Positions 1-64,000 of a stretch of DNA of 64,000 nt are shown here, one piece after another. Origin of the DNA: Candidatus Aenigmatarchaeota archaeon. GTDB taxonomy: Archaea > Aenigmatarchaeota > Aenigmatarchaeia > JACPZZ01. Position 1 is the first letter of the stretch; each line of letters begins with the position of its first letter. Under the pieces are notes generated by a model that did not search any database, was not told the DNA's origin, and saw nothing but the letters and a program-made list of their open reading frames with translations. Made by a program: the position numbers and the translations under genes. The stretch lies in assembly GCA_016180965.1 (NCBI GenBank), contig JACPAF010000001.1:223513-287512 (forward strand). The letters run 5' to 3'.

Positions 1-203
1 ACGTCATTTCAGAAGAAAAAAGAAGGAAATCGCATTCCAGCGTTGATGAGGTGGCGGAAATCGCAAAGAAGGCGGAAGTTAAAAAATTAATTCTGACGCA
101 TTTCTCAAGGCGTTACAGTTCGTTGAAAGATTTCGAGACGTCGGCAAAGAAAATATTTCCCGAAACTATAACTGCGAAGGATTTTATGAGGGTAAAGCTT
201 TAG
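1..203 (+). CDS. rnz: ribonuclease Z (tRNase Z), C-terminal fragment truncated by window start
   Basis: Frame 3 translation ...AEIAKKAEVKKLILTHFSRRYSSLKDFETSAKKIFPETITAKDFMRVKL* with stop TAG at 201-203. LTHFSRRY is the conserved C-terminal metallo-beta-lactamase/RNase Z motif. Confidence 0.55.
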   Translation, partial: VISEEKRRKSHSSVDEVAEIAKKAEVKKLILTHFSRRYSSLKDFETSAKKIFPETITAKDFMRVKL

Positions 204-253
204 AGGCTTTGCTCTCGTAAGCGTATTTAAGTTTTTGCCCTGTACATTATGGA

Positions 254-769
254 ATGCAACGAGTCGCGATGTTAGGAAGATTCCAGCCTGTACACACAGG
301 CCATGAAAATGCGATAAGGCGCGCTTACTCTTTGGGTGACGTGACCGTAGGGATTTATTCTGTATCTCAGTCTGTTTATAACCCATTCACGCCGGATGAA
401 GTAGATAAAATGTTGCATAACTCATTTCCTGATTTAAAAACTTTTGTGATCGAGCCGACGTGGAATCCATACCGTTTTGTAAACATGCTGGAAAAGGGAG
501 CTCAAACTACATCGATTTATACAAGGAGCAGGAGGGCCAAAGTCCTGATGGAGATGCTTGGTTTTTCTGTAATCTACGAGAAGAAGTCCGGACCCAATTC
601 ATCCTTGATAAGAAATTCGATTTATGACGGAAGCGACGGATGGAAAACGTGGGTTAATCCTTTAAATGTAGAGATTATCGAGTCTGCAGCCAGACGGCCT
701 TTAGCTGGGCCTAGAGTGTTTTCATTCGGGTTGATGGAGGATCTTTACAAACATGGAATAGGTTTTTGA
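254..769 (+). CDS. nadM: nicotinamide-nucleotide adenylyltransferase (archaeal NMNAT)
   Basis: 171 aa. N-terminal MLGRFQPVHTGHENAIRRA matches the GRFQPxHxGH cytidylyltransferase-fold signature of archaeal NMNAT, and the size fits. Confidence 0.7.
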   Translation: MQRVAMLGRFQPVHTGHENAIRRAYSLGDVTVGIYSVSQSVYNPFTPDEVDKMLHNSFPDLKTFVIEPTWNPYRFVNMLEKGAQTTSIYTRSRRAKVLMEMLGFSVIYEKKSGPNSSLIRNSIYDGSDGWKTWVNPLNVEIIESAARRPLAGPRVFSFGLMEDLYKHGIGF

Positions 770-770
770 T

Positions 771-1355
771 TCAGGAAATGTCCTTACCGTGAGCCGCCGG
801 ATTTATTTTTCTCCTTGCGTTTTTGAAATCTTTTTTTAATTCCTGTGATTGGAAAATATGATCCAAAAAGACTGCGATGCTGCTTACCTCGGAATGCGGC
901 TGCGTTGTAACGGAGATATTATAATCGGCTAATTGGTAAATTTCCGGCGGGACTTTTTCGCCTCCTGCGACTAACAGGATTTTTTTCTCTTTGCGCATTT
1001 CCTTCTCGGTGTCTTGTAATCGCAGCCCGTACATTGTTAGATGAGCGATTTTGTAACCTTCGGAAGAATATTTTTTAATAATGTCTCTCCAAGTCTGCGA
1101 AAAAGATATTTTAAAGTCGCCGCCCCATTCGGACGAAATTTTTTCTATGTTTTTTCTTAGTTTCTCGTCGGCGTCGCCCACGATAATTATTTCTTCCGCC
1201 CCGAACGCCCGTGAGGCGAGAGCGCAATGCGTCGTAATTCGTTGGTCGCGGAATATGCGATGGCCGATACGAAGCACGGAGATTTTCAATTGTTTACACC
1301 TTCTACTAGGTAAATTGACGTGTGCCATACAAAGCAGGCACACGTTAGTTATCAA
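771..1355 (-). CDS. tRNA (cytidine56-2'-O)-methyltransferase aTrm56 (SPOUT); true start probably the internal TTG near 1292
   Basis: Core VLRIGHRIFRDQRITTHCALASRAFGAEEIIIVGDAD matches the archaeal Trm56 consensus ([20 protein letters not shown]..RAFGA). The first ~20 codons lack similarity. A TTG preceded by GGTG would give MKISVLRIGHR. Confidence 0.65.
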   Translation of the reverse strand: MITNVCLLCMAHVNLPSRRCKQLKISVLRIGHRIFRDQRITTHCALASRAFGAEEIIIVGDADEKLRKNIEKISSEWGGDFKISFSQTWRDIIKKYSSEGYKIAHLTMYGLRLQDTEKEMRKEKKILLVAGGEKVPPEIYQLADYNISVTTQPHSEVSSIAVFLDHIFQSQELKKDFKNARRKINPAAHGKDIS

Positions 1356-1537
1356 TAGCCCCGGGCGGATTCGAAATCGGCAGTGCGAAATTATTACACT
1401 TCAGCACTTCCGCCGTTTACGGGTGGCTTCTGACTGAAACATATGCTATTTAGCATGCATATGTTTCGAGCTACACCCAAAGCCCGCCGTGCTTTGCCGT
1501 GATTACAAAATCACTTTGGCCGCTGCACTACGGGGCT

Positions 1538-2332
1538 ATGCCTTATACCATTTTTTCAGATAAGCATATAAGATTCGGCGCTCAAATAGGAGTAGGGTTT
1601 ATTCAGAATCAATATAAAAAAGAGTTTGTAAAATTTCTTCTAGACTCTGGCGCGTTACGCGTTGGGTCGTTCCGCCTGAAGAGTGGAAGAGAGTCGCCTT
1701 ATTTTATCAACACAGGCCTTTTTGACGACGGTTATATGATAACCAAGCTCGGCGAATTTTATGCTGCCGCGGCGATCGATGTTGTGGGAATCGATTTCGA
1801 CACAGTTTTTGGACCACCTTACAAAGGCATACCTCTCGCTGTTGCCACTTCGATGGCGCTGGCTGGAAGGAGAATAAACAGAGGTTGGTCATCTTACAGG
1901 AAAGAGGTTAAAGACCATGGAGAGGCCACAGAACATGAAAGGACTAAGTCGCAGCTCCAAAAGGAGTTGATTATCGGACATGAGATAACTGACGGTTCTA
2001 GGGTACTTTTGGTAGACGATGTCCTTACAACTGGAGGGACAAAGGAGGAGGCGCTGGATATTTTATACCGAGTGGCGGACAATGTCAAGGTCGTTGCGGG
2101 TTTGATAGCGGTTGACAGGCAAGAGCTTGATGAACAGGGAAAGGACGCGGTGGCAGAGTTCAAACAAAAGACGGGTGTTCAATTCTTTTCGATTGCCACC
2201 ACATCCGACATATTGGAATATTTGGGCGAATTCGGCGGAGTTACAGAGGAGCAAACGACCGCCTTTAGGAGCTACATATTTAGATGGGGAACTGAAGAAG
2301 CTAGGAGAAGATTGACAAGCCAGCTTTACTAA
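1538..2332 (+). CDS. pyrE: orotate phosphoribosyltransferase-like type I PRTase with insertion and C-terminal extension
   Basis: KEFVKFLLDSGALRVGSFRLKSGRESPYFIN (OPRT N-terminal hood) and VLLVDDVLTTGGTKEEAL (PRPP-binding loop). ATG at 1538 lies in frame inside the longer TTG ORF that starts at 1499. Confidence 0.6.
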   Translation: MPYTIFSDKHIRFGAQIGVGFIQNQYKKEFVKFLLDSGALRVGSFRLKSGRESPYFINTGLFDDGYMITKLGEFYAAAAIDVVGIDFDTVFGPPYKGIPLAVATSMALAGRRINRGWSSYRKEVKDHGEATEHERTKSQLQKELIIGHEITDGSRVLLVDDVLTTGGTKEEALDILYRVADNVKVVAGLIAVDRQELDEQGKDAVAEFKQKTGVQFFSIATTSDILEYLGEFGGVTEEQTTAFRSYIFRWGTEEARRRLTSQLY

Positions 2333-2700
2333 TTCTGTGACATTTGGTTAATGATTTAAGCTGTCCCGACCAATTTCAAAAAGGTGAAAGTCTTGGCAGA
2401 CCATAGCGGTGAATTGAAAACAGGTTACAATTTCTTCTTACTCGGACGTGCCAAGGCTTAACAGCGGTTCTACGAATGTCCATTTCCGCAAATTTTTGAG
2501 CCTGCGTTTGCTGATGAAGGTTTTATCGATCTGTCCTAATTTGGAGAGTATAACGATTTCAAAATACGCTTACGGAAGAGCCTCTTTCAATGCGTTGCAG
2601 GCTCCCGGAATACGATTTTTCATTTCGGGCAGAAAGGCCGGCAGGCCAATCGGCGAAGGTTTAATAAAGTGCGCAGCAAAAACAGTAATTGGATGATCAA

Positions 2701-4368
2701 ATGAGAATTTTACAATTGCACGCCGATTCGGTCGAATATGAGCCTGTAAAAAAGGAAATAAAAACCGCTGAAGAGGTAGAGTTGAAGAAATATTCTTTCA
2801 GCGATGTGATGGTTGTTTTGACCGCGGTCGAGAAAGGCGATTCGAAGGAGACTGCTGATTGGGCGATTGATGACGCGAAAAAATTCATGGAACGAATGAA
2901 GATAAGCAAACTTTTGATCTATCCGTATGCGCATATCAGCTCGAATTTAGCTTCGCCATTTGATGCTATGGATCTGATACTCGAAATGGAAAAACATGCC
3001 AAACAGCTGGACATTGATGTTAGCCACGCGCCGTTTGGGTGGAACAAGCGATTTGCGATCTCTGTTAAAGGCCACCCGATGGCGGAGATGTCCCGTTCAT
3101 ACACGGGAAAACCTGTTGCGAAAGAGGTTAAGGTTGAAGTTAAACCCGTGGCACAGGAGCAGCCGCTGGAAAAACTGCCGGATAATGACCACCGTGTTCT
3201 TGGACAAAAGTTAAATTTATTCAGCTTCCAGGCGGAAGCGCCGGGCATGACGTTCTACCATCCCGGAGGTATGACAGTGCGCAATGAACTAATAAAATTC
3301 TCGCGCGAGAAACAAGCTGCGGCAGGCTACATAGAAATAATGACGCCCATAATCATGAAACGCAGCGTTTGGGAGCAAAGCGGGCATTGGGACCATTACA
3401 AGAACAATATGTTTTTCACAGAGACCGAGGATGCCCAATACGCGATTAAGCCGATGAACTGTCCTGGTGCGATACTCTATTTTAAAAACTCGAAACGCAG
3501 CTATCGCGAGTTGCCGATGCGCGTTTCGGAGTTCGGGATGATACATCGGAATGAGTTAAGCGGAACCTTGGGCGGGCTGTTCCGCGTGCGCGAATTCACT
3601 CAGGACGATGCGCATTTGTTCGTGCGTCCGGACCAGTTAACCGAAGAGTTAACTAATGTCATCGGCCTGGTCGAGGAATTTTACACTCAATTCGGGTTTG
3701 ATTTTCGCGTCGAGCTTTCTACGAAACCTGAAAACTCGATAGGTTCCGACGACCTGTGGTCGAAGGCTGAAGCGGCTTTGGAGGCTGCGATAAAGGAACG
3801 AAAATTAAATTATAAAATAAATCCGGGCGACGGCGCTTTTTACGGGCCCAAAATCGATTTCCATATCAAGGATTCCTTGGGAAGGACGTGGCAATGCGGG
3901 ACCGTGCAGGTCGATTTCTTCATGCCTCAGCGTTTCTCGATTTCCTACGTCGATGCCGGCGGGAAAGAAACTGTTCCGATTATCATACACCGCGCGATAT
4001 ACGGAAGCGTAGAAAGATTTTTGGGAATTTTAACGGAACATTACAACGGCTCGTTCCCTTTGTGGTTGGCACCAATCCAGGTTAAGGTTTTGCCCATCAC
4101 CGACAGCAACGTCGAATATTCGAAAAAAGTCGTCGACGCGCTGCGTTCTGTCGGGGTTCGCACGGAAGGCGATTACGAAAACCATACGCTGGATTATAAA
4201 ATACGGAATGCTTCTATGCAAAAAATATTTTATACTATAATAATCGGCAACAAGGAGGAGGAAAAGAAAACCATCGCTTTGCGCGGCCGTGACGGCAAGA
4301 CGCAATACGATGTTAATCTGGAAGAGTTTGTAAAAGAAATCCAATTCGAAATTTCGCGCAGGTCGTAG
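2701..4368 (+). CDS. thrS: threonyl-tRNA synthetase (archaeal type with N-terminal editing domain)
   Basis: 555 aa. Class II aaRS motifs (FRVREFTQDDAHLF, GPKIDFHIKDSLGRTWQCGTVQVDFFMPQRF), C-terminal anticodon-binding domain, archaeal-type N-terminus MRILQLHADSVEYEP. ATG at 2701 is in frame with the TTG at 2689. Confidence 0.9.
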   Translation: MRILQLHADSVEYEPVKKEIKTAEEVELKKYSFSDVMVVLTAVEKGDSKETADWAIDDAKKFMERMKISKLLIYPYAHISSNLASPFDAMDLILEMEKHAKQLDIDVSHAPFGWNKRFAISVKGHPMAEMSRSYTGKPVAKEVKVEVKPVAQEQPLEKLPDNDHRVLGQKLNLFSFQAEAPGMTFYHPGGMTVRNELIKFSREKQAAAGYIEIMTPIIMKRSVWEQSGHWDHYKNNMFFTETEDAQYAIKPMNCPGAILYFKNSKRSYRELPMRVSEFGMIHRNELSGTLGGLFRVREFTQDDAHLFVRPDQLTEELTNVIGLVEEFYTQFGFDFRVELSTKPENSIGSDDLWSKAEAALEAAIKERKLNYKINPGDGAFYGPKIDFHIKDSLGRTWQCGTVQVDFFMPQRFSISYVDAGGKETVPIIIHRAIYGSVERFLGILTEHYNGSFPLWLAPIQVKVLPITDSNVEYSKKVVDALRSVGVRTEGDYENHTLDYKIRNASMQKIFYTIIIGNKEEEKKTIALRGRDGKTQYDVNLEEFVKEIQFEISRRS

Positions 4369-4388
4369 AATCATTTGCATCGTAAACT

Positions 4389-4409
4389 GACGCATACCAA
4401 GTATGCGTC
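4389..4409 (+). repeat. hairpin GACGCATAC-caa-GTATGCGTC followed by TAGCTAC, terminator-like, downstream of thrS; member of the dispersed hairpin family
   Basis: Perfect 9 bp inverted repeat 21 nt after the thrS stop. Followed by the CTAGCTAC motif shared with other copies. Confidence 0.5.
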
Positions 4410-4620
4410 TAGCTACTAAACACATGATTCAGTCGGCAAATGGATTTGCCTGATTCTGCAAAAAAATAACGTTTCAGGCGAAAAAAGTTTATATAACAGT
4501 TTCACCAATTACTATCAATTAGGGAGAATTTCTCCTTGTGTAAACGGCGCTTCGCCGCCGGTTCTTGGTTTGCACTTTGACGTGACGGGGCAACCTATCG
4601 CGTTTGAGCGGGCGCAAGTA

Positions 4621-4770
4621 ATAGAAAACCATGGGTTTTCTATTTGAGAAATCCTTGACGGATTTCTCAATATTGCACTTTTGGGCTGTCTAACAAGTTT
4701 AGAACAGCCTGTCTATGTGTGAGCTCACAGGAAACTTCGTTTCCTGTGCACGAAAACCTTGTGGTTTTCG
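4621..4770 (+). promoter_or_regulatory. cluster of five consecutive stem-loops in the ftsZ upstream/leader region
   Basis: GAAAACC-atg-GGTTTTC (4624-4640); TTGAGAAATCC-ttgac-GGATTTCTCAA (4644-4670); TGTGAGCTCACA (4718-4729); CACAGGAAAC-ttc-GTTTCCTGTG (4726-4748); CGAAAACC-ttgt-GGTTTTCG (4751-4770). Confidence 0.4.
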
Positions 4771-4814
4771 TTGTTTCAAAAAAGCTCAACCAAAAGAGAA
4801 TGGAGGGGAATTGT

Positions 4815-5931
4815 ATGTCAATATTGGAGTCGGTTTTGAGTCGTGGGGCAACAGGCCACGGAAATGCGGAATCCGGAGTTACTATGAAAAACTTCGATTA
4901 CGAAAAGATAACTGAGCAGGAATTTGGCTTTAGCATGAAACGCGCCAGGATCGTTGTCGTTGGATGCGGTGGAGGCGGAACAAACTCTATCAACCGATTG
5001 GCAGAAATGGGCGTTGAAGGCGCAACCACAGTTGCGTTGAACACAGATGCAAAGCATTTGGCGGTCATAAAATCTGACAAGAAGATTTTGATTGGAAAAG
5101 AACTAACGCGCGGTTTGGGAGCAGGCGGTTACCCAGAGATCGGAAAGAAAGCGGCAGAGGAAAGCCGCACACAATTGAAAGAGTCGCTCACCGGCGCAGA
5201 CTTAGTTTTCTTAACAGCAGGGATGGGCGGAGGGACAGGAACAGGTTCCGCGCCTGTGGTTTCAGAGATAGCGAAGGAGATGGGTGCGATCGTTATCGGA
5301 GTTGTAACGATGCCTTTCAAGATTGAAGGCGCACGTATCGTAAAAGCTGAGAACGGTCTCGGAAAATTACGCGAAGCTTGCGACACAGTCATTGTCATTG
5401 AAAACGACAAGCTGTTAGAATTTGCAGGCGACTTGCCAATACAACAGGCTTTCGCTGTTGCAGACGAATTGATTGCGGGAATGGTCAAAGGCATAACCGA
5501 GACAATAACATTGCCGTCGTTGGTCAATTTGGACTACGCTGACGTGAAGGCGATAATGCATTCCGGCGGCGTTGCGGCGATTGGACTTGGATTTTCAAAC
5601 AGCTCTGACCGTGCTCGCGATGCGGTTACAAAAGCATTGCCCGTTGTTAGAAGTTGATTACCAAGGCGCTTCAGGCGCGTTGATACACATAACAGGCGGG
5701 CCAGACCTCAAATTGTCCGAAGTTAACCAGATAGGCGCAATAGTTTCGTCGCATTTGGATCCTTCGGCACAGGTTATCTGGGGCGCGCGAGTACAACCGG
5801 ATTTCCATGGCAAGGTCCAGGTAATAACAATAATAACAGGTGTGAACAGCCCGTACATACTCGGCCAGGTGCACAGAGAGGCTTCCCCGGCCTTGGGAAT
5901 AAGCGAGCTTGGCATAGACAAGATTGCGTAA
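4815..5931 (+). CDS. ftsZ: cell division GTPase FtsZ with apparent +1 frameshift at the C3 run 5640-5642
   Basis: GGAGGGGAA Shine-Dalgarno before ATG 4815. Tubulin signature GGGTGTG and T7-loop region run in frame 0 up to 5657. The C-terminal PLLEVDYQGASGALIHITGG...VITIITG continues in frame +1 (track ORF 5572-5931). Removing one C restores ...AVTKALPLLEVDYQ.... Confidence 0.85.
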
Positions 5932-6023
5932 GCTTTTTAGAAAAAAGCTTAACCAAAAAAAGTGCGATGAGGCGAAAGCTGAGCACGTTACTTATTTTTT
6001 AATTTGTTAATACGATTAGTGTT

Positions 6024-6152
6024 ATGGAAATAAGATTTAAGCCTGTCCAAGAGTTTTTGTCCAACGGGCGGAACAGGGCTATTTTTATCTTCTGGCTGCT
6101 GATGTTTTTAGTCGGCGTTTTTCTGGCGCTTAAGGTGATGGGGAGGATTTAA
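6024..6152 (+). CDS. small hydrophobic protein (42 aa, one TM helix), not in the ORF track
   Basis: ATG 6024 ... TAA 6150-6152. MEIRFKPVQEFLSNGRNRAIFIFWLLMFLVGVFLALKVMGRI. Stop overlaps the ATG of the next gene (TAATG), and a GGAGG sits inside its 3' end. Confidence 0.3.
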   Translation: MEIRFKPVQEFLSNGRNRAIFIFWLLMFLVGVFLALKVMGRI

Positions 6153-6388
6153 TGTCGGACAAGATACCAAGGGAAGAGGTTGTTAAATGGTTGGAGAGAT
6201 TGGATAAGAAACTAAGTTCAATTGAACCAACGGGTGCAGCAGGAGAAAAGGCTTTACTCAATGCGGAAGCTTATCGCGACGATTCCAAACATTGGTTAAA
6301 GCAGGAAAATTTGTTTTTAGCGTTTGAGGCGTGCGTTTATTCGTGGGCTATCGTAGAGACCGCAGAGAACTTGGGCGCGTTAATTTGA
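6152..6388 (+). CDS. small conserved hypothetical protein (78 aa)
   Basis: Intact ORF translationally coupled to the upstream small ORF. No recognisable catalytic motif. Confidence 0.4.
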   Translation: MSDKIPREEVVKWLERLDKKLSSIEPTGAAGEKALLNAEAYRDDSKHWLKQENLFLAFEACVYSWAIVETAENLGALI

Positions 6389-6468
6389 TTCTGGCAGTAG
6401 TTTATAGGAACGCCACTTCAAAAAGGCTTAAATAGTTATATCTAATATATAATCTAACTAGTGATGTT

Positions 6469-6690
6469 ATGGGCGAGACTCAGTCGACGGTAAAGAAATG
6501 GGGATCTTCGCTAGGTGTTGTTATACCTATCGAGGTTGTGAAACAGAAAGGTTTGCGTGAAGGAGATACGGTGGTGCTGGAGATAAGCAAAAAGAACACG
6601 ATCCGAGAGATCTTCGGATCCTTGAAGCATAACAAGTTAGACTCCCAAAAAATCAAAGATAATCTTAGAAAGGAGTGGAGCAAATGGTAA
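6469..6690 (+). CDS. vapB: antitoxin VapB (AbrB/MazE/SpoVT swapped-hairpin domain)
   Basis: KKWGSSLGVVIPIEVVKQKGLREGDTVVLEI is a typical SpoVT/AbrB fold. Overlaps the downstream PIN gene. Confidence 0.65.
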   Translation: MGETQSTVKKWGSSLGVVIPIEVVKQKGLREGDTVVLEISKKNTIREIFGSLKHNKLDSQKIKDNLRKEWSKW

Positions 6691-7049
6691 GGTTTTTTCT
6701 GGATACGTTTGCCATGTTTGAAATAACTAATGGAAATCCAAGATATGAAAAATACCTTAATTATGATTTTTCTACGTCAATGCAAAACCTCTACGAACTT
6801 TACTATAATTTATTGAAAACCAACGGCGAGGATTTCGCAAGGAATTGTTTTAATCGTTTCAGGCATTTCGTTGTCCAGATAAATGATTTGCATATATTCA
6901 ATGCCTCCAAGTTTAGGCTTGACAATTCGAGGCTAAATTTATCTTATGTCGATGCATTAGGTTATGCCATCGCAAAGGAAGAAGAGATCAAATTCCTTAC
7001 GGGCGATAAAGCCTTCAGAAATATGGATAACGTGGAATTTGTGCGCTAG
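6684..7049 (+). CDS. vapC: PIN-domain toxin VapC
   Basis: MVRFFLDTFAM (first acidic residue), LSYVDALGYAIAKEEEIKFLTGDKAFRNM (third and fourth Asp). Start could also be ATG 6675. Overlaps the vapB stop. Confidence 0.65.
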   Translation: MVRFFLDTFAMFEITNGNPRYEKYLNYDFSTSMQNLYELYYNLLKTNGEDFARNCFNRFRHFVVQINDLHIFNASKFRLDNSRLNLSYVDALGYAIAKEEEIKFLTGDKAFRNMDNVEFVR

Positions 7050-7504
7050 TTCAGATTTTTTAGAACTATGGCCAACGAGAGCGAAGCCCCAAATATAAAA
7101 CCGAAGAACATGCCGGATGCCAGCCAGATGAAATTGTTTGTCGAAAGATAGACTAAAATAAATCCGAACAGGACCGCTGCTATGTACGTCGGAAGCTCGT
7201 GACCGATTTTTTTATTTAGCATTTTTAGTCTTTGTTTCTGCTTTGTTTTGACGCTGTAGAATTTGCGGTAGAAGTTCCAGTTCCTGGAGAATATATGATG
7301 CCAATAAGCGCCGAAGAAAAAACCTACGGATATGCCGAGAAGAAAACCGGAGTAGATGCGCTCACCGGCTTCCGGATATAACGAAATTGCTTTTATGAAG
7401 AACAATGCGGCTATTACGGCGGTTAAAGCGTTAGCTCCGGGAGTCATGGTCCAGATAAAATTTTCGTGGTGAAGGATTCTGTGGATTTTGCGTACCAGGT
7501 CCAT
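7046..7504 (-). CDS. hypothetical integral membrane protein
   Basis: 152 aa with four predicted TM helices. No recognisable motif. Confidence 0.4.
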   Translation of the reverse strand: MDLVRKIHRILHHENFIWTMTPGANALTAVIAALFFIKAISLYPEAGERIYSGFLLGISVGFFFGAYWHHIFSRNWNFYRKFYSVKTKQKQRLKMLNKKIGHELPTYIAAVLFGFILVYLSTNNFIWLASGMFFGFIFGASLSLAIVLKNLN

Positions 7505-7555
7505 AATAATAATGACCTAATACCCAATTTAAGGCTTATAGTTCAAGGGAGTTTT

Positions 7556-8308
7556 ATGTTAACAATTGCGGGGTTGGGCGTCTGGGACGAGAACGACATT
7601 TCGCTGAGGTGTTTGGATGCTATTCGGGAAACGAACATAGTTTACGTTGAGTTGTACACGAACCTTTGGAATGGCGATGTTAATAAACTGGAAAAGCTGG
7701 CCGGAAGAAAAATAACGACCCTTCCGAGAAAAGAAGTTGAGGAAGGTTTCGGGAAGATTTTAGACGAAGCCAGGAACGAGAGCGTTTGCCTATTGGTTCC
7801 CGGAGACCCGCTTGCAGCGACGACGCACATGGATTTGGTAATCCAGGCGAGGAAGATGAATGTCGCGACAAGGATAATCCACTCGTCATCAATTTTTACA
7901 GCCGCCGCGGAGAGCGGGTTGCAGTTATACAAGTTCGGCAAGACCGCAACTATCCCTTTATCGGAGAAAACAGGCGGCGTGCTTCCGCAATCTGTGTATG
8001 ACACCATTAAAGGAAACCTAGAGTTGGGTTTGCACACTTTGCTGCTTTTGGACATAGACGTTGAAAATGACAAGAATCTCGGAGTTATGGATGCGTTGCG
8101 CGTTTTGCAGAGGCTGGATAAAGCTAAAATATTGGCAGATAAAAAGTTGGTTGTTGTGTCCAAACTCGGGTCTGCGGAGCAGGTGATAAAATACGGGTTT
8201 GCGGAGGAACTGTTGAAAGCTGGTTTCGGGCTACCGGCAGTCTTGATAGTTCCCGGAAAATTGCATTTCGCCGAGCAAGAGTTTGTTGAGTTCTTTAGTT
8301 TTAAATAA
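7556..8308 (+). CDS. dph5: diphthine synthase (Dph5, tetrapyrrole-methylase family)
   Basis: MLTIAGLGVWDENDISLRCLDAIRETNIVYVELYTN, LLVPGDPLAATTHMDL. ATG 7556 is preceded by AGGGAG and lies in frame within the track ORF starting 7466. Confidence 0.8.
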   Translation: MLTIAGLGVWDENDISLRCLDAIRETNIVYVELYTNLWNGDVNKLEKLAGRKITTLPRKEVEEGFGKILDEARNESVCLLVPGDPLAATTHMDLVIQARKMNVATRIIHSSSIFTAAAESGLQLYKFGKTATIPLSEKTGGVLPQSVYDTIKGNLELGLHTLLLLDIDVENDKNLGVMDALRVLQRLDKAKILADKKLVVVSKLGSAEQVIKYGFAEELLKAGFGLPAVLIVPGKLHFAEQEFVEFFSFK

Positions 8309-8337
8309 CCATCCGGATAAAATATTCTAAGGTACCA

Positions 8338-9132
8338 ATGGTCCAACAGGATAAGCTCGGCGTCGCGGAGAATTCTATAACCAGAGGATTGACTTTTCTT
8401 AGGAAAGGGGTTTATGACGAGGTTAGTGGAAATTCCAGGAAAGCTGTTAGAAATCCAGCGGACGTTTTCGGAGCCGCAACAAACCAGTATGTAACTGCTT
8501 ATAAAGCGTTAAATGAAAGCAAACCGGATAAAGATGCGCTGCAGCCTGTAATAGACAGGTACGACAAGGCGATGGCGGATCTGGATCATCTGAAAACAGA
8601 ATTAATTGATTATGCCAAAGAGGCTGCAAACAAAATTGGCCAAAGATCCATACTTTATGTTTCGGGCGTGGAAAAGCTGGTTGTCCAAGAGGAACGTGGC
8701 AGAAAAATTTTAGGCGTCCCTTATGCGCGCAGGCCCAAGGCTGCAAAGGTAAAGGACGCGATAGATAATGCCAGAGGCCAGATAGGCAACATCGTGATAA
8801 CCACAGAGGTCAAAGAAAACGGCCATGAAGTCGGCAGCGGAAAATCTTATATTTTACACTTGCGCGGAGATCTGGCATCGATCAGAAACAATCTCAAACG
8901 GGCTGCGCTGCTCGGCGATCCCGAGGAGAAATACATTACAGGAGTCGAGGGTGATGTGGCACAGGATATGAAATCCATTGACGATTTGGACAAATACCAC
9001 AGGAACCTTTTGTCGGAGAGGTTTAAAGCTGAACAAAAGAAAGCCGAGGATAAAAGGCTGGCGAAACTTGAAAAAGAAAGGCAGCGCGACCTTCGCAAAA
9101 ACCTTAAAGAACTAAGAAAGAGGAAATGGTAA
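8338..9132 (+). CDS. paralog family protein 1 (unknown function; basic C-terminal tail)
   Basis: 264 aa. Shares the core YVSGVEKLVVQEERGRKILGVPYARRPKAA with the next gene. Lys/Arg-rich C-terminus. Confidence 0.6.
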   Translation: MVQQDKLGVAENSITRGLTFLRKGVYDEVSGNSRKAVRNPADVFGAATNQYVTAYKALNESKPDKDALQPVIDRYDKAMADLDHLKTELIDYAKEAANKIGQRSILYVSGVEKLVVQEERGRKILGVPYARRPKAAKVKDAIDNARGQIGNIVITTEVKENGHEVGSGKSYILHLRGDLASIRNNLKRAALLGDPEEKYITGVEGDVAQDMKSIDDLDKYHRNLLSERFKAEQKKAEDKRLAKLEKERQRDLRKNLKELRKRKW

Positions 9133-9824
9133 TTTTTATGAGTATTGAACTTGCAGAGGCGGACGCGAGGCGCGGTCTGGAATATATCAGGAAGGGTAAA
9201 AGCGGAAAATTGAAGGATCCTGAGTACGTTTTACAGAAGGCTGCAGAGGCTTATACGAAAGCTTCTAATGGTTTGGTTGAACCTGCGGCAGATGCGTCGA
9301 AAGATGAGAAAAAAACCTACACCAATGTTCGTTCACTGGTTGATATTTTACAAAGTGAGCTGGCTTCTTATGCAAAAGGGAAAGTTGGCGGGCTGACAAA
9401 AGAGGCTGGCGGATATGTTTCTGGAATAACAAAATTGGTTAAACAAGAGGAACGCGGTAAACGGATTTTAGGGGTTCCATACGCGAAAAGGCCGTCCGTT
9501 GCTTATGTTTCCGGAAAGATCGAGCAGGGTAAAACCTATGTAACCCAAGCTTTGGGAAAGGTTGGGGCAATGAGAAAAATTTTGGAAAATGAGGCGTTGT
9601 TGAAACCGGCCGAGAAAAACATGCTAAATGAAGCAAAGGGTGCGCTTGAGCAGGTCAATACCAAGCTTGGTGAATTGGAAACGCAGAACCAGAACGCGGG
9701 CAAGGCGGTTAAACCAAAAACCAAGAAGAAAGATGATGGCAAGGGCGGATTGCATTTACCACACGTAAAATTACCCAGTTTTAAGCGAAAACCCAAGGGT
9801 TGGCAGTCTCGCGGTGGGTTTTAA
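9126..9824 (+). CDS. paralog family protein 2 (unknown function; ends ...SRGGF)
   Basis: YVSGITKLVKQEERGKRILGVPYAKRPSVA core. Start overlaps the stop of protein 1 (ATGGTAA); alternative ATG at 9138. Confidence 0.6.
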   Translation: MVIFMSIELAEADARRGLEYIRKGKSGKLKDPEYVLQKAAEAYTKASNGLVEPAADASKDEKKTYTNVRSLVDILQSELASYAKGKVGGLTKEAGGYVSGITKLVKQEERGKRILGVPYAKRPSVAYVSGKIEQGKTYVTQALGKVGAMRKILENEALLKPAEKNMLNEAKGALEQVNTKLGELETQNQNAGKAVKPKTKKKDDGKGGLHLPHVKLPSFKRKPKGWQSRGGF

Positions 9825-9869
9825 ATACTTATCTGGTTTTAAAATTAGGATAGGAGAGGTTGATTGAAA

Positions 9870-10550
9870 ATGGCTGTAGATTATAGTAAGATTGTCGATA
9901 GTTTGAATAACGCGCTTGATAGGCTTGGTAGTTTAGGTTATGTTCCGGGCAAGGCGCCAAAAACGAAGATCGCAAGCGATCCTGTTAGGATGCTTCTTAG
10001 TGGCGTTGACGCATACACTTCTGCAAAAACAGATTTGGGCGCGCTTCCAGTGGTTGGAGTAGCAGGTGCGAAAAAAGCTGACGTTGACAGGTACAACGCT
10101 GCAGTTCAGGTTTTGGACACTGTCGGAGCGGGTTTAAGATCCGCATTCAAGGATTATGTACAGGCTGTGGGCCAAGGATTGGAAGGAAATGCAGCTTCGT
10201 TGAAAAGACAGGTTGAAAGCGAGCGCAAAGGTCCTATGAGGATTTTACCGAGATCGTCTTCATACCTTGTTAGCAACGGTTTAGACGATGCTAAGACAGC
10301 TGTCGGTTACGCGAAAGCTGAAGTTGCGGCTGTAAGAACAGCTTTTGAAGGTGCGCCTGACCTGTTGAAACCACAAGACAAAACTTACATTTCAGAGCTT
10401 GAAAAAAGATTGGGTAACATTGCGTCGTCTTTGACAAAAGAGGAAACAAGACACAACGACAAGGTCGACAGGGAAGCTGTGAAAGCGGACAGGAAAGCCT
10501 GGGAAAAGCTTTTGAAAGGAAAGCCAAAGGGCAGCCGCGGCGGTTTCTAA
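9870..10550 (+). CDS. paralog family protein 3 (unknown function; ends ...KGSRGGF)
   Basis: ESERKGPMRILPRSSSY core, ELEKRLGNIASSL, C-terminal KGKPKGSRGGF. TAGGAGAGG Shine-Dalgarno before ATG 9870. Confidence 0.6.
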   Translation: MAVDYSKIVDSLNNALDRLGSLGYVPGKAPKTKIASDPVRMLLSGVDAYTSAKTDLGALPVVGVAGAKKADVDRYNAAVQVLDTVGAGLRSAFKDYVQAVGQGLEGNAASLKRQVESERKGPMRILPRSSSYLVSNGLDDAKTAVGYAKAEVAAVRTAFEGAPDLLKPQDKTYISELEKRLGNIASSLTKEETRHNDKVDREAVKADRKAWEKLLKGKPKGSRGGF

Positions 10551-10581
10551 TTTTTTAATTAACCGGGCGCAATCGCCAACT

Positions 10582-10613
10582 GAAGCATACCGTATATTGT
10601 ATCGGTATGCTTC
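10582..10613 (+). repeat. hairpin GAAGCATACCG-tatattgtat-CGGTATGCTTC followed by TAGCTG and a T-rich tract; terminator-like
   Basis: Perfect 11 bp stem 32 nt after the stop of paralog 3. TTTTATTTTTATT follows at 10634-10646. Confidence 0.55.
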
Positions 10614-10714
10614 TAGCTGTTTGCGCCCAAGTTTTATTTTTATTCCAATTAGTTGTTTTTCTATAATTTTTTAGAAATGAAAATTAATTTAACTCTGAGA
10701 CGCCTTTGTTAATT

Positions 10715-11194
10715 ATGGTAAAAGAAAATTACGAGAGAAAATTACAGGCATTGAATGGTGCGGTTGATTCTGCAAAAAGAAGCGTTGACCAGGGCAGATA
10801 CGCAGCTGCTATAGGTTATGTTGACCAGGCAAGAGGCATGATGAAAGGCGGTAATTACAGGGGTCTTCTGACGGAAAAACACGCGATAGTAAACGGCGAG
10901 TTAAATCTAATAATGAGGCACGCACGCGACCAGGTCCGCGACCGCCTGGAGCAAGGCTATAAAACCGTTGACAATGAGCTGGCTAGAATTTCAAAGGGCG
11001 GTATGCCAACACCCAAGGCCAGAAGAACTTTGGCGGAAATGAGCGGATATGTTGACAGCCTCACAGGAACAGATATGCCCAAATCGATTTCCAAAGAATT
11101 TACGCCTGACAAAACGCGGGTGGACAAATTAAAAAAAGAGCTTGAGGCTTTGGCAACGTCGAAAGGCGGAAAAATAGACTGGGCGAAACCATGA
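10715..11194 (+). CDS. possible divergent member 4 of the paralog family (unknown function)
   Basis: 160 aa, helical and basic, similar architecture but only weak similarity to proteins 1-3. Confidence 0.4.
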   Translation: MVKENYERKLQALNGAVDSAKRSVDQGRYAAAIGYVDQARGMMKGGNYRGLLTEKHAIVNGELNLIMRHARDQVRDRLEQGYKTVDNELARISKGGMPTPKARRTLAEMSGYVDSLTGTDMPKSISKEFTPDKTRVDKLKKELEALATSKGGKIDWAKP

Positions 11195-11225
11195 ATCATA
11201 CATTTGTATGATTCGGCATCTTATT

Positions 11226-11975
11226 TTATTTTTCTATTTTTTCCATCAAAGCCTCCATTTTTTCAACGAACCGTGTCGCCTTTTCAACCATCTCGTCGAT
11301 TTTTTCCGGCGTGACGAGCTTCAGTTCACCGTGTTCCAGTTTTTTCCACGTCTTGATGACGTCTTCGTAATATTTTACGTATTCCGGCGACAATTTCCTT
11401 TTTCGTACGAAATGTATTCGCAACTGGTCAGGGACATTTTTTGGCGTCGGCGGCGACACGCCGATGCTTAACAGCGGAGCTTGCGCCGCGTCCACGACTG
11501 CGGACGACAATGCGTCCATTATTGAGATTGTGTGGATACGTTCTATGCGCAACAAACGCAAAGGCGATTGCTGTATCAAGGATTTCATAGCCTCTTTCGT
11601 TCCGGGCACGCGGCCTTCGAGCAATAATTTTTTCAGCGGTAAAAAGAATCCTGACGGGTCGTATATCGGAATGCCGTCGCGTATTTCCGTGAACGTGACC
11701 GGAGAACCGTGCCGGATGAGTTCCCAATAATCCGATAGTTTGTAAAATATCAAGTCAGTTTCGCCGCGCAGTTTTAGCAGCTTGGAGATTTTTTGCGCTT
11801 CCAGTTTTATTTCGTTGGTTGTGATTGAGTCAACTTGGTTGGTGTCGTCGAGAAGGAATATCAACGTGTCCTCTTTTCCCTCTTCGGAGGACGAAGTCAT
11901 CCAGATAGACTTTATTATGGTGGGATATTTTTTCGTTAATTTATCGATCAGTGATTTTGTTTTTTTCGTGTTCAT
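11226..11975 (-). CDS. nucleotidyltransferase-fold protein, catalytically degenerate paralog of the upstream gene
   Basis: Aligns along its length with 11972-13120 (IYDPSGFF..LLEGR..PLRLLR..HGELK). The hG[GS]...DhD motif is replaced by MTSSSEEGKEDTLIF. Start overlaps the upstream gene's stop (ATGA). Confidence 0.55.
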   Translation of the reverse strand: MNTKKTKSLIDKLTKKYPTIIKSIWMTSSSEEGKEDTLIFLLDDTNQVDSITTNEIKLEAQKISKLLKLRGETDLIFYKLSDYWELIRHGSPVTFTEIRDGIPIYDPSGFFLPLKKLLLEGRVPGTKEAMKSLIQQSPLRLLRIERIHTISIMDALSSAVVDAAQAPLLSIGVSPPTPKNVPDQLRIHFVRKRKLSPEYVKYYEDVIKTWKKLEHGELKLVTPEKIDEMVEKATRFVEKMEALMEKIEK

Positions 11976-13120
11976 TTTTTAGCCTCTTTCAACAACGATT
12001 CCAAATTCTTGGCATACAGGCGCGACGTGTAAACGTCTTTTTCGGTCACTTCGTTTAATTTGTCATTGTCGGATGCGTGCTTCATCAATTTTATTTTTTT
12101 CAGCAGTTCCAAATAGCCTTTCGACACCAGGCCCGTGTTAACCAACTCTTTTTCAACAAAATGCAGGATGTTTTTATCATTTACTCGTATTCCACGTTTT
12201 TTCAGTATGTTCCTGCAGGCTGTGAACGCCACATCATTGGATTCTTCGATCATTTCCTTTTTCTTTTCTTTTTCCAGCATGGAAAAAATCGTGTCCATCA
12301 TGTAGATGAAATCTTTTGCTTTCACAATCCAGGAATCGATTTCTTTCGCTGTTATTTTTGTCAATTCCCCATGGTCGATTTTTCTTGTCACTGCGTAAAA
12401 TTCATCCACCAAGTCGGCGTAAAATCCTGGAAGTATTTTTTTTGCGACGAAATTTTTTCGCAGCGCCGCGCCGACGTTTTTTGCGGACGGCGGCGCAATT
12501 CCATAGAACATCAATACCGCCTGCCCGGCTTCGACCATTGCGAAAAGCAAATCTGCGGTTATGTCTTCCAGGAATATTTTCCTGACGTCTTCCAGGCGCA
12601 GAGGCGCGCGCTGCATCAACATTTGCGACCTTTCAAATGTGCCGCCCATGCGACCTTCTTTTAATAATCTGCTTAACGGCTCTACATAACCTGATGGATC
12701 ATACACGGGCATCGCGTCGCGCATTGATGTGAATACCCACGGCTCGCCTGAGCGCAGCAAATCCCACCAATCTGTTAACCTGCGAACGGGCTGGAAATGT
12801 ATATTGATTTTTGTTTTTTCCTTTACAGCATCGTTTATTTCGGATATTTTTGCGCTCATTGCGGATAATTCAGCAGCGGATATATCCGTCGTGGCATCGT
12901 CGACCAAAGTCATTACGTCGATGTCCGATGTCGGTTTTGCTTCGCCGCGGGCGAATGAACCGTATAACCAGATAACCTTTATCTTATTTCCGTATATTGA
13001 AAGTATTTTAGAACAAGCCTCTTTGATGGCGTCGATAGCGGAATATGCCATAATCAATAATGAATGACGGGATTTTAATACCTGAGCAAGAAACCCGCGG
13101 GCATCGCCTGATTGAAGCAT
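11972..13120 (-). CDS. Pol-beta-superfamily minimal nucleotidyltransferase with conserved helical C-terminal domain
   Basis: VIWLYGSFARGEAKPTSDIDVMTLVDD is a canonical GS...DxD NTase motif. 382 aa. The N-terminal 23 codons overlap the hairpin at 13114-13136, so the true start may be ATG 13051. Confidence 0.6.
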   Translation of the reverse strand: MLQSGDARGFLAQVLKSRHSLLIMAYSAIDAIKEACSKILSIYGNKIKVIWLYGSFARGEAKPTSDIDVMTLVDDATTDISAAELSAMSAKISEINDAVKEKTKINIHFQPVRRLTDWWDLLRSGEPWVFTSMRDAMPVYDPSGYVEPLSRLLKEGRMGGTFERSQMLMQRAPLRLEDVRKIFLEDITADLLFAMVEAGQAVLMFYGIAPPSAKNVGAALRKNFVAKKILPGFYADLVDEFYAVTRKIDHGELTKITAKEIDSWIVKAKDFIYMMDTIFSMLEKEKKKEMIEESNDVAFTACRNILKKRGIRVNDKNILHFVEKELVNTGLVSKGYLELLKKIKLMKHASDNDKLNEVTEKDVYTSRLYAKNLESLLKEAKK

Positions 13121-13136
13121 ATCAAAGGTATGCTTC
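13114..13136 (+). repeat. hairpin GAAGCATA-tcaaagg-TATGCTTC followed by TAACTCC; family member
   Basis: 8 bp perfect stem. Overlaps the annotated 5' end of the minus-strand NTase ORF. Confidence 0.4.
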
Positions 13137-13140
13137 TAAC

Positions 13141-14523
13141 TCCTTACCGCCCGCCAGATGAATTGCACACAGTTACTATTATTCCATGTTAACTATATTT
13201 TTCTATAGGAACCTCACATAAAGGGTGTTTTAAGTGCACATTCGAAAAGTATTGATTCATGAAAGAATCGAAAAATAATATCAGAATGTACCGTTATAGA
13301 ATATACCCTTCTCAAGAACAACGTAAAAGGCTTGATTCTCAACTCGCATCATGTAAAGAATTATACAACCTGCTTCTTCAAAAATGTAAAGAAGATTACA
13401 AGGAAAAAAGCATTTCCGTAAACCGAAAAATGCTCTACAAACTTGCCAAACAATTCACAGACAATGATGAACGTTATTCAGACGTACATTCCCAGGTCCT
13501 CCAAAACGTAGCTGACAGACTAGTAAAATCTTACAAAAACTATTTTAGGCGTATTAAAGAAAAGAAATCCGGCAAGAAGATAAAAGTCGGCTTTCCTAGA
13601 TTCAAAAAATTCTATTCAAGCATAACCTATCCGCAGAGCGGGTTTAATCTAGCCGCGAATCGTCTTTTTGCTTCGAGGATAGGCAATATTCCCATCGTAA
13701 CCGAAAGATTGCCTCAAGGAAAGACAAAAACACTAACAATCAGAAGAAAACCGTCGGGCAAGTGGTTTGTTTTTTTCAGTTCGTTTGTTGATACTCCTGA
13801 GACCGAAAACACAGTTAAATACAACAAAATCGGCATAGACATGGGCATTGAAAACTTCGCAACTTTATCGGACGGCACAACAATAGAAAATCCGAGATTC
13901 CTAAGAAAATCGGAAGACACGCTAGCAAAATACCAGCGCAGAGTGTCCAGAAAAGCGAAAGGTTCTAACAGAATAAAAGCAAAAATAAAAGTTGCGAGAA
14001 TACACGAAAAAATAACCAACCAAAGAACAGATTTCCTTCACAAAACAAGTAAAATGCTGACGGAAAAATACAGCTTCATAGCTGTTGAAAAACTAAATGT
14101 CAGTAACATGGTAAAGAACCATAATCTAGCGAAAAGCATATCCGATGCTTCGTGGAACCAATTCACTCGGATGATTGGCTACAAGGCTTCAAGTGCTGGT
14201 TGCCAACTCGTTTTTGTGAATCCACGAAACACATCGCAAATATGCAGCGGATGCGGAAACACAGTAAAGAAAGAATTAAGCGACAGGTGGCACGAATGCG
14301 ATTTATGCGGTTTGTCGCTGCACAGAGACCACAATTCCGCATTGGAAATATTAGACAAAGCCACCGACGGACTGTCGGGAAGTAACGCCTTTGGAGACAG
14401 TGTAAGACCTTCTGTAAAGAAGGTCGTGGTCGATGAATCAGGAACTACACGTGTTGAGATAGACGCTGGAAACCCAGCACTTTAGTGCGGGGAGGATGTC
14501 ATTAATGTGCAAGCTTTTATCCG
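13141..14523 (+). mobile_element. IS200/IS605-family element carrying tnpB only (IS1341-like); ends not defined
   Basis: Single tnpB gene without tnpA, flanked by about 120 nt upstream and about 40 nt downstream of non-coding DNA. Boundaries were placed at the flanking genes. Confidence 0.4.
13259..14485 (+). CDS. tnpB: TnpB (IS605 OrfB, RuvC-like RNA-guided endonuclease)
   Basis: 408 aa. MYRYRIYPSQEQ N-terminus, RuvC-I GIDMGIENFATL, RuvC-II IAVEKLNVSNM, zinc finger CSGCG...CDLCG, RuvC-III RDHNSALEI. Confidence 0.9.
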   Translation: MKESKNNIRMYRYRIYPSQEQRKRLDSQLASCKELYNLLLQKCKEDYKEKSISVNRKMLYKLAKQFTDNDERYSDVHSQVLQNVADRLVKSYKNYFRRIKEKKSGKKIKVGFPRFKKFYSSITYPQSGFNLAANRLFASRIGNIPIVTERLPQGKTKTLTIRRKPSGKWFVFFSSFVDTPETENTVKYNKIGIDMGIENFATLSDGTTIENPRFLRKSEDTLAKYQRRVSRKAKGSNRIKAKIKVARIHEKITNQRTDFLHKTSKMLTEKYSFIAVEKLNVSNMVKNHNLAKSISDASWNQFTRMIGYKASSAGCQLVFVNPRNTSQICSGCGNTVKKELSDRWHECDLCGLSLHRDHNSALEILDKATDGLSGSNAFGDSVRPSVKKVVVDESGTTRVEIDAGNPAL

Positions 14524-14556
14524 TTGGAAGAGAAAAATATAATCAGTGTTTATGCT

Positions 14557-15168
14557 ATGGTAACTCCCAAAAGCGCTGCAGATAAATACGAACAGATAGA
14601 CCGACTGACGCGCACTGGAGTTTCTGTTCTAGGAAAACAGATGAGTCCGACAGCTGCGATAACATCTGCGGGAGATTCTTACACACAGGCCAATACACTT
14701 TTTGGCGGCCTCACAGCCCCGAAAAGAGGAAAAGACCAGGTTGCAGGATTGAAGGATGCTATTGTAGGTTATGCGCGAACAGCGATGCGTACACGGGTTG
14801 AAGATGTCTACAAAAAAATGGGCGATGCAAGTTATACGATTGACCGAAGAGGTTCCGAGTTACGAGGTTCCGGCATTTTAAGTTTCAAACCCGGCGCCGG
14901 CCCATTCAAAGCCTTAGCAATTGGGCGACCTTCGCCTGAAAAGGCATTGCGTTCAGTCGGCGATGCGCAAACATATGCAACTGAATCCAAAGGTTATGTT
15001 AAAGATGTTTTCAGCGCTTTCAACGCTACAGGTCTGACAGAAACCGGAGACAGGGAATTCAAAAAGGATCTCGAAAAAAGACTGGCCGATGCTGAAAAGA
15101 AGATCGGTGAAAAGAAGGCAGACCTTTGGGGAGCTGAAAGACGGAAATCGATTCGCAGGGGATATTGA
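14557..15168 (+). CDS. paralog family protein 5 (unknown function; ends ...IRRGY)
   Basis: RRGSELRGSGILSFKPG core and DLEKRLADAEKKI match paralog 3 (ESERKGPMRILPRSS, ELEKRLGNIASSL). The TTG at 14524 is in frame with ATG 14557. Confidence 0.55.
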   Translation: MVTPKSAADKYEQIDRLTRTGVSVLGKQMSPTAAITSAGDSYTQANTLFGGLTAPKRGKDQVAGLKDAIVGYARTAMRTRVEDVYKKMGDASYTIDRRGSELRGSGILSFKPGAGPFKALAIGRPSPEKALRSVGDAQTYATESKGYVKDVFSAFNATGLTETGDREFKKDLEKRLADAEKKIGEKKADLWGAERRKSIRRGY

Positions 15169-15189
15169 AGCGATTTCCAGTGTTTAAAT

Positions 15190-16107
15190 ATGCGGGATGA
15201 AATAATTAAAAAGGACGATTCGATGAACACACAAAACAAGAATAATCTGGTTTTCTTGGCGATATTTTCTGTGTTTATGCTGGTTCCCATGCTGGCTGCT
15301 GCCCAATCGAGCACAGGCGCGGTGAGCCAATCACTGATGAAGATGATCGGCGTGCCGGATTCAATTGCAACAGGCCCGCCGCAGACAATAATATTTTACG
15401 TGGTTTTGCCTGCGATTTTGATGTTCATAATAATGTATGGAATATTGGATGAGATCAAGCTTTTCTACAGGGGCGGGATCAATTTCGCGATCGCTGTTTT
15501 AGCAACGCTGATAACGATACCGTCGGGGTTGTTAGGCCAGGTTATCATAGGCATATACGGAGGCGGGCTGGCGACCCTTGCGATCATTACCGGTATTGCG
15601 ATTCTTCCTGCATTCATATCAACTTTCGGTTCCAGGATGGGGCTGCCTAATAATATTCTTGAGTTGCTGACAGCTGTTGTTTACGGTTTCGTAATGTACA
15701 TAGTTTTCGGTTTCCTTGTCGACGGGCCGGCCGGCGGAACGGGCGGAGTGTTAAAGAATTTCTCGTGGGTCAGATGGGTATTCGTAATAGGCGTTCCGAT
15801 ACTCGTTGCGTGGAGAGGCGCAATGAACAGGAATATTGGCCTTAGAATGGGATCGGAACTTGCGGTTGAAAGCGCGGAGATAAAAGCAGCGGAACAGGCG
15901 GTCACAAGATGCCAGAGGGCGTTGCGTGATTTGGCAATGGTGACCAATGCTACGGGTGCCGGACCCTCCACAGGCATAGACCCGGCCACTTACAGCAATG
16001 CCCTGAATAATGTGCAGATCATGTGCAGTTCCAAATATCCGATACCTTATTTGCAAACGCTTACACGCGCCCAAATAAACGCTTTGGCCACCAATCACAA
16101 GAGATAA
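15190..16107 (+). CDS. membrane protein family A member 1 (signal peptide ...LAAAQS, polytopic)
   Basis: 305 aa. N-terminal hydrophobic segment ending MLVPMLAAAQSSTG, then 5-6 TM helices. Confidence 0.5.
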   Translation: MRDEIIKKDDSMNTQNKNNLVFLAIFSVFMLVPMLAAAQSSTGAVSQSLMKMIGVPDSIATGPPQTIIFYVVLPAILMFIIMYGILDEIKLFYRGGINFAIAVLATLITIPSGLLGQVIIGIYGGGLATLAIITGIAILPAFISTFGSRMGLPNNILELLTAVVYGFVMYIVFGFLVDGPAGGTGGVLKNFSWVRWVFVIGVPILVAWRGAMNRNIGLRMGSELAVESAEIKAAEQAVTRCQRALRDLAMVTNATGAGPSTGIDPATYSNALNNVQIMCSSKYPIPYLQTLTRAQINALATNHKR

Positions 16108-16123
16108 TTCTTTTTTTAGTCCA

Positions 16124-16951
16124 TTGCAATATTGTTTTATGGGCAAATTTTTATTCGGGTTTATTCTGGCGCTGCTTGCGATATTTCCGTTTGCAGCTGC
16201 GCAATCCACATTGTCCGACGGAACGATCAAGTTCTGGACGACTTGGTTTTATGTGCCGGCGAAATACCTGGTTTCGTGGCAGTCCATAGTCATTTTTGCC
16301 GTCGTTCCTGTTTTGATTTCAATTTTTTTCGTGCATGAAATATGGAAGGATATAGGATTTTTCCATTCGGGCGCAGTCAATTTCTGGATACCTCTTCTTG
16401 TGGTCTATATGATGCTGCGAAACGGTTTTTGGGATTATGTCGAGTTGTTCGTGTCGAACGTGCAGATGATTCCGGCATTGGCTTTGTCGATGCTAGCCAT
16501 GCAGATTACGGGCAAGCTTAGGTCTAAAATAACTTCGTTTGGCTATTCCGGCCCGTTGGGCGGTGTATTGGCATACGCATTAGATGCGATAGGAATGGGC
16601 ATATTTTTCGGCGGATTGGGTTTTGTTGTCAGCAAGGGGCATTTAGGACCAATTGTTTACACCTTGTTTTTCGTTGGGGCTGGGGTGGGCATTTTACTAA
16701 TCTGGTGGGATTCGCATGGAAAGGCGAAGCAGGCCAAGCTGTCCAACTTGCTGGAACAATATGACGTTATAACCAAACAGATGGAACCGTTGGAGAAAAA
16801 ACTTGTCGAGCTGGAAAAGAAGAAACAAGCTGCAATCGCTGCTAAAAGGAATTTTGAAGCGTTGGACATAACTCAGGAAATGGTTGCAGTTAACAGGCAG
16901 ATAGAAGGTTTGCGTGCTGAGAGAGAGGCAATTTCCGCGGGCGCGGCATAA
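16124..16951 (+). CDS. membrane protein family A member 2 (signal peptide ...FAAAQS, polytopic, C-terminal coiled coil)
   Basis: AIFPFAAAQSTLSDG parallels member 1. C-terminal LEKKLVELEKKKQAAIAAKR coiled coil. Confidence 0.5.
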   Translation: MQYCFMGKFLFGFILALLAIFPFAAAQSTLSDGTIKFWTTWFYVPAKYLVSWQSIVIFAVVPVLISIFFVHEIWKDIGFFHSGAVNFWIPLLVVYMMLRNGFWDYVELFVSNVQMIPALALSMLAMQITGKLRSKITSFGYSGPLGGVLAYALDAIGMGIFFGGLGFVVSKGHLGPIVYTLFFVGAGVGILLIWWDSHGKAKQAKLSNLLEQYDVITKQMEPLEKKLVELEKKKQAAIAAKRNFEALDITQEMVAVNRQIEGLRAEREAISAGAA

Positions 16952-16987
16952 AAGCAAGATTTAAGATTTGGAGGAGTAACTAATACT

Positions 16988-17584
16988 ATGTTTTCGGCTG
17001 CGTTCCAGTCTCCGCCTTCCGGTTCTGTGGCATCGTCAATATTCAAAGTGCTTGATAACTTGCAAGCTCAACAACTGGTCGTGCCGTTCCTTCTAACTTT
17101 CGTGATAGCGTATGGCGTATTGGATACGATACACATATTCAGAAAAAACAGCATTAACGCGATAATTTCATTGGCAATATCATTTTTTGCGATATTCTAC
17201 GGGCCTTACGGGGCGATGGGTAAGTTTTTGACACAACTGTACGGCACTGGCGCAGTCGCTATTGTTGGTTTAGTCATGTTCATGATAATCCTCGGCGTGT
17301 TTAGTTTGGGCGGCAACCATATGCCCGGCGTAGGCATGTTCCAAAGGCTTTTCGGCATGTCCGGCGGGGTTGTGGGCGGTATCGTTATCGTAGTTGTTTT
17401 CATATTTTTGCTTGCTTCGGGCTGGTTCGAAAATGTCGGAATAAGATTGGATCCGGATACGACTGCGTTGATGATTATTATTCTGGTAATTATTGCGTTC
17501 ATTGCGATAGTTGCGCGACCGGACAGAACCAGGACATGGTGGCATCATATGTTCCCGCCCGGCGCGCAAGGCGGACAGTGGTAG
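16988..17584 (+). CDS. membrane protein family B member 1
   Basis: LVVPFLLTFVIAYGVLDTIHIF motif shared with the next three genes. Four TM helices. Confidence 0.5.
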   Translation: MFSAAFQSPPSGSVASSIFKVLDNLQAQQLVVPFLLTFVIAYGVLDTIHIFRKNSINAIISLAISFFAIFYGPYGAMGKFLTQLYGTGAVAIVGLVMFMIILGVFSLGGNHMPGVGMFQRLFGMSGGVVGGIVIVVVFIFLLASGWFENVGIRLDPDTTALMIIILVIIAFIAIVARPDRTRTWWHHMFPPGAQGGQW

Positions 17585-17659
17585 GAATTGCAAAACTTGC
17601 AAAGTTTGATCAAAAGTGAGTTTGTCAAGGAATAAAAGCTCGAAAGAAGAATTGATATA

Positions 17660-18151
17660 ATGGTTTCGGATATTTTTACGCCTTTGGTCGGAAATTTAAA
17701 CAACCTCGGTTTTTACAAATTCGTCCTTCCGTGGCTGTTTACGTTGGCCGTTGTATATGGTGTGCTTTTGAAAGTCAAAGTTTTTGGAACTGACCAGCAA
17801 AAATCGTTGACCGCTGTCATAGCTATTGTCGCGGCGTTTTTCGTTGTTAATTACACGCCCGCTGGGTTTGCGTTAGACGGTTTTTTCACTCAAGTCTTTG
17901 GTGTGGGCATTTTGATACTCACCGGCATTTTTGTCGTACTTCTGGTTATGGGTTTAGTCGGGTTAAAAGGCGAGGATATATTCAAGGCTGAGAACCTGAA
18001 AACTGGCGGCGGCATGGCTGTTGTATTATTAGTAGCATTCATAATTTTCCTGTTCTTTACGATCGGCGGAATACATATAGCTTCGGATCAGTTATCTCTG
18101 ATAGCCGTGATGATATTCATGATTGTCGCGCTGGTTTTCATAGCTAAATGA
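17660..18151 (+). CDS. membrane protein family B member 2
   Basis: LGFYKFVLPWLFTLAVVYGVLLKVKVF. Confidence 0.5.
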   Translation: MVSDIFTPLVGNLNNLGFYKFVLPWLFTLAVVYGVLLKVKVFGTDQQKSLTAVIAIVAAFFVVNYTPAGFALDGFFTQVFGVGILILTGIFVVLLVMGLVGLKGEDIFKAENLKTGGGMAVVLLVAFIIFLFFTIGGIHIASDQLSLIAVMIFMIVALVFIAK

Positions 18152-18215
18152 CCGTACGGGATGAAAAAAAAACAAAATCGATAATTTGTATAAATAAAAC
18201 TATGGAAGAATTTCA

Positions 18216-18761
18216 ATGGCAACTTTTGATTTCATCGCACTGCAAAACACGTTAAAAGCAATGGGCTTTTACGACTTTGTTTTGCCTTGGCTGTTAGCGT
18301 TTGCGATCGTGTTCGGCATTTTACAAACAGTTAAAATTTTTAAGAAAGGTGATGCGTCAAACACGTCCGTCGACGCTGTTGTTTCGCTAGTTGTTGCGTT
18401 CTACCTGACAATATTCACTCCTTATTCCGGATTCTTGTCGTCGTTCTTCAGTAAATTATTCGGAAGCTCAATAATAATGCTGTCGAGCGTTCTCGTACTG
18501 TTAATGTTCGTGGGAATATTCGGGTTTAACATAAAAGATCTTCTGTCAAAGAAGGACGGTGAGAAGACAGAGCTCACGCCGATTGGTATAGCAGGTTTAA
18601 TAGGCGCGTTTATCGTCGCAGCAATACTTTTCATCAATGCCACTTCGGGCGTGTTTTCTTTCGGCGGTTCGGACATTTTAAACGGCGATACGCTGACAGT
18701 TCTTTTGTTTTTAGGAATAATCGGCGCGGTTATATGGTTTGTTGTAAAGGGCGCGAAATAA
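18216..18761 (+). CDS. membrane protein family B member 3
   Basis: MATFDFIALQNTLKAMGFYDFVLPWLLAFAIVFGILQTVKIFKKG. About 75% identical to member 4. Confidence 0.55.
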   Translation: MATFDFIALQNTLKAMGFYDFVLPWLLAFAIVFGILQTVKIFKKGDASNTSVDAVVSLVVAFYLTIFTPYSGFLSSFFSKLFGSSIIMLSSVLVLLMFVGIFGFNIKDLLSKKDGEKTELTPIGIAGLIGAFIVAAILFINATSGVFSFGGSDILNGDTLTVLLFLGIIGAVIWFVVKGAK

Positions 18762-18794
18762 GGTTTTAAATACGTCGGAGAATAATCGTAGATA

Positions 18795-19388
18795 ATGGCG
18801 ACGTTTGATTTTATTGGTTTGCAAAACACCCTACGTTCGATGGGTTTCTACGATTTTGTTTTGCCGTGGCTGTTGGCTTTTTCAATTGTTTTCGGCATTT
18901 TGCAGACGGTCATGATATTCAAGAAAGGCGCGGACAACACAAAATCAAACACGTCTGTTGATGCTGTCATAGCGCTTGCCGTTGCTTTTTACCTGACAAT
19001 ATTCACGCCTTATTCCGGATTCTTGTCGTCTTTTTTCAGCAAACTATTCGGCAGTTCAATCATAGTTTTATCAGGAATTTTAATGCTGTTAATGTTCGTG
19101 GGCATATTCGGATTTAATTCCCAAGAATTGTTCGGTGGAACTAAATCTAAAGCGGCGATAACCATAGTCGCGTTGATACTTGCCGGTTTGTTTTTGATAA
19201 ATGCAAGCTCCGGCGTGTTCTCGTTCGGCAACGGCCAGTTAGTTAACGGCGAAACGCTGACGGTTATCGCGTTTTTCGGAATGATCGCTGCGATAATATG
19301 GTTTGTGGTAAATGACGGGAAAACAAAAGAGAAAGACGAGGATGACAAGACTACGAAAATAGACCCAAAAACGGGCAAGCCTATATAG
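18795..19388 (+). CDS. membrane protein family B member 4 (recent tandem duplicate of member 3)
   Basis: MATFDFIGLQNTLRSMGFYDFVLPWLLAFSIVFGILQTVMIFKKG. Confidence 0.55.
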   Translation: MATFDFIGLQNTLRSMGFYDFVLPWLLAFSIVFGILQTVMIFKKGADNTKSNTSVDAVIALAVAFYLTIFTPYSGFLSSFFSKLFGSSIIVLSGILMLLMFVGIFGFNSQELFGGTKSKAAITIVALILAGLFLINASSGVFSFGNGQLVNGETLTVIAFFGMIAAIIWFVVNDGKTKEKDEDDKTTKIDPKTGKPI

Positions 19389-19447
19389 CGAACCTCGAAA
19401 CTTAGATCCGATTCATCTTAAATAGTTTATGCTCCTTTGAATGAATT

Positions 19448-19912
19448 ATGGAGAGAGAGGGCATTTATTCGTTGCCGTTTACTATTGTTCACAACGAGGT
19501 TTCTAGAACAGCCAATAATTTTGGTTACAAGGGTATCAGTCATTCAGATATTTTCTATGATGCACAACATGGGCAATTTGTTTACATGGGCCGAGATGGT
19601 TACCATTCAGTTAGAGAACCAGTCTGGTCCAACGGCTCTGTCAGTGTGTCTAGAAATTTATCTGTGGTCGGAAAACGAATTCTTTTGACATGGCCGTGGG
19701 ATCATCTGCTTATTAGGATGTACGATGAAATTGCAGTTAATACCGCCACAAACGGAGACGGAGTCTTGGGGGCATCTTCGGTAAAAGCTGACTTTTCGAA
19801 AAATTATTCGGGAGAAGTCGCTGACCTATTCTTTACTTTGGACAGGCTAGAAAAGCAACTTTTTATCACAAGTAACGCAGGAATAACCAGATCATTGCCA
19901 CGCGGTCTGTAA
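19448..19912 (+). CDS. hypothetical protein
   Basis: 154 aa ORF with no recognisable motif. Confidence 0.35.
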   Translation: MEREGIYSLPFTIVHNEVSRTANNFGYKGISHSDIFYDAQHGQFVYMGRDGYHSVREPVWSNGSVSVSRNLSVVGKRILLTWPWDHLLIRMYDEIAVNTATNGDGVLGASSVKADFSKNYSGEVADLFFTLDRLEKQLFITSNAGITRSLPRGL

Positions 19913-19915
19913 TTT

Positions 19916-20596
19916 TTACTGCTTGTTTATTTTCTGCAAAGAATCGTTTACAGCGCGCACGGATTCTATCATTGACGGCAATGTTTCTTTGAACGCTTTT
20001 TCAATCGATCCTATCCGTGCGTCTATTTGGTCGAGGTTGTCATGATATTGGTCTAATTTACCTTCGATGCCGCCCGACGCAGACGTACCGGATTCTTTTA
20101 ACGTCCGTATTTGAAGATCGACATCATGCAACCTCTCGTTAACGGAATCGAATCGTTTTTCTATCGCGTCTATCCTGAATTCCAATTGTTTCCATTTCTC
20201 TTCTACGACAGCTTCGACGACTTCTTCGATCTCTGTCGTGGACGGCGATGAATTTAATGCCACTGGTATTTCGGCCATCTCGGGCGTTGAAGGCTCCCAT
20301 TCTGTCCCGGCTTGCATTTGCGGTTGTTGCTGTTCGACTGGAAATTCAAAATCGTTTTGCTGGGCCTGCGGCTGTTCGGGAACAGCGAATCCCATGGGCT
20401 GCATTTCCTGTTGCGGCTGAGTTTGCATTTGTTGTTGGGGCTGCTTTGGCTGCGAAACAGTTTCTTTAACAGCGGTCATGACAGCTGTCCGTTCGTTGTT
20501 CATTGATTGGGAGAAATCGGAATCCTGCGCTGCGGGGCGCGGCATGTTTACAGGCATTGATTGTTTCTCTTCAGACTTCTTCTTGAACAGCCACAT
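19916..20596 (-). CDS. Gln/Pro-rich low-complexity protein with C-terminal coiled coil
   Basis: N-terminal QPKQPQQQMQTQPQQEMQP repeats. C-terminal about 100 aa are heptad-like (LEFRIDAIEKRFDSVNERLHDVDLQIRTLKE). Confidence 0.45.
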   Translation of the reverse strand: MWLFKKKSEEKQSMPVNMPRPAAQDSDFSQSMNNERTAVMTAVKETVSQPKQPQQQMQTQPQQEMQPMGFAVPEQPQAQQNDFEFPVEQQQPQMQAGTEWEPSTPEMAEIPVALNSSPSTTEIEEVVEAVVEEKWKQLEFRIDAIEKRFDSVNERLHDVDLQIRTLKESGTSASGGIEGKLDQYHDNLDQIDARIGSIEKAFKETLPSMIESVRAVNDSLQKINKQ

Positions 20597-20662
20597 AATG
20601 ATTGCCTAATTAATTTTGATTAGCGCTTAATAAATGCTTTCGCAGGCCGACTAAGCTAATTA

Positions 20663-21253
20663 ATGCACGCTGACAGTTTATATTTTGTGGCCGATTTACT
20701 CAGTTATTTTTCAATTATTTTTTTCGATTGGCTTAACCTTTTTACCGCGCCTTTTGCCAAGGGCGATTCCGATGTCCTGTGGATAATTGTACCTATATAC
20801 CTAAGCTGGCTGTTGGCCGAATATTACCAGGAAAAAGCCGGCACAAGCATAGGAAATGCGATAAGCAACGGTTTCATCGGTTTGTGGGTAGGGATAGATT
20901 GGGCGCGCCGTTTGGCGGGCGAGTTCGCGTTAACTGCGGTTTTTGCAGGCAAGGCTTCCATAACCGTGTCCATGTTCATTTACGGCTCTCTGGTAATCTA
21001 TAACGGCATGAAAGGGAGGAAACTGGCGATGCTGATCGGGCGGGTTAAGGAAGTCAGTTATTTGATGATAGTTTTTTCGCCCATAGTTTACGGGTTAGTT
21101 CCGTTGACTTTTGACACAATCATAGGCATCGTGCTGTTTTTCCCCCTGGTTTACGGAATAACAGGAATTGCAGATAAGATATTGCCGTCGCCGCCAGAGG
21201 AAGCGAAGCCTGCTTTGAAAAATGAGACGCAGCCAAACACAGAGAAACAATGA
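20663..21253 (+). CDS. hypothetical polytopic membrane protein
   Basis: 196 aa, 5-6 TM helices. No GxGD or other protease signature found. Confidence 0.4.
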   Translation: MHADSLYFVADLLSYFSIIFFDWLNLFTAPFAKGDSDVLWIIVPIYLSWLLAEYYQEKAGTSIGNAISNGFIGLWVGIDWARRLAGEFALTAVFAGKASITVSMFIYGSLVIYNGMKGRKLAMLIGRVKEVSYLMIVFSPIVYGLVPLTFDTIIGIVLFFPLVYGITGIADKILPSPPEEAKPALKNETQPNTEKQ

Positions 21254-21277
21254 AAACGCGCAAAATTGAGTTTGATC

Positions 21278-21676
21278 CTAGGCCTGTTTTTTGAAATCTT
21301 CAAGCATTTTCCTGACTTCCGAGATTGTTACGAATTGTGATTTAATCGGGTTGATCAGGTCTATGAAACCCTGTATTTCGCGAAGCTCTGTTTTTGTCGA
21401 TGCGCGTTCCATTTGTTTTGATAATTTCCGGGTGTCGTCTTCGATCTTAGACACGCGGTTTGCCAGTTCGTCTATTTTTGCGTTCAATTTGTCAGTCGAC
21501 AGTTTTGCCTGTTTGAACTGCTCAACCACGCTTTGGTCTATGTTCGATAACGTCGATTCCGAACCGCTCATCTTTTGTTCTACCAATCGCAACCGTTTAG
21601 AGTTATCATTGAAACGGCGTATCAACTCCCCGATTACTGCTTGCACGTTGGCTGGTTTCTTGTCGAAGACGGCCAT
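21278..21676 (-). CDS. coiled-coil protein, divergently transcribed from the pilus ATPase
   Basis: 132 aa, heptad-rich (KLNAKIDELANRVSKIEDDTRKLSKQMERAS). Confidence 0.45.
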   Translation of the reverse strand: MAVFDKKPANVQAVIGELIRRFNDNSKRLRLVEQKMSGSESTLSNIDQSVVEQFKQAKLSTDKLNAKIDELANRVSKIEDDTRKLSKQMERASTKTELREIQGFIDLINPIKSQFVTISEVRKMLEDFKKQA

Positions 21677-21710
21677 ATAATAGAATTTAGTTTAAAGGAT
21701 AATATAATAT

Positions 21711-23984
21711 ATGGCCTTGCAGTTTGAGTACAGTCCGGAAGATAATTCTATAAGATTGAACACGCTGGGCACTTTATACGGGTCAAGTTTGGAGGATTTT
21801 GAGGCTATAATGGCAGCGGCGATAGACAAAATTGTCGAGGTCAAGAAAGTTTCGAGAATAATCCTGGCTGAGACGCGCGAATATGAATATGACTGGGAAC
21901 AAACACGCCTGTTGGTTGAGATCGCAAATGCTTTGGACGAAATAGTGCGCGGGCGACGTTTGTTGTCTGTTACCAACATATCCATACCAAATTGCGACCG
22001 GCACACCGCGGAAAGAAGCCATAACGTGCAGCGCATTGTCATTGATTTGATGCGGCGCGACCCTATTGGGGCGTATGCGGAAGTTTTGAGAGAGATACGC
22101 AAAGTGAAAATAGAAGCGCGGAAAAATCCGTACCACGTGCAATGCTACGCGCACTATGTCAATAATTCGCTTGCGCAAATACAGCGAATAATGGAATCCA
22201 CGACTTTGATCCAAATGATCAAAGATAACGTTGCCGGTTATCACATCGGGGACCGTACACTTTACAGAGAAATATTCCACCCTACAATACGGCCGAATTT
22301 CATGTTAACGCGTTTCATGTCCGCGACGCCGAAGGAAGGGCAGGCGGTCGACCGTTATAAAATAGGCGACATAGAAGTTGAAATTTACCGCATACCGTCG
22401 AAATCGGAATTAGTTTATCACGTGATTCCTCCGGAGTTTCAGTTAACGGAAGACAAGTACATGCTGTTGGACGCTGCGAGGCGTTACATGGCTGAACACA
22501 AACCGGTTGAGACTGAATTTTCAGATCCGGAACGCGCGCGCGAAATATTCTCCAACATCGGGCGCGACATGATACGAGACCTTTCGACGAACATGGGAAT
22601 TTTTTTGAGCCCGCTTGAGATAGAAAATATTACTAAAATACTGACGCGGTATACGGCCGGGTTTGGAGTGTTGGAAATATTATTAGCTGACGAAAAAATA
22701 CAGGACATTTACATAAATTCACCGATCGGGCAGAATCCGATTTACATAAACCACGCAGACTACAATGAGTGTTCGACTAACCTAATTCCTACGAAAGATG
22801 ATGCGGAGTCATGGGCAACGAGGTTCCGCATTGCGTCCGGGCGCCCGCTGGACGAAGCTAACCCGGTTTTGGACACGGACATAAATGTTCCGGGCGGGCG
22901 GGCAAGAGTAGCTGCGATCACGAAAACCTTGTCGCCCGAGGGTTTGGCATTTGCATTCCGAAGGCACAGGGATAAACCGTGGACGCTGCCGTTGTTCATT
23001 AAGGCAGGCGCGATAAGCCCGTTGTTCGCGGGTGTCATGAGTTTTTTAGTTGATGGATCAGCATCTATCCTGATCGCAGGCGGAAGAGGTTCTGGTAAAA
23101 CTTCATTATTAAACGCGATGATGCTTGAAATTTCGCCGAACAAGCGGATACTGACAGTCGAAGACACAATCGAATTGGCCGTGGATTACATGAGGAAACT
23201 CGGCTACAATATTGAAAGATTAAAATCGCGTTCCGTGATAACGCATATTGAAACAGAGATGGCTGCGGACGAGGCGTTGCGAACGGCGCTGCGCCTCGGA
23301 GATTCATCTCTGATAGTGGGCGAAGTCAGAAGTCTGGAAGCGAAAGCGCTCTATGAGGCAATGAGAATAGGCGCGTTGTCGAACGTTGTCGCAGGGACAA
23401 TTCACGGTGAGTCGCCTTATGGCGTTTATGACCGTGTTGTCAACGATCTTGGCGTGCCGTCGACGAGCTTCAAAGCCACGGATATAATCGTGATATCAAA
23501 AATGCTTCGTTCTGCGGATGGGTTACACAAATTTCGCCGTGTTACGGAATTAACAGAAGTCCGCAAACACTGGAAGACGGATCCGTATGACGAGAAAGGC
23601 TTTGTCAACCTCATGGAATATTCCGCGTCCGCGGACGAGTTAAAACCTACGGAAATATTATCTACGGGCGAGTCGGAAATAATCAACCGCATCGCCTCGC
23701 TAACAAGGGAGTGGGAAGGCCGTTGGGAGGATGTCTGGGAAAACATACAACTGAGAGCGAATATAAAAAAAGCGATGGTTGATTATTCGATAAAATTGAA
23801 TTTTCCGGAATTGATTGAGGCGCCTTGGGTCACGCAATCGAACGAACAGTTCCATATAATTTCTTCCAGGCTGAAAGAAGAAACGGGCTACATGGATCCC
23901 AAGGAGATATTTTCCAGGTGGGATAAGTGGTTTTCTTCGAAAATCAAGGAACGCGCCCCGCGAATGTCGGCACGGGTTTTGTGA
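21711..23984 (+). CDS. type IV pilus/secretion ATPase (FlaI/PilB/GspE/VirB11 superfamily) with about 300 aa N-terminal extension
   Basis: Walker A ILIAGGRGSGKTSLLNAMM, Asp box TVEDTIEL, Walker B/His box SLIVGEVRSLEAKALYEAMRIGA..VAGTIHG. 757 aa versus about 540 aa for FlaI. Confidence 0.85.
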   Translation: MALQFEYSPEDNSIRLNTLGTLYGSSLEDFEAIMAAAIDKIVEVKKVSRIILAETREYEYDWEQTRLLVEIANALDEIVRGRRLLSVTNISIPNCDRHTAERSHNVQRIVIDLMRRDPIGAYAEVLREIRKVKIEARKNPYHVQCYAHYVNNSLAQIQRIMESTTLIQMIKDNVAGYHIGDRTLYREIFHPTIRPNFMLTRFMSATPKEGQAVDRYKIGDIEVEIYRIPSKSELVYHVIPPEFQLTEDKYMLLDAARRYMAEHKPVETEFSDPERAREIFSNIGRDMIRDLSTNMGIFLSPLEIENITKILTRYTAGFGVLEILLADEKIQDIYINSPIGQNPIYINHADYNECSTNLIPTKDDAESWATRFRIASGRPLDEANPVLDTDINVPGGRARVAAITKTLSPEGLAFAFRRHRDKPWTLPLFIKAGAISPLFAGVMSFLVDGSASILIAGGRGSGKTSLLNAMMLEISPNKRILTVEDTIELAVDYMRKLGYNIERLKSRSVITHIETEMAADEALRTALRLGDSSLIVGEVRSLEAKALYEAMRIGALSNVVAGTIHGESPYGVYDRVVNDLGVPSTSFKATDIIVISKMLRSADGLHKFRRVTELTEVRKHWKTDPYDEKGFVNLMEYSASADELKPTEILSTGESEIINRIASLTREWEGRWEDVWENIQLRANIKKAMVDYSIKLNFPELIEAPWVTQSNEQFHIISSRLKEETGYMDPKEIFSRWDKWFSSKIKERAPRMSARVL

Positions 23985-23988
23985 TAAT

Positions 23989-26061
23989 ATGTCGGATGAA
24001 AGGAAAAAGATAGACGAGGAGGAACTTGCGCGCATCGCGCGCGATTACCAGACAAAAGTGTTCGATGAGGATAAACCCGAAAAAAACGAGCAGAACTTTT
24101 TGTCGCTTGACTACAAAACGTTCAAAACCGAGGAGAGGGGTTCTAAAAAATCCCTTGGCAATTATGAAAAGCTGTGCGCTATTTCGGAGAAAATATTAAA
24201 GGTCGAGCCTTCGAAGGGTTCTGAAGAACATCTGCGCAAGGAAATAGATTTTACTAACCTACAGTGCGCACCTTCGAGCGTAACGTCGGCAGCATTTTTG
24301 TCCACGATAATGCTGCTTGTCATTTCCCTTGTTTTTATTTTGCTGGGCGCAGTCCCGATATTTGTAGGATTGACGATGCTAATTTTTTCCATGATATCCG
24401 GAGTTTACGTCTACGGTTATCCGTCGAAACGCGCCAAAGATTTCCGCGTTAAGGCGTCGGAGGAAATAGTATTGTCGATAGTTTACATGGTCATATCGAT
24501 GCGTATCTCGCCCAATTTGGAAAATGCTGTGAAATTTGTAGCAACGAATTTAACCGGCCCGCTTGCCTTGGATTTCCGCAAATTGCTGTGGGACATTTAC
24601 ATGCGGAAAGAGGAAAGCATCGATAAGGCGCTGGGCACGTACATAGACGCGCGATGGAAAAACGAGAACGAGGAATTTTCTTCGGCTTTGACATTAATAC
24701 GCAATTCGATAGACCAGCCTGAGAAGAAACGTCTTGCAATGTTGGACGAGGCTGTTGATGTGATATTAAAAGGCACGAAAGAAAGGATGAGCCATTATGC
24801 ACAGAATCTGCGGATGCCTTTGCTGATAATACATGCGATGGGCATTTTGCTGCCGATAATGGGATTGGTGATGTTCCCGGTATTAGTTTTGTTTTTATCC
24901 AATATTGTGCAGCCGTACATGCTGTTTTTGGGTTATGACGTGTTTTTGTTTTTGGGATTGTACTGGTACACGTCAAGCGTATTGGCAACGAAACCGCCGA
25001 CGCTTTCTAAACCTGATGTTTCAAAACATCCGGACACGCCAAGAGAAGGATATTTCCGCGCTCACGTTTTCGGGAAAAAACTGGAGATAAAAACAATCAT
25101 ATTGCCGTCCATACTTTTCGCAGTTCTGTTTTTCATAGGCTATAATGGAATGGTTTCCGGAGCAAGTTCGTTTGAACGCGTGATTTATTCGACTGTAATA
25201 ATTGCGTCTATTTCGCTTTCGATATCTCTGTACGGTTTCCTTGAAAGTTTCCAGCGTACGAGCGTACGGCGCAAAGTCATTGGAGTTGAAGGCGAGTTTG
25301 CGGAGGCGATTTTCCATTTAGGCAACCAATTGTCTTCAGGCACGCCAATTGAAAATGCGATAGATAAAAACCAGGAGAAGATTCGAGATTTGAGCATCTC
25401 CGATTTTTTCGGGCGTATTGTGCAGAATATTAAAAGAATGGGCATGACATTCGAGCAGTCTATATTCGATAAAAATTACGGGGCCGTTTGGTACTACCCG
25501 TCGAGCTTAATAATTTCCGTGATGCGCGTTGTCGTTGAGGCGGTAAGGAAGGGCGTTTACAATGCGTCGCAATCGATGCTGTCCATTTCCCGCTATCTCA
25601 AGGACGTACATTCCATCGAAGAGGAGTTACGCGACATATTGGGCGAAAGCACGACGAGCATGAAATTTTTAAGCTCGATTCTTGCGCCGATGGTTGCCGG
25701 CGTTACGGTCACGATGGCGTTGATAATGCTCGATATAATCAAAGTTTTAGGAGACAAGCTCGCAGGATTAACGCAACAGGGCGTCGGGACTAGTTTGCCA
25801 TTGTTCTTGACAGTGGGTTTGGATAAAGGCGGCGTGACTGCGGAAATATTCCAGCTCGTGGTCGGCATATACATGATTGAAGTCGCGGGTTTGTTGTCGT
25901 ATTTCGTCAGCAAAATAGAGACGGGCGAAGATAAAATAAATCTTTACCACACATTATCTATCAATATGTTAATTTCATTGATAGTCTACGCGTTTTCGAT
26001 ACTTACCGTTTATTCCACTCTGGGTTCGCAGATACAAAACACAATACTAGGGGGCATTTGA
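23989..26061 (+). CDS. polytopic pilus platform protein (FlaJ/TadC/PilC-like, T2SS-F domains)
   Basis: 690 aa with at least nine TM helices, immediately downstream of the ATPase. Confidence 0.7.
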   Translation: MSDERKKIDEEELARIARDYQTKVFDEDKPEKNEQNFLSLDYKTFKTEERGSKKSLGNYEKLCAISEKILKVEPSKGSEEHLRKEIDFTNLQCAPSSVTSAAFLSTIMLLVISLVFILLGAVPIFVGLTMLIFSMISGVYVYGYPSKRAKDFRVKASEEIVLSIVYMVISMRISPNLENAVKFVATNLTGPLALDFRKLLWDIYMRKEESIDKALGTYIDARWKNENEEFSSALTLIRNSIDQPEKKRLAMLDEAVDVILKGTKERMSHYAQNLRMPLLIIHAMGILLPIMGLVMFPVLVLFLSNIVQPYMLFLGYDVFLFLGLYWYTSSVLATKPPTLSKPDVSKHPDTPREGYFRAHVFGKKLEIKTIILPSILFAVLFFIGYNGMVSGASSFERVIYSTVIIASISLSISLYGFLESFQRTSVRRKVIGVEGEFAEAIFHLGNQLSSGTPIENAIDKNQEKIRDLSISDFFGRIVQNIKRMGMTFEQSIFDKNYGAVWYYPSSLIISVMRVVVEAVRKGVYNASQSMLSISRYLKDVHSIEEELRDILGESTTSMKFLSSILAPMVAGVTVTMALIMLDIIKVLGDKLAGLTQQGVGTSLPLFLTVGLDKGGVTAEIFQLVVGIYMIEVAGLLSYFVSKIETGEDKINLYHTLSINMLISLIVYAFSILTVYSTLGSQIQNTILGGI

Positions 26062-26555
26062 TGAGCGCTTCCGATCAACCAAGGTTTTTGTTCTGGCTAG
26101 TCACTGCGTTCATAATGGCGCTCACGCTTTACGGCGTTGCGTCCTTGCTCTTGCCAAGATTGATAAGGTTTAACCAACTGCCCGAATCAGGCGAGTTGTA
26201 CGTGGACAGCGCCGACGCGCTTTCGACTAGGATTGCGTACAGCATGTGTAATTTGTGGCTCGCGCGCGACAGTTACAAAACCGGTTTTAGCAGCACGTCC
26301 CAGTACAAGTCCGTTTCCGCTTCGGTTGATAAAAACACAGTTGCATCGAAGTTATTCGATTCTGATTGCAAGGATTTCATTTTCAACAAACAATGGACAT
26401 ATACGGGCGACGAGATAGATGCGGATAAAAAAATCTATAACGTGGAAATATCTTTGGAACCGAATACCATAATGATTCCGGGGAGCGGTGAATCTCCATC
26501 AGTCATACTGAATAACGATAACAGAAAGATAATAGTAAATGTGAAAGAGAAATGA
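26061..26555 (+). CDS. membrane-anchored protein translationally coupled to the platform gene
   Basis: Start ATG overlaps the TGA of the platform gene (TGATG). N-terminal TM helix FLFWLVTAFIMALTLYGVASLLL. Confidence 0.45.
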   Translation: MSASDQPRFLFWLVTAFIMALTLYGVASLLLPRLIRFNQLPESGELYVDSADALSTRIAYSMCNLWLARDSYKTGFSSTSQYKSVSASVDKNTVASKLFDSDCKDFIFNKQWTYTGDEIDADKKIYNVEISLEPNTIMIPGSGESPSVILNNDNRKIIVNVKEK

Positions 26556-26564
26556 GATGATTTG

Positions 26565-26798
26565 ATGAATGTGTTAAAGGGCCAGATAGAATCCGAGGCT
26601 GCGAAAACGCTTTTCCTAGGCATACTGGCTTTGGTGGCGTTGGCGGTTATCGTGGCTGTAATATTTGCGTTTCAAGGCCTTTCGTCGGGAGCCAATTTAC
26701 CGAGCGTGTGCGATGTGGGCGGGGGGCTTGTGGATAAAACTGTGTGTTTGCCGGCGCGTGCAACGGCCTGGGTTTACAGCCATACCATCGGGCGATAA
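26565..26798 (+). CDS. small pilin-like protein (class III signal peptide)
   Basis: MNVLKGQIESEAAKTLFLGILALVALAVIVAVIFAF: KG-Q cleavage motif followed by a hydrophobic helix. Confidence 0.5.
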   Translation: MNVLKGQIESEAAKTLFLGILALVALAVIVAVIFAFQGLSSGANLPSVCDVGGGLVDKTVCLPARATAWVYSHTIGR

Positions 26799-26799
26799 A

Positions 26800-27036
26800 A
26801 TGAATAAATGTAAAAAAATTGGCGATGATATGTTAAACAAAAAAGGGATAACAAGCGCAATGCTGATCATTCTCGGATCCATAGCGGCAGGTTTGATAGT
26901 CCTTTTGGTAGTGATAGCTTCTTTGGATGAAAAAACAGGGCTGGTAGCATTGGCAATAGCGATAGGCAAGAGCATATGCGGTTTCATCGCAACAGTTATC
27001 ATAGGCGGTTTCGGATTGGCCATATGCAATATCTGA
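26800..27036 (+). CDS. small pilin-like protein
   Basis: MNKCKKIGDDMLNKKGITSAMLIILGSIAAGLIVLLVVIASL. Alternative ATG at 26830. Not in the track as a separate ORF. Confidence 0.45.
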   Translation: MNKCKKIGDDMLNKKGITSAMLIILGSIAAGLIVLLVVIASLDEKTGLVALAIAIGKSICGFIATVIIGGFGLAICNI

Positions 27037-27078
27037 ATGATATTTTATCTTAACGGACGAATAATCAAGAGGCATAAC

Positions 27079-28593
27079 ATGGTGAAAAAAAGAAAAGGAA
27101 TGGACGCAGCCGTGCTCAGTCTTGCGCTGGGCGTTGTAATACTTCTTGTTGTTTTAGGTGTTATTGTCGGGTTAAACACATCAGGTTCGTTCAAGGATTT
27201 TCTTGCCAAAGTTCCTTGGTTGAATAAAATTGTTCCGGTTGATGACACCAGTGATGGAGGCGGCGGCGGGCCAGGAGGAGGTTCTGTCGTAGCGCCGCCG
27301 GGCAAGCCATCGGGCGATGTGGTATATTTAGTCGCAGCCAGAAAAAGCACATCCACTGACCGCAGCCTTCGAGTTAAAATTTCCGACGGTGTTCCATCGG
27401 GCGAAAGCATTAAGTACAATTTCAAGAAAGGCGACACTTTGGAGTATGATGTTTATCTTCCTTTGAAGACTCCATGTACGGGCGGCATGGGTTTGGTTGT
27501 AACCGCAAATGGAAAAGACATAGACCTCGGCGACGACAATAAATGGGTAGATTCGACCGGGAAGGTTTCTGGTGGGTTGAAGAACTGCAATCCGGATCCG
27601 AAGAAGGTTGTTACGGAAAGCGATCTGACACCATACACCTATGACAAGAAACAATGGTATCATCGTGTTATTCCAATACCCGATGTATATGCCGGCGCAG
27701 CCACTCTGAAAGAAGTCAGATTATTGATGAACGGCGGCACGCCTTATGCTATGTACATTGCGGTTTATGACAATATCATTATAAAATCACCGGTCAACGG
27801 AAAAGATTATATCATATACAAGGACGGCGCTCCAAAATTCAGCGAAATAGATTGCGGTTCTGCGTTTGGTACAAAATGCAATTTCGATGAGGATAAAACG
27901 AAAGTTATAATCAGGAAACCAGCTAGCATCACATTGGAATACGACATCAAATCGGTTGCCGGCGAGATATTGAAGTTATCGGCGATAAGCGACGGCGGAG
28001 GATGCAGCTGGTTTGATAGCAGCGGATGCCAGTGGCTTTATTTGAAGGCGTTTGAATTGGGTTCTGCGTATACAGTCCAGCCGGGCGACATTGTTGAATA
28101 TGACGTTTATCTCGGAAAATGCGCCAAAGAGGTCGGCGGCATAGATTTGCGTGATAAGAGCGGTTCGATTAAGTGGAGTAATATGAAAGATTATTACTGG
28201 GACAACATGTATGACTGGGACAGCACGAAGATAATATCCGGCAGACCGGATGATTCGGGCATGGACCTAGGCACGAAAGCCGGCGAAATCGCATGCCTGA
28301 AATGGTACCACAGAAAACTTCCAGCTGCGCCGAATATGTGGGGTAAAGCCGTCGAAATTGTAGATTTGGCGATAGGATACGATGCGGGCGAGAATGAGCA
28401 AGTGAATGTTTATTATGACAACTTACAGATAACGGACGGCATCGGGCAGGTCAAGGCGTTTTATCCTGGCGGTGTGGATATAGTTCTCTACCAGTTTGAT
28501 GAGAAGAACGACAACGGCGGAATACGGGCGTACAAAAAAGACTCGGTTTCATTGACAAAGATAAACCCGGCAGACATTGATCACCCGACGTAA
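27079..28593 (+). CDS. large pilin-like surface protein (504 aa) with class III-type N-terminus
   Basis: MVKKRKGMDAAVLSLALGVVILLVVLGVIVGL, then a Gly-rich linker GGGGGPGGG and a Cys-containing beta-rich domain. AAGAGG Shine-Dalgarno before ATG 27079. Confidence 0.6.
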   Translation: MVKKRKGMDAAVLSLALGVVILLVVLGVIVGLNTSGSFKDFLAKVPWLNKIVPVDDTSDGGGGGPGGGSVVAPPGKPSGDVVYLVAARKSTSTDRSLRVKISDGVPSGESIKYNFKKGDTLEYDVYLPLKTPCTGGMGLVVTANGKDIDLGDDNKWVDSTGKVSGGLKNCNPDPKKVVTESDLTPYTYDKKQWYHRVIPIPDVYAGAATLKEVRLLMNGGTPYAMYIAVYDNIIIKSPVNGKDYIIYKDGAPKFSEIDCGSAFGTKCNFDEDKTKVIIRKPASITLEYDIKSVAGEILKLSAISDGGGCSWFDSSGCQWLYLKAFELGSAYTVQPGDIVEYDVYLGKCAKEVGGIDLRDKSGSIKWSNMKDYYWDNMYDWDSTKIISGRPDDSGMDLGTKAGEIACLKWYHRKLPAAPNMWGKAVEIVDLAIGYDAGENEQVNVYYDNLQITDGIGQVKAFYPGGVDIVLYQFDEKNDNGGIRAYKKDSVSLTKINPADIDHPT

Positions 28594-28624
28594 CGCGTAA
28601 TAATACCGTTTTACAAATACATTT

Positions 28625-28975
28625 ATGACCTTTTCCAAACGACGAAAAGAAAATAGAATGGGCATAGCCGAGTATAATTTCGCCTTGCTGATGGGGCTGG
28701 TAATTGCGCTGGTGATGCTGGCAGTTTATCTCGGCTGGATAAAGGGGAGCGGTGAAAACGTTGAGCGCGAAAGAAACCAAATGGTTGCGGCAGCAGGATG
28801 TTTGGCGGACAATTCATGCGCCAAACTGAGCAGCGACAAATTTTGCATAAACACTTATGAAGGAAAGAATGAGTGCGGCTGCTGGGCATGGATGGGAATT
28901 GACGGCAATGCGGGCTGCGGACCTGGCAAAAGATGCGTTTCGGAACGGGGGACGAATTATGGAAAATGTGTTTAA
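28625..28975 (+). CDS. small Cys-rich pilin-like protein
   Basis: RMGIAEYNFALLMGLVIALVMLAVYLGW, then a Cys-rich domain CINTYEGKNECGCWAWMGIDGNAGCGPGKRC. Confidence 0.45.
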   Translation: MTFSKRRKENRMGIAEYNFALLMGLVIALVMLAVYLGWIKGSGENVERERNQMVAAAGCLADNSCAKLSSDKFCINTYEGKNECGCWAWMGIDGNAGCGPGKRCVSERGTNYGKCV

Positions 28976-29153
28976 GGGACAAAGCAGCGACAACGTACTG
29001 ATGCTGGCTTTGGTTGTCGTGGGCTTGTTGATTATCCTCGGCGCCGGGATATTTATCGTGGCAGTCGTCGGCAAATCCGCGGGATTAAATTCCGTCCCGC
29101 TGATCGGAGACGCGTTGTGCGACCTGATGAAAGGGTTGCGGGTGGAGTGTTAA
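28959..29153 (+). CDS. small pilin-like protein (KGQ class III motif)
   Basis: MENVFKGQSSDNVLMLALVVVGLLIILGAGIFIVAVV. GGGGGA Shine-Dalgarno. In-frame internal start of track ORF 28857-29153. Overlaps the previous gene by 17 nt in another frame. Confidence 0.45.
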   Translation: MENVFKGQSSDNVLMLALVVVGLLIILGAGIFIVAVVGKSAGLNSVPLIGDALCDLMKGLRVEC

Positions 29154-29202
29154 CTATTAACATCTTTTATATTTTTCAAAATTCATATTTAACTTGTTTT
29201 GA

Positions 29203-29631
29203 ATGCCGGAACGTGAAATTAACCTTGCGCAATTTGTGATGATAGGCATTATACTCCTTGCTGTGATACTTGGAATAGTTTTCGTTTTCATTGTTCCAAA
29301 TATCAACAAAACAAAAGAGAGCGGGATGCTTGATTTTGCCTGCACGGCTTACCAGGGCGACATCGGATGCAATAACAAGGCGTGCGGTGCCGACTATACC
29401 GATGAGGGATGTGAAAAACTTTTGCGAGGCGTTTCCATGGACATCAAAAATGAAAAAATAATATTGTGGACGCAATGCGATGGCGCGGGCATAACTGAGG
29501 CCAAAAGCTGTCATTTAAGATGCTGCGGGATGGCGATAGCCGGGCGCGGCGACCCTTGCAACGATGAGACTGTCAAATGCGCGAGCGGGCTGAAATGCGA
29601 TTTGTCTACCAGATCTTGCATAGCAGCTTAG
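29203..29631 (+). CDS. Cys-rich pilin-like protein
   Basis: N-terminal hydrophobic helix LAQFVMIGIILLAVILGIVFVFIV, then 14 Cys (CTAYQGDIGCNNKACGADYTDEGC...CHLRCCG...C...C...C). Confidence 0.45.
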   Translation: MPEREINLAQFVMIGIILLAVILGIVFVFIVPNINKTKESGMLDFACTAYQGDIGCNNKACGADYTDEGCEKLLRGVSMDIKNEKIILWTQCDGAGITEAKSCHLRCCGMAIAGRGDPCNDETVKCASGLKCDLSTRSCIAA

Positions 29632-29654
29632 TTTATTTTACCGAAGATGAAATT

Positions 29655-29999
29655 ATGGTTGTGCGAAAAAAAGGAATGATGATTGTCGAGCTGATGGTCA
29701 TTGTGGTGTTAGCCGTAATAGTATTGGCGGTTTTAATCGGGATTATAATTTTGGGCGGGCAGCAGCCGACAAGCGATTTAGCGAAACAAACTTTAGTGCG
29801 TTCTTGTTGCCAATTAAACATGCCGTTATCCTGCAGCAACACGCAGAACGTGAATTGCATTGTTTCCAAGGAATTAGAAGCCGGTTTCGATTGCACGCCA
29901 ATCGACGGCAGCCCGTGCAAAAAAACTTTAGTGGAAATCGCCGGCAAAGTTGGCATATCTGACGTGTCTGGAGTCAAAACGTTCTGCGGGTGCGGATAA
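29655..29999 (+). CDS. type IV pilin-like protein with bacterial-style G/MMIVE motif and Cys-rich C-terminus
   Basis: MVVRKKG|MMIVELMVIVVLAVIVLAVLIG has Glu at +5 after Gly. C-terminus ...KTFCGCG. Confidence 0.55.
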   Translation: MVVRKKGMMIVELMVIVVLAVIVLAVLIGIIILGGQQPTSDLAKQTLVRSCCQLNMPLSCSNTQNVNCIVSKELEAGFDCTPIDGSPCKKTLVEIAGKVGISDVSGVKTFCGCG

Positions 30000-30034
30000 A
30001 ATCCAATTTAATAAGGATTTACGAATAATATTTG

Positions 30035-32749
30035 ATGTTGACAGAAATTAAACAAGTCAAATTTCATTCTGAATCGAGAAAAGGTTTTGGCGAAGATCAG
30101 GTTTTTCTCCTTGTTGGGATATTGATTTTGGTAATAACATCCTACATGATTTACATGCTGATAGGCGGACCGACGTGCGACGATTTGGCCAAACGAACTG
30201 CGAACAACATTAAAGTCGCGGTCGACTCTGTCGCGACAACGGGGACGTACACAAAAGATTCTCCGTATACTACGTATGCGATGCTGTGCCAGAACAAAGT
30301 TGGAGATCCTTTAACATTGAACCCATTCCAATATAGAGTGTTTTCTGCGCCCGAATACATGATCTACTGGGAGCATTTTCCAAACGCGCCGAACAACATT
30401 GTTGAAGGATTGTACAAATTCGATGAGAGTTATCCGTTCACTAAAAACACTGCGCAGATAATAGGGATAACATTGGCTACTTCATTTATCAGCGGTACAT
30501 TTTCGTCGTTGAAAGCTGCGAAAAACCTTGGGATTACAGATGAAGTTTTAGCTAAAACCGAAGGGACGAAGATGGGCGATGCGATCAGGCTGTTTGGAAA
30601 AACGAAAGACGCTGTAATGGCGCCTTTCACATACCCGGTGAGGGGTATTAAATATTTGCTGAGCTTGCCGGGCAAAGGCATGAAGGCCTTATACACAATT
30701 ACGGGCCTTAAGGGGATTGTTGACGACGGGGTCAAGTACATAACAAGCAAGACTGCACCCAAAATATTTGGGCACCAGGTCAGCCTCGGATTCCTGGCGT
30801 CGATGGCGGACAACGGCTTGATCGAGGCGTCGAACGTCGGGGAAGAACTGGCGGTAAATATTATCAAAGTCACCGACGACGCGACAGGCGAGGTTATTGA
30901 AAAGGCTGTTGTGCCAGTGGGCAGGAGGGCAGAACTGAAAACAGTTGTTGACGGGTTGATCGGGAGCGCAGACGATGCGGAAAAACAGGCCGGGCTGGCG
31001 CTGAAAAGATATTTCGCCTATACCGACGACGATTTTGCAAAATCCCTCGGAAGTTCGCAATCAAAGTTTGAGGATATAATACTGAAATCGGACGTTGATG
31101 ATAAAGGATTTTACGGGTTGGTCAGCGGGGCTTCAAAAGCTGCTGAAGAACAATTTGACGCGAATGCGAAAATCATGGCATCAAGGTATGGTTTATACTC
31201 GTCGCGGCCGATAACCTCGTTTTTTGAACAGAGCGGGATAACGAAGTTTTCAAACAAAATCACCGCAACGGACGTTTTCAGGAGGATGGATTTTTTTGTA
31301 ACAGACGACGCTGGTAAAGCTGTGTTGAAACCGGAAATGCTCGAGAAGATACAGAGCAGTTTCAAGGAATTGAAAATACAAACGCAGCTTACCGACCCGG
31401 ATAAAATTACTGACGCGACGGGGCGCTTTTTCACGAGCAGCGAATCCATAGTTGCGGGCGCGGAAACGGATACGGCCATGCTGTCGTACGCGGAAACTTT
31501 TTTGAAGAACGCAAAGGACGGGCCGGCCACCGGAATAAAATTGGACGCGTTGGAACATTTCTTCAAAGGGACAGCATCGGACGATGAGATAGCCAGCATA
31601 TCCAGCAAATTTTCTACCGGATATTTGCAGGAAATGAAAGATGCTGGAGTAAGCCAGGAAATCATAGATTCCGCTTCCAAAAAACTTTCCACCGCTAATT
31701 ACGGCAGGAGGCTGTTGAGGGACTATTCTTCGGAATTGAAGCTTGCCCAGGGCGTTACTGTTGATACCAATGAAGTTTACGAGATTGCAAAGCTTTCCGC
31801 GGCATGGAAGCGCGAACCGGAGCAGTTAGCTTTGATGGCGGATGAAAAGTATACTTTCATACCTTATGCAATTTATGAAAAAATTGGAGGATGGAGCCCG
31901 AAAGCCACAAGCAAATTCATAAAAGTCAATATCGAATCGTACGGTTTGAATGAGATGGAAAACAATTTGAAATACCTTTATCTTAAATCTCCGAATGCCG
32001 GATGCGAATCAAACACGGTCTGTTTAAACCAGAAGGGGGTTGAACAAAAAAAATCCGACGTTTCCGAGGATCAGGTGAAGGATTATGAGACGATGTATGC
32101 TGTCTCGAAAAATGTCATGGTGCGCTTGGATCGAGGTGGTTTTACGTCCCCTATAGGAGCGGGAATAGGCGCTTTCTCTTTTGACAAGGAACCGCGGTTT
32201 CATTTGGTGTCGCCATGCCTTGCGAAATTAAGCGTTTACGAGGACGCTGACAATCCTACTGACGGCGAGACCGGAAGACCGCTGGTGAAAGTCAATGTTG
32301 ATCCGTGCCCTGTTACAGGCCATTCAAACTATTGTTATTTCCCAACAAGCAAATTCAACGAAATGGCCGCAGGTTTTTACGGTTCGTTAGCATGTTCCAT
32401 TGTCGCTGACATAGGGAAAGCCGCCCTGTTCGGTTTTGTTTTACAGCCAGCGTGTTCTGGAATACAAATTAAAACCGAATACGATACTACTTGGCCTTTC
32501 TCGCCTTTCCAGCCTTTGAAAAGCGCGGATATGAACGTATTGAATTGCGAAATACAAAAAAATCCGAAGGATGCGGCGAAATTAATGGTGACGGCGTGCT
32601 GCGGACTTGCGAAATGCGACGGCAGTTATGTATGCTCTGGAAATAATTACGCGGACAAGAACCAGGCAATTTGCGGAAAGGACAAGTGCACAATGGGAGA
32701 TTTGTCCAAAATGTCCGGGCTGGATTACAAATCCGCGTGCGGATGCTGA
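30035..32749 (+). CDS. giant pilin-like surface protein (904 aa) with class III-type N-terminus and Cys-rich C-terminal domain
   Basis: MLTEIKQVKFHSESRKGFGEDQVFLLVGILILVITSYMIYML. The last about 250 aa hold 20 Cys and end ...KSACGC. Confidence 0.6.
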   Translation: MLTEIKQVKFHSESRKGFGEDQVFLLVGILILVITSYMIYMLIGGPTCDDLAKRTANNIKVAVDSVATTGTYTKDSPYTTYAMLCQNKVGDPLTLNPFQYRVFSAPEYMIYWEHFPNAPNNIVEGLYKFDESYPFTKNTAQIIGITLATSFISGTFSSLKAAKNLGITDEVLAKTEGTKMGDAIRLFGKTKDAVMAPFTYPVRGIKYLLSLPGKGMKALYTITGLKGIVDDGVKYITSKTAPKIFGHQVSLGFLASMADNGLIEASNVGEELAVNIIKVTDDATGEVIEKAVVPVGRRAELKTVVDGLIGSADDAEKQAGLALKRYFAYTDDDFAKSLGSSQSKFEDIILKSDVDDKGFYGLVSGASKAAEEQFDANAKIMASRYGLYSSRPITSFFEQSGITKFSNKITATDVFRRMDFFVTDDAGKAVLKPEMLEKIQSSFKELKIQTQLTDPDKITDATGRFFTSSESIVAGAETDTAMLSYAETFLKNAKDGPATGIKLDALEHFFKGTASDDEIASISSKFSTGYLQEMKDAGVSQEIIDSASKKLSTANYGRRLLRDYSSELKLAQGVTVDTNEVYEIAKLSAAWKREPEQLALMADEKYTFIPYAIYEKIGGWSPKATSKFIKVNIESYGLNEMENNLKYLYLKSPNAGCESNTVCLNQKGVEQKKSDVSEDQVKDYETMYAVSKNVMVRLDRGGFTSPIGAGIGAFSFDKEPRFHLVSPCLAKLSVYEDADNPTDGETGRPLVKVNVDPCPVTGHSNYCYFPTSKFNEMAAGFYGSLACSIVADIGKAALFGFVLQPACSGIQIKTEYDTTWPFSPFQPLKSADMNVLNCEIQKNPKDAAKLMVTACCGLAKCDGSYVCSGNNYADKNQAICGKDKCTMGDLSKMSGLDYKSACGC

Positions 32750-33225
32750 ATAAAATGAAAGGAATCATAATAGTAAGGGATTTCATCATTTTTCTTTCAG
32801 AGCTTGGAATATTACTGTTAAGCATACTTTTCATAACAACAGCGGGCGCAGCCATGGGCGAGTTTGTTTTTAATTTTGATTCGCGGCTTGCTTCAGAGAC
32901 TTTATTCGGGTTCCATACGGCTGCCGACATGGCTCCGAGCTATGAGGCGAGTTTTATAATGGCTTCAAACCCGTACACAATGAAAATATCCAAAGACGGA
33001 AATGATAATTTTATTTTCATAAACTCCACCAGGGAACTCTTTAACTTAGCCCACACGGCGCAGGTAAAAATATTGCCACCCAGAAAACTTTTCCTTGTAA
33101 ACTCCGGACCGAATGAAATAATATTGATAGAAAAAAAAATGGACGAAAAACACAACTGGCTGATTGGTGTGAAGAAAACCGACGGTAAAACCGTGACTTT
33201 GGTGAACGAGCAAGAGGTGAAATGA
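32743..33225 (+). CDS. pilin-like protein
   Basis: MLNKMKGIIIVRDFIIFLSELGILLLSILFITTAGAAMG. Start overlaps the stop of the 904 aa gene. Confidence 0.45.
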   Translation: MLNKMKGIIIVRDFIIFLSELGILLLSILFITTAGAAMGEFVFNFDSRLASETLFGFHTAADMAPSYEASFIMASNPYTMKISKDGNDNFIFINSTRELFNLAHTAQVKILPPRKLFLVNSGPNEIILIEKKMDEKHNWLIGVKKTDGKTVTLVNEQEVK

Positions 33226-33665
33226 TGTCTACGTTCATGGCTGAAAATTTACTTAAAATCGTTGCGCTGGTTGTCAGCATATTGGGCATACTAGCCACAT
33301 TAGTCCAATTCCAATCGTTCAGTTTGGAGATACACGGCAAGCAGGTTGACAGGGAGTATTTAATTTTTTCACAATACATGGCTGGTGCGCCTTTCCTTAC
33401 GTACGATAAACCGGATTACAGGAAAGGGGTTTTAGACGCCGACAAATTGAACGCATTGGACAACGGCTCCTTCGCGCAAAAATTCAGCTTCGCCGACCTG
33501 ACAAAATATCTTATCATCATAGCAACGGATTCTAGTACGTGGATTTTCGGGGACGATTCAATACTGAAAGAAAAAAACAGGGTGTGGGCGCATCCGGTTG
33601 CGGTAAAGATGTCAGATACCATAATACCTGGTACGATGAAAGTTTATGTGCCGAAGGCTGGTTGA
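33222..33665 (+). CDS. pilin-like/membrane-anchored protein
   Basis: MMSTFMAENLLKIVALVVSILGILATLVQF. AAGAGGTGA Shine-Dalgarno. Start overlaps the previous stop. Confidence 0.4.
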   Translation: MMSTFMAENLLKIVALVVSILGILATLVQFQSFSLEIHGKQVDREYLIFSQYMAGAPFLTYDKPDYRKGVLDADKLNALDNGSFAQKFSFADLTKYLIIIATDSSTWIFGDDSILKEKNRVWAHPVAVKMSDTIIPGTMKVYVPKAG

Positions 33666-33666
33666 A

Positions 33667-34242
33667 ATGAATAACCTTTTTAGAAAAAAGCTTAACCAAA
33701 AAATGAAAGGAGACGTGTGGTACGTTTCGACTTTCTTTTTTCTCGTTTCGCTCTTTTCCGTAACAATGATAATGCTGTTTTCAATGAGCATCGCGCGTCT
33801 GATTGTCGGAAATTTGATAGATTACACGGTCCACGTGAGCTTTTTGGATTTTTCCCTGAACACGGAAAACGCTTTGTTGTCGGGGATGGAAATTAAAATG
33901 GACCCGAACGACACTTCGATGAAGACCATATTATCAAATGCCGCGTTCCAATGGAGCGGGGATCCTGGTTGGGATAAAAATGTTTTTGCGGGCGGAAAAA
34001 TGTACGATGCGGCCCAGCGTTCAAAGGACATCTTTGATAAATTGGTGCAGGGGCCGTACATTTTTGAATTGCGAAAGCAATTCGATGCGTCCGACGCGAG
34101 AAGGATAATATTTGCCGAGCGTAATGCGGAGTCGATTAAAAGCGATCCGGAAGTTGCTGAGATGGAATTTTATTTGCCGTATCCGGCGTGCGGCGGTTGC
34201 AGTAAAATTGCAGTTTACAGACTGTATTCAACGGTGAAATAA
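33667..34242 (+). CDS. pilin-like protein
   Basis: MNNLFRKKLNQKMKGDVWYVSTFFFLVSLFSVTMIMLFSM: basic residues, KG, then a hydrophobic helix. Confidence 0.45.
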   Translation: MNNLFRKKLNQKMKGDVWYVSTFFFLVSLFSVTMIMLFSMSIARLIVGNLIDYTVHVSFLDFSLNTENALLSGMEIKMDPNDTSMKTILSNAAFQWSGDPGWDKNVFAGGKMYDAAQRSKDIFDKLVQGPYIFELRKQFDASDARRIIFAERNAESIKSDPEVAEMEFYLPYPACGGCSKIAVYRLYSTVK

Positions 34243-35562
34243 ATGAGGGGAAGCATTTACACGTTCATGGGAAGCATCGTGATGGTTATGATAGGCGTAG
34301 GGATAATCTGGTGGTTTAGGTCTGTTGTTCCTTCGGAAGCTTTCATAGTTTCTGAAAGGCACAGGGAAAGTTTTTCCGCGTTGAATTATCTGGAGCTGTC
34401 AAGAAAATCCATGGAAGAAGCAATTATGATTTATGCGCAGACCGGCGCGACGAAAGCCGGCTCAGCGGGCGGGCTGGATGCTACAGCCCAGCAGAAGGAT
34501 AAAATTGCGATATGGAAAAATGCGCCCGACGCGACGACGATAAAGGACACGCTGCAAAGATACATAGTGGACGAGATTGCGATTTTGCAGCAACATGAGA
34601 TCAAAGGCAAATTCCTGGCAATTGATTACGGAAGTTTGAACATTCAGATCAATCCTGACAGCGATGACTTTTCTAAATCTGAAAAGTTTTATGTGAAAGG
34701 CGAGAAGGAAATAAAAGTTTCCAAGAACCTGCAGACGCAGGCCATAAAAATCTCAACAAGCTTGAAGGGCTACATAGACGACGAGATTAAATTAAAATAT
34801 TTCGCGCTATACGACGCGGCGAAAAAGTTTTTCGAGGGCGGAGAGCCCGTTAACAGGATAAACAGCGCATTTAACGGCGTTAACACGGTTGGGAGCAAAA
34901 CGAATAGTGCCTGTCCGTCTGCCAGCGTTGGATGCGTAAGCAAGGCATGCCCTGTTTTCACGACAACATTCCCGACGCCGCCGGAGGTTTTGAACGAGAA
35001 AACAGACTTTTCCAAACTGCTTGTCAAAGCGGGCGGTATAACAGGAGCAATCGCAGGCGCACCATTTTCGTTATTCAATGCCAAGTTTGAAAACTATGCA
35101 TCAGCGTTCTTGGCTGGCTACGGGTCATCAGACATAACACAACCAACAGGCAGTTGCGGCTTTTCATGCACTTACCTGGAACCGAACCCTTGCAAAACAA
35201 CAGTGCCTGATTGCGCGCCTGCGGCAGACTCGGACAGCCCACCAGTTTGCACCCCAAAATGCGTACCCGGTTTTGATACTATAACTTTATCGTGTTCGGC
35301 AGAGACTAAAACAACAACTATAGCTTTCACATTCCTCGCCGACGCGTATGAAAAATATTCTTCCGAAGACCCGTCAGGGATTGTTCCGTCGACGAGTATC
35401 CATGACGTCGCTGTTGTCTCAAAACCATTACCTTACGATACGCTCAAGTTTAATTTCATGACCCACAGCTGTACGACGATAGATAAAAACGCGGTTGTTA
35501 CGGAGCTAAAGGATAATATTGAATCATGCCAATTGCCTCCGAGCGTTACGAATCATGTTTAG
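34243..35562 (+). CDS. large pilin-like protein (439 aa), Cys-rich
   Basis: MRGSIYTFMGSIVMVMIGVGIIWWF (RG-S motif). The C-terminal half holds 16 Cys. Confidence 0.5.
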   Translation: MRGSIYTFMGSIVMVMIGVGIIWWFRSVVPSEAFIVSERHRESFSALNYLELSRKSMEEAIMIYAQTGATKAGSAGGLDATAQQKDKIAIWKNAPDATTIKDTLQRYIVDEIAILQQHEIKGKFLAIDYGSLNIQINPDSDDFSKSEKFYVKGEKEIKVSKNLQTQAIKISTSLKGYIDDEIKLKYFALYDAAKKFFEGGEPVNRINSAFNGVNTVGSKTNSACPSASVGCVSKACPVFTTTFPTPPEVLNEKTDFSKLLVKAGGITGAIAGAPFSLFNAKFENYASAFLAGYGSSDITQPTGSCGFSCTYLEPNPCKTTVPDCAPAADSDSPPVCTPKCVPGFDTITLSCSAETKTTTIAFTFLADAYEKYSSEDPSGIVPSTSIHDVAVVSKPLPYDTLKFNFMTHSCTTIDKNAVVTELKDNIESCQLPPSVTNHV

Positions 35563-35615
35563 AGTGAAACCAATGTATTTAAGCCAATTCGAGGAAATAG
35601 ATAATAAGGTCAAAA

Positions 35616-35915
35616 ATGAAGCGCAAGGGTATCTCTTTACCAATAGACATGCTCGTTATCTTGGCGATAGCTGTCATTATTCTAATTGCTGTTGTGGCTG
35701 TTTTCATGGGCGTATGGAGTCCTTTTGCGACGAACCAACAGGCAAGGGCGAATTTCAACAAAGAATGCCAGGTTTTAGTTAATACGGGCTGTACGCAAAC
35801 TCCTTCGCTGGCGTTATGCAAAGCGGCTAATGGGATTGTTTTGAACAAAGAAACTTGCGATAGTGATCCAGACAGACTTGCGGTCAAGAAAGGATGCGGC
35901 TGCCCGGGATTGTGA
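35616..35915 (+). CDS. type IV pilin (candidate major pilin), C-terminal GCGCPG
   Basis: MKRKGISLPIDMLVILAIAVIILIAVVAVFMGVW...KKGCGCPGL. Tandem paralog of the next gene. Confidence 0.65.
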   Translation: MKRKGISLPIDMLVILAIAVIILIAVVAVFMGVWSPFATNQQARANFNKECQVLVNTGCTQTPSLALCKAANGIVLNKETCDSDPDRLAVKKGCGCPGL

Positions 35916-35919
35916 TCTT

Positions 35920-36315
35920 ATGGTTAAAAGAAAAGGTATTTCGCTCCCAATTGATATGTTAGTTGTTTTGGCAATCGCTGTCATAATTTTAATCGCGATC
36001 GTTGCCGTTTTCATGGGTGTCTGGAATCCATTTTCGACGAACCAGCAATCACGGGCGAATTTCAACAAGGCTTGCCAGATATTAGTCAACACCGGCTGCG
36101 CAGGAGATCCGTCAGTGGATTTGTGCAAAGCTGCGAATGGAATTGTTTTGAATAAGGACACTTGCGATAGTGATCCGGATAAACTTGCGGTTAAAGTCGG
36201 GTGCGGCTGTCCGGGCGTTTCCGGAACAACGGCAACTGCTCCGCCGGCTGGTGACAGTGGTTCTCCAGGCGCACCGGGTCCGGGAGATGTGGGTGACAGC
36301 GGGCCTTCTAGATAA
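35920..36315 (+). CDS. type IV pilin paralog with Gly/Ser/Pro-rich C-terminal tail
   Basis: MVKRKGISLPIDMLVVLAIAVIILIAIVAVFMGVW...VGCGCPGVSGTTATAPPAGDSGSPGAPGPG. Confidence 0.65.
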   Translation: MVKRKGISLPIDMLVVLAIAVIILIAIVAVFMGVWNPFSTNQQSRANFNKACQILVNTGCAGDPSVDLCKAANGIVLNKDTCDSDPDKLAVKVGCGCPGVSGTTATAPPAGDSGSPGAPGPGDVGDSGPSR

Positions 36316-36370
36316 TGGATTTTAAATGTTTAGAATGTTGAATTAGGTTGTTGATTAAGGGTAATTGAAA

Positions 36371-37561
36371 ATGAAAACTCCTACAGTTAAAACAAGTTTA
36401 TTCGTTCTAAGTTCAATTTTTGTGATGTTTTTATTTTCTTTTCTTGCTTATTCCGGCGCGGGTGTTGGCAGTTCCATGGTTGCGGATGTAAGTTTTACAG
36501 CAGATGAAACTTCGCAACAAAAACAGGCCGCAGATTCATTCAACGCACTACAAAAATACAAGCCCGACCAGCAGGTTTTGATAAAAGTTAGAGGTTCTGT
36601 GGTCGGCTCGGGCAGCATATGGTATATGGGCGTCGGTTTGGTAAAAACAGGCGATGATAAATTTGTTTACAAATATTGGGTATCACCAAGCGGTGGCGCA
36701 GTTGATACTTCTTCGGCCGTTACGCCAGAAGCTTTGGCTAAATGCCCGGGCGATGGAAAAGATTGTACGATGACCATAAAATTACCCGGCACGGCTTCAC
36801 AATATGCCGGGATGGAAGTAATACCATTTTTAAGCGGTTTCCTAGACGGGAAACAAACATCGAATGCGCAATTTGGAAGCTATTATGTAATACGTGTCCA
36901 GGGCGCGGTTGTTGATCTTGGAAAACTCGGGATAACGGTTCCAAATGAAAAACCTACGGTTACAGTTAAAGCAGAGAGAAATGCGATATACACAGATGAA
37001 AAGGTGAAGATTATGGTCGAGGCGAAAGCGTCTGACGGGGATATCAGGTCCATATCCGTGGATGTGCCCACTCAGGCCAATTCGAAGCAAATTTACGATT
37101 GCAACAATAAAGAAAGAAGTTTGTGCAAACATGATTTTTTAGTTCCTCTAAAATCTGTGGGTGATTTAACTGTGATGGCAAAGGCTGTTGATTTGAGAGA
37201 TTCTGAATCCGACTCAAACGGTGTTACAATATCGGTCCAGAACAGGGTCAGCGTAGTGGAAGGATTTAACACTTTTGTGGTTGGAGGAAGCAGTTCTGAC
37301 GGAGCCTTGTTCAGGTCTTGGTTATCCATGAAACAGGACGAAAATAAGAGGACGTTCGGCACAACAGACGTTTATTTGTGGGAGATTCCCGGTGCCACAC
37401 AATGTGGCTGGGAGCAAAGCACGTTTGCAGCTCTCGGGTCCAATTTTGTCTGGAAAAGAATAGATATGCTATACAAGTTAAATTCAGATGATAAGGCGCT
37501 TGCGGTTTATTGCGTGAAAAGTAAATATGTTTATTCAGGTTCTGGCGACGAGGATTATTAA
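36371..37561 (+). CDS. secreted protein with Sec-type signal peptide, beta-rich (Ig-like) domains
   Basis: MKTPTVKTSLFVLSSIFVMFLFSFLAYSGAG, then a Thr/Ser/Val-rich beta-strand pattern. 396 aa. Confidence 0.5.
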   Translation: MKTPTVKTSLFVLSSIFVMFLFSFLAYSGAGVGSSMVADVSFTADETSQQKQAADSFNALQKYKPDQQVLIKVRGSVVGSGSIWYMGVGLVKTGDDKFVYKYWVSPSGGAVDTSSAVTPEALAKCPGDGKDCTMTIKLPGTASQYAGMEVIPFLSGFLDGKQTSNAQFGSYYVIRVQGAVVDLGKLGITVPNEKPTVTVKAERNAIYTDEKVKIMVEAKASDGDIRSISVDVPTQANSKQIYDCNNKERSLCKHDFLVPLKSVGDLTVMAKAVDLRDSESDSNGVTISVQNRVSVVEGFNTFVVGGSSSDGALFRSWLSMKQDENKRTFGTTDVYLWEIPGATQCGWEQSTFAALGSNFVWKRIDMLYKLNSDDKALAVYCVKSKYVYSGSGDEDY

Positions 37562-37634
37562 GACAATTTATAGGAATAATTTTCCGCAAGGAGTTTTTAT
37601 TCTTGGAATTAACTATTGTCCGTTTGTTAAATAT

Positions 37635-38807
37635 TCAGAGAATTAATTTCATCATATTCTGATATTTTTTTGTTTTTAGCGCGGATTTCTCGTCGTATTT
37701 TTTCGTATCCGAAGATTTTATCCCGTCGCCGCAAATTACGAACGGGACTGGTTCTATGGAGTGCTCATAACCTTTTGACAGCGAATTGGAATAATGGTCG
37801 CTTGTTACTGCTACGATAACATTGTTCAGGTCTATGTTGTCTAATAATTTTCTAACAACCATTTTATCGAAACGCTCGATAAATGCGGTTTTCTCGTCGC
37901 GTTTTTTGTCGTGCGACAGGGTGTCGAAAGCGTTAACGTGCAATAGGACGAAATCGTATTTGTTCAGCGCCTCAAGCGTTGCGTCGGTTTTGCTGTTTAA
38001 ATCCGTGTCTTCGAGACTTGTAGCGTCGGGTGGCCTGATGAAGTCCATGCTTAGGAATTTGGCTATTCCGGTTAACGTGCTGTGCGCCCCGATCACGCAA
38101 GCCTTTTTGTTGTAGCGCTGTTCGAAGCTTTGGGTTTTCGTCGGATGGCCGACGTTCCTTATCAGAATTGTGTTGGCGGGAATTTTCCTTTTCTTGTTTA
38201 TCAGGTGTTCATCGAGGATTTTTGTAGCCTTCCTTAAAAATTTGTTCAAAGCGCTCGCGGTTATTTTTCCTTTCGGAGTTTTTGGTGTTATCTGGCTCAC
38301 AGCTACGTTTGTTTTTTTCGGGTCGTTGCCTGTGATGTTCCAGGATAATGGTTTTCCTTCTAAATGATGCATGACGATAATTAATCTGTGTCCGAGAGCG
38401 CGTGTTGCGTTGAACCTGATATTGTCGATTTCTATGTTGTCTATGGATTTAACCAATTCTTTTAAACCAGTTTCGTCTCTTCCAGCGCGGCGATCTACTA
38501 ACATCCCTTCACGGTTTAAAGTTGCGAAATTTGCGCGGAAGCACACATCGCCTTTGAGAATTTCCATGTCTGTGCTTAACGCCTCGATGTAGCCGCGGCC
38601 AGGATAGGATTCGTCATAACAGCCGAGAATTTTTAAAACGCCTTCATCCGTGTCTGCGGTTTTTTTATATTTCAGGTCCAATTGTCCTACGAAACCGTTT
38701 TGTGCAAGAAAATCCAAGCCTGGGTGATAAGCTGTGTATAATGGCGTGTTGCCTTCGCTGTCCGGAGAGTCGGGCATGCCGTCGCAGATTATGAGCAGGG
38801 TTTTCAT
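37635..38807 (-). CDS. apgM: 2,3-bisphosphoglycerate-independent phosphoglycerate mutase, archaeal type
   Basis: MKTLLIICDGMPD N-terminus, about 390 aa, overall aPGM similarity. Confidence 0.75.
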   Translation of the reverse strand: MKTLLIICDGMPDSPDSEGNTPLYTAYHPGLDFLAQNGFVGQLDLKYKKTADTDEGVLKILGCYDESYPGRGYIEALSTDMEILKGDVCFRANFATLNREGMLVDRRAGRDETGLKELVKSIDNIEIDNIRFNATRALGHRLIIVMHHLEGKPLSWNITGNDPKKTNVAVSQITPKTPKGKITASALNKFLRKATKILDEHLINKKRKIPANTILIRNVGHPTKTQSFEQRYNKKACVIGAHSTLTGIAKFLSMDFIRPPDATSLEDTDLNSKTDATLEALNKYDFVLLHVNAFDTLSHDKKRDEKTAFIERFDKMVVRKLLDNIDLNNVIVAVTSDHYSNSLSKGYEHSIEPVPFVICGDGIKSSDTKKYDEKSALKTKKYQNMMKLIL

Positions 38808-38899
38808 ATGACCTTTTAATAAAAGGTCAATCAAAAAGATAAGCGTATTAAAGCCTGGGGTTGAATACTAGCTTGATGCTAATCAATCTCAGTTTAACG

Positions 38900-39631
38900 A
38901 TGAAAAGCGGGCAAACCCCGGAATTTGTCTGGAGTGAGAAAGACGGGAATTTTTCCAGGCTGGTCGGCGGAAAGCTTTGCGAGATATGGCATGACGGCGA
39001 ATTGCATTTCACAAAGGGCTTCGAAGATTATGTTATGGAACTTTTGAGGAAAGACGATGATTTGGAAAAAATATATGAAAAAATAAACACAGACGAAGTT
39101 ATGAATAATGCAATAAAGAAGTATCGCGGTTTGCGCATAACGAAAAGCGACCCTTGGGAAACCACAGTTTCCTTCATTTGTTCTGTGAATAACAATATCA
39201 AACGAATACGGAAAAATGTGCAATCCTTGATGGTAAACGGAAATGTAATGACTCCGCAGGAAATATCGGACGCGGACATAAACCATGCACGCCTTGGATT
39301 CCGCGAGAAATTTTTAAAGAAAACTTCCGAAGCGATAATGGGCGGGCATTCGATTGAAGAAATTAAAAATATGAATTACGACACGGCTTTGGCACATCTC
39401 ACAAAACTTCACGGCATAGGCGATAAGGTAGCGAATTGCGTCTTGTTGTTCGGATACGGATTTTTGGAATCGTTTCCGATCGATACGTGGATACGCAAGA
39501 TAATGGTAAAAAATTATTTTGAAGGCAAGAAAACAAACGATAAAAAAATACGGGAATTTGCGCAGGCGCGCTGGGGAAAATATGCGGGTTATGCCAACCA
39601 ATATTTATTCTGTTATGCACGGGGACTTTGA
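38900..39631 (+). CDS. ogg: 8-oxoguanine DNA glycosylase/AP lyase (HhH-GPD, Ogg-type)
   Basis: LTKLHGIGDKVANCVLLFGYG...FPIDTWIRKIM (helix-hairpin-helix plus catalytic Lys/Asp). ATG 38900 is in frame with the TTG at 38861. Confidence 0.65.
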   Translation: MKSGQTPEFVWSEKDGNFSRLVGGKLCEIWHDGELHFTKGFEDYVMELLRKDDDLEKIYEKINTDEVMNNAIKKYRGLRITKSDPWETTVSFICSVNNNIKRIRKNVQSLMVNGNVMTPQEISDADINHARLGFREKFLKKTSEAIMGGHSIEEIKNMNYDTALAHLTKLHGIGDKVANCVLLFGYGFLESFPIDTWIRKIMVKNYFEGKKTNDKKIREFAQARWGKYAGYANQYLFCYARGL

Positions 39632-40071
39632 TGATATACCGTGAGAAACCCAAAGGATTTTCTTCTTCATCCCATTTTGTAGTTGGTTGCATTATTTGGG
39701 TTGATAAAAAAATGCTTCTGTTAAAAAGGGGTTCTGAGAAAACTTATCCAAATAAATGGGGCTTGCCCGGAGGAAAAGTTAACAAAGGAGAATCAACCGC
39801 AGACGCGGTGATACGCGAGGTGAAAGAAGAAACCGGAATTTCCTTATCGGCTGGCGAATTAAAATCAAATAGAATTTATTATGTAGTTCAAGACTATTTA
39901 AATTTTGTTTATGTTTTGTATATCAGCAAACTCGACGGCGTAAGTGAAATTAAATTGAACCCAAGGGAACACACAAATTATCATTGGTGCACGATAGAAG
40001 ATGTGTTTAAAATAAATTTGATGCCTGACACAGCGGATTGTATTAAGGATGTTATTTCGTTTCTTGATTAG
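39631..40071 (+). CDS. Nudix hydrolase
   Basis: Nudix box GLPGGKVNKGESTADAVIREVKEETGI. Confidence 0.75.
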   Translation: MIYREKPKGFSSSSHFVVGCIIWVDKKMLLLKRGSEKTYPNKWGLPGGKVNKGESTADAVIREVKEETGISLSAGELKSNRIYYVVQDYLNFVYVLYISKLDGVSEIKLNPREHTNYHWCTIEDVFKINLMPDTADCIKDVISFLD

Positions 40072-40096
40072 CGGTTAGAATCACATCGAGGAAACT

Positions 40097-40170
40097 GAAA
40101 CATACGCTAGACAGTTAGAAGCATACCGATACAGTATACGGTATGCTTCAGTCTACGATGCGTATGTTTC
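40097..40170 (+). repeat. nested double hairpin: outer GAAACATACGC/GCGTATGTTTC, inner GAAGCATACCG-atacagtata-CGGTATGCTTC; followed by TAGCAACCC
   Basis: Perfect 11 bp inner and outer stems. Lies between convergent genes (Nudix + strand, SIS-like - strand). Confidence 0.55.
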
Positions 40171-40223
40171 TAGCAACCCGTGCTTCAGTTTATGGCGGTA
40201 TGATTCCAGTTGCAATGTCGACC

Positions 40224-40254
40224 GAAGCATATGCATACGAATAGCATATGCTTC
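40224..40254 (+). repeat. hairpin GAAGCATATGC-atacgaata-GCATATGCTTC
   Basis: Perfect 11 bp stem, 54 nt after the nested hairpin. Confidence 0.55.
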
Positions 40255-40263
40255 TCGTTACGA

Positions 40264-41112
40264 CTACCACACCTTGTTGAATTTCCAGCCGAGCTTTTGC
40301 GCATTTGATGTGTAATTTTTCATTATGTTTTCCATATCCGACGAGGTTTGGTTTTTCCCTATAATGTAATATGCGCACATTATCAGTCCTAGGTATGAGT
40401 CCATTTTTATTTTGTAAACGTTTTTGGTTCCGGTGTCGCAGTTCATGCAAAAATCCAAGCGGTCGTCGTTTGCGTGGAGAAGCATTCCGTGTTGTGCGGT
40501 TGATAGACCTTCACCGGCCGAGCCTAAACCAGCCAACGATTCGCCCACCTTCCTTGCAGACATTATCGCGGGCAGTTCGTATTTGTCCTCTGAAATGAAA
40601 AAAATGAATTTATATTTTCTGAGATCCGGCAGTTCCAAGTTTTTTATGTTTTCTTTTATATCGCCGACGTTTTCTTTCATTATCGCGTATATCATGGATG
40701 CGTATGTGCTCACGTTGTATGTCGGCGGTTCGTTGAACGAAGGAAAAATAAATATGTTTTCTTTTGGGAGGAATTCGCCGGCGGGAGGGTTGGGGTTGCA
40801 AGTCATTAAGTTGAAATTGAAACCGTTTTGTTTCAAGAACGAGGCCATGTTTATACCATCTTTGCCTCCGGAAGCGTTGATTATGCTTATTGAGGCGAAG
40901 TCCGAGGCGTGCCTGGATGATAAATATTCCTTGTAATTCGCCACGCTAACTGCGTTTCCGCCGAATTTCTTGGCAAATATGCCGGCCACGTTAGATGCGT
41001 TTCCGCTTCCAAGAAACAGGTTTTTGTTATCACGTTTCAACGGCAATGACGGGTAAGGCCAAGCTTCCAAGTTGTCAAGAGTTTTCATAACATACTGGTC
41101 GAGCGTTTCCAT
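40264..41112 (-). CDS. hypothetical protein, possibly SIS-domain sugar-phosphate binding
   Basis: NLFLGSGNASNVAGIFAKKF resembles the SIS-domain phosphate-binding loop. Weak. Confidence 0.3.
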   Translation of the reverse strand: METLDQYVMKTLDNLEAWPYPSLPLKRDNKNLFLGSGNASNVAGIFAKKFGGNAVSVANYKEYLSSRHASDFASISIINASGGKDGINMASFLKQNGFNFNLMTCNPNPPAGEFLPKENIFIFPSFNEPPTYNVSTYASMIYAIMKENVGDIKENIKNLELPDLRKYKFIFFISEDKYELPAIMSARKVGESLAGLGSAGEGLSTAQHGMLLHANDDRLDFCMNCDTGTKNVYKIKMDSYLGLIMCAYYIIGKNQTSSDMENIMKNYTSNAQKLGWKFNKVW

Positions 41113-41155
41113 GGTTGAGTATTACGTTGCCGAAGTTTAAATATCCTACTTTATC

Positions 41156-42715
41156 CTACCTTTCCAGAACAAAGAATTTCTTGTGGTTTTCGCCGTCCGG
41201 CACCTTTTCTATGAACATGCGGTCTTTCATTTTCGCGTAGACTCCTACAGGGTTCAGGCTTTCAGCGAGCCTAATAGCGTTGTGAAGCTTTCTGTCATCC
41301 TCGGCGTAAACTTCCATGATCACTTCCCCGTTTTTTACAGTATCGCCTATTTTTTTCCTGAACAAAACGCCCGCGCCCCTGTCTTTCGGAGTGCCTGCTT
41401 CACGCGAAATTTTTACAATATCGTGGTTGGCTATCCACCATATTGTTCCGCTGGTCTTGCTTTTTATTTCTGCTACATGCGATCCTACCTCTATGTCGCT
41501 TGGTTTTATTTTTGAATCGCCTCCCTGTTCGCCTATGATTTGTCTCAATTTGCGTTCTGCGGAACCGGATTTCAGAAGTTTGTAGGCAAGATCCTTGCCG
41601 TTTTTTTCGCCGGCCATTTCCAGCAGGACGCCTGCCACGCTCACGGCTTTTTCCACGAGGTCCGGAGACGATGAAATGTTGGATATTGTGCTGAGAGCTT
41701 CGCGTGCCTCCAGCGCAGGCCCGACACCGTAGCCGATGGGCTGTTCACCGAATGTCAGCACACAGTTGACGATTATGCCCATATTTTTTCCGAGTTCGAT
41801 GAAATTTTTTGCCAGCGATTGGGCTTCGCCTATGGTTTTTAATTTTGACCCTCGGCCTGTTGGCATATCGATTACTACATGGGTTGAACCGGCGGCCTTT
41901 TTCTTTGACATGACCGACGGCAACAGCAAAGGATCTATTGACAATGGGTATTCAACCTGTATGAACATGTCATCTGCCGGCGCCAAATCAACTGCGCCGC
42001 CCCACGCCAGGCATCCGTTTGTTTTTTCTACGGTGCGTAATATTTCGTCTACGCTTAACGTGACGGGGCATAAACATTCCACGCGGTCTGCGGTCCCGGC
42101 AGGCGATGTGATTGCACGGGAACTGGTTTTTGGTATTTTGTAACCGGCTGCGGCTATGATTGGTACGACTAACATAGTTGTTTTATCTCCTGGTACGCCT
42201 CCGAGGCTGTGCTTGTCTAAAATCATTTTTCCTTTTATCCCGAGTGTTTTTCCGGTTTCTGCCATTGATGCCGATAATGCAACAGTCTCGTCCATGGAAA
42301 GCCCGTTGAAATGCAACGATGATACGAACGCGGTCAATTCGATGTCCGATAATTTTCTATCTACGGTGTCTTTTACTATTGTGAACATTTCCTGTTTGTT
42401 GAGGCGTGCGCCGTTCATTTTTTTCGTTATAAACTCAAGCGAACGCGGGGCTTCTGCCGGGGACACGTTGGCAGGGTCGCCCGTTTTTATTGAAAGCGCC
42501 TCTTCGACTTCTTTATAGAGCCCGATGGAGCCTTTACCGACCCAGGTTTTTGATATATCTACGACACATATTGCTTCGCGGTTATTGAAAGAAACCTTTA
42601 CGCGGTCGGTCGAATGTATCCCCATTTCCGCGGCATCGAGATAATTTAACATTACTACAAGGACGCTTCCGGATTCTATACCAGTCAATTTCGATTTTAG
42701 CTGCATGCCAATCAC
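41156..42715 (-). CDS. deoA: AMP phosphorylase / thymidine-phosphorylase-family protein
   Basis: 519 aa. GYKIPKTSSRAITSPAGTADRVE phosphorylase signature. N-terminal extension typical of archaeal AMPpase. Confidence 0.75.
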   Translation of the reverse strand: MIGMQLKSKLTGIESGSVLVVMLNYLDAAEMGIHSTDRVKVSFNNREAICVVDISKTWVGKGSIGLYKEVEEALSIKTGDPANVSPAEAPRSLEFITKKMNGARLNKQEMFTIVKDTVDRKLSDIELTAFVSSLHFNGLSMDETVALSASMAETGKTLGIKGKMILDKHSLGGVPGDKTTMLVVPIIAAAGYKIPKTSSRAITSPAGTADRVECLCPVTLSVDEILRTVEKTNGCLAWGGAVDLAPADDMFIQVEYPLSIDPLLLPSVMSKKKAAGSTHVVIDMPTGRGSKLKTIGEAQSLAKNFIELGKNMGIIVNCVLTFGEQPIGYGVGPALEAREALSTISNISSSPDLVEKAVSVAGVLLEMAGEKNGKDLAYKLLKSGSAERKLRQIIGEQGGDSKIKPSDIEVGSHVAEIKSKTSGTIWWIANHDIVKISREAGTPKDRGAGVLFRKKIGDTVKNGEVIMEVYAEDDRKLHNAIRLAESLNPVGVYAKMKDRMFIEKVPDGENHKKFFVLER

Positions 42716-43599
42716 TTTTCAAGGAATCTGTAAACGCTTTGCGGCGGTATTATGCCCAATTCGGTTATTATTCCGTTTATTCTATCCGCCGAGATAACAT
42801 CGAATGCGGGATTTCTTACCTTTACGCCTTTGATTTTTTTTGTTAGGATTTCCTTGGCGGGACGCTCTTCGATAGGTTCTAAAAAACCTTTCGCAGTCTC
42901 CGGGTCTATCTTATGGGTCGCGGCCGCAACGTAGAAAGGTTTTTTTTGCTCTTCCGCAATCAATGCTATTGTTGAAGAGCCGATTTTGTTGACTACGTCC
43001 CCGGTCGATGTTATCGCGTCTGCCCCCACAATTACCAGTTCGCATTTTTTAATGAAAGTCCTGGCAGCGGAATCTACGATCAGAGTCACGGGTATGTGCA
43101 TTTCCGCAACTTGACCCGCAGTTAACAATCCTTGGTTTAACGGGCGCGTTTCCGTGCATATTACTTTGAATTTCTTGCCGTCCATTTTTGCGCGCCGGAA
43201 TATTTCCATAACTGTGTTGGAATGGCAATGCGTGAACACGGTCGCGTTGTTCGGTATGCGCCTTGCCCCTATCTCCCCGATCTTTGTTATCGTGTTTTCG
43301 ATGTTTTCGGAGAAATTTTTAATTTCGTCAGACAACATTTTTTTGATTTGCTGTACATCTGCAGCTTTGTAAATCCTTCTAAGGACAAAACTTATTGAAT
43401 TTCTTAAAGCCGGTTCTGTGGGCCTTGCCGACGCGACTGTCCTGGATTTTGCTTTTAATTTATTTATAAAACTTTTTTTATCCCCGGATTTTATCTCCGA
43501 TGCATAAAGGTTAATCGCATTTAGCCCGGCGATTGCAACGTTTTTTGCACCCTGTATTTCGAGAGATTTTATTTTTTTTACGAGTGTTTCGGCGTCCAT
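42712..43599 (-). CDS. ribose-1,5-bisphosphate isomerase (eIF-2B alpha/beta/delta family)
   Basis: 295 aa e2b2-family protein (VIVGADAITSTGDVVNKIGSSTIAL), overlapping deoA by 4 nt. This is the classic archaeal AMP-salvage gene pair. Confidence 0.6.
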   Translation of the reverse strand: MDAETLVKKIKSLEIQGAKNVAIAGLNAINLYASEIKSGDKKSFINKLKAKSRTVASARPTEPALRNSISFVLRRIYKAADVQQIKKMLSDEIKNFSENIENTITKIGEIGARRIPNNATVFTHCHSNTVMEIFRRAKMDGKKFKVICTETRPLNQGLLTAGQVAEMHIPVTLIVDSAARTFIKKCELVIVGADAITSTGDVVNKIGSSTIALIAEEQKKPFYVAAATHKIDPETAKGFLEPIEERPAKEILTKKIKGVKVRNPAFDVISADRINGIITELGIIPPQSVYRFLEK

Positions 43600-43633
43600 A
43601 GTATTAATTGGGCGGGTTCACATAAAGCTATTC

Positions 43634-44254
43634 ATGGACGCGGCCAAAAATGCCAAAGACAAGCTCATAGAAGAGCTTCGGTCGGAGGGATATATAAAAA
43701 GCGGACGCGTTTTGGAGGCCTTCAAAAAAATAGACCGCGCGCATTTTGTTTTGGATGTGCATAAGAAGGCTGCTTATTCAGACTATCCGTTACCGATACC
43801 GGGCAATGCAACTATTTCCGCCCCGCATATGCATGCCATACAACTTGGGCTAATTCGCCTAAAAGAAAACGATGACGTTCTTGAAGTCGGGTTCGGCTCG
43901 GGAATATTGCTGGCTTATATCAGCCAAATGACAGCAGGCAGGATAGTGGGCACGGAGATAAACAAAGAAACGTTCGATTTTGGAAAAAAGAATTTGGAAC
44001 GCGCCGGTTTTGAAAATATAACATTGTTGAACGAAGATGCCATCCGATCTTCCGTAGGCAAGTTTGATAAAATAGTGGTTAGCGCGGCCGCGAAATCGAT
44101 ACCAAAAAAATTGATTGACATGTTGAAAGACGGAGGCCTAATGATAATTCCTGTGGGAGAGTATTTACAGAGGCTTTTTGTGCTGGAAAAGAAAAACGGA
44201 AAAATTACAAGACGGGACGCCGGCGGAGTGGCGTTTGTGCCTTTGACCAGCTAG
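43634..44254 (+). CDS. pcm: protein-L-isoaspartate O-methyltransferase
   Basis: VLEVGFGSGILLAYISQM SAM-binding motif. 206 aa. Confidence 0.8.
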   Translation: MDAAKNAKDKLIEELRSEGYIKSGRVLEAFKKIDRAHFVLDVHKKAAYSDYPLPIPGNATISAPHMHAIQLGLIRLKENDDVLEVGFGSGILLAYISQMTAGRIVGTEINKETFDFGKKNLERAGFENITLLNEDAIRSSVGKFDKIVVSAAAKSIPKKLIDMLKDGGLMIIPVGEYLQRLFVLEKKNGKITRRDAGGVAFVPLTS

Positions 44255-44276
44255 AATCATAGCTGCTTGAAACATT

Positions 44277-45195
44277 CTAGTTACCCGTTAGCCACGAACT
44301 TAACGTTTTGCGATTTCCCGGGGATTTTTTCTTAATGTTTTCAAGAACTTTTTCCACGCGCTCCTCGGAGAATGAATGCTCGGCGATCATCATGTTTTTT
44401 ATCCCTTCTTCGTTTGGTTTTGACCACCTTATCTCGTAGTTGTCTTCTACTGGTGGTTTGAGGAAAAAATCCAAGACCATTTGGGGGTCGTACGGGCTGA
44501 AATCTATTTCCATGAATATTTCGTCCGCACTTTTTGTGCGGACCAGTTGCAGCGCTTTTTTCGGCCCTATTCCTTTGATACCGCCGGGATTGAAATCTGT
44601 GCCGACCAGAATACCCAGCACGATTAATTTTTCCTGGGTCAGGCCGAGAGAGTTTAAATTTTTCCCCAATTCTATCATCTCCGGCTTCACTTCAATATAA
44701 GTTTCCTTGTTCGGCAGCTTTTTTCTTCCCGTTATTGTTAAATTCCGTACGAGTCTTGGAGACCCGAATAGGAGGGAATCGTAATCCTGCGACCCGGTCG
44801 CGAATGCGTCTCCGCGCTTTGTCATGTGTGCGGCCTGCGCTTCGGCTTCGCTCGGCGCCTGCATTATTGGAATTCCCATCAATTCAAGCAATTTTTTGGA
44901 TTCGGATACCATGTCCTTTGTCAATCTTGACGTTTTTGAATGCCGGCGGCTTGCCATCGAAAACGAAGATTGGCATTAGCCCGGCTTCGACAAATTTGGA
45001 AGTGCGGTAAAACAATCCGGACAGGTGCGAGGTTACGCGCCCGGCAGAATCCATTAAGGGGGTCCCATCGGGCTGCCTTATACTTGATAAAAACTGATAC
45101 AGTGTGTTGTAAGCGTCAATCGCTATCGTCTTGTTAACCAGGTTATCCAGTTCTATTTGTGTACGTTCCATTATGTTCGATATTTGTACGCCCAT
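44277..45195 (-). CDS. fen1: flap endonuclease FEN-1, disrupted: internal loss of the helical-cap segment and a frameshift at a 5-nt A/T run
   Basis: N-terminal [36 protein letters not shown]...[12 protein letters not shown] runs in one frame (track ORF 44884-45273). ...[32 protein letters not shown]...[11 protein letters not shown] continues in another (44277-44957). Only about 6 aa separate FDGKPP from LTKDMV, versus about 45 in M. jannaschii FEN-1. Confidence 0.8.
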
Positions 45196-45281
45196 TGAAC
45201 CACCTTGATTTTGTATTATGCCAAACCGGTTTATAAGCCCCATCACGTGCGGGATATTAAAAAGCCAGCACAAGTTATATT

Positions 45282-46088
45282 ATGGCGATACCGGCGGCAA
45301 AAAAGAAATTCGACGACACGGTACGCGCGCCGTCGCTAAACTCCATACTCATTTTCAGCGTAATTGCCATAACATTCTTTTCCACTTTCCTTGTCTCAAA
45401 ATTGGACAACACAAGGGTTGACGATGCCCTTTATTGGACGCTGTGTTCGATAACAAGCGCCAACTGTTTTGTCAGCCAGCAATTTTATTACCTTCCGGTC
45501 GTCAGGATATTTTCAGTTATAAATGGGATTGCGTTTATAGTTATTATATCGTTTTTGTCTGCCAATATTGTGGACAGGCTTGGACGAGTGGACCTGAGGG
45601 GAAACAGTTTGAGAAAAAAACTTGAAGATTTGAAAGACCATTTTATTATCTGCGGTTATGGGAGGGTGGGCGAAAAGATATCCAGCGTTATGAGATCGCA
45701 CGGCATTTCTTTTGTAATAGTCGATAAGGATCCTGAAACTATCAAGGAATTGAACGAGTTAGGAGGATTGACGGTCGAAGGCAACGCACTCGATCCGCGC
45801 GTCCTGGAGCGGGCGGGCATAAAACGTGCTCGCGGCCTGATAGCGGTTTTGAACACGGATTCCGATAATATTTCTCTGGTATTGACGGCCAACGATATTA
45901 ATCCTAACATACTCATCGGCGCGCGCGCCGATTCTGAGGCTGCGATTAGAAGATTGCATCGCGCAGGCGCGGAAATTGTTGTTTTGCCCGAGATAGTTGG
46001 CGGTTTGCAGTTGGCCAAGGAGGTTCTTGAACTGGAGGAAGTTGAAGAACATGACCTGGTTAGCAGGAAAAAATTCAAGCAGGAATGA
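45282..46088 (+). CDS. 2-TM pore-like domain fused to an RCK/TrkA-N NAD-binding domain (MthK-like channel architecture, degenerate selectivity filter)
   Basis: HFIICGYGRVGEKIS Rossmann motif. N-terminal two TM helices with ALYWTLCSITSANCF where potassium channels have TVGYGD. Confidence 0.55.
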   Translation: MAIPAAKKKFDDTVRAPSLNSILIFSVIAITFFSTFLVSKLDNTRVDDALYWTLCSITSANCFVSQQFYYLPVVRIFSVINGIAFIVIISFLSANIVDRLGRVDLRGNSLRKKLEDLKDHFIICGYGRVGEKISSVMRSHGISFVIVDKDPETIKELNELGGLTVEGNALDPRVLERAGIKRARGLIAVLNTDSDNISLVLTANDINPNILIGARADSEAAIRRLHRAGAEIVVLPEIVGGLQLAKEVLELEEVEEHDLVSRKKFKQE

Positions 46089-46116
46089 ACCGATTTTTGT
46101 TTCTGTGTGATTAGCC

Positions 46117-46287
46117 ATGGAAAAAATTTCATTGTGCCAAAGTTGTTCGGGCGTTGCGAAATTAAAAAACTGCAATAGTTGTTACGCCACGGTCTGCGAT
46201 AATTGCGCGTACACTCTTGGATGTAAATTATGCATGGGCGGGCGACGCATGCGAACATCGGATAAAAATTCGTTGGGTTTTTCCTAG
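46117..46287 (+). CDS. small Cys-rich (10 Cys) zinc-finger-like ORF, 56 aa, not in the ORF track
   Basis: MEKISLCQSCSGVAKLKNCNSCYATVCDNCAYTLGCKLCMGGRRMRTSDKNSLGFS with five CxxC pairs. Confidence 0.3.
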   Translation: MEKISLCQSCSGVAKLKNCNSCYATVCDNCAYTLGCKLCMGGRRMRTSDKNSLGFS

Positions 46288-46291
46288 ACAA

Positions 46292-46338
46292 CGAAAATCC
46301 AACCGATTTTCGTGGGTAGAAAACCTCGGTTTTCTACC
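46292..46338 (+). terminator. two adjacent hairpins between convergent genes: CGAAAATC-caacc-GATTTTCG and GGTAGAAAACC-tc-GGTTTTCTACC
   Basis: Perfect 8 bp and 11 bp stems. The second overlaps the EF-1beta stop codon. Confidence 0.45.
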
Positions 46339-46591
46339 ATAAAGTCCTGTTGACTTCGGTTATTTCGGCTTCTGCGACGCCAACTATGTTTTTTACGGAT
46401 TTTTCAAGCTCTTCCGTCCCGCCTTCCGCATCCGGAACTACGAAGTAGGATATTAAAACGTTCAATCCGAATGCCATAGGTTCGGTAACAACCTTCTTGG
46501 AGCCGAGTTTTAACAACGCAGACTTGATCTTTTCCAGATCCGTTTCAACGCCTTCGGGCATTACACGAAAAGTTACCATTACATTTCCCAT
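46334..46591 (-). CDS. translation elongation factor aEF-1 beta
   Basis: 85 aa. MVTFRVMPEGVETDLEKIKSAL...VVPDAEGGTEELE matches aEF-1beta. Confidence 0.8.
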   Translation of the reverse strand: MGNVMVTFRVMPEGVETDLEKIKSALLKLGSKKVVTEPMAFGLNVLISYFVVPDAEGGTEELEKSVKNIVGVAEAEITEVNRTLW

Positions 46592-46643
46592 TTGATCACC
46601 GTCTGAATCATGCCGTATGCAGCATCGGCACGATTCTAGTTAC

Positions 46644-46838
46644 TCACGGCCCCTCAAAGCCGCATTTTTTGCATTTGTAATTGTTGCTCAGGTTTTTGCA
46701 TTTTTCGCATCGCCTGATTAAATCTCCGTTGCAATTGGGGCAAAGAAATTCGACGAATGAGCCTGTATAAATCGCAGCAGACCCGCAGGCAGTGCATAAT
46801 TTTTTATCGTTGACCTCCGCTATTGTTTGCTGTTCCAT
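46644..46838 (-). CDS. Zn-ribbon protein (four CxxC pairs), conserved neighbour of aEF-1beta
   Basis: CTACGS...CPNCNG...CEKCKN...CKKCG. 64 aa. Confidence 0.6.
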   Translation of the reverse strand: MEQQTIAEVNDKKLCTACGSAAIYTGSFVEFLCPNCNGDLIRRCEKCKNLSNNYKCKKCGFEGP

Positions 46839-46907
46839 AGTATCGTATTACTTATTCGAGGCGATGTATTTAAACCTTCTTTCAAACAAGTTTCTTAGAA
46901 CGAGAAT

Positions 46908-46981
46908 GCCCCTGTGGTCCAGCTTGGATAAGACAAGAGGTTGCGGACCTCTAAACCTGGGTTCAAATCCCGGCGGGGGCA
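46908..46981 (+). tRNA. tRNA-Arg (anticodon GCG), no encoded CCA
   Basis: Acceptor stem GCCCCTG/CGGGGGC (one G-U pair), anticodon stem AGAGG/CCTCT with loop TTGCGGA (GCG at 46943-46945), T-arm CTGGG-TTCAAAT-CCCGG, discriminator A. Confidence 0.85.
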
Positions 46982-47030
46982 ATTTATTAGTAAATGCAGG
47001 CGTATTATTATTTGAGCTGGATTTGTTAAA

Positions 47031-47366
47031 ATGATTGAAATTATTGCGAGTGCGTTTTTTGGCCTGCTTATTGCGTCGTTAGGTGCATGGAAAGACACTC
47101 TTTGGGAGCCTTTTATACTGAGAAAATTTTTCAGAAGCCCGATAATTACGACGTTCTGGGGATGGGTAATTTCAAATATTTCCTTTTTCCAGGGTTCCCA
47201 TTGGCTGTTGATGGCCATGGCAGCGGTCACGATGGAGCGTCTTACGGTTGAAACGTGGAAGGCTTTGTTCCGCAAGATGCCTGGAAAATTCAAGAGGAAA
47301 AAAATTAGGGACACTTTGTGGCTTCCTGAAAGAATTAACCAGATAAAAAAATCCTTCTCCAGATAA
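47031..47366 (+). CDS. hypothetical small membrane protein
   Basis: 111 aa, two TM helices, basic C-terminus. Confidence 0.35.
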   Translation: MIEIIASAFFGLLIASLGAWKDTLWEPFILRKFFRSPIITTFWGWVISNISFFQGSHWLLMAMAAVTMERLTVETWKALFRKMPGKFKRKKIRDTLWLPERINQIKKSFSR

Positions 47367-47387
47367 TTTTTATATTTTTTGTCCCGG

Positions 47388-47870
47388 TTATTTGAAAATA
47401 TTCAGCACCCACGACAGGCCGTAGAAACCGGCTATCGATATTGTTGTCATTTTGATGAAATTACCTATCAATGTTGCCACGTAAAATTTTTTCAAGTCGT
47501 ATTTGGACAACCCGCATATGATCCCTACGAGATCAAAAATGAAAGGTAAGGATGCAAATAATATTATCATAAAGAACGGGTTGTGTTTCCTGAGCACGGA
47601 GTTGATGCGGTTTGCGAGTTTTTTGTCCTTCTTTTTTATGATGTAATGGCCGCCATAGCCGGCTAGGTAACCTGTTAATTCCCCCAAAGAACTGCCCAAG
47701 GCAGCAAATAAACCTACCAGCAGGGGGTTCAATATAGAGCCGTATAGGAAGACAATAACTGCGCCGGGCAACGGCAATACTATGGTTGACGAACTTATCA
47801 GCGTCGCTGCAAATATTCCCAGATATCCCCATTGGCCCGCCAAAATATTGGACAACGAAGAGAAATCCAT
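47388..47870 (-). CDS. DedA/VTT-domain membrane protein
   Basis: GYLGIFAATLISSSTIVLPLPGAVIVFLYGS is typical of the DedA/SNARE-associated family. Confidence 0.65.
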   Translation of the reverse strand: MDFSSLSNILAGQWGYLGIFAATLISSSTIVLPLPGAVIVFLYGSILNPLLVGLFAALGSSLGELTGYLAGYGGHYIIKKKDKKLANRINSVLRKHNPFFMIILFASLPFIFDLVGIICGLSKYDLKKFYVATLIGNFIKMTTISIAGFYGLSWVLNIFK

Positions 47871-47902
47871 AATATATATTTCGATTAGTTTTTATTAATC
47901 GT

Positions 47903-48415
47903 ATGATCGATGTTATCGGGGCTTTCTGGTTGATATTGCCGGCCTATTTTGCAAACGCCAGCGCGACCCTGGCTAAAGGAAAGTTAAGGATGGATTTCTC
48001 CAAGAATTTTTTCGACGGGCAGCCTTTGTTCGGTGCGGGTAAAACTTTTGAAGGTTTTTTATTCGGTATTTCTGTGGGAACATTAATAGGACTGTTCCAG
48101 CAATTTTTACAGCAGGCGTACGGGCTTGGCTTTTCTTTTTCCGCGGGCTTCTTTTCTTCGGCGTTGATGTCTTTCGGGGCGCTTTCTGGAGATTTAGCGG
48201 GAAGCTTTATCAAGCGCCGTATGAAATTAAAACGCGGCGAGCCCGTTCTTCTGTTGGACCAGCTGGATTTTGTGTTCGGAGCCGTATTTTTCACATCATT
48301 GTTTTACACCCTCGGTTTGGACACGGTTATGCTGATAATAATAATGACACCGTTAATACACCTAACCGCCAATGTTCTCGGGTATAGGATGAAATTAAAA
48401 AGGGAGCCTTGGTAA
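47903..48415 (+). CDS. carS: CDP-archaeol synthase
   Basis: 170 aa polytopic protein, ILPAYFANASATLAKGK...GAGKTFEGFLFG, matches the CarS (DUF46) family. Confidence 0.65.
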   Translation: MIDVIGAFWLILPAYFANASATLAKGKLRMDFSKNFFDGQPLFGAGKTFEGFLFGISVGTLIGLFQQFLQQAYGLGFSFSAGFFSSALMSFGALSGDLAGSFIKRRMKLKRGEPVLLLDQLDFVFGAVFFTSLFYTLGLDTVMLIIIMTPLIHLTANVLGYRMKLKREPW

Positions 48416-48416
48416 T

Positions 48417-49037
48417 TTGTTAAAAGCAAAATATCGCACATCATTTTCTTCCGCGGAGAAATTTACGGGCGTTTTGTTTTCCAAAATTCCTATTACCCCG
48501 AACCAATGGACACTCCTTTCCCTGATTTTTGGAGGGGCGGGTTTTTTGCTGGCATCCATCTACGGAAATTTAATTGCATCATTAGTTTTGTTTTTCCTCG
48601 CTTTCTTCTTTGATTACGTGGACGGTGCAGTTGCAAGATATTCCAAATTGGAAACAAAGAAAGGGGCTTACATAGATGGAATTTCCGACAGGTTTGTGGA
48701 AGCTTTCATAATTTTTGGCCTAATGTTTTATAAAATACCGAACGTGCTGGTAGATGCAAATATATTGCTCGCTGTGCTGCTTTTTTTCAGCACAATGACG
48801 TCTTATGCCAGGTCTTACGCCGGCCATAAAGGGTTAATTACCAATGAAAAGGAATTGATGCGTATGGGTGGTTTGCTCGAACGGTTTGAGAGGGTTTTCA
48901 TACTGCTTTCATCGGTTTCAATTTCTTTCATATACGGAGCTGAAATAATATCTTATTCAATAATTTTATTGGTCTTGTTGTCTGCGATAACTGTCGCACA
49001 AAGGATTTTTTATGTTTTGAGGAGACCGGGCAGATGA
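48417..49037 (+). CDS. CDP-alcohol phosphatidyltransferase (archaetidylserine/archaetidylinositol-phosphate synthase-like)
   Basis: DYVDGAVARYSKLETKKGAYIDGISDRFVE = D-x2-DG-x2-AR...G-x3-D-x3-D signature. Confidence 0.75.
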   Translation: MLKAKYRTSFSSAEKFTGVLFSKIPITPNQWTLLSLIFGGAGFLLASIYGNLIASLVLFFLAFFFDYVDGAVARYSKLETKKGAYIDGISDRFVEAFIIFGLMFYKIPNVLVDANILLAVLLFFSTMTSYARSYAGHKGLITNEKELMRMGGLLERFERVFILLSSVSISFIYGAEIISYSIILLVLLSAITVAQRIFYVLRRPGR

Positions 49038-49372
49038 AACAAGTTATTCTGATACGAACGGACATTGGAATGTCTGCGGGGAAGAAAATTGCACAAGCCT
49101 GCCACGCGTCGGTTGGTGCGGTATTGAATGCCGACGATAAAATTGTTGCTCATTGGAATGAGACCGGGGCGAAGAAAATAGCGTTGAAGGTGGCCGGTGA
49201 GAATGCGATAAAGGATTTGCATTCAGCTGCGAAAAAAATGCGGTTACCGTGTTTTTTAGTGGCCGATGCGGGATTGACGGAATTGGAGCCCGGAACTATA
49301 ACAGCTTTGGCCATAGGCCCTGCGGACGACAATAAAATAGACAAGATTACGGGGAACATAAAACTTTTGTAG
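49034..49372 (+). CDS. pth: peptidyl-tRNA hydrolase, archaeal Pth2
   Basis: MKQVILIRTDIGMSAGKKIAQACHASVGA. 112 aa. Confidence 0.8.
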   Translation: MKQVILIRTDIGMSAGKKIAQACHASVGAVLNADDKIVAHWNETGAKKIALKVAGENAIKDLHSAAKKMRLPCFLVADAGLTELEPGTITALAIGPADDNKIDKITGNIKLL

Positions 49373-49380
49373 GTTTTTTA

Positions 49381-49791
49381 ATGAAAAGGACAACACTGGC
49401 AGTTGATGCGATAATAGAATCCGAAGGAAAAATAGTTTTGGTGAGGCGCGGTTCGCAACCATTTAAGGGTTTTTGGGCCATACCCGGCGGGCACGTGGAT
49501 TACATGGAAACAGTTGAGCATGCTGCAGTGCGAGAGGCGAAGGAAGAGACCGGGCTGGACATAAGATTAAAGTGGTTGGTGGGGGTTTATTCTGACCCTA
49601 AGAGGAATCCAGACGATGAGCATAGGGTGGCGGTTGCATTTTCCGCGGAAATTGCCGGCGGCAAATTAATGGGCGGCGACGACGCTGCAGAGGCAAAACT
49701 TTTTCCCATTGGACAATTGTCTAAAATAGAGCTGGCGTTTGACCACAATAAAATCCTGAAGGATTATTTTAAGCAGGGGCCTGTTAAGTGA
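49381..49791 (+). CDS. Nudix hydrolase
   Basis: GGHVDYMETVEHAAVREAKEETGL Nudix box. Confidence 0.75.
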   Translation: MKRTTLAVDAIIESEGKIVLVRRGSQPFKGFWAIPGGHVDYMETVEHAAVREAKEETGLDIRLKWLVGVYSDPKRNPDDEHRVAVAFSAEIAGGKLMGGDDAAEAKLFPIGQLSKIELAFDHNKILKDYFKQGPVK

Positions 49792-51215
49792 AAATAGAAA
49801 AATACGGAGCAATTGTTCCGACAGCAATGTTTTTTTATCTTTTGATCTCCGGCTACAATATAGTAAATCCACTGCCGTTGACATACGATCCGGCTTTGCA
49901 CGGGGAGATATCGGCTTACATACTTCCAAAAAATTTCATACCAGCCAATTGGCAACCTTTGTCTGATGTGGCATACACATATCCTCCGTTATTCCATTGG
50001 CTGGCTTTTCTGATTTCCTTGACAGGCGTCGAGGCTTATAGGGTTGTCATCTCAATGGGATTATTCCTGTACGCTTTGTTTCCCGTTACATTTTATCTCT
50101 ATGGTCTTTCTTTTGGAAAAAAGGAGGCAATCTGGTTTTCTTTTTTCGGGGCCGTGCAAGCCAGTTTGATAGAAGTCTTTGCCGCCGGCGAATACCCGCA
50201 ATTATTGTCGATGAATTTGTTGTTGATTGTTTTGTTTTTCCTGAATAAAAGGAGTTATGGGAATGCCGCGATTTTTTCCGGTCTGGTTTTATTGTCTCAC
50301 ACTTTTTCTACTGTTTACATGGCGGCGCTGCTGATGGTCCACTATTTAATTCATATGAAGAGAATAAAGATGCAAGATGTCATGAAGTTCGTTTTTGCAG
50401 CATTTTTGGTCTCCTTTGTATGGGTTACAAAATATTTGGAAATAGCAAACAGTGCGCTGAAAGGAAGCTGGGAAAATACTATTTGGTATTACCAAAGCGG
50501 GTTCGTGGGCCTGGATAAAATAAGCAGCATGTTTTTCAGCGTTATGCCCGGATCGCGGATGGGATTTGTTCTTCTTTTGCTATCTTTGGCAGGTTCGTTT
50601 TATTTGTATAGGCGTAAAAATTATTTCCCCTTAGCAATTTTTTTGTTTACGATTGCATTCACAATTTTCCATATTCCTGGCACACAATACAAATTTCCCG
50701 ATATGCTTGCTATCGCGGCGCCGCCCTTGGCCGCTATAGGACTAATAAGATTGTTGGAAAAAAGAAGCATTGGTAAGTTGGCCGTTTTGTCGGTCCTGTT
50801 GTTGATAGTTTTGGTAAATCCATATATGAACGCCAACAACCTTCGAAATTGTTGCGTCTCGACGGATATACCAAATGTTGACCAAGCCAACCTGGCAAAA
50901 TGGCTTCGTGTTTACGACAGCTCTAACAGTGTGTTGCTGGCAGACGGCAATTATGAGGTATGGTTTTCCCTGATAGCAAACAAATACCCGATGAACCCGA
51001 GGGTTTCTGAACTTGAAGTTTTTACCGATAATTATCGTTTGCGTTTATCGGACCGGTTAGATGTTTTGGAAGGGATTAAACAGGGAATGTTAGCCGAGAC
51101 TATTCTGGATAAGTGGGGTGTCGTCTATCTGGTTACCGGAGAGAGGTTAAATTCGACCCATCTGGAGCTGGTTAGGGAGGAAAACAGCACCAAGTTATAT
51201 AAGTATTATGCCTGA
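49788..51215 (+). CDS. polytopic membrane protein, putative GT-C-fold glycosyltransferase
   Basis: 475 aa, about 12 TM helices and a C-terminal soluble domain. Assigned by architecture only. Confidence 0.35.
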   Translation: MKIEKYGAIVPTAMFFYLLISGYNIVNPLPLTYDPALHGEISAYILPKNFIPANWQPLSDVAYTYPPLFHWLAFLISLTGVEAYRVVISMGLFLYALFPVTFYLYGLSFGKKEAIWFSFFGAVQASLIEVFAAGEYPQLLSMNLLLIVLFFLNKRSYGNAAIFSGLVLLSHTFSTVYMAALLMVHYLIHMKRIKMQDVMKFVFAAFLVSFVWVTKYLEIANSALKGSWENTIWYYQSGFVGLDKISSMFFSVMPGSRMGFVLLLLSLAGSFYLYRRKNYFPLAIFLFTIAFTIFHIPGTQYKFPDMLAIAAPPLAAIGLIRLLEKRSIGKLAVLSVLLLIVLVNPYMNANNLRNCCVSTDIPNVDQANLAKWLRVYDSSNSVLLADGNYEVWFSLIANKYPMNPRVSELEVFTDNYRLRLSDRLDVLEGIKQGMLAETILDKWGVVYLVTGERLNSTHLELVREENSTKLYKYYA

Positions 51216-51235
51216 TTAATGTTCAAGGCGATGTT

Positions 51236-51670
51236 ATGGAAGACCGCAAGAAGGAACTTGAACAGAAATATTTTTTGTACCAATTTTTGAAAGAACAGCT
51301 TGATAATATGAGCAAGCAGGCCGACGGGATGCAATCTGCGATTGTGGAAACACAGGCCGCGGTCAATGCGTTGGACGAGATCACAACAGGCCCCACGCAT
51401 GAAGCATTGATACCGCTTGGCGCAGGGACGTTTGTCCAGGGAAAGATAGAGGATGTTAACAAAGTTATGATTGCTATAGGAACCGAGATAGTTGTCAAAG
51501 AAGATAAGGATAAAGCACAAAAGTTACTTGAGCAGCGCGTTAAGGACATGGAAATCACATACACAAAATTGCTGAAGGACATGGGAAGCATAACCGCACA
51601 GATACAATCCATATTACCGGAAATTGAGAACCTTGCCGGCGAAATGAATTATTCCGACAGCAGGAAGTAA
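51236..51670 (+). CDS. pfdA: prefoldin alpha subunit
   Basis: Coiled coil, beta-hairpin (ALIPLGAGTFVQGKI), coiled coil. 144 aa. Confidence 0.75.
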   Translation: MEDRKKELEQKYFLYQFLKEQLDNMSKQADGMQSAIVETQAAVNALDEITTGPTHEALIPLGAGTFVQGKIEDVNKVMIAIGTEIVVKEDKDKAQKLLEQRVKDMEITYTKLLKDMGSITAQIQSILPEIENLAGEMNYSDSRK

Positions 51671-51692
51671 TTCTTGGCGGTTTGGTGCTAAA

Positions 51693-52883
51693 ATGTTTGG
51701 ATTTCTGAAAAAAAAGATTAAGGAATCGATAGACAATATAACTAAAGCTGTTTCTAAAAAACCCGACGAGGCCGAAAAAATAAAGGATGAATTCAGACCT
51801 GAGTACCAGGAGTTAAAAAACGATGATTTATCCGTCCCTGTTGGGGATGAAATTAACCGAGACGTTCCTAAGGAAACTTCGTCTGCGGTTGAGATTGAGA
51901 AAGCTATTCCTTTAGAAAAACCCGTTCCACAAGAAGAAATCATTGGAATTGATTCAAAACCGGCCGAAATAAAATCCGACGAAAGACCGAAGAAAGCCGG
52001 GTTCCTTGAAAATATAACTAAGAAATTCACAAAAAAAGTGACCGAGGTCAAGATACGCGAGGAGGATGTCTCTACAATCATTGACGATTTAAAAATGGGT
52101 CTGATGGAAAACGATGTCGCGCTTGATGTTGCGGAGAAAATTTGCGAAGATGTTGAAAAAAGCTTGGTCGGTAAAAGCGTAAAACGCTCCAAAGTTGGGG
52201 ATATAGCAAAAGATTCGTTGAGGAAAAGCGTTTCGGATATACTTTCCCAGAAAAAAATAAACCTGCGCGAATTTGTAACTGCTAATGATAAACCTGGTTT
52301 GCTTCTGTTTGTCGGATTTAACGGCGCCGGCAAGACTACCACATTGGCCAGGATAGGGAATTACCTGAAAGCAGGCGGAGTTAGCTGTGTTTTCGCGGCC
52401 GGCGACTCTTTCCGGGCGGCGAGCATAGAGCAATTGCAGGTGCACGGCGACAGGCTTGGTATCAAAGTTATTAAGCACAACTACGGCGCCGATTCAGCAG
52501 CGGTTATTTATGACTCAATGAAGTACGCAACAACGCATAACATTGATGTCGTTTTGGCCGACACAGCAGGCAGGACCCATGTCAATGCTAATTTAATTGA
52601 CGAATTGAAGAAAGTGTGCCGGGTGAATAATCCGTCCATGAAAATTCTTGTTTTGGACAGCTTAACAGGCAACGATATAGTCGAGCAGGCGCAGAAATTC
52701 GACGAGGCGGTAGGAATTGATGCGGTTGTTTTTACCAAGGTCGACGTTTATGAGAAGGGCGGTGCAATACTGTCTGCGACGCATACGATTAAAAAACCCA
52801 TTTTGTTCCTTGGCATCGGACAGGGTTACGAAGACATAGAGGAATTTAATGCAGACTCGATAGTTAACAGGCTGTTTAGCTAG
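51693..52883 (+). CDS. ftsY: signal recognition particle receptor FtsY
   Basis: NG domain LLLFVGFNGAGKTTTLARIG, DTAGR, TKVD motifs. Confidence 0.9.
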   Translation: MFGFLKKKIKESIDNITKAVSKKPDEAEKIKDEFRPEYQELKNDDLSVPVGDEINRDVPKETSSAVEIEKAIPLEKPVPQEEIIGIDSKPAEIKSDERPKKAGFLENITKKFTKKVTEVKIREEDVSTIIDDLKMGLMENDVALDVAEKICEDVEKSLVGKSVKRSKVGDIAKDSLRKSVSDILSQKKINLREFVTANDKPGLLLFVGFNGAGKTTTLARIGNYLKAGGVSCVFAAGDSFRAASIEQLQVHGDRLGIKVIKHNYGADSAAVIYDSMKYATTHNIDVVLADTAGRTHVNANLIDELKKVCRVNNPSMKILVLDSLTGNDIVEQAQKFDEAVGIDAVVFTKVDVYEKGGAILSATHTIKKPILFLGIGQGYEDIEEFNADSIVNRLFS

Positions 52884-53616
52884 CTTTTCTTAAATCGTTT
52901 AATACTTCAAAATTTATACCAGTTCTTTCGAGCATTTCGGGTACGCGCCCTAAGAAAGGATAATCCTTATTGTCTCTATTGAGATGGTCATGGCCTACGA
53001 TCATAACAGCTTTGTTGCGTGGCAGGTTGCGTTTGATGCGTTGTATCCATCTCTCTTCTCTTTTCTTTTGTAGGTCTTTGAAATCCTGCGAATTTGTAAA
53101 ATCCACGTTATATTTCGTAGCGTATGTGCTAAGCCATTCGTATACTCCGGAATCTTCATCAAGATAAACCGTTCTCGCACCTCCGGATTCCGCAACGTGA
53201 ATTACAGAGCCCGCAATCCCTTTGTACGATCTTCTTTCACCTTCCATATACAAGATTTCAGGTTTTATCGAGCCGACCAGAGTCTGTTCCTCTTCCATTA
53301 TTGATCTTGCATAGTTGATATCGTGGAGGCTTTTCTCTTTTATTGCAGTTACTATGGGCAATGCGTCTATAGCCGATACGAGTTGCTCCCATAATTCAGA
53401 AGTGCCCGAATCCCCGTAAAGCGTTTTGTAATAGGCGGATTTTCTAAAAAACCTTTTTGTAACCTCGTCATAATTTCTTATCCCGTCTTTCACGGAGGGC
53501 GTTTTAAATTTTCTGAAAGTCAGCAAATTGCGTTCGACTGTTTCAATGGCCAAATTTACAATAATTGAAGGGTGACTTTCCGGTACACCGTAAATTATCG
53601 GTTTGTCCATTTTCAA
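52876..53616 (-). CDS. hypothetical protein, TraB/GumN-like (tandem paralog 1)
   Basis: IIYGVPESHP..TVYLDED..VMIVGHDHLNRD..GINFEVL resembles the TraB family C-terminal VVGAGHL motif. Low certainty. Confidence 0.4.
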   Translation of the reverse strand: MKMDKPIIYGVPESHPSIIVNLAIETVERNLLTFRKFKTPSVKDGIRNYDEVTKRFFRKSAYYKTLYGDSGTSELWEQLVSAIDALPIVTAIKEKSLHDINYARSIMEEEQTLVGSIKPEILYMEGERRSYKGIAGSVIHVAESGGARTVYLDEDSGVYEWLSTYATKYNVDFTNSQDFKDLQKKREERWIQRIKRNLPRNKAVMIVGHDHLNRDNKDYPFLGRVPEMLERTGINFEVLNDLRKAS

Positions 53617-53620
53617 AACC

Positions 53621-54361
53621 TCATACGCTATACAGCTTTGGCGCAGCCCCGGTTCCTGAAACGGTCAGGTCTGCGTACATCAAAAAATTTATGCCTTTGT
53701 CTTTTAATAGGTTTGGAAAATTGCCTATGAAAACCCTTGACGGCTCTTGCACGACGCTTTCTTCGGACGGCCTGATTAAATGGTTTCTGCCTGCGATTAA
53801 CAAAGAAGTTCCGTGCGGTTTGTTTTTACCGACTCTTTTAGTCCAGTGCGCTTCACGGCCTTTTTGAACGTAAGACAAATCCGCTTTAAACCGATTTTCC
53901 TGCCATTTTTCATAAGGCGCGAAGCCTTCATCAAGATACACAACATCAGCACCCGCGTGTTTTGCAACGAGACCGATTACCGACGACGGATATTTTGAAC
54001 AGCCTTCTATGTACAATTTTTTTGGTCTAATGCCATAAACCATTTTTCGTTCTTCCAACGACGTTCTTTCGGCTTGGCTAATCCTGTCTAAAGCCCATTT
54101 AGCCAAGTTTTGATCTTTCGAAACGTTTACAACCATATCTTTCCAGAAATCCCAATATCTTTCTTCTACTCTAATATCACGCGCCATCTCGGAAAGAAAT
54201 TCTGTGTCAATGAGCCCATCAGCGGCTTCGCCTTCAAATTGTATTCCAAGGGTATTTAGTGTGCTATCTAAAACAGCAGCCGGGTGCGATTCTGCGACAC
54301 CGTGGACTATTAGACTGGTTCTAAACAGATCAGGAAATAAACCTAACATATAAACCTTCAC
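53621..54361 (-). CDS. hypothetical protein, TraB/GumN-like (tandem paralog 2)
   Basis: LIVHGVAESHP..VVYLDEG..LLIAGRNHLIR..GINFLMY. Same length (246 aa) as paralog 1. Confidence 0.4.
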   Translation of the reverse strand: MKVYMLGLFPDLFRTSLIVHGVAESHPAAVLDSTLNTLGIQFEGEAADGLIDTEFLSEMARDIRVEERYWDFWKDMVVNVSKDQNLAKWALDRISQAERTSLEERKMVYGIRPKKLYIEGCSKYPSSVIGLVAKHAGADVVYLDEGFAPYEKWQENRFKADLSYVQKGREAHWTKRVGKNKPHGTSLLIAGRNHLIRPSEESVVQEPSRVFIGNFPNLLKDKGINFLMYADLTVSGTGAAPKLYSV

Positions 54362-54459
54362 TAAGGAGTAGTAACAATAAATACCAATAAAAATCGACTA
54401 TTGACGTATTATATCTTTTGAGAGCCTGTTTATTATTGTCAAATATAATAGTGTAACTT

Positions 54460-55782
54460 ATGGTTTTGGACAAGCTCGGAGAGTCGTTATCAAACGCCCT
54501 AAGAAAAATAGCGGGCAGGGGTTTTGTAGACAAGGCTGTCGTAGATGAATTTATCCGAGATTTGCAGCGCGCTTTGCTGCAGGCTGACGTGGATGTGAAA
54601 TTGGTATCTACGCTTTCAAATAAAATACGCGACAAAGTTTTGAACGAGAAGCCTGCGTCTGGGATTACGGTTAAAGAGCACATGATAAAAACCGTTTATG
54701 ACGAGCTGGTAATTTTTTTGGGCCGCGAAACCGGGTCTGTGGAGTTAAAAAAACAAAAAATACTTTTAGTAGGATTGTACGGGTCCGGTAAAACGACGAG
54801 TTCTGCGAAGCTTGCTAAATTTTTCGTCCGCAAGGGTTTGAAGCCTGCTTTGGTGGGCTGCGACACGTTCCGGCCTGCGGCACAAGAACAGATAATACAA
54901 CTCGGAAGCCAGATTGGCGTGCCTGTTTATGCGCAAGGCAGCGACCCTTCCAAAACCGCCGAGGAAGCGATAAAAAAATTTCCGGAAAGGGATGTAATAA
55001 TCTTCGATTCCGCTGGTCGCAATGCGTTGGATGTTGAATTGGCCGATGAATTGAAAAGATTAAAAGATTCTGTGAAACCGGATGAAATTTTTTTGGTGAT
55101 ACCGGCCGAAATGGGGCAGGCTGCGGGCAAGCAATCTGAGGAGTTTGCAAAGCTTGTGGGCATAACAGGCGTTATAGTTACGAAAATGGACGGCACTGCC
55201 AAAGGAGGCGCCGCACTCAGCTCCTGTGCGATTGTAAATGCGCCGATAAAATTTATCGGTGTCGGGGAGAAAGTTGACGAGTTCGAAAATTACGACCCGA
55301 AACGTTTTGTTTCGCGTTTGATAGGTTACGGCGATTTGCAAAGCCTCGTGGAAAAGGCGGAGGAAATCAAGTCGCCTGAACTTATGAAATCCGCCGAAAA
55401 TATGATGAGCGGTAAATATTCTTTACAGGATTTTTACGAGCAGATCGAATCAATAAAGAAAATGGGGCCTTTGAAGCAGGTGATGCAGATGATACCTGGG
55501 CTCAAGTTGCCGGATGGCATGTTGGATGTACAGGAAAAGCAGATGGCAAAATGGAAAATTGCGATGGAATCAATGACAAAAAAGGAAAAGTCGGATCCGT
55601 CGATTATCGATAATAGCAGGATAAAAAGAATAGCGTCGGGAAGCGGTTTGAAAGACGACGATGTGAAAGAACTGATAAAACATTATGACCGCACGAAAAA
55701 AATGATGAAGATGATGGGCGGGAAAAATTTGAAGCGCGGGGGCTTTGCCCAATTAGCGAAACAGTTTGGAATGAAGATGTGA
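54460..55782 (+). CDS. srp54: signal recognition particle protein SRP54
   Basis: ILLVGLYGSGKTTSSAKLA, DTFRPAA, DSAGR, TKMDGTAKGG, plus a Met-rich M domain. Confidence 0.95.
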   Translation: MVLDKLGESLSNALRKIAGRGFVDKAVVDEFIRDLQRALLQADVDVKLVSTLSNKIRDKVLNEKPASGITVKEHMIKTVYDELVIFLGRETGSVELKKQKILLVGLYGSGKTTSSAKLAKFFVRKGLKPALVGCDTFRPAAQEQIIQLGSQIGVPVYAQGSDPSKTAEEAIKKFPERDVIIFDSAGRNALDVELADELKRLKDSVKPDEIFLVIPAEMGQAAGKQSEEFAKLVGITGVIVTKMDGTAKGGAALSSCAIVNAPIKFIGVGEKVDEFENYDPKRFVSRLIGYGDLQSLVEKAEEIKSPELMKSAENMMSGKYSLQDFYEQIESIKKMGPLKQVMQMIPGLKLPDGMLDVQEKQMAKWKIAMESMTKKEKSDPSIIDNSRIKRIASGSGLKDDDVKELIKHYDRTKKMMKMMGGKNLKRGGFAQLAKQFGMKM

Positions 55783-56264
55783 AACAAATGAGGATAGGAA
55801 TTTTCGGCGATGCGCATATTCCGGACCGCGCATTTGAAATTCCTGATTTAATTAAAAAGGAACTTTACGCATGCGATATGATATTGTGCACCGGAGATCT
55901 GACGGGCGAAGAGGTTGTTGAATTCGTCAAAAATTCGGGCAAACCCCATAAAATGGTGCGCGGCAACATGGATCATCTCGATTTGCCGAAACTGGAAAGC
56001 ATTGATATAGAAGGGAAAAAGATAGTTATTATCCACAGCGATGAAGTCAAACCGCGCGGAGACAGGGATAAGTTGTTTGCGATTGCGGAACGTTATAATG
56101 CAGACATATTGTTGTACGGCCATACGCACGAGCAGGACGTTTGGGAGTTAAATGGAAAAATATTCGTCAATCCGGGTTCCGCTACTGGGTTGGGGCCGGA
56201 CGGCAATCCGCATTGCGCAATAATTGAGATGGGTAAAAATTCATTGAGCGTGAAAAAAACATGA
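55779..56264 (+). CDS. metallophosphoesterase (MJ0936/YfcE-type phosphodiesterase)
   Basis: MRIGIFGDAHIPDRA...GDL...GNMD...GHTHEQ motif series. Confidence 0.65.
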   Translation: MKQMRIGIFGDAHIPDRAFEIPDLIKKELYACDMILCTGDLTGEEVVEFVKNSGKPHKMVRGNMDHLDLPKLESIDIEGKKIVIIHSDEVKPRGDRDKLFAIAERYNADILLYGHTHEQDVWELNGKIFVNPGSATGLGPDGNPHCAIIEMGKNSLSVKKT

Positions 56265-57541
56265 GCATGCAAATTTTGGAAAAAGCAAAGATGATAATGA
56301 AGAACGGTTATGTGTGCGACCATTGTTTGGGCAGGACTTTTGCCCAGCTGACTAAAGGCACGACAAACTCGATCAGAGGCAAAGCTATCCGCGATATTTT
56401 TGCGTTTTCCGCGGAGTCAGGCGAGAAAATTGAAATTGATGAGATTAACATCGACAATTATGATTTCAGGAATGTGAAGCGCAAAATAAAAAAACAGAAA
56501 CCTACCTGTAAAATCTGTGGGAATTTTTTCGATGGTTTGGGATCAATTTCCAAGAAGGCCATTGACAAATTATCTAAATTTGAATACGACAACTTTGTGG
56601 TCGGAACGAAAGTTTCCGGGGATATAGCAGGACGCGAAGAGAATTTATGGGAGGAGGTTGGCGCCGAGCATTGTGAGCCCATCAAAGCGGAAATAAACAG
56701 GGAGCTGGGGAAATTACTTGAAAAAAAGACGGGCAGGAAAGCGGATTTTGAAAACCCCGATATTGTAATTTTGCTGGATATGGATAAAAACGACATAGAA
56801 ATAAAGCCGTCGCAGGTCTGGGTTTACGGCTTATACCAGAAACTTGCGCGTGGCATACCGCAGACGAAGTGGCCTTGCCGCAATTGCGGCGGAAGAGGCT
56901 GTGAAAAATGCGATGGCAAGGGCAAAATGTATCCGACATCGGTAGAGGAAATTATAGCGAAGCCTTTGATCAAAGCTGCGAAGGCTTCGGCGAGCAGCAT
57001 GCACGGAGCAGGCCGTGAGGATATTGACGCGCGTTGTTTGGGATGGAGGCCGTTTGTGATGGAGCTGCAGCATCCGATGAAAAGGAAATTACAATTGAAG
57101 AAACTTGAGAAAGAGGTTAACAGAGATCGCAGGGTTAAAGTTAAATTGGTAAAATTTTGCAGCAAGGAAACGGCCAGAAAAATAAAGGCGGCCAAGCTGA
57201 CGAAAACGTACAAGATTATAGTGGCTTTTGAGAAACCGATAAATAAGGATGATATCAAAAAAATACTGGGTATAAAAAATCTGGTTAAACAGCGCACTCC
57301 AGTGCGGGTGGCGCACCGCCGAGCCGATCTTGTCAGGGAGAGGCGCATTCTGGGCTTAAAAGGAAGGATTATTTCCAAGAAGGAGGCTGAGTTTTTTGTA
57401 AAAACCGAGGCGGGCATGTATGTTAAAGAGCTAGTTTCCGGCGATGACGGGCGAACGGAACCGTCATTCACGGGAATAACGAACAACAAGGCCAAGGTGA
57501 AAGCTTTGGACGTTGTTGAGATAGGAAAAATCAAGGTTTAA
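56261..57541 (+). CDS. pus10: tRNA pseudouridine synthase Pus10
   Basis: N-terminal Zn-binding CDHCLGR...CKICG and CRNCGGRGCEKCDGKG, THUMP region, catalytic GREDIDARCLGWRPF and VAHRRAD. Confidence 0.8.
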   Translation: MSMQILEKAKMIMKNGYVCDHCLGRTFAQLTKGTTNSIRGKAIRDIFAFSAESGEKIEIDEINIDNYDFRNVKRKIKKQKPTCKICGNFFDGLGSISKKAIDKLSKFEYDNFVVGTKVSGDIAGREENLWEEVGAEHCEPIKAEINRELGKLLEKKTGRKADFENPDIVILLDMDKNDIEIKPSQVWVYGLYQKLARGIPQTKWPCRNCGGRGCEKCDGKGKMYPTSVEEIIAKPLIKAAKASASSMHGAGREDIDARCLGWRPFVMELQHPMKRKLQLKKLEKEVNRDRRVKVKLVKFCSKETARKIKAAKLTKTYKIIVAFEKPINKDDIKKILGIKNLVKQRTPVRVAHRRADLVRERRILGLKGRIISKKEAEFFVKTEAGMYVKELVSGDDGRTEPSFTGITNNKAKVKALDVVEIGKIKV

Positions 57542-57575
57542 TATGTTTGCGGGTTAATTAAACAAGGCGAAACCT

Positions 57576-57860
57576 ATGGTAACGAGATCTCATGGTGTAA
57601 GGTGGGGAACAAGAAAGAAGTTGAAAAAGCACGATAAAACACCCATAACCAAATATTTGCAGTCTTTTGTTGAAGGCGATGTGGTCGTGATATTGCCCGA
57701 TTCCGCGTCTCCGCAAGGCATGCCTTTTCCCAGGTTCAAGGGAATGGCCGGCAAGATCGCGGGAAAGAGGGGAAAAGCCTATATTGTCAGCGTAATGGAC
57801 GGCAACAAGATGAAAACCCTGGCTGTCAAACCTGAACATATACGGAGGCTGGGAAAATGA
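57576..57860 (+). CDS. rpl21e: ribosomal protein L21e
   Basis: MVTRSHGVRWGTRKKLKKH...GKRGKAYIVSV. Confidence 0.85.
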   Translation: MVTRSHGVRWGTRKKLKKHDKTPITKYLQSFVEGDVVVILPDSASPQGMPFPRFKGMAGKIAGKRGKAYIVSVMDGNKMKTLAVKPEHIRRLGK

Positions 57861-58177
57861 AAGTAGTGCAGGAGAAATTCGTTTCCTACCCGAAGGCTAA
57901 AAAAATCCTGGAAGAAAGGGAGAAAGAAGGAGCATTGAGTTACGAACAGAAATCCAGCCTTGAACACCTGCGCAAATTCTCCAAACTTGAAGACGATGGA
58001 AAGATAGCCGAAGAGTTGCATTCCATAGAAAAACTGCGCGAAGACCTTGTTGTTAAAATAATAAATAATTTGCCTAAGGCGGCTGAAGATGTAAAAGTCC
58101 TGTTTCAAAAAGATGTCATAGACCTTTCCGACGAGGACATAGCCAAGATCATAGAAATAACGAAAAAGTACGCCTGA
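57857..58177 (+). CDS. rpoF: RNA polymerase subunit Rpo4/F
   Basis: Acidic helical protein of 106 aa overlapping L21e. Conserved L21e-RpoF gene order. Confidence 0.6.
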   Translation: MKVVQEKFVSYPKAKKILEEREKEGALSYEQKSSLEHLRKFSKLEDDGKIAEELHSIEKLREDLVVKIINNLPKAAEDVKVLFQKDVIDLSDEDIAKIIEITKKYA

Positions 58178-58189
58178 TTCTTTTTTGAA

Positions 58190-58200
58190 TAATATTTAAG
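58190..58200 (+). promoter_or_regulatory. putative archaeal TATA box for pilin gene 1 (leaderless transcript)
   Basis: AATATTTAAG centred about 27 nt upstream of ATG 58223. Confidence 0.3.
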
Positions 58201-58222
58201 AGGCAAAAACGAAAAGTATCTC

Positions 58223-58678
58223 ATGGCTCAGCCTTTTAACAAAGGAGTTTCACCTCTAGTCGCATCAGTACTTCTCATATCATTTACCATGGCAATAGCT
58301 GCGATATTGGCGACTTGGGCCACACAATACATGACACAACAAACTACTACGCTAACCACGAAAGGCAACGAGGCTAATTGTGTTTATGCCAGGATGAACC
58401 TGGACACGTACAGTTACGATAAAACGGGCAACCAGCTGATAATGATAGTAAATAACGACGGCAGGGTCGGGCTGCAAAATTTCACGCTATTCCTTTACAA
58501 CGGAAGCGGCATAAGCCGTATCTCATTAGAGACGGATACGAGCGTTACGAACAGGCAAAACACAACGCTACCGCCCGGCGAACCAAGATCGTTTATAGTC
58601 AACGGGGTTGCGAACGTAACGAGGTTTAGGGTGGTTTCCAACTGTCCGGAATATTCATTCGTAGATAAAACGGTTTAA
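58223..58678 (+). CDS. archaeal type IV pilin (Pilin_N-type class III signal peptide), paralog 1
   Basis: MAQPFNKGVSPLVASVLLISFTMAIAAILATWATQY. Many N-x-S/T sequons. Confidence 0.7.
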   Translation: MAQPFNKGVSPLVASVLLISFTMAIAAILATWATQYMTQQTTTLTTKGNEANCVYARMNLDTYSYDKTGNQLIMIVNNDGRVGLQNFTLFLYNGSGISRISLETDTSVTNRQNTTLPPGEPRSFIVNGVANVTRFRVVSNCPEYSFVDKTV

Positions 58679-58717
58679 AAATGTTTATAAGTATCTGGCC
58701 GACAATTAATAATTAAG

Positions 58718-59179
58718 TTGAAGGGATTGAATTTGAACAGAAAGGGTTTGTCTCCATTAATAGCGTCCGTACTTCTGGTTGCGTTCACCATGGCAGTCGG
58801 GGCCATCATAATAAACTGGATCACAGGTTTTACACAGCAGCAGACTACGGGTTATTCTGTTCTTACGATTGACAATTCCGAAGTTAATGTTGTGGGCAGT
58901 GTGATTAACGTAACTGTTACGTATGCCGGCGGGACTGAGATATTGAATATTACAGGATTCAGCGTGCGCGATGCGAATGGGGTTACGTATACGAATGCGA
59001 CAATACTGACAAACCTTGCTGCCAATGAAACGAGGAACTGGGCTGTTGGAACTCAGAACAAATTTGTTAATTATATATTGACTGGTACCGTACCTGCAGG
59101 TGTGGCTTGGAGCGAGTTGCGCGTGACAGGATTATGCCAAAGCCAATATGCGGTTACCGGCGTAACGAGACCGTCTTAA
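58718..59179 (+). CDS. archaeal type IV pilin, paralog 2 (TTG start)
   Basis: (M)KGLNLNRKGLSPLIASVLLVAFTMAVGAIIINWITGF. TATA-like TTTATAAG at 58684-58691. Confidence 0.65.
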   Translation: MKGLNLNRKGLSPLIASVLLVAFTMAVGAIIINWITGFTQQQTTGYSVLTIDNSEVNVVGSVINVTVTYAGGTEILNITGFSVRDANGVTYTNATILTNLAANETRNWAVGTQNKFVNYILTGTVPAGVAWSELRVTGLCQSQYAVTGVTRPS

Positions 59180-59188
59180 ACACTAAAA

Positions 59189-59701
59189 ATGATATTTATG
59201 GGCTCAGATTTTAAAGATATTTTGAACAGAAAACAGAAAGGTTTGTCACCTCTGATAGCTTCGGTGCTTCTGATAGGGTTTACAATGGCCGTTGCTGCCA
59301 TATTGGTCGTTTGGATTACAGGCTTCACGCAACAACAAACTACAACAGTAGGGCAACGCGCTGATTTGCAGACTAAATGCAGCTATTCAAGTTTCACGGT
59401 ACCAAGAAATGATGTTGCAGTTGTTGCTAACACATTGAACGTTACTGTGATATACTCAGCCGGTTCGGAAGTGTTGAACATAACTGGGTTTGAAGTGCGC
59501 GATACAAACGGTATATCATACGTGAACATAACTATCGTAAACGGCAGTGCGGTACAAAACCTCGCTGTGGGCTCTGTGACCAAATTTAGTAATTACATAC
59601 TCAGTGGTTCGCTGCCAGGCGGAGTTTCATGGAGCAGGGTCCGCGTTACTGCATTATGCCAGAACCAGTACACGGTTGTCGGCTCAATTTCATCTGCATA
59701 A
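59189..59701 (+). CDS. archaeal type IV pilin, paralog 3
   Basis: MIFMGSDFKDILNRKQKGLSPLIASVLLIGFTMAVAAILVVWITGF. C-terminal SWSRVRVTALCQNQY shared with paralogs 2 and 4. Confidence 0.7.
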   Translation: MIFMGSDFKDILNRKQKGLSPLIASVLLIGFTMAVAAILVVWITGFTQQQTTTVGQRADLQTKCSYSSFTVPRNDVAVVANTLNVTVIYSAGSEVLNITGFEVRDTNGISYVNITIVNGSAVQNLAVGSVTKFSNYILSGSLPGGVSWSRVRVTALCQNQYTVVGSISSA

Positions 59702-59749
59702 ATTTTCCAACCCTATTTATTTAACAGCCGAAGAACAAATTACATTGTT

Positions 59750-60183
59750 ATGAAACATTTGAAAGGCCTTTCTCCATTAATAGCGTCCGTACTTCTGGTT
59801 GCGTTCACCATGGCAGTCGGGGCCATCATAATAAACTGGATCACAGGTTTTACACAGCAGCAGACTACGCGCTTTACGTCTCACGCACAGACGTTTCCGT
59901 AATTGGGAATACGGTTAATCTGACTGTCACATATACCGCGGGCACGGAAATCCTCAATATAACTGGGATAGAAGTGCGTGACGCGAACGGCATTTCCTAT
60001 GTCAACGTCACCATACCAAACACAGATAATGCCACTAGAAATATCGGTTTGGGATCGGTGAATAAATTAACGAATTACATACTCAGCGGTACGTTGCCGG
60101 GTGGAGTTTCATGGAACCGCGTTCGTGTGACTGCGTTGTGCCAGAACCAAGTGGCGATTTTGGGCCTTACGCAGCCGTCTTAA
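59750..60183 (+). pseudogene. disrupted type IV pilin paralog 4: N-terminus (50 codons) and C-terminal part lie in different frames, with the shift at the end of a 99 nt perfect repeat
   Basis: 59771-59869 is identical to 58751-58849 of paralog 2. Frame A ends TTRFTSHAQTFP* at 59902. Frame A+2 continues ALYVSRTDVSVIGNTVNLTVTYTAGTEILNITGIEVRDANG...VTALCQNQ to 60183. Confidence 0.6.
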
Positions 60184-60230
60184 ACAAATTTATTGCCAAT
60201 CGGATAAAATAATTGATAAGGAATGATAAA

Positions 60231-60695
60231 ATGGAAAGAAAAGGTGTGTCTCCGCTCATTGCAACAGTCCTTTTGATCGCGTTTACAATGGCAGTCGCAA
60301 TAATATTGAGCAACTGGGTTTTGGATTATTCGCGCACACAGACGCAAATACTCAACGAAAAGGGTTCCAAACAAGTTGGATGCTCATCGGCGTGGCTGGC
60401 GTTCCAGGGCCCGGTTTACAATTCGACGCAAAAAAGATTTTCAGTTGAAATAATCAACCAAGGAAATGTCCCGCTCGGAGATTTCAAGATGATAGTCATT
60501 TATAACAACGGCACAAGTTCGGAATACCAGATAGCGCCGGTCAATCTCAGTTTATCACCGGGCACGCCCGCAGCTATCAGCAACACAAGCGTTGACAGCG
60601 TGGCGATAACGAGGGTTAGGATACCTCACAACTGCAGCGGCTCCAACTCCGCCTCGACTGCGACTATGGAGTCCGCGGACATAAAAGTTGCGTGA
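60231..60695 (+). CDS. archaeal type IV pilin, paralog 5
   Basis: MERKGVSPLIATVLLIAFTMAVAIILSNWVLDY. Confidence 0.7.
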   Translation: MERKGVSPLIATVLLIAFTMAVAIILSNWVLDYSRTQTQILNEKGSKQVGCSSAWLAFQGPVYNSTQKRFSVEIINQGNVPLGDFKMIVIYNNGTSSEYQIAPVNLSLSPGTPAAISNTSVDSVAITRVRIPHNCSGSNSASTATMESADIKVA

Positions 60696-60743
60696 TCCGG
60701 TGTAATTTTTAAATTGCTGCGATGTTATTTTTTAGCTGGTTAT

Positions 60744-62021
60744 ATGGAAACTGAATACGATGTTATAGTCGTCGGCGGCGGGCCTGCCGGCTCTTCTTGT
60801 GCGGCGCTTCTTGGGCGCGACGGCATAAAAACTTTGCTAGTCGACAAAGCTTCATTCCCGCGCGACAAGACATGCGGTGACGAAATAAGCGATAAATGCG
60901 CCGATATACTAAGGGACATCGGGGTGGAGGAAGAAGTAAAAAAATTGCAGCATTCCATGATTTACGGCCTAGTTTCGTCTTCGCCGTCGGGCATACAAAT
61001 TGAAACTTCCGAAAGTTCGGGGTTCCACCAGTATGTTTGCAAGCGGGAGATATTTGATAATGTAATTTTTGAACAGGCGAAAAAAAAATCCGAGGCCATG
61101 GAGAATTTCACAGTCACGGATTTGATCATGGACGGTTTTAAAGTTGCGGGCGTCAAAGGCGTAAAAAAGAACGGAAATGAAATCGAGTTGCGCGCAAAAA
61201 TCGTGGTCGGAGCAGACGGCGCGACTTCAATTGTTGCGCGCAAGCTTGGGCTGAACAATTTTGATACTAAAAAATCACATGTTGCAATACGCGCATATTA
61301 TGAAAATGTCGACATGAACCCAGGGCGTATGGAGATACATTTTCTTGACGAATGCATGCCGGGATATTTCTGGATATTTCCTGTGGGGAATAACATGTGC
61401 AATGTCGGATTGGGTATGTTGGCGTCGGAGATACAGGAACGGAGATTAAACCTTAAAATACTCCTTGACTTGGCAATAAAAAATTCCAGGATTTCCTACA
61501 AATTCAAAAACGCAAAACAAATTTCGGAAATAAAAGGCTGGAACCTGCCGACGGGCGCACAAAAAAGGAAACGCGCAGGCGACGGATTTATTTTAATCGG
61601 GGATGCAGCTTCTTTGATAGACCCGCTTACAGGCGGAGGAGTCGGCAACGGAGTAGTTAGCGCGAAAATCGCCGCAGACACAATAAAAAAATCATTGGCA
61701 TCAAATGATTTTTCTTACAATATTCTTTCGGAGTATGAAAAAAATTTAGATAAAAAAATGGAGGGAGAGTTCAAGGAACGGTACAGGATAATGAAACTGA
61801 TGAGCGACATAAATGTTGTGAATTCCGTTTTCGAGGCGTTTGACGGGAAAAATTACCTGGTGGAACAGGTGTTTAAAAATTTTGTGCATACGGGAGGAAC
61901 GAAAAAGCCGGGCATACCGCTGAAGTTTTATTTTGCCGTCCTTCTTAAGCTTGTTTCCAAATTTTTGGGACTAAATAAAAATCACACGACAATTGCGCCG
62001 GCTGCCACCCAAGCCCCGTAG
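60744..62021 (+). CDS. geranylgeranyl reductase (FAD-dependent digeranylgeranylglycerophospholipid reductase family)
   Basis: METEYDVIVVGGGPAGSSCAALLGRDGIKTLLVDKASFPRDKTCGDEIS, VVGADGATSIVAR, GDAASLIDPLTGGG. Confidence 0.8.
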   Translation: METEYDVIVVGGGPAGSSCAALLGRDGIKTLLVDKASFPRDKTCGDEISDKCADILRDIGVEEEVKKLQHSMIYGLVSSSPSGIQIETSESSGFHQYVCKREIFDNVIFEQAKKKSEAMENFTVTDLIMDGFKVAGVKGVKKNGNEIELRAKIVVGADGATSIVARKLGLNNFDTKKSHVAIRAYYENVDMNPGRMEIHFLDECMPGYFWIFPVGNNMCNVGLGMLASEIQERRLNLKILLDLAIKNSRISYKFKNAKQISEIKGWNLPTGAQKRKRAGDGFILIGDAASLIDPLTGGGVGNGVVSAKIAADTIKKSLASNDFSYNILSEYEKNLDKKMEGEFKERYRIMKLMSDINVVNSVFEAFDGKNYLVEQVFKNFVHTGGTKKPGIPLKFYFAVLLKLVSKFLGLNKNHTTIAPAATQAP

Positions 62022-62851
62022 CCTATTGAAACTAGAGCGACTGAGTGTTTGAACCCGCCGAAGAATGAGCCTTCCGCCATTTTACCTATTGCCAGACCTG
62101 AGAACCCGCCCTGGATAATTATCATTGCGGTGAACATCAGATCGTAAAGGTTTTTGTTCACGTCGCCCGATAATCCTCCCTCGAGCCCGCCACCTAAACC
62201 CGAAAGGGACGGTAACAAAAATTTCTGCAGTCCGATTAGTACGGCAAGAAAAACGAAAAATATAGTGTAACCTGTTATCATCTGTCCGTAAATATGCGAG
62301 GCGCGTTCGGATTTTATCCTGTTGACTTCGAGTATTGCGCCTGAAATGGCCTGCAGGACTTCTACAATATTGCCGCCGGAACGGTGGGTTTCTATAATTG
62401 TCGCGACAGTTCGCTTTATTAGAGGGGTTCCGACAGATTCCGAGAATGAGCGCAACACGTCGTCGAAAGGCACGCCCCAGTCCATTTGGGCAGACATTTG
62501 CCTCACATAGGAGTTTAGCTTATCATAATCGTGTTTTGATGCGGCTTTCATCGCTATGGGCAGTGTCATGCCTGCGCGCACTCCGTCCACGACATCGGTG
62601 ATGTAAAGCGGAAATTCGGTTTCTATAGCGCGCGCCCTGGAGTATTCCGAATAACTTATAGCCAGGGACGGGCCCAATGCGAGTAAAACAGCCAGGGATC
62701 CAAGCAGCTGGAAAATCACAGCGTCTTTTGCGAAATAAATCAGGTTTATCGCTGTGACTATCGTGGCGACTACCAGGGAACCTCCGATTATTGCCGTTTT
62801 CTTTTTGTTCCTTAATATCCAGTTTACAATGCCTTTTTTCTTCAATGCCAT
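61982..62851 (-). CDS. pilus/archaellum platform protein, second T2SS-F domain (TadC-like half)
   Basis: 289 aa polytopic protein. ATG is preceded by GGAGGTG and lies 2 nt after the upstream gene's TAA. Confidence 0.6.
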   Translation of the reverse strand: MALKKKGIVNWILRNKKKTAIIGGSLVVATIVTAINLIYFAKDAVIFQLLGSLAVLLALGPSLAISYSEYSRARAIETEFPLYITDVVDGVRAGMTLPIAMKAASKHDYDKLNSYVRQMSAQMDWGVPFDDVLRSFSESVGTPLIKRTVATIIETHRSGGNIVEVLQAISGAILEVNRIKSERASHIYGQMITGYTIFFVFLAVLIGLQKFLLPSLSGLGGGLEGGLSGDVNKNLYDLMFTAMIIIQGGFSGLAIGKMAEGSFFGGFKHSVALVSIGYGAWVAAGAIVV

Positions 62852-62853
62852 TT

Positions 62854-63729
62854 TTACACCTCCGGCTGGGTCATGTGGACGAATGCCAGGAACGCTATGT
62901 TTACCAGCGGAAGGGCCACGAAAATTCCCAGAACCATTATGCTTTCTATTGACGTGCCGCCCAATGCACCGCCTATCATGTTCATTACTGTCAATATCGA
63001 AACCAGGAATAACGGGGCTGCGATTAAAAGGGCGGTATAGAAGTCTGCGTAAGTAGCTAGAAGTTCCATGTATTTTTCCCTTCTTATGCGATAATCGAAT
63101 AAGGAGTCTTTCGCCTGGTCATTCAGGAATTTTTTCAAATCCCCTCCGGTTTCTATACCGGATCTTATGCCTTCCAAAAGCTGTTTGAAATTTTTTGAAG
63201 GAGTCCTTTCGGAAACTTGCTGCATTGAACTGGTTATGCTTAGGCCGAATGTGTCAACATTCCGGACAATTTTTTTTGCCTCGGTTGAAATTTCACCGTA
63301 CTCCTTGAATGTTGCCAGTAAGTTGAACATTACGTAAGTCGGCACGCCGGATGCGGCTATGGCGGCCATGTGGTTTAATGCGAAGGGAAGGTTTGCGTCT
63401 ATCGACCGTTTCCTTGATACCGATTTTTGGTACGGATAAAAAACCATGGCGAGGAAAGTCGACATTGTGAACAATGGGGGCAAGAGAACCGCGAACATTA
63501 CGACGTTTGAAATTTCCATTTTCAGTTCAATTGTCAAAATCCACAGAAGGACCAGTGAAAACAAACCCGCGCCCACGCCGACGGCCGCGGATATCGAGAC
63601 CCATGTTTTCAGCAGATAACGCATTCCCGACCGCTCCAGCCCGACTTTTACGGGCTGCAGTTCTTTTTCATATTTTTCAGGTATCCAGCCGAAAATTGAA
63701 GTGGCCAATGAAACCATGTTGCGAGCCAT
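62854..63729 (-). CDS. pilus/archaellum platform protein, first T2SS-F domain (TadB-like half)
   Basis: 291 aa polytopic protein with a cytoplasmic helical domain between TM segments. Confidence 0.6.
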   Translation of the reverse strand: MARNMVSLATSIFGWIPEKYEKELQPVKVGLERSGMRYLLKTWVSISAAVGVGAGLFSLVLLWILTIELKMEISNVVMFAVLLPPLFTMSTFLAMVFYPYQKSVSRKRSIDANLPFALNHMAAIAASGVPTYVMFNLLATFKEYGEISTEAKKIVRNVDTFGLSITSSMQQVSERTPSKNFKQLLEGIRSGIETGGDLKKFLNDQAKDSLFDYRIRREKYMELLATYADFYTALLIAAPLFLVSILTVMNMIGGALGGTSIESIMVLGIFVALPLVNIAFLAFVHMTQPEV

Positions 63730-63796
63730 TGAGATCTGTATATTATAGTAGCTGTGACCGCTTAAAATCGCTTTTGCCGGACCGCTTGCGAAAAAA

Positions 63797-64000
63797 TTAC
63801 CTCATAACCGCTTCTTCCTGCGGGTATGTTACCAGGCCTTTGTCGGTGATTTCGTACGGGTGTATCTTTTTAGAATGGTTTGTGGCGCGCATTTTCCATA
63901 TAGTTATTGCGCGTGTGAAAGTGGTCTCGGTTTTGAAATAATAAAGCACTACAACGCTGTCGCTGATAAATTCTTCGACCCCGAAGCGTGAGATGCCGGT
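63797..64000 (-). CDS. KaiC/RecA-superfamily ATPase, C-terminal fragment (FlaH-like?), truncated by window end
   Basis: ...VVVLYYFKTETTFTRAITIWKMRATNHSKKIHPYEITDKGLVTYPQEEAVMR* matches the KaiC/FlaH C-terminal pattern (LR..K.RG..H....Y.I...GI). Confidence 0.45.
   Translation of the reverse strand, partial: TGISRFGVEEFISDSVVVLYYFKTETTFTRAITIWKMRATNHSKKIHPYEITDKGLVTYPQEEAVMR

What the first reader, a model, noticed from the sequence alone, without database searches (positions are those of the whole stretch)
15190..19388. Six consecutive membrane-protein genes from two paralog families, including a near-identical tandem duplicate
15190 and 16124 share a ...(L/F)AAAQS signal-peptide terminus and a polytopic core, and 16124 adds a coiled-coil tail. 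16988, 17660, 18216 and 18795 share the FVLPWL(L/F)...VYG(V/I)L motif. 18216 and 18795 are about 75% identical with identical N-termini (MATFDFI(A/G)LQNTL), so the duplication is recent. The array lies between the unknown paralog family and the pilus locus and may belong to the same envelope system.
Basis: seen in the sequence. Interest (0 to 1): 0.55.

Follow-up and report, generated by a model that had tools for sequence, protein, structure and literature searches.

The report
DPANN pilus-linked membrane protein array
Six neighbouring genes in this tiny symbiotic archaeon (Aenigmarchaeota) encode related five-helix membrane proteins from one unnamed family that sits beside a type IV pilus motor in many ultra-small archaea, so they are probably undescribed parts of that cell-surface machine.

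Summary
The six + strand ORFs (15190-19388) are real. All six belong to one superfamily, not two unrelated families: A/B (signal peptide, 5-TM core, cytoplasmic helical tail) and C/D/E/F (160-200 aa, 5 TM, N-out/C-in). Profile-profile comparisons and block-shuffle controls show the similarity goes beyond hydrophobic composition.

E and F are 68-72% identical in protein and 71% in DNA, with dS about 1.7. Each has its own ortholog in other assemblies, so the duplication is old. It is not recent and not an assembly artefact.

The C-F core family is large (2052 clusters at 50% identity) and named only "hypothetical". It matches nothing in Pfam, NCBIfam, PHROGs, PADLOC, PDB sequences or Foldseek libraries. 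Named hits are almost all DPANN archaea.

A conserved module recurs across Aenigmarchaeota, Nanohaloarchaeota and Pacearchaeota-type genomes: 2-4 family copies, two coiled-coil proteins, a ~760-aa T2SSE ATPase and a ~700-aa platform protein. Starting from the ATPase instead, 31 of 42 metagenome loci carry the family just upstream.

Best reading: these are accessory membrane subunits of a DPANN-specific type IV filament machine, expanded to six copies here. The scaffold mechanism is inferred, not shown.

The parts
14524..15168 (+). Soluble 214-aa protein. It is a member of the upstream soluble paralog family (with 8338-9132, 9126-9824 and 9864-10550) and lies 21 bp upstream of A. It is lineage-specific and not part of the DPANN-wide module.
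   Evidence: BLAST cluster 9 is found in only 7 loci. It sits directly upstream of A in most close relatives (L001, L004, L006, L008, L009). No Pfam or NCBIfam hit. No TM segment.
15190..16107 (+). Gene A (305 aa, HYT71_01330). It has a signal-peptide-like leader ending AAAQ|S, then a 5-TM core related to the C-F family, then a ~95-aa helical C-terminal tail.
   Evidence: hhalign to B 98.9% and to C-F 96.7%. Shuffle z 7.6-10.3. Orthologs occur only in close Aenigmarchaeota relatives.
16124..16951 (+). Gene B (275 aa from the TTG; probable true start is the ATG at 16139). It has a leader ending AAAQ|S, five TM helices and a ~75-aa charged coiled-coil-like tail that is predicted to be cytoplasmic.
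   Evidence: Weak hits to coiled-coil families only. hhalign to A 98.9% and to C-F 95.6%. z=10 against the A profile.
16988..17584 (+). Gene C (198 aa), a core family member of the C-type ortholog group.
   Evidence: 147 bits against the family profile. Forms its own ortholog clade. Also matches the A and B profiles with z 11.2 and 8.2, so it bridges the two branches.
17660..18151 (+). Gene D (163 aa, HYT71_01345), the most conserved family member. It has five TM helices plus an N-terminal amphipathic helix.
   Evidence: 96% identical to its L003 and L004 orthologs. AF2 model with a 78-sequence alignment: pLDDT 80.3, pTM 0.55, all helical. Topology N-out/C-in by the positive-inside rule over 78 members.
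18216..18761 (+). Gene E (181 aa, HYT71_01350), the E-type copy of the tandem pair.
   Evidence: 87% identical to L003 E but 70% to L003 F; 92% to L004 E. NJ tree.
18795..19388 (+). Gene F (197 aa, HYT71_01355), the F-type copy, with a charged C-terminal tail (KTKEKDEDDKTTKIDPKTGKPI).
   Evidence: 81% identical to L003 F but 68% to L003 E. E vs F: dS 1.7, dN 0.20, DNA identity 70.7%.
19448..19912 (+). Soluble 154-aa protein of unknown function. It is present only in some relatives.
   Evidence: Cluster c27 in L003 and L018, with a weak match in L009. No family hit.
19916..20596 (-). Coiled-coil protein cc226: a Q/P-rich N-terminal half and a C-terminal coiled coil. It is a conserved module component.
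   Evidence: Found in 21 of 38 loci and in most ATPase-anchored metagenome loci. Sub-threshold hits to DUF7310 (E 4.6e-5) and FlaC_arch.
20663..21253 (+). Unrelated 196-aa polytopic membrane protein, present only in close relatives. Used here as a negative control.
   Evidence: Cluster c28. No similarity to the family, z about 0.
21278..21676 (-). Coiled-coil protein cc132, a conserved module component.
   Evidence: Found in 19 of 38 loci and in most ATPase-anchored loci. Only generic coiled-coil hits.
21711..23984 (+). Secretion ATPase of the type IV filament superfamily (757 aa). It has a conserved N-terminal extension of roughly 300-400 aa.
   Evidence: Pfam T2SSE. Best PDB relatives are Archaeoglobus GspE2 (2oap), CpaF and FlaI. 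Below the cutoffs of the FlaI and TadA models. 45-57% identical over its full length across DPANN phyla.
23989..26061 (+). Platform protein (690 aa), T2SSF/TadC/FlaJ-like.
   Evidence: Sub-threshold Pfam T2SSF hit. Always follows the ATPase.
26058..37561 (+). Downstream pilin-like and secreted proteins. Several have class III (prepilin-type) leaders, e.g. 27037 (MVKKRKG|MDAAV...), 28625 (RKENRMG|IAEY...), 29577 (MVVRKKG|MMIVE...) and 35863 (MVKRKG|ISLPI...).
   Evidence: Read directly from the translations. No Pfam families.

Best explanation
The six genes are a lineage-specific expansion of one uncharacterised DPANN membrane-protein family. Its members are dedicated accessory subunits of a DPANN-type type IV filament (pilus-like) machine.

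Each protein has five transmembrane helices, with the N-terminus outside and the C-terminus in the cytoplasm. TM1 carries the signature G-F-[YF]-x-F-x-L-P-[WF]-L-L-x-F-A-I-x-[YF]-G-x-L, followed by a basic cytoplasmic K-x-x-x-F turn. A and B have added a cleavable signal peptide, a short extracellular N-terminal segment and a cytoplasmic helical or coiled-coil tail.

Inferred model: the paralogs assemble into a hetero-oligomeric membrane collar around the ~700-aa platform protein. Their cytoplasmic loops and tails, together with the two soluble coiled-coil proteins (19916-20596 and 21278-21676), tether or position the ~760-aa ATPase through its long N-terminal extension. This would be a functional counterpart of ArlX/ArlCDE in the archaellum or PilM/N/O in bacterial pili.

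Shown here: homology among the six, topology statistics, the breadth of the family, and its conserved linkage to the ATPase, platform and coiled-coil genes.

Inferred only: physical association with the machine and the scaffold role.
For: One superfamily:
- hhalign A/B 98.9%, A/C-F 96.7%, B/C-F 95.6%.
- Block-shuffle z-scores of 7.6-11, with a negative-control membrane protein at z about 0.
- All six fall in a single BLAST-linked cluster of 100 members in 38 loci.

Large, real family:
- 2052 clusters at 50% identity with E<=1e-3, and 570 with E<=1e-10.
- dN/dS about 0.1 between E and F. D is 96% identical between species whose synonymous sites are saturated.

Linkage to the pilus machine:
- The module (family copies, cc226, cc132, ATPase, platform) appears in about 18-21 of 38 genome loci, down to 30-40% identity to D and despite strand rearrangements.
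- The same module appears in Pacearchaeota-type contigs L041-L043.
- Reciprocal test from the ATPase clade: 31 of 42 loci with at least 3 kb upstream carry at least one family gene within 5 kb. For loci with at least 5 kb upstream the figure is 28 of 36. The modal copy number is 3.

Topology:
- K+R counts per loop over 78 members run 0.55 / 2.96 / 0.10 / 2.41 / 0.36 / 3.32, i.e. N-out/C-in.
- This agrees with the signal peptides on A, B and P0151.

Oligomerising cytoplasmic add-ons recur in the family:
- Coiled-coil tails on B, on the L003 A-type protein and on c7 proteins.
- A Peptidase_S74 trimerising domain on P0151.

Genuine pilin candidates lie downstream, so the locus does not need these proteins as filament subunits.
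Against: - There is no experimental or structural evidence of contact with the ATPase or platform. Gene linkage could instead reflect co-regulation.
- About a quarter of ATPase-anchored loci lack a detectable family gene nearby.
- Single family copies also occur next to housekeeping genes.
- No conserved charged residue lies inside the membrane helices, so nothing points to an ion-driven stator.
- The AF2 monomer model is only moderately confident (pTM 0.55) and matches no known fold.
- Archaeal promoters and transcripts could not be assessed, so operon structure is unknown.
- HHpred-type searches against Pfam or PDB profile libraries were not available.
Confidence: 0.55

Rival explanations
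1. The proteins form a hetero-oligomeric channel or transporter, for example for uptake of host-derived lipids, metabolites or DNA. It would be co-located and co-regulated with the pilus but would not be a structural part of the assembly motor.
For: They are small polytopic proteins in tandem paralogous sets. Single copies occur away from the ATPase next to housekeeping genes. Linkage to the ATPase is strong but not obligatory, at 74-78%. DPANN archaea depend on host-derived compounds (background knowledge; PMC8407114 notes missing lipid synthesis).
Against: No match to any transporter family or fold. No conserved polar or charged intramembrane residues. The best-conserved features are TM1 and the cytoplasmic turn after it, and cytoplasmic coiled-coil add-ons recur; both fit protein-protein docking better than a pore.
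Confidence: 0.2
2. They are small membrane immunity, holin-like or toxin-related proteins, a class that often occurs as tandem paralog arrays.
For: Tandem small polytopic paralogs. A weak PHROG holin hit for F (E 0.0074). A and B diverge very quickly between close genomes.
Against: The holin hit is at noise level and the other five proteins have no hit. No PADLOC hit. No relative in IMG/VR. D, E and F are under strong purifying selection. The family has fixed synteny with a motor ATPase across phyla, and no toxin gene lies next to it.
Confidence: 0.05
3. They are unusual filament subunits (pilins) of the adjacent system.
For: Multiple paralogs beside a pilus ATPase. A conserved glycine sits before the first hydrophobic helix (G17).
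Against: They have five TM helices rather than one. The N-terminal segment is acidic or neutral and predicted to be outside, not a basic cytoplasmic class III leader. Conventional class III leader proteins are encoded downstream.
Confidence: 0.03
4. One reading: two unrelated paralog families, with E/F a recent duplication or an assembly artefact.
For: A/B and C-F differ in length, leader and tail. B alone does not reach significance against the C-F profile (z 1.6). E and F have nearly identical N-terminal 40 residues.
Against: link the branches, and the L003 A-type protein and gene C act as bridges. E/F have dS about 1.7 and 70.7% DNA identity, with separate orthologs in L003 and L004. The conserved N-terminus is a family-wide signature, not a sign of recency.
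Confidence: 0.02

Closest known systems
Archaellum motor scaffold proteins ArlX (FlaX) and ArlC/D/E
   Same: They are accessory, non-pilin components encoded beside a FlaI-type ATPase and FlaJ-type platform. ArlX is membrane-anchored with a cytoplasmic coiled coil that rings the motor. B, the c7 proteins and the two soluble coiled-coil proteins offer the same ingredients: membrane anchor plus cytoplasmic coiled coil. cc226 gives a weak FlaC_arch hit.
   Different: No detectable sequence homology. The proteins here have five TM helices, not one. The locus has no ArlF/G/H. The ATPase falls well below the FlaI model cutoff (141.7 vs 550 bits). The resemblance is functional analogy only.
Bacterial type IV pilus / T2SS inner-membrane alignment proteins (PilM/N/O, GspL/M)
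   Same: Paralogous membrane proteins with coiled-coil segments that connect the cytoplasmic ATPase to the platform and envelope. They are encoded in the pilus operon.
   Different: PilN/O and GspL/M are bitopic with periplasmic ferredoxin-like domains. The proteins here are polytopic with almost no extramembrane domain. No sequence or fold match.
Archaeal type IV pilus subclade 4F loci with coiled-coil protein arCOG07564 (Makarova, Koonin & Albers 2016, PMC4858521)
   Same: An ATPase-TadC pair accompanied by an intracellular coiled-coil protein. That paper notes the clade's ATPase also occurs in nanoarchaea without recognisable pilins. cc226 weakly matches DUF7310, a coiled-coil family (E 4.6e-5, below cutoff).
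   Different: No polytopic five-helix family is described for 4F or any other subclade in that paper. The 2026 TFF survey, bioRxiv 10.64898/2026.04.22.720090, does not describe one either. Assignment of the ATPase here to 4F was not tested phylogenetically.
Extra membrane proteins of the Sulfolobus bindosome and Methanococcus Epd loci (arCOG07264, arCOG07329 and others)
   Same: Precedent for uncharacterised integral membrane proteins encoded in archaeal type IV pilus loci and presumed to join the machine (PMC4858521).
   Different: Those are different, unrelated families (arCOG07264 has an N-terminal Zn ribbon). They are not tandem paralog arrays and are not DPANN-wide.
Anonymous DPANN lineage-specific protein families (Castelle et al. 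2021, PMC8204110; Makarova et al. 2019, PMC6393860)
   Same: Those surveys report that DPANN-specific families lack annotation, are mostly membrane-bound or extracellular, and that dark-matter genes sit in DPANN pilus loci. This family is very likely among them.
   Different: In the text I could search, neither paper singles out this family, its five-helix architecture, its paralog structure or its linkage to the coiled-coil/ATPase module. The 2019 paper interprets dark-matter genes in such loci as pilins, which does not fit these proteins.

Membership tests
Uncharacterised DPANN five-helix family (defined here by alignments A2/A3) | Significant match to the family profile, including the TM1 signature GF[YF]xFxLP[WF]LLxFAIx[YF]GxL | tested here: met
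   C, D, E and F score 147-232 bits. A scores 13.7-17.6 bits with z 7.6 and 96.7% by hhalign. B is linked only by profile-profile comparison (95.6%) and through A and C.
Uncharacterised DPANN five-helix family (defined here by alignments A2/A3) | Five TM helices with N-out/C-in topology | tested here: met
   Hydropathy, AF2 helices and positive-inside statistics over 78 members. A and B have five TM helices after a signal-peptide-like leader.
Uncharacterised DPANN five-helix family (defined here by alignments A2/A3) | Genomic linkage to two coiled-coil proteins, a ~760-aa T2SSE ATPase and a ~700-aa platform protein | tested here: met
   The window itself. Conserved in 18-21 of 38 genome loci, in L041-L043, and in 31 of 42 ATPase-anchored metagenome loci.
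Archaeal type IV pilins / archaellins (class III signal peptide proteins) | Short basic leader, [KR]-[GA] cleavage site, then a single N-terminal hydrophobic helix | tested here: not met
   The N-terminal 17 residues are acidic or neutral (mean K+R 0.55, D+E 1.24) and five TM helices follow. True class III leaders are present in downstream genes.
T2SSF / TadC / FlaJ platform proteins | T2SSF domain (PF00482) | tested here: not met
   No Pfam hit for any of the six. hhalign of the family against the platform alignment gives 6% probability.
ArlX/FlaX-type or FlaC/D/E-type archaellum accessory proteins | Sequence match to the family models, and co-occurrence with ArlF/G/H and archaellins | tested here: not met
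   No Pfam or NCBIfam match for the six. Only cc226 gives a sub-threshold FlaC_arch hit (17.8 vs cutoff 27.8 bits). No ArlF/G/H is recognised in the locus.
Phage holins / defence-system membrane effectors | Match to PHROG or PADLOC models, or a viral or defence gene context | tested here: not met
   One noise-level holin hit for F (E 0.0074) and none for the others. No PADLOC hit. No relative in IMG/VR.
NADH-quinone oxidoreductase subunit J (NuoJ), the best PDB sequence hit | Significant sequence match and shared fold | tested here: not met
   Profile against PDB gives E 0.0044 and 19.7 bits only. Foldseek of the AF2 model finds no NuoJ or any other match (best E 6.1).

The most novel reading that the evidence does not exclude
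The five-helix family, the two coiled-coil proteins and the long N-terminal extension of the ATPase together define a DPANN-specific class of type IV filament machine. Its multi-paralog membrane ring would be more than a scaffold: it would be the membrane conduit or anchoring organelle through which these host-dependent archaea attach to their hosts and draw material (lipids, metabolites or DNA) from them. The fast-changing, surface-exposed A/B members would tune host or partner specificity.
Probability: 0.15. Interest if true: 0.8.

Novelty: new variant of a known kind. Interest (0 to 1): 0.55.

Why it matters
DPANN archaea are obligate partners of other archaea. Their surface machinery is thought to mediate attachment and exchange, yet almost none of its parts are characterised.

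This work turns six anonymous 'hypothetical proteins' into a defined family:
- more than 2000 clusters at 50% identity;
- a clear sequence signature, a five-helix N-out/C-in topology and no known fold relative;
- consistent linkage to a distinctive pilus-type ATPase, platform and coiled-coil module across several DPANN phyla.

That gives experimentalists working on cultivated DPANN a concrete candidate set for the missing membrane components of the pilus or attachment apparatus. It also gives annotators a module that current archaeal type IV filament classifications do not describe.

The finding also shows that A and B are a lineage-specific, rapidly diverging, surface-exposed offshoot of the family. 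This is the kind of pattern expected for proteins at a host or virus interface.

Tried and rejected
- hmmscan of the six proteins and neighbours against Pfam, NCBIfam, PHROGs and PADLOC gave only noise. Scanning 78 diverse family members against Pfam gave no consistent family: DUF2070 in 5 of 78, Acyl_transf_3 in 3 and DUF2663 in 3, all weak.
- PDB sequence search with the family profile gave only NuoJ at E 0.0044. I rejected it because Foldseek found nothing.
- The first AF2 run, with 38 close sequences, was poor (pLDDT 66). The second, with 78 diverse sequences, reached pLDDT 80. Foldseek against PDB and BFVD returned nothing with E<3.9.
- The search for related loci with the diverse alignment A3 failed because it had no conserved stretch. 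It was rerun with A2.
- c7 proteins (three TM helices plus a coiled coil, upstream of the family in distant loci) may be the distant counterpart of A/B. hhalign to the family gives only 57.7% and to B only a coiled-coil match, so this is unresolved.
- I considered whether the family derives from the TM region of the platform protein. Rejected at 6%.
- A regular-expression search for a prepilin-peptidase GxGDxK motif in the window found nothing. This is not conclusive.
- Literature searches found no description of this family, only general statements about unannotated DPANN membrane families and pilus-locus dark matter.
- The sigma-70 promoter/terminator scanner was not used because it does not apply to archaea. 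TATA-like AT-rich boxes are visible upstream of E, F and G, but I draw no conclusion from them.

Full report
**Source and setting.**
The window comes from a Candidatus Aenigmarchaeota (DPANN) metagenome-assembled genome. Genes A, D, E and F are identical to NCBI proteins HYT71_01330, 01345, 01350 and 01355 on a 316-kb contig, all annotated 'hypothetical protein'. An archaeal-type threonyl-tRNA synthetase editing domain and other markers agree with an archaeal origin.

**Checking the observation.**
- Six + strand ORFs lie at 15190-16107 (A), 16124-16951 (B), 16988-17584 (C), 17660-18151 (D), 18216-18761 (E) and 18795-19388 (F). They are separated by 16-75 bp.
- A and B begin with a basic stretch, a hydrophobic stretch and AAAQS, which looks like a cleavable signal peptide. 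This is conserved in their orthologs.
- B probably starts at the ATG at 16139, since its orthologs start MGK/MNK.
- All six are polytopic by hydropathy.
- BLASTP gives E/F 68% over 184 columns, D to E/F 36%, C to D/E/F 30%, A to C/E/F 28-30% over 90-115 residues, and A to B 26% over 54 residues.

**Is the similarity more than hydrophobic composition?**
Yes.
- Profile-profile comparison with ortholog alignments gives A vs B 98.9% (E 2e-17, 208 columns), A vs the C-F family 96.7% (E 3e-10) and B vs the C-F family 95.6% (E 1e-8).
- The same method gives 6% for the family against the polytopic platform protein.
- I shuffled each protein 500 times in 15-residue blocks, which keeps local hydrophobicity. 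The real sequences stood out: A vs family z 7.6, A vs B profile 10.3, B vs A profile 10.0, C vs A profile 11.2, C vs B profile 8.2.
- B against the C-F profile alone is not significant (z 1.6).
- An unrelated membrane protein from the same locus (20663-21253) gives z about 0 throughout.
- All six fall into one BLAST-linked cluster of 100 proteins from 38 loci.
- The array is therefore one superfamily with two branches, not two families.

**The tandem pair E/F.**
- Protein identity is 68-72%, DNA identity 70.7%, dN 0.20 and dS about 1.7, which is saturated.
- E is closer to the E copy of L003 (87%) and L004 (92%) than to their F copies (70-75%). F behaves the same way: 81-85% to F copies against 68-72% to E copies.
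- A neighbour-joining tree recovers separate C, D and E/F ortholog groups. Within E/F, the E and F clades are shared by the window, L003 and L004.
- The duplication therefore predates the split of these species and is maintained by purifying selection.
- The near-identical N-termini reflect the family-wide conserved signature, not recency.
- The pair occurs in several independent assemblies, and at 71% DNA identity it is not prone to assembly collapse.

**The family.**
- An exhaustive profile search of 1.84 billion representative proteins found 2052 clusters at E<=1e-3, 570 at E<=1e-10 and 10 at E<=1e-30. Almost all are 155-210 aa and match end to end.
- Where a source names the protein it is 'hypothetical'. 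The named organisms are Aenigmarchaeota, Pacearchaeota, 'archaeon', Nanohaloarchaeota and Nanobdellati. A few are labelled otherwise (Thorarchaeota, Methanosarcinales, Patescibacteria). These sit on short contigs or on contigs with DPANN-like gene content, so they are probably binning errors.
- No relative exists in IMG/VR.
- No Pfam, NCBIfam, PHROG or PADLOC family matches.
- The PDB sequence search gives only noise.
- An AF2 model of D built on 78 diverse sequences is a bundle of an N-terminal amphipathic helix plus five long helices (pLDDT 80.3, pTM 0.55). It has no Foldseek match in PDB or BFVD.
- Conservation is concentrated in G17-F-[YF]-x-F-x-L-P-[WF]-L-L-x-F-A-I-x-[YF]-G-x-L (TM1), then F42, then A59-F-F (TM2), then F-F-[TS]-x-x-F-G (start of TM3) and G136-G137. 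No charged residue is conserved within the membrane.
- Loop K+R counts over 78 members alternate 0.55 / 2.96 / 0.10 / 2.41 / 0.36 / 3.32, which gives N-out/C-in.
- That topology matches the signal peptides on A, B and on P0151, and it places the tails of A, B and F in the cytoplasm.

**Genomic context.**
- In close relatives (L001, L003, L004, L006, L008, L009, L010) the order A-B-C-D-E(-F) is kept and is followed by cc226(-), cc132(-), ATPase(+) and platform(+).
- In genomes where D-type identity drops to 30-40%, the module is still present. It reads [c7: 3 TM + coiled-coil tail] [c8: divergent family member] family x2-3, cc226, cc132, ATPase, platform. It survives inversions of the coiled-coil pair or of the ATPase pair (L013, L015, L016, L022).
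- Three Pacearchaeota-type contigs show PRC-barrel, two family members, two coiled-coil proteins (minus strand), a 761-770-aa T2SSE ATPase and a 701-725-aa platform protein.
- The ATPase is a distinct, well-conserved clade: 45-57% identity over the full 757 aa across phyla, including the N-terminal extension.
- Its nearest solved relatives are Archaeoglobus GspE2, CpaF and FlaI. It is far below the FlaI and TadA model cutoffs.
- Reciprocal test: 80 metagenome loci were fetched with the ATPase alone. Of the 42 with at least 3 kb upstream, 31 carry at least one family gene within 5 kb, 28 carry at least two and 21 carry at least three. For loci with at least 5 kb upstream the figure is 28 of 36. 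The modal copy number is three.
- The A/B branch was not found in any of those 80 loci. It is confined to the window's close relatives.
- The window therefore holds an expanded, six-copy version of a module that usually has two to four copies.
- Single family copies also occur elsewhere in genomes beside housekeeping genes, sometimes near a small T2SSF-like gene.
- Downstream of the platform gene the window encodes several proteins with textbook class III prepilin leaders. The filament subunits are thus accounted for.

**Interpretation.**
What is shown:
- a real, large, DPANN-centred family;
- five helices with N-out/C-in topology;
- purifying selection;
- conserved linkage to a pilus-type ATPase, platform and two coiled-coil proteins;
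- recurrent cytoplasmic oligomerising add-ons, namely coiled-coil tails on B, on the L003 A-type protein and on c7, and a Peptidase_S74 trimerisation domain on P0151.

What I infer: the paralogs form a hetero-oligomeric membrane collar on the platform protein. Together with the coiled-coil proteins, they position or anchor the ATPase. This would be analogous to ArlX/ArlCDE or PilM/N/O, but is not homologous to them. I put this at about 0.55.

The main rival (about 0.2) is a channel or uptake function that is merely co-regulated with the pilus. Pilin, holin/immunity and artefact readings are disfavoured for the reasons given under the rival explanations.

**Comparison with the literature.**
- The arCOG-based survey of archaeal type IV pili (PMC4858521) describes extra membrane proteins and coiled-coil proteins in some subclades. 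It notes nanoarchaeal ATPases without recognisable partners, but it describes no five-helix paralog family.
- The 2019 dark-matter review interprets unknown genes in DPANN pilus loci as divergent pilins (PMC6393860). That reading does not fit these proteins.
- The 2026 TFF survey preprint does not describe the family.
- Protein-family surveys of DPANN note many unannotated membrane families, including an Aenigmarchaeota-specific module, without detail (PMC8204110).
- I therefore rate this as a new variant of a known kind: a type IV filament system with an undescribed accessory membrane family.
- Caveats: HHpred-level searches and the arCOG tables were not available to me.

**Limits.**
- There are no expression data and no archaeal promoter model.
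- No multimer prediction was possible because the structure jobs were exhausted.
- Some taxonomic labels rest on MAG binning.
- The genome-locus set was seeded with the family itself. Only one search is unbiased with respect to the family.

Noticed in passing
window 4719-5931: ftsZ appears split by a frameshift. The Tubulin/FtsZ GTPase domain is in ORF 4719-5657 and the FtsZ C-terminal domain is in an overlapping ORF 5572-5931 in another frame. Intact homologs in other loci are 359-389 aa. This is either a pseudogene or an assembly or sequencing error.
   Followed up: partly
window 13259-14485: A TnpB/OrfB_IS605 (Cas12f-like TNB domain) gene sits between the nucleotidyltransferase pair and the gene upstream of A. 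It is absent from that position in L001, L003, L006, L008 and L009. A member of the same TnpB cluster splits the array between D and E in another MAG (end of L007 / start of L018), so these elements are mobile around this locus.
   Followed up: partly
L018:3230-9241: In a related Aenigmarchaeota MAG the pilus ATPase ORF is 2003 aa because it carries two inteins with LAGLIDADG homing endonuclease domains inside the T2SSE domain.
   Followed up: partly
window 14524-17584 compared with L003 and L001: Divergence along the locus is mosaic. Against L003 the identities are ATPase 95%, platform 91%, cc226 92%, D 96%, E 87% and F 81%, but C 65%, B 37%, A 34% and no hit for the upstream soluble gene. 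L001 is otherwise more distant (D 82%) yet has A at 44% and B at 59%. The upstream end of the array looks like a fast-evolving or recombined cassette.
   Followed up: partly
window 8338-10550 and 14524-15168: A soluble paralog family (four copies in the window) has no database family. It is found only in close relatives (7 loci), always near the nucleotidyltransferase pair and the array.
   Followed up: partly
P0151 (Aenigmarchaeota, 786-kb contig; not in the window): One family member is fused to a C-terminal Peptidase_S74 (endosialidase chaperone, trimerising and self-cleaving) domain and is annotated 'tail fiber domain-containing protein'. It also has a signal peptide like A and B.
   Followed up: partly
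window 11226-13120 (minus strand): A conserved pair of a 249-aa protein and a 382-aa Polbeta/NTP_transf_2 nucleotidyltransferase lies upstream of the array in all close relatives. The pair resembles the MNT-HEPN-like DPANN family noted as unusually conserved in PMC6393860. I did not test this.
   Followed up: no
L041-L043, about 0.6-0.9 kb upstream of the family genes: In Pacearchaeota-type loci a 91-92-aa PRC-barrel protein precedes the two family members. It is absent from the window's locus.
   Followed up: no

Follow-up and report, generated by a model that had tools for sequence, protein, structure and literature searches.

Positions 21711-36315 of the 64-kb window (the whole stretch of DNA analysed) contain a genuine, conserved type IV pilus-like gene cluster that exceeds chance expectation. 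On the plus strand, the gene for a 757-aa ATPase is followed by that for a 690-aa platform protein and then by 15 ORFs with N-terminal hydrophobic helices, which separate the platform from a protein with a Sec signal. We consider it probable that this cluster assembles an archaeal type IV filament (TFF) and belongs to a locus family peculiar to DPANN archaea. It comes from a groundwater MAG of Ca. Aenigmatarchaeota (DPANN), a small-genome archaeon. Packing is tight: neighbouring genes overlap by 4-20 nt or are separated by short gaps, and along the whole run a start codon overlaps the preceding stop codon or lies 4 nt from it. The proteins range from 64 to 904 aa. An earlier note on this DNA had proposed the pilus-like reading, the tight packing, the size range and a small-genome archaeal host. 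All of these hold, as the ATPase and platform are supported by sequence, profile and structure, the [KR]G-helix N-termini are conserved and the host is a Ca. Aenigmarchaeota MAG. The run begins with the following genes.

21711..23984, plus strand: secretion ATPase of 757 aa, GspE/FlaI/CpaF branch (Pfam T2SSE, E=6.4e-19)
23989..26061, plus strand: polytopic platform protein of 690 aa, TadC/FlaJ-like, about 9 TM segments

The ATPase core (residues ~285-640) is flanked by a conserved N-terminal extension of ~280 aa and a helical, Trp-rich C-terminal extension of ~110 aa. Its nearest solved relatives by sequence were archaeal GspE 2OAP and CpaF (PDB matches of ~1e-28), and the NCBIfam TadA-family and FlaI profiles matched at ~1e-41, both sub-threshold. 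The AF2 model (pLDDT 80) matched 2OAP in Foldseek (E=1e-26, TMt 0.77), as well as FlaI (E~1e-26). The residues of the Walker A, Asp-box, Walker B and His-box motifs were invariant among 40 homologues, and by these residues the ATPase is catalytically intact. The platform contains two T2SSF-like cytoplasmic domains (residues ~167-297 and 394-521). T2SSF itself was sub-threshold for this protein (E=1.9e-4) and matched 13 of 26 family members (best 9.5e-9). The second half of the platform aligned with a canonical T2SSF protein from the same window (hhalign, E=4.8e-5), and 566 aa were alignable with a Haloterrigena 'secretion system protein' (E=6e-36). The earlier note's assignments of a FlaI/PilB-type ATPase and a FlaJ/TadC-type platform are confirmed. 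Several further genes lie upstream of the ATPase.

15190-16107, 16124-16951, 16988-17584, 17660-18151, 18216-18761 and 18795-19388, plus strand: six membrane proteins with 4-5 TM segments, paralogous by blastp
19916..20596, minus strand: cc226, cytoplasmic, Q/P-rich N-terminus and C-terminal coiled coil; a homologue adjoins the ATPase in 16/17 loci
21278..21676, minus strand: cc132, small coiled-coil protein divergent from the ATPase, with only generic coiled-coil Pfam matches

The coiled-coil genes are the most constant ATPase neighbours. Of 17 loci, 16 had a cc132 homologue (27-97% identity), in every case encoded on the other strand from the ATPase, and the dN/dS of cc132 was 0.03 (vs L007). 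The match of cc226 to Pfam DUF7310 was sub-threshold (E=4.6e-5), yet this was the commonest match among its homologues (8/16). We found that both genes are on the minus strand, divergent from the ATPase, with cc226 outside the range originally assigned to the locus; they do not start the same-strand run as had been thought. The two proteins probably constitute a conserved cytoplasmic scaffold for the ATPase. The six 4-5-TM paralogues had no Pfam match, and their homologues adjoin the ATPase in L002, L003, L004, L006-L011, L013-L017, L019 and L020; they are probable accessory components of the system. As candidate peptidases these paralogues were rejected, since their alignment contains neither a conserved Asp nor GxGD. 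As previously noted, no prepilin peptidase was recognized in the 64-kb window, there being no Peptidase_A24 match and no GxGD motif in its multi-TM ORFs.

The array downstream of the platform, and the gene that follows it, are listed below; a slash marks the predicted cleavage site after Gly.

26058..26555, plus strand: p165, N-terminal TM anchor without [KR]G (MSASDQPRF...), orthologues likewise without KG; dN/dS 0.07
26565..26798, plus strand: p77, short class-III-like, MNVLKG/QIESE..., 2 Cys; dN/dS 0.12
26830..27036, plus strand: p68, short class-III-like, MLNKKG/ITSAML..., 2 Cys, KKG kept in all orthologues; dN/dS 0.22
27079..28593, plus strand: p504, large class-III-like, MVKKRKG/MDAAVL..., motif conserved
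28625..28975, plus strand: p116, class-III-like, 8 Cys, ..NRMG/IAEYNF here and MKKG/ISEYN in orthologues
28959..29153, plus strand: p64, short class-III-like, MENVFKG/QSSDNV..., 2 Cys, 17-nt overlap with p116
29203..29631, plus strand: p142, N-terminal helix without [KR]G (MPEREINLAQF...), 12 Cys; 39-41% identity vs L019/L020
29655..29999, plus strand: p114, class-III-like, MVVRKKG/MMIVEL..., Glu at +5, 8 Cys
30035..32749, plus strand: p904, largest class-III-like, ..SESRKG/FGEDQVF..., 18 Cys, C-terminal third Cys-rich and conserved
32743..33225, plus strand: p159, class-III-like, MLNKMKG/IIIVRDF..., no Cys; start may be 32755
33222..33665, plus strand: p147, N-terminal TM helix without [KR]G, no Cys
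33667..34242, plus strand: p198, class-III-like, ..NQKMKG/DVWYVS..., start picked by orthologue comparison
34243..35562, plus strand: p439, class-III-like, MRG/SIYTFM..., 12 Cys; 50-52% identity vs L019/L020
35616..35915, plus strand: p99, small pilin, MKRKG/ISLPIDMLVILAIAV..., 6 Cys, the best-conserved pilin
35920..36315, plus strand: p131, tandem paralogue of p99 (83% identity), Pro/Gly/Ser-rich C-terminal tail
36371..37561, plus strand: sec396, Sec-type signal peptide, N-terminus MKTPTVKTSLFVLSSIFVMFLFSFLAYSGAG

In 11 of the 15 array ORFs, a short basic leader ends in [KR]G, and the hydrophobic helix begins directly after it (~20 residues, at least 18 aa). Thus the array that had been described as 14 pilin-like genes with [KR]G is real, but its composition differs: p116 has MG in the window and KG in orthologues, and p165, p142 and p147 have no such motif in either. 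A scan of every stop-to-stop frame in the 64 kb, both strands included, found the N-terminal pattern nowhere but in 11 genes of the locus and 5 genes of a second cluster at 58.2-60.7 kb; four other matches with G at -1 were internal TM segments of polytopic proteins. It is this confinement to the locus and a second pilin cluster that places the locus beyond chance. Relative to L007, dN/dS was 0.07-0.22 in the small ORFs and 0.02-0.03 in the ATPase and platform genes, which indicates that the ORFs are real genes. Except for p99, the dN of the pilin-like genes was 4-14 times that of the ATPase; by these rates they are fast-evolving yet under purifying selection.

Searches with curated pilin HMMs, which the earlier note had suggested, were essentially negative: none was above threshold for any of the 15 proteins, the sole match being Pilin_N to p99 (E=0.009), with nothing in NCBIfam. 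The designation as pilins therefore depends on conserved cleavage-site context and synteny, not on family membership. These sub-threshold matches, the three ORFs without KG and the plain Sec signal on the last gene would fit a reading of the downstream ORFs as ordinary Cys-rich surface proteins, signal-anchored or Sec-secreted, that are operon-mates of a secretion ATPase. We regard this as very improbable, however, because in the p99 family (255 representative clusters at E<=1e-3) K(-2) is invariant and G(-1) occurs in at least 90% directly before the helix, and leaders can be as short as 'MKG'. Such residues and short leaders indicate class III architecture rather than a Sec n-h-c signal. Moreover, orthologues keep the motif, as do very distant loci in which the remainder of each protein has diverged past recognition.

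Comparison with other loci also connects the array to the ATPase. Close relatives do not differ in gene order; L019 and L020 have the same 14-gene order, and the same layout recurs at only 54-60% ATPase identity (L006, L012, L015 and L016). In these four loci the downstream genes start with MKG, MKKG or MSKG plus a helix and have no detectable sequence similarity to the pilins of the window. The platform gene is immediately downstream of the ATPase gene in 13 of 17 loci, and class-III-like arrays come next in at least 10 of these 13 (ATPase identity 54-97%). Conversely, L001-L003 (and L014) have the ATPase and coiled-coil partners with no platform or pilins nearby, indicating that the ATPase family is not strictly tied to a pilin array, and L005 has the ATPase and platform without pilins. 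The window also contains a second, canonical pilus system at 58-64 kb, with two split T2SSF platform genes, a KaiC-like gene and Pilin_N-type pilins. On these observations, the ATPase could belong, together with the two coiled-coil proteins and the multi-TM 'm' family, to a distinct DPANN machine, with the adjacent array assembled by another system such as the canonical one. The regular ATPase-platform-array order and the close or overlapping codons along the whole run make this improbable, and the second system possesses its own canonical pilins.

Within the type IV filament reading, p99 and p131 are the best candidates for the bulk of the filament. The identity of p99 to its L020 counterpart is 85%, as compared with 26-60% for the other pilin-like genes, and its dN/dS is 0.08. 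P(+4) and four Cys are conserved in the family, and p99 and p131 each have these four among their six Cys. In hhalign, the KG of p99 was in register with that of the window's canonical pilins (E=4e-4, probability only 35%). In L019 and L020 the p99/p131 gene is single and its product has a Thr/Pro-rich tail. The arrays of the distant metagenomic loci L022, whose platform is 44% identical, and L025 close with p99-type genes in 2-5 tandem copies. We infer that p99 and p131 are the major filament subunit.

A single conserved small subunit among many distinct 'minor' ones would also suit a short pseudopilus or surface-anchored assembly for uptake or secretion, built by the same machinery in place of a long adhesive pilus. 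Such an assembly, modelled on the competence pseudopilus, the T2SS or the Sulfolobus bindosome, might draw DNA or nutrients from a host. ATPase identity of ~60% across hundreds of DPANN MAGs fits a near-essential function where biosynthesis is reduced, NCBIfam BasE (the bindosome ATPase) gave a weak match (E=4e-18, far under the cut-off), and p114 had only insignificant pseudopilin matches in NCBIfam (E 0.06-0.24). Nevertheless, this explanation seems unlikely. The locus and the genes next to it contain no substrate-binding domain, ABC transporter, ComEC-like channel or nuclease, and the 2-5-copy tandem amplification of p99-type genes in relatives is of a kind noted for major pilins of long filaments (Makarova 2016, PMC4858521). 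In addition, ultrasmall cells in Ag groundwater, the source of the relatives' MAGs, are joined to hosts by pili-like appendages (He et al. 2021, PMC7906910).

For a long filament, the remaining proteins can be given candidate roles. The 64-77-aa proteins and the mid-size Cys-rich proteins would be minor pilins, and the large, fast-diverging p504, p904 and p439 would sit at the tip or act as adhesins, binding a host cell or a surface. The most variable member is p504 (26-32% identity vs L020, where the ATPase is 93% identical), a candidate adhesin or specificity determinant; it had no Pfam or NCBIfam match, and BLAST found no internal repeat. Full-length homologues of p904 numbered only 15 in 5.8e9 clusters, and those with a named source were all Aenigmarchaeota save one partial entry labelled Ca. 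Uhrbacteria. The AF2 model of p904 (pLDDT 57, confident only at residues ~240-610) matched no PDB fold at E<=1e-3. Cys counts are even in nearly all array members, which suggests disulfide-stabilised extracellular heads. L007-L009 share the KG of p77, which is not evident in L019/L020. Both p165 and p147 may be bitopic accessory proteins or atypical pilins. Finally, sec396 is not a conserved locus component: it is absent in L019, and L020 has a different 361-aa gene at that place. Its description as Ig-like found no support in Pfam or NCBIfam, where it had no match.

Our model predicts that prepilins would be inserted into the membrane and cleaved after Gly by a class III signal peptidase encoded outside the window; its absence from the window counts against the type IV filament reading. 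A hexameric ATPase docked on the platform, probably scaffolded by cc132 and cc226, would then drive the mature N-terminal helices into a helical filament. Host attachment would be a plausible function of this filament.

The number and size range of the pilin-like genes had been called unusual. The sizes stand, while the claim to rarity is weakened by the multi-pilin 'dark matter' T4P islands of DPANN archaea, which have been described in outline (Makarova et al. 2016, PMC4858521; Makarova et al. 2019, PMC6393860). The locus is a lineage-specific version of an already known type of machine rather than a new kind of machine.

The locus proved genuine and conserved, and the earlier note, which had read it as type IV pilus-like, was essentially correct apart from errors of detail. 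Nucleotides 21711-36315 of the plus strand constitute one compact run of genes, with intergenic distances of -20 to +53 nt and several overlapping start and stop codons. Pilin-like ORFs are named by their length in amino acids.

Features of the pilus-like locus (coordinates, strand, description)
21711-23984, plus strand: ATPase of 757 aa, first gene of the run
23989-26061, plus strand: platform protein of 690 aa, second gene of the run
to 36315, plus strand: 15 ORFs with an N-terminal hydrophobic helix, in the order p165, p77, p68, p504, p116, p64, p142, p114, p904, p159, p147, p198, p439, p99, p131
36371-37561, plus strand: Sec-signal protein sec396, end of the run

The same-strand run that had been proposed to start at 21278 held for 21711-36315. 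It did not hold for the coiled-coil genes said to begin it: the gene at 21278-21676 is on the minus strand, as is the gene at 19916-20596, which also lies outside the range proposed. On grounds of conservation, the minus-strand coiled-coil gene was preferred to a plus-strand ORF at 21291-21680. Pfam and NCBIfam searches with sec396 gave no match above threshold. A scan for promoters and terminators was uninformative, since counts were about those of shuffled sequence and the consensus patterns were bacterial whereas the host is an archaeon.

The genes flanking the locus are archaeal and include those for ThrRS with the archaea-specific editing domain, Pus10, geranylgeranyl reductase, AMP phosphorylase, SRP54 and FtsY. 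The ATPase and p904 match proteins of a Ca. Aenigmarchaeota MAG (locus tags HYT71_*) at 100% identity. Close relatives derive from the Northern California groundwater study. The neighbourhood at 37635-42715, which contains phosphoglycerate mutase and AMP phosphorylase, is kept in two relatives (L005 and L006; L numbers denote homologous loci in relatives or metagenomes), and RuBisCO is also found there in relatives. This conserved neighbourhood points to a stable chromosomal location of the pilus locus rather than a mobile island. An IS605-family OrfB/TnpB gene with a Cas12f-like TNB domain (13259-14485, plus strand) lies just upstream of a run of membrane-protein genes, the 'm' family described below. 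Beside it is a minimal nucleotidyltransferase gene (11972-13120, minus strand) whose position is kept in L004, L019 and L020.

A second, canonical type IV filament system occupies 58223-64000. The ATPase matching this system is presumably encoded beyond the window.

Features of the second system (coordinates, strand, description)
58223-58678, plus strand: Pilin_N-type pilin
58718-59179, plus strand: Pilin_N-type pilin
59189-59701, plus strand: Pilin_N-type pilin
60213-60695, plus strand: Pilin_N-type pilin; N-termini of all four are KG/[LV]SPL[IV]A[ST]VLL, the slash marking the predicted cleavage site
59750-59902: 50-aa fragment, a duplicate of the N-terminus of the 58718 gene
61982-62851, minus strand: split T2SSF platform gene (E=4e-16)
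62854-63729, minus strand: split T2SSF platform gene (E=8e-15)
63730-64000, minus strand: KaiC/RecA-like C-terminus running off the end of the window, identified by eye from the translation

The first gene of the pilus-like run encodes the hexameric secretion ATPase of the GspE/PilB/FlaI/CpaF family that is expected of the TFF superfamily. The protein passed the Pfam T2SSE cut-off (E=6.4e-19), and its core, at about residues 285-640, matched archaeal GspE (2OAP) and CpaF at ~1e-28 and FlaI at ~1e-17 in sequence searches of the PDB. In an alignment of 40 ATPase sequences the residues of Walker A (GGRGSGKT), the Asp box (EDTxE), Walker B (GExR) and the His box (TIHG) were invariant, as were many residues in both the N-terminal (~280 aa) and C-terminal (~110 aa) extensions. 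An AF2 model of the ATPase had a pLDDT of 80, and Foldseek placed 2OAP best (E=1e-26, TMt 0.77), followed by FlaI and then CpaF. An alternative reading would make the locus an archaellum. However, the NCBIfam FlaI model scored 141.7 bits against a cut-off of 550, and no archaellin, FlaH or FlaF/G Pfam match was found among the locus proteins. The locus is thus not an archaellum.

The consensus of the ATPase family has Cys at N-terminal positions 4, 19, 22 and 33, one of which is present in at least 90% of sequences, and these residues may form a metal-binding site. The corresponding residues of the window's ATPase are Q, L, L and I (N-terminus, 21711-21830), and the four Cys have been lost in its clade. 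Among annotated plasmid-borne relatives the best match is a haloarchaeal protein (37% identity, 1e-63), whose N-terminus is rich in Cys. Three ATPase homologues (P0012, P0041 and P0116) are 918-1267 aa long and contain intein or LAGLIDADG domains (PF14890, PF14528). At L017 (3230-9249) the ATPase match ends at residue 464 and the platform gene lies ~4.6 kb farther on, suggestive of an insertion or intein in this locus.

The second gene encodes a polytopic platform protein with T2SSF (GspF/PilC/TadC/FlaJ) domains, also as expected of the superfamily. It has about nine TM segments, and the T2SSF match in its first half was below threshold (21.9 bits against a cut-off of 25.2). T2SSF was matched by 13 of 26 members of the platform family (best 9.5e-9), and the second half of the window's protein aligned to a canonical T2SSF protein of the same window (hhalign E=4.8e-5). 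A platform protein from a Haloterrigena plasmid could be aligned to it over 566 aa (E=6e-36). A profile search of the PDB with the platform gave no meaningful match.

We scanned every stop-to-stop frame on both strands of the window for [KR][GAS] followed within 12 residues by an 18-residue window of mean Kyte-Doolittle hydropathy ≥2.0, with a start codon within the 30 codons before the motif. N-terminal matches with Gly at -1 were found in 11 genes of the locus and in five genes of the separate cluster at 58.2-60.7 kb, and the remaining four Gly(-1) matches were internal TM segments of polytopic proteins. In p116 the motif is MG, and all of its orthologues but one have KG (L019/L011 has MKA). 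The p165, p142 and p147 proteins lack [KR]G both in the window and in their orthologues. Thus, the array of consecutive pilin-like genes in the earlier note was confirmed, whereas its count of 14 was not: the array has 15 ORFs with an N-terminal helix, of which the 11 with [KR]G and the one with MG carry the predicted pilin-type cleavage signal of the TFF superfamily.

Pfam and NCBIfam gave nothing above threshold for any of the 15 pilin-like proteins. The pilin HMM search that had been put forward as a check did not recognise them; the best Pilin_N (PF07790) score was that of p99 (17.3 bits, E=0.009, against a cut-off of 25.2), the other 14 proteins had no match, and two of 31 p99-family members matched, weakly. 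Pilins of the 58.2-60.7 kb cluster reached this cut-off or nearly so. Since no curated HMM recognises the pilin-like proteins, the case for class III signals ([KR]G directly before a hydrophobic helix) is a comparative one. The p99 family, comprising 255 clusters at 50% identity, consists of small, Cys-rich proteins in which K(-2) is invariant, G(-1) and P(+4) each occur in ≥90% of members, and many leaders are simply MKG. Its KG aligns in register, though weakly, with that of the canonical pilins in the window (hhalign E=4e-4, probability 35%). A short leader and helix also begin the genes downstream of the platform in relatives with 54-60% ATPase identity (L006, L012, L015 and L016), and tblastn in these four loci detected no similarity to the window's pilins.

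Cys counts in array order are 2, 2, 2, 8, 8, 2, 12, 8, 18, 0, 0, 3, 12, 6 and 6, and are thus even in nearly all members, p198 being odd. The p99 and p131 proteins are 83% identical and are the sole paralogous pair among the pilin-like genes; the array did not arise by recent tandem expansion. A two-fold internal repeat in p504, suspected by eye, had no support in a BLAST self-comparison. An AF2 model of p904 from a 14-sequence alignment had a mean pLDDT of 57, and Foldseek found no match to it in the PDB at E≤1e-3.

Gene order was compared in 17 informative loci carrying the ATPase. The platform gene directly follows the ATPase gene in 13 of these, and arrays of class-III-like genes then follow in at least 10. 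The close relatives L019 and L020 share exactly the window's order of 14 pilin-like genes, the last of which is duplicated in tandem in the window. Identity to L020 was 93% for the ATPase, 85% for p99, 83% for the platform and 26-60% for the other pilin-like genes, with p504 at 26%. The motor is conserved more widely and tightly than its presumed substrates. In comparison with L007, the closest relative, the genes for the ATPase, the platform and the coiled-coil proteins had dN/dS values of 0.02-0.03, and p165, p77 and p68 had values of 0.07-0.22, indicating that these small ORFs are real, constrained genes, with a rate of evolution 4-10 times that of the ATPase. A search with the p99 profile led to two distant metagenomic loci that repeat the layout of the pilus-like locus. 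One (L022) has a platform that is 44% identical, class-III-like genes including ones of 693 and 835 aa, and then two p99-type genes, and the other (L025) has large class-III-like genes followed by five tandem p99-type genes. Other arrangements were also observed. L001 (CP070801.1), L002 and L003, with ~60% ATPase identity, carry the ATPase and two divergent coiled-coil genes alone, and glycosyltransferases and a MetRS-like gene lie downstream in place of the platform and pilins. In L005 the ATPase is accompanied by the platform but not by pilins.

The two coiled-coil genes adjoin the ATPase gene in divergent orientation in 16 of the 17 loci, and homologues of the 21278-21676 gene are always on the strand opposite the ATPase. 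DUF7310 was the top Pfam match in 8 of 16 coiled-coil homologues, always below its cut-off. Because they are the most constant neighbours of the ATPase, the pair probably serves as its cytoplasmic scaffold or regulator. A 196-aa membrane protein with no family match (20663-21253, plus strand) is inserted between the coiled-coil genes; it is confined to the closest relatives (L007, and L010/L020, both drawn from one contig) and is outside the conserved part of the system.

The 'm' family consists of six paralogous proteins of 4-5 TM segments (15190-19388, plus strand) that share the N-terminal motif LGFYxFVLPFLLxFAIxYGIL, match no Pfam family and have no conserved acidic residue. In most relatives, among them two whose loci lack pilins (L002, L003), homologues lie close to the 757-aa ATPase, and the 'm' proteins are possibly an unrecognised component of the machine. 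We rejected the family as a divergent prepilin peptidase, as a 14-sequence alignment had no conserved Asp and a single Pro was its one invariant residue. In agreement with the earlier remark that the window has no prepilin peptidase, we found no Pfam match to a class III signal peptidase (MEROPS A24) and no GxGD in any multi-TM ORF of the 64 kb. The peptidase is usually encoded away from the T4P locus (Makarova 2016, PMC4858521).

While the parts themselves were observed, the assembly cycle that we infer for them draws on established knowledge of type IV filaments. Prepilins would be inserted into the membrane, an A24-family peptidase would cleave them after Gly, and the ATPase hexamer on the platform would drive the subunits into a filament. 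The p99 and p131 proteins probably form the major subunit, because pilins of this type are the best conserved, lie at the end of the array, are amplified in tandem and have a wide distribution. Because p504, p904 and p439 are large and the fastest diverging, they are likely to be tip or adhesin subunits.

Most DPANN archaea have yet to be cultured, and they are presumed to need physical contact with a host, by an apparatus that is known for a minority of the lineages. The locus provides a conserved, candidate parts list for such an apparatus: a motor, a platform, two coiled-coil partners, about 12 proteins with class III signals, and the p99 family. Current pilin/TFF annotation misses the locus genes, so a p99-family profile would improve DPANN annotation. 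In enrichments, the same family could readily be targeted by metaproteomics, antibodies or cryo-EM. The identities of 93% for the ATPase versus 26% for p504 between close relatives mark candidate determinants of host specificity. It is plausible that the locus mediates attachment to a host or surface, and pili-like appendages linking ultrasmall cells to hosts have been imaged in the same groundwater (He et al. 2021, PMC7906910). A joint reading goes further, and we consider it rather unlikely to hold as a whole. In this reading the 757-aa ATPase, the two coiled-coil partners and the 'm' proteins would be a DPANN-wide core machine, ~60% identical across Aenigmatarchaeota and Nanoarchaeota-labelled MAGs; its cognate filament in the window's lineage would be a composite disulfide-rich fibre with a p99-type shaft and about 10 minor subunits; this fibre would be the pili-like appendage linking groundwater ultrasmall cells to hosts; and hypervariable p504, p904 and p439 would set host specificity. 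If true, the joint reading would supply the 'missing cognate pilins' of nanoarchaeal ATPases (Makarova et al. 2016).

The window's ATPase shares its fold and catalytic motifs with CpaF/TadA of bacterial Tad/Flp systems, archaeal GspE2 (2OAP) and FlaI (4IHQ), but its family has the ~280 N-terminal and ~110 C-terminal conserved extra residues. Unlike Tad/Flp and archaellum-type systems, the locus has no secretin, TadZ, FlaH, FlaF/G or archaellin genes. System 1 (Epd) of Methanococcus maripaludis is an 11-gene cluster. Its several minor pilins are all required for piliation, its major pilin is very short and lacks a globular head, and its ATPase is related to bacterial TadA/CpaF; it also has two platform genes and a dedicated signal peptidase, EpdA (arCOG2300) (Sivabalasarma & Albers 2026 preprint). 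The window's ATPase likewise matches CpaF better than FlaI by sequence, and the locus has pilin-like proteins of 64-77 aa. However, with one fused platform of 690 aa and no peptidase it is not an Epd-type locus, and the Epd layout is nearer to the split-platform system at 62-63.7 kb.

For T4P subclade 4F, our comparison covered PMC4858521 and the same preprint. In subclade 4F the ATPase is accompanied by a cytoplasmic coiled-coil protein (arCOG07564) and frequently, though not universally, carries an additional Cys-rich N-terminal domain; it is also present in nanoarchaea, for which the authors could find no cognate pilins (Makarova, Koonin & Albers 2016, PMC4858521). With its coiled-coil partners, four-Cys consensus N-terminus and haloarchaeal Cys-rich plasmid relative, the window's ATPase family appears to fit this description in part. 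In contrast, the window's own ATPase lacks the four Cys, and the locus lacks a PilA-family (Pilin_N) major pilin and an S-layer-like gene and encodes its pilins right beside the motor. A functional analogy is provided by episymbiotic Saccharibacteria (CPR), ultrasmall host-dependent cells that find and bind their hosts by T4P (PMC9894109, PMC11623550); those pili are of the bacterial T4aP type with experimental support, whereas the function of the window's locus is predicted.

The closest published parallels are the DPANN 'dark-matter' T4P islands, which have an ATPase and a TadC-like gene and, after these, many signal-peptide proteins unlike known pilins (Makarova, Wolf & Koonin 2019, PMC6393860, Fig. 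2A). The authors interpreted the unrecognisable proteins as diverse, fast-evolving pilins (PMC6393860), and the window's locus follows the same plan. It represents a variant, specific to its lineage, of the well-known type IV filaments of archaea, and islands of this kind had been noted before in outline. The published example is at the level of a figure (PMC6393860); what is new here for this family is the fixed 14-gene order and the terminal family of small Cys-rich pilins, together with the coiled-coil and multi-TM partners and the estimates of gene rates. Useful and testable additions to that outline are the conserved family of p99 pilins, the array of 14 genes in fixed order, and the core of ATPase, coiled-coil and 'm' proteins.

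What the first reader, a model, noticed from the sequence alone, without database searches (positions are those of the whole stretch)
27079..32749. Pilin-like surface proteins of 504 aa and 904 aa with pilin-type N-termini
27079-28593 and 30035-32749 both start with a basic stretch, KG and a hydrophobic helix like their small neighbours, but carry very large ectodomains. The first has a Gly-rich linker; the second has a long alpha/beta region and a Cys-rich C-terminal domain. They may be pilus-tip or pilus-presented adhesins, the most plausible ligand-binding components of the locus.
Basis: inference. Interest (0 to 1): 0.65.

Follow-up and report, generated by a model that had tools for sequence, protein, structure and literature searches.

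The report
Two giant pilin-like proteins, DPANN pilus operon
Two large surface proteins with pilin-type front ends sit in a type IV pilus operon of a tiny symbiotic-type archaeon (Aenigmatarchaeota): one looks like an exchangeable adhesin cassette, and the other belongs to an unannotated protein family found next to the pilus motor genes in most related loci examined.

Summary
ORFs 27079-28593 (504 aa) and 30035-32749 (904 aa) are real, conserved genes of a Candidatus Aenigmatarchaeota MAG. They lie in an 18-gene, one-strand type IV filament operon (ATPase, platform protein, about 12 pilin-like proteins). Both start with basic residues, KG and a hydrophobic helix, and the motif is conserved in their orthologues.

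The 504-aa protein has a highly conserved pilin-like anchor (85% identity), a Gly-rich linker and two copies of a rare beta-sandwich module (45% identity). The module also occurs in secreted bacterial proteins. In a sister MAG the same anchor carries an unrelated ectodomain. In more distant DPANN loci the same operon slot holds unrelated large proteins. This fits an exchangeable adhesin, although no lectin family matched.

The 904-aa protein belongs to an unannotated family (93 clusters). It lies 1-4 kb downstream of the ATPase and platform genes in about 20 loci. A disulfide-rich two-part core is interrupted by a variable insertion of about 515 aa. A sister clade ends in a discoidin/CBM32-like domain. 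It looks more like a conserved large minor pilin (tip or priming scaffold) than a free adhesin. Only about half of the family keeps a peptidase-type site.

Cleavage, filament incorporation and ligand are untested. Verdict: new variant of a known kind; moderate interest.

The parts
21711..23984 (+). Type IV filament assembly ATPase (757 aa, long N-terminal extension)
   Evidence: Pfam T2SSE 6.4e-19; NCBIfam FlaI/TadA-type 2-3e-41. 88-93% identical in sister MAGs.
23989..26061 (+). Single-gene platform protein (690 aa, polytopic)
   Evidence: Weak T2SSF hit, 1.9e-4. Eight hydrophobic peaks. Always adjacent to the ATPase.
26058..27036 (+). Three small membrane/pilin-like genes: g165 (26058-26555), s78 (26562-26798), s69 (26830-27036)
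   Evidence: s78 has LKG|Q and s69 has KKG|I followed by a hydrophobic helix. Conserved in L001-L006.
27079..27237 (+). 504-aa protein, residues 1-53: leader MVKKRKG, hydrophobic helix, conserved juxtamembrane motif FKDFLxKVPWLNKI, invariant NTS sequon
   Evidence: 85% mean pairwise identity. Near-invariant in A2. This is the only part shared with the L004 slot protein.
27238..27303 (+). 504-aa protein, residues 54-75: Gly-rich low-confidence (probably flexible) linker, replaced by a Cys-rich insert in orthologues
   Evidence: AF2 pLDDT < 50 over residues 48-73; alignment A2.
27304..27864 (+). 504-aa protein, beta-sandwich module copy 1 (residues 76-262)
   Evidence: AF2 all-beta. Module profile A4 domain hit 2.8e-60. 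Motif GDxLEYDV...KWYHR...YDNI.
27952..28569 (+). 504-aa protein, beta-sandwich module copy 2 (residues 292-497)
   Evidence: Both copies align to the single module of P0026. Domain hit 5.8e-68.
28625..29999 (+). Four small Cys-rich pilin-like genes: s116 (28625-28975), s64 (28959-29153), s142 (29203-29631), s115 (29655-29999)
   Evidence: KG/KA plus helix is conserved in orthologues, except s142. Equivalent small genes precede the 904-type gene in distant loci.
30035..30172 (+). 904-aa protein, residues 1-46: leader ...SRKG, hydrophobic helix, GGP break
   Evidence: K16 invariant and G17 at least 90% conserved in the clade. Kyte-Doolittle 2.59.
30173..30454 (+). 904-aa protein, N-module (residues 47-140): CDDLAK...LCQ...PEYMIYWEHFP...DESYPF
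   Evidence: 75% identity in the clade. Family-wide invariant C48, A52, C85, P106, Y108, P116.
30455..31996 (+). 904-aa protein, variable alpha/beta insertion (residues 141-654), Cys-free
   Evidence: 39% identity. Absent in subfamily P0028/29/31, where the C-module follows the N-module directly. AF2 pLDDT 70-89 over residues 240-610.
31997..32524 (+). 904-aa protein, C-module (residues 655-830): GCxSNxxCL, PRFHLVSPC, SNYCY, amphipathic helical hairpin, TTWPF
   Evidence: 68% identity. Invariant R700, P720, P727, C728, N765, Y766, C767, W820, P821. The hairpin is not TM-like family-wide.
32525..32749 (+). 904-aa protein, Cys-rich tail (residues 831-904, 9 Cys) plus stop codon
   Evidence: The sister clade has an F5/8-type-C-like domain at this position instead.
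32743..35562 (+). Four conserved accessory pilin-like/membrane genes: g158 (start 32743 or 32755, to 33225), g147 (33222-33665), g198 (33646-34242), g439 (34243-35562)
   Evidence: MKG/RG plus helix in g158, g198 and g439. g147-like genes follow the 904-type gene in distant loci.
35616..36315 (+). Two paralogous small pilins (99 aa at 35616-35915; 131 aa at 35920-36315), MKRKG|ISLPIDMLV...; candidate major pilins
   Evidence: Weak Pilin_N hit, 0.009. 71-89% identical in sister MAGs, the most conserved pilins of the locus.
36365..37561 (+). 398-aa protein at the end of the operon, probably secreted (N-terminal hydrophobic stretch resembling a Sec-type signal; by eye, no predictor run)
   Evidence: N-terminal hydrophobic stretch followed by AYSGAG. 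No family hit.

Best explanation
Both ORFs are components of one archaeal type IV filament (T4P/TFF) operon of a DPANN archaeon (Aenigmatarchaeota).

The 504-aa protein is a modular, pilin-anchored surface protein. It has a short basic leader ending in KG (inferred site for a class III signal peptidase), a strongly conserved hydrophobic alpha-1-type helix plus juxtamembrane motif, a flexible Gly-rich linker, and a tandem duplication of a rare extracellular beta-sandwich (jelly-roll-like) module. The conserved helix would dock it into the filament or the assembly platform. The modules project outward and bind a ligand, most likely a glycan or surface polymer of a host or substrate. The ectodomain is an exchangeable cassette on a constant anchor.

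The 904-aa protein belongs to a DPANN-wide, unannotated family encoded next to the ATPase and platform genes in most related loci examined. It has a pilin-like helix and a disulfide-stabilised two-part core (N-module plus C-module, about 280 aa). A lineage-variable insertion of about 515 aa and a lineage-specific C-terminal module are grafted onto this core. I propose it is a large minor pilin that sits at the tip, or in the priming complex, of the filament and acts as a scaffold presenting variable modules. Functionally this would resemble GspK/PilX or CofB/TcpB-type large minor pilins (own knowledge).

Shown: gene reality, N-terminal motif and its conservation, operon membership and synteny, domain boundaries, cassette swapping, family distribution.

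Inferred: cleavage, incorporation into a filament, tip location, ligand binding.
For: Operon context:
- T2SSE/FlaI-type ATPase and T2SSF-like platform lie immediately upstream on the same strand.
- Eleven clustered class-III-like N-termini occur in the locus, and they are conserved in orthologues.

504-aa protein:
- AF2 model (pTM 0.70): N-terminal helix, low-confidence (pLDDT < 50) linker, two beta-sandwich domains.
- Internal duplication: both halves align to the single module of P0026. Invariant module residues are Y38, G43, D44, E47, Y48, D49, G60, W118, R121, D156, N157.
- The module recurs in bacterial proteins with N-terminal hydrophobic, signal-like stretches. One is fused to a Cu_amine_oxidN1 domain. 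One lies beside pectate-lyase-like and GH172 genes.
- Three single-domain BFVD matches (191-237 aligned columns, probability 1.00; one is a named phage virion structural protein, two are unnamed); lower-ranked, low-probability hits include ConA-like-lectin, host-specificity and receptor-binding proteins.
- N-terminus 85% identical versus modules 45%.
- The L004 slot protein keeps only residues 5-52 (54% identity) and has an unrelated Cys-rich ectodomain, although the ATPases are 88% identical.
- Unrelated 513-689-aa proteins, several with an MKG/MKA start, helix and Gly/Pro-rich linker, occupy the same slot in L007, L008, L011, L016, L020 and the P0016 contig.

904-aa protein:
- 15 full-length Aenigmatarchaeota homologues. 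93 cluster representatives match in two stretches, the N-module and the C-module.
- It lies 1-4 kb downstream of the ATPase and platform genes in about 20 of 30 GTDB loci.
- Region identities are 0.75, 0.39, 0.68 and 0.65 for the N-module, insertion, C-module and tail. All 18 Cys lie outside the insertion.
- There are two insertion hot spots.
- The sister clade carries a C-terminal F5/8-type-C-like domain: 4 of 11 members hit PF00754, best E 1.9e-5; the best PDB sequence match is CBM32 structure 4a42.

Literature:
- DPANN T4P islands of 'dark-matter' pilins are described in PMC6393860.
- Archaeal 'system 2' loci with long ATPases, a single platform gene, many pilins and large adhesin-like proteins are described in bioRxiv 10.64898/2026.04.22.720090.
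Against: - No Pfam, NCBIfam or PDB-sequence match for either protein. Foldseek against PDB gave only generic or insignificant hits.
- The AF2 model of the 904-aa protein is poor in the conserved N- and C-modules, so a pilin fold is not shown.
- hhalign similarity between the 904-aa N-terminus and the neighbouring pilins is confined to the leader and helix (probability at most 41%) and vanishes without the helix.
- The 504-aa protein lacks a globular pilin head.
- Only 35 of 67 representatives of the 904-type family have a [KR][GAS] site.
- No class III signal peptidase gene was recognised in the 64-kb window.
- Universal conservation of the 904-type gene fits a machine part as well as a tip protein.
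- Nothing tests ligand binding.
Confidence: 0.55

Rival explanations
1. The 904-aa family is not a filament subunit. It is an uncleaved, bitopic membrane-anchored accessory or scaffold protein of the machine: a base, stator or envelope-spanning part. This would be comparable in logic to archaellum FlaF/FlaG or bacterial PilN/PilO (own knowledge).
For: It is present with the ATPase and platform genes in nearly every locus, including minimal ones that lack the large slot gene. About half of the family lacks a [KR][GAS] site and starts directly with the helix, e.g. MIKIPINILL or MIEQALDL. The N- and C-modules are far more conserved than the pilins.
Against: The KG/KA site is conserved 14/14 in the window's clade. 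The variable 515-aa insertion and the lineage-specific C-terminal modules, including discoidin-like domains, are typical of outward-facing, interaction-driven parts. The post-SNYCY hairpin is amphipathic, not TM-like (median Kyte-Doolittle 1.27 versus 2.81 for the N-terminal helix). The protein therefore has one anchor only, like a pilin.
Confidence: 0.28
2. The 504-aa protein (and its slot equivalents) is displayed near the cell surface on a short pseudopilus, in a 'bindosome-like' arrangement. It would serve as a substrate- or glycan-capturing protein rather than as an adhesin at the tip of a long pilus.
For: The architecture is a class-III-type leader, a helix, a flexible linker and a large binding-type ectodomain with no pilin head. 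The ATPase has a weak BasE (bindosome) hit, 4e-18. SPIII-anchored binding proteins on TFF machineries are discussed in bioRxiv 10.64898/2026.04.22.720090. A bacterial homologue of the module lies beside polysaccharide-degrading genes.
Against: No solute-binding-protein fold or family was detected. No ABC transporter lies next to the operon. The operon also encodes conserved candidate major pilins.
Confidence: 0.22
3. The N-terminal helices are plain signal anchors of unrelated membrane enzymes.
For: No peptidase gene was found in the window. There is no Pilin_N match for either protein.
Against: No enzyme family was hit in Pfam, NCBIfam or PDB. The invariant residues of the 904-type family are C, P, Y, W, N, A and one R, with no catalytic-type constellation. 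Both genes are embedded between pilin genes in an operon that is syntenic across DPANN. The N-terminus of the 504-aa protein is its most conserved segment, which is not expected for a simple anchor.
Confidence: 0.05

Closest known systems
Modular type IV pilins of Streptococcus sanguinis (PilB/PilC; glycan-binding minor-pilin complex, PMC9934059)
   Same: A pilin-type N-terminus carries a grafted extracellular binding module. The genes are encoded among the minor pilins of a T4P operon, and the proposed role is adhesion (for the paper; details of PilB/PilC are own knowledge).
   Different: Those are bacterial proteins with a complete pilin globular module plus recognised vWA or lectin modules. 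The 504-aa protein has only the helix and then a linker. Its modules match no known lectin family. The system here is archaeal.
Large minor (pseudo)pilins that cap or prime filaments: GspK/PilX and CofB/TcpB (own knowledge)
   Same: Each is the largest pilin-like subunit of its operon. Each is conserved together with the machinery, has extra domains inserted into or appended to a pilin core, and is proposed to sit at the tip and start assembly.
   Different: There is no sequence or detectable fold similarity. A pilin fold for the 904-type core is not shown. Half of the family lacks a canonical cleavage site. The size (620-1100 aa) and the two-part Cys-rich core are unlike any of these proteins.
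Archaeal TFF 'system 2'-type loci with large adhesin-like proteins (bioRxiv 10.64898/2026.04.22.720090; Makarova et al. DPANN islands, PMC6393860)
   Same: ATPase with a long N-terminal extension, a single platform gene, many pilins including some without SPIII motifs, and large adhesin-like proteins. DPANN loci are made largely of unannotated predicted pilins.
   Different: In the passages I retrieved by term search, those papers describe the loci in general terms; I found no family matching the 904-type core in those passages. I could not test arCOG or MacSyFinder membership of this locus.
Sulfolobus bindosome substrates (class III signal peptide sugar-binding proteins)
   Same: Class-III-type leader, hydrophobic helix and a large binding ectodomain, assembled by a dedicated TFF ATPase/platform pair. 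The ATPase gives a weak BasE hit.
   Different: There is no solute-binding-protein domain and no adjacent ABC transporter. The lineage and ectodomain folds are different.
F5/8 type C (discoidin, CBM32) carbohydrate-binding domains
   Same: Relatives of the 904-aa protein in a sister clade end in a domain with repeated sub-threshold matches to PF00754/PF22633 and to CBM32 structures.
   Different: All scores are below Pfam gathering thresholds. The window's own protein has a Cys-rich 74-aa tail at that position instead.

Membership tests
Archaeal type IV pilin-like proteins (class III signal peptide proteins) | Short basic leader ending in [KR]-[G/A/S], immediately followed by a hydrophobic helix of about 20 or more residues | tested here: met
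   Both proteins. Conserved in 6/6 orthologues of the 504-aa protein and 14/14 close orthologues of the 904-aa protein.
Archaeal type IV pilin-like proteins (class III signal peptide proteins) | Cleavage motif conserved across the whole protein family | tested here: inconclusive
   904-type family: only 35 of 67 representatives have [KR][GAS] before the helix. Slot equivalents of the 504-aa protein: present in L008 (KA), L011 and L016; absent in L007 and L020.
Archaeal type IV pilin-like proteins (class III signal peptide proteins) | Match to the Pilin_N (PF07790) profile | tested here: not met
   No Pfam hit for either protein at E <= 0.1. The neighbouring 99-aa pilin gives only 0.009. Pilins of the second cluster do match, at 2.6e-5.
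Archaeal type IV pilin-like proteins (class III signal peptide proteins) | Encoded with a T4P/TFF ATPase and platform protein | tested here: met
   Same strand, same operon. Synteny is kept in about 20 loci for the 904-type gene.
Archaeal type IV pilin-like proteins (class III signal peptide proteins) | Processing by a class III signal peptidase (PibD/FlaK/EppA type) present in the genome | not testable with these tools
   No A24-type gene was recognised among the multi-TM ORFs of the 64-kb window.
Archaeal type IV pilin-like proteins (class III signal peptide proteins) | Incorporation into a filament | not testable with these tools
   Needs experiment or a multimer structure prediction.
Modular pilins (pilin module plus grafted functional module) | Complete globular pilin module (alpha-1 helix packed on a beta-sheet) preceding the grafted module | tested here: not met
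   504-aa protein: the helix (residues 10-33) and a short helix (37-44) are followed directly by a low-confidence (pLDDT < 50) linker. 904-aa protein: N-module pLDDT is below 50, so the fold is unresolved.
Modular pilins (pilin module plus grafted functional module) | Grafted module belongs to a recognised binding or enzymatic family | tested here: not met
   No Pfam, NCBIfam or PDB-sequence hit. Foldseek gave only generic jelly-roll and phage structural-protein matches.
Lectin / carbohydrate-binding module families | Significant profile or fold match of the 504-aa beta-sandwich module to a CBM or lectin family | tested here: inconclusive
GspK/PilX-type minor pilins | Sequence or profile similarity to GspK/PilX families | tested here: not met
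   No NCBIfam, Pfam or PDB hit for the 904-aa protein or for the 42-sequence family profile.
F5/8 type C (discoidin/CBM32) | Pfam PF00754 match above the gathering threshold | tested here: not met
   Absent in the window protein. In the sister clade it is sub-threshold (best E 1.9e-5, 4 of 11 members).

The most novel reading that the evidence does not exclude
The 904-type family is the DPANN-specific host-contact device. In this reading it is a filament-tip (or pseudopilus-tip) protein whose conserved, disulfide-locked core and amphipathic Gly/Ala/Cys-rich helical hairpin engage, or even insert into, the envelope or membrane of the host cell. The exchangeable 504-type cassette would provide host specificity. 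The operon would then be the attachment or bridge-initiating machine of DPANN ectosymbionts rather than an ordinary adhesive pilus.
Probability: 0.07. Interest if true: 0.85.

Novelty: new variant of a known kind. Interest (0 to 1): 0.45.

Why it matters
DPANN archaea are thought to live attached to host cells, yet the molecules that recognise and hold the host are largely unknown. These lineages are mostly uncultivated.

This analysis gives two concrete candidates. The first is a hypervariable cassette protein on a constant pilin-like anchor, which is a plausible host- or substrate-specificity determinant. The second is an unannotated family of 93 clusters that marks one particular T4P-like operon type across Aenigmatarchaeota and other DPANN lineages.

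The family gives a searchable signature for that machinery through its invariant residues and the motifs PEYxIYxxFP, PRF[YH]xVSPC and SNYCY. It also gives defined domain boundaries for expression, structure prediction and binding assays.

If the tip-scaffold reading is right, archaeal pilus systems would be shown to use large minor pilins as bacteria do, but built from a different fold.

Tried and rejected
- Pfam and NCBIfam scans of both proteins and of the neighbouring accessory proteins gave no hits for the targets.
- Profile searches against PDB sequences with the 504-aa family, the 42-sequence 904-type family and the sister-clade C-terminal domain gave nothing significant. The only lead was a weak CBM32 match.
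- Foldseek against PDB. The 504-aa model gave only whole-chain double-jelly-roll look-alikes (mavirus capsid, IBDV VP2, laminin LG4-5; TM about 0.15, rmsd above 20 A). I rejected these as meaningless. The 904-aa model gave nothing better than E = 0.09.
- I tested a polytopic-membrane reading of the 904-aa protein (hydrophobic stretch 784-803) and rejected it. Across 65 relatives the hairpin has a median Kyte-Doolittle score of 1.27 with conserved charged residues, versus 2.81 for the N-terminal helix.
- hhalign of the 904-aa N-terminus against every small-pilin family of the locus found similarity only in the leader and helix (probability at most 41%) and none once the helix was removed. This cannot show homology.
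- hmmsearch of the 504-aa profiles against the slot-equivalent large proteins of distant loci found no similarity (E > 0.03).
- The search for a prepilin peptidase in the window failed. The six paralogous 5-TM ORFs upstream have no conserved Asp and no family hit.
- Two attempts to reach the contig beyond the window failed because no exact-sequence record exists for the split platform proteins.
- The enzyme reading was rejected for lack of any conserved catalytic-type residues.

Full report
**1. What is in the sequence**

The two ORFs exist exactly as described. 27079-28593 encodes 504 aa and 30035-32749 encodes 904 aa. Each is 100% identical over its full length to an NCBI 'hypothetical protein' (HYT71_01405 and HYT71_01430). 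Both come from a Candidatus Aenigmarchaeota (DPANN) metagenome-assembled genome, on a 316-kb contig.

The ORFs lie in a tightly packed, single-strand block from 21711 to 37561. The block opens with a 757-aa T2SSE/FlaI/TadA-type ATPase (Pfam 6.4e-19; NCBIfam about 3e-41). Next comes a 690-aa polytopic protein with a weak T2SSF match. Sixteen further genes follow.

Eleven of those genes begin with a short basic leader, [KR]G, and a hydrophobic helix. A six-frame scan of the whole window for that pattern found 21 hits. Eleven are these consecutive genes. Five belong to a second, canonical Pilin_N pilin cluster at 58.2-60.7 kb. Five are scattered hits, several of them internal starts within multi-TM ORFs.

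The KG (or KA) position is kept in the orthologues of nearly every one of these genes in six sister MAGs.

**2. The 504-aa protein**

*Domain layout.*
- Eight homologues align over the full length.
- The first 53 residues are almost invariant: RKG|MDAxVLxLALGVVxLLVVLGVIVGLNTSGxFKDFLxKVPWLNKI. Their mean pairwise identity is 85%.
- The rest of the protein is 29-46% identical.
- After the helix comes a Gly-rich stretch that AF2 models at low confidence (pLDDT < 50). In some orthologues it is replaced by a small Cys-rich insert.
- AF2 then predicts two all-beta sandwich domains (pTM 0.70).

*The beta-sandwich module.*
- The two domains are an internal duplication. Both align to the single copy in an unrelated protein, P0026 (2e-13 and 8e-13).
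- They share the motif GDxLEYDV...GG...W.D...KWYHR...YYDNI. The invariant residues include D44, E47, D49, D156 and N157 in module numbering.
- The module is rare. A profile search of 5.8 billion proteins found it only in Aenigmatarchaeota orthologues and a handful of bacterial proteins with N-terminal hydrophobic, signal-like stretches. One of these is fused to a Cu_amine_oxidN1 domain. Another sits beside pectate-lyase-like and GH172 genes.
- No Pfam, NCBIfam or PDB-sequence relative exists.
- Foldseek against PDB gave only generic double-jelly-roll look-alikes with TM about 0.15.
- Against viral models, three single-domain matches (191-237 aligned columns, probability 1.00) appeared: one named phage virion structural protein and two unnamed entries. 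Lower, low-probability ranks include ConA-like-lectin, host-specificity and receptor-binding proteins.
- 'Lectin-like' is therefore a reasonable inference from fold class, the acidic motif and context. It is not a demonstrated membership.

*Comparative evidence.*
- Within the close clade this is the most divergent gene of the operon. It is 26-45% identical where it aligns full-length, against 88-93% for the ATPase.
- In MAG L004 the protein in the same slot keeps only residues 5-52 (54% identity). Its ectodomain is an unrelated 350-aa Cys-rich region with no module hit.
- In more distant DPANN loci (L007, L008, L011, L016, L020 and the JGI contig of P0016), the same position holds large proteins of 513-689 aa. 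That position comes after four tiny membrane ORFs and before four to six small pilins.
- Several of these begin MKG or MKA plus a helix, followed by a Gly/Pro-rich linker. They have no detectable similarity to the 504-aa protein.
- A constant anchor with swappable cargo at a fixed operon position is the pattern expected of a specificity determinant such as an adhesin.
- The protein lacks a globular pilin head, so it is a pilin-anchored surface protein rather than a classical pilin. Its display mode is not decidable here: at a tip, along a filament, or on a short bindosome-like pseudopilus.

**3. The 904-aa protein**

*Family and distribution.*
- Fifteen full-length Aenigmatarchaeota homologues (35-59% identity) were found.
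- An exhaustive profile search found 93 cluster representatives (47 with E below 1e-10), each 620-1100 aa long.
- Most match in two separate stretches: profile positions 5-127 and about 670-820.
- A 42-sequence alignment leaves these invariant residues: C48, A52, C85, P106, Y108, P116 in the N-module, and R700, P720, P727, C728, N765, Y766, C767, W820, P821 in the C-module.

*A two-part core with two insertion hot spots.*
- In one subfamily (P0028, P0029, P0031 and others) the C-module follows the N-module directly, at residues about 170-290. Those proteins carry a long Lys/Glu-rich helical insertion later, inside the helical hairpin between SNYCY and WPG.
- Residues about 141-654 of the window protein are therefore an insertion into a conserved core of about 280 aa. 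This is the 'long alpha/beta region', modelled by AF2 with pLDDT 70-89 over residues 240-610.
- Region-wise identity in the close clade is 0.75 (N-module), 0.39 (insertion), 0.68 (C-module) and 0.65 (Cys-rich tail).
- All 18 cysteines lie outside the insertion.

*The hydrophobic stretch at 784-803.* It is amphipathic across the family (median Kyte-Doolittle 1.27 versus 2.81 for the N-terminal helix, with conserved Asp/Lys). The protein therefore has a single membrane-type helix.

*Synteny.*
- A GTDB-wide scan returned 30 loci. Almost all are Aenigmatarchaeota, with some Nanoarchaeota, Anstonellales and unclassified archaea.
- In about 20 of them the homologue lies 1-4 kb downstream of the ATPase and platform genes.
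- This includes minimal loci that have only tiny pilins and no large slot gene.
- The gene is thus a signature component of this operon type, not a variable add-on.

*C-terminal module.* A sister clade replaces the Cys-rich tail with a domain that gives repeated, sub-threshold F5/8-type-C (discoidin/CBM32) matches. Four of 11 members hit PF00754 (best E 1.9e-5), and the best PDB sequence match is CBM32 structure 4a42. This suggests that the distal end of the family is a site for binding modules.

*Caveats.*
- AF2 did not resolve the conserved modules (pLDDT below 50), so a pilin fold is not shown.
- hhalign similarity to the neighbouring pilins is limited to the leader and helix.
- Only 35 of 67 family representatives keep a [KR][GAS] site before the helix. 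The others start directly with the helix, for example MIKIPINILL... or MIEQALDL....
- In the window's clade the site is conserved 14/14.

**4. Mechanism**

*Best-supported reading (confidence about 0.55).* The operon builds a type IV filament.
- The two paralogous 99- and 131-aa proteins (MKRKG|ISLPIDMLV...) are the likely major subunits. They are 71-89% identical across MAGs and give a weak Pilin_N hit.
- The 904-type protein is a large minor pilin. Together with the adjacent small Cys-rich pilins, it would form a tip or priming complex and present variable modules.
- The 504-type protein is an exchangeable binding cassette, docked through its conserved helix.

*What is shown and what is inferred.*
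- Shown: gene reality, motifs and their conservation, operon synteny, domain boundaries, cassette exchange and family distribution.
- Inferred: cleavage at KG, filament incorporation, tip location and ligand binding.

*Rivals.*
- The 904-type protein may be an uncleaved membrane-anchored scaffold of the machine (confidence about 0.28).
- The 504-aa protein may be displayed in a bindosome-like way (about 0.22).
- Both may be membrane-anchored enzymes (about 0.05). This is disfavoured by the absence of catalytic-type conserved residues and of any enzyme-family hit.

**5. Comparison with what is known**

- The general picture is already in the literature. DPANN type IV pilus islands made of unannotated predicted pilins are described in PMC6393860.
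- Archaeal 'system 2'-type loci with long ATPases, a single platform gene, many pilins and large adhesin-like proteins are described in bioRxiv 10.64898/2026.04.22.720090.
- Modular bacterial pilins with grafted binding modules are established, for example in PMC9934059.
- Three things appear to be new, as far as these tools and the passages I read can tell. The first is the definition of the 904-type family, with its two-part Cys-rich core, two insertion hot spots and operon-signature behaviour across DPANN. The second is the anchor-plus-swappable-cargo organisation of the 504-type slot. The third is the rare duplicated beta-sandwich module.
- Neither protein passes a membership test for Pilin_N, GspK/PilX, any lectin/CBM family or classical modular pilins. 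They work like members of those classes by architecture and context only.

**6. Verdict**

The finding is real and reasonably interesting, but not surprising to a specialist. I rate it a new variant of a known kind, with interest about 0.45.

The most novel reading not excluded is that the 904-type protein is a DPANN host-contact or membrane-engaging tip device. That reading has a probability of about 0.07 and would be of high interest if true.

Noticed in passing
window 58223-60695 (+), 61982-63729 (-), and the right end of the window (- strand): A second type IV filament system. It has five paralogous canonical archaeal pilins (KG|[VL]SPL[IV]A[ST]VLL; Pilin_N 2.6e-5) and two split T2SSF platform genes (289 and 291 aa; 3.8e-16 and 8e-15). 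By eye, an ORF that looks like a KaiC/RecA-type ATPase runs off the right end of the window (no family search run). The genome therefore carries at least two distinct pilus-type machines.
   Followed up: partly
window 15190-19388 (+): Six tandem paralogous membrane proteins with about five TM segments each (163-305 aa; shared motif FYxFVLPWLLxFxIVYGIL). They lie about 2.3 kb upstream of the pilus operon, separated from it by several ORFs. They have no meaningful Pfam match (one sub-threshold DUF2663 hit) and no conserved Asp, so they are not prepilin peptidases. Function unknown.
   Followed up: partly
L004:7533-8750 (sister Aenigmatarchaeota MAG): The protein in the slot of the 504-aa gene shares only the N-terminal 48 residues (54% identity). 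Its ectodomain is a completely different Cys-rich region of about 350 aa. This is a clear domain-cassette replacement between genomes whose ATPases are 88% identical.
   Followed up: yes
L029 (AWOA01000066.1) and protein P0003: A contig filed under the bacterium 'Candidatus Calescibacterium nevadense' carries a 904-type gene together with the archaeal-type ATPase and platform genes. A 703-aa fragment that is 76% identical to the 904-aa protein is filed under 'Candidatus Uhrbacteria'. Both are probably mis-binned archaeal contigs.
   Followed up: no
window 27175-27183 (residues 33-35 of the 504-aa protein): The protein's only N-x-S/T sequon (NTS) sits at the end of the hydrophobic helix. N33 and T34 are invariant in the 8-sequence alignment, though two sister-MAG slot proteins (L004, L006) lack the sequon. 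It may be a conserved N-glycosylation site or part of the docking motif. The 904-aa protein has no sequon at all.
   Followed up: no
window 28625-28975 (s116): The window's copy has RMG before the helix, whereas the orthologues have [KR]KG or KA. This may be a substitution at the -2 position of the putative peptidase site.
   Followed up: no
L008, L011, L016, L019, L020, L023, L027, L030 (between the platform gene and the 904-type gene): Runs of very small ORFs (40-76 aa) that are little more than one hydrophobic helix, many starting MKG. They are conserved in order across distant DPANN loci. A minimal operon form consists only of these ORFs plus the 904-type gene.
   Followed up: partly
window 19916-20596 (-) and 21278-21676 (-): Two divergently oriented genes lie just upstream of the ATPase. 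One is a 226-aa protein with a Gln/Pro/Glu-rich N-terminal half. The other is 132 aa. By eye both look helical or coiled-coil-like (not tested). They were not analysed further.
   Followed up: no
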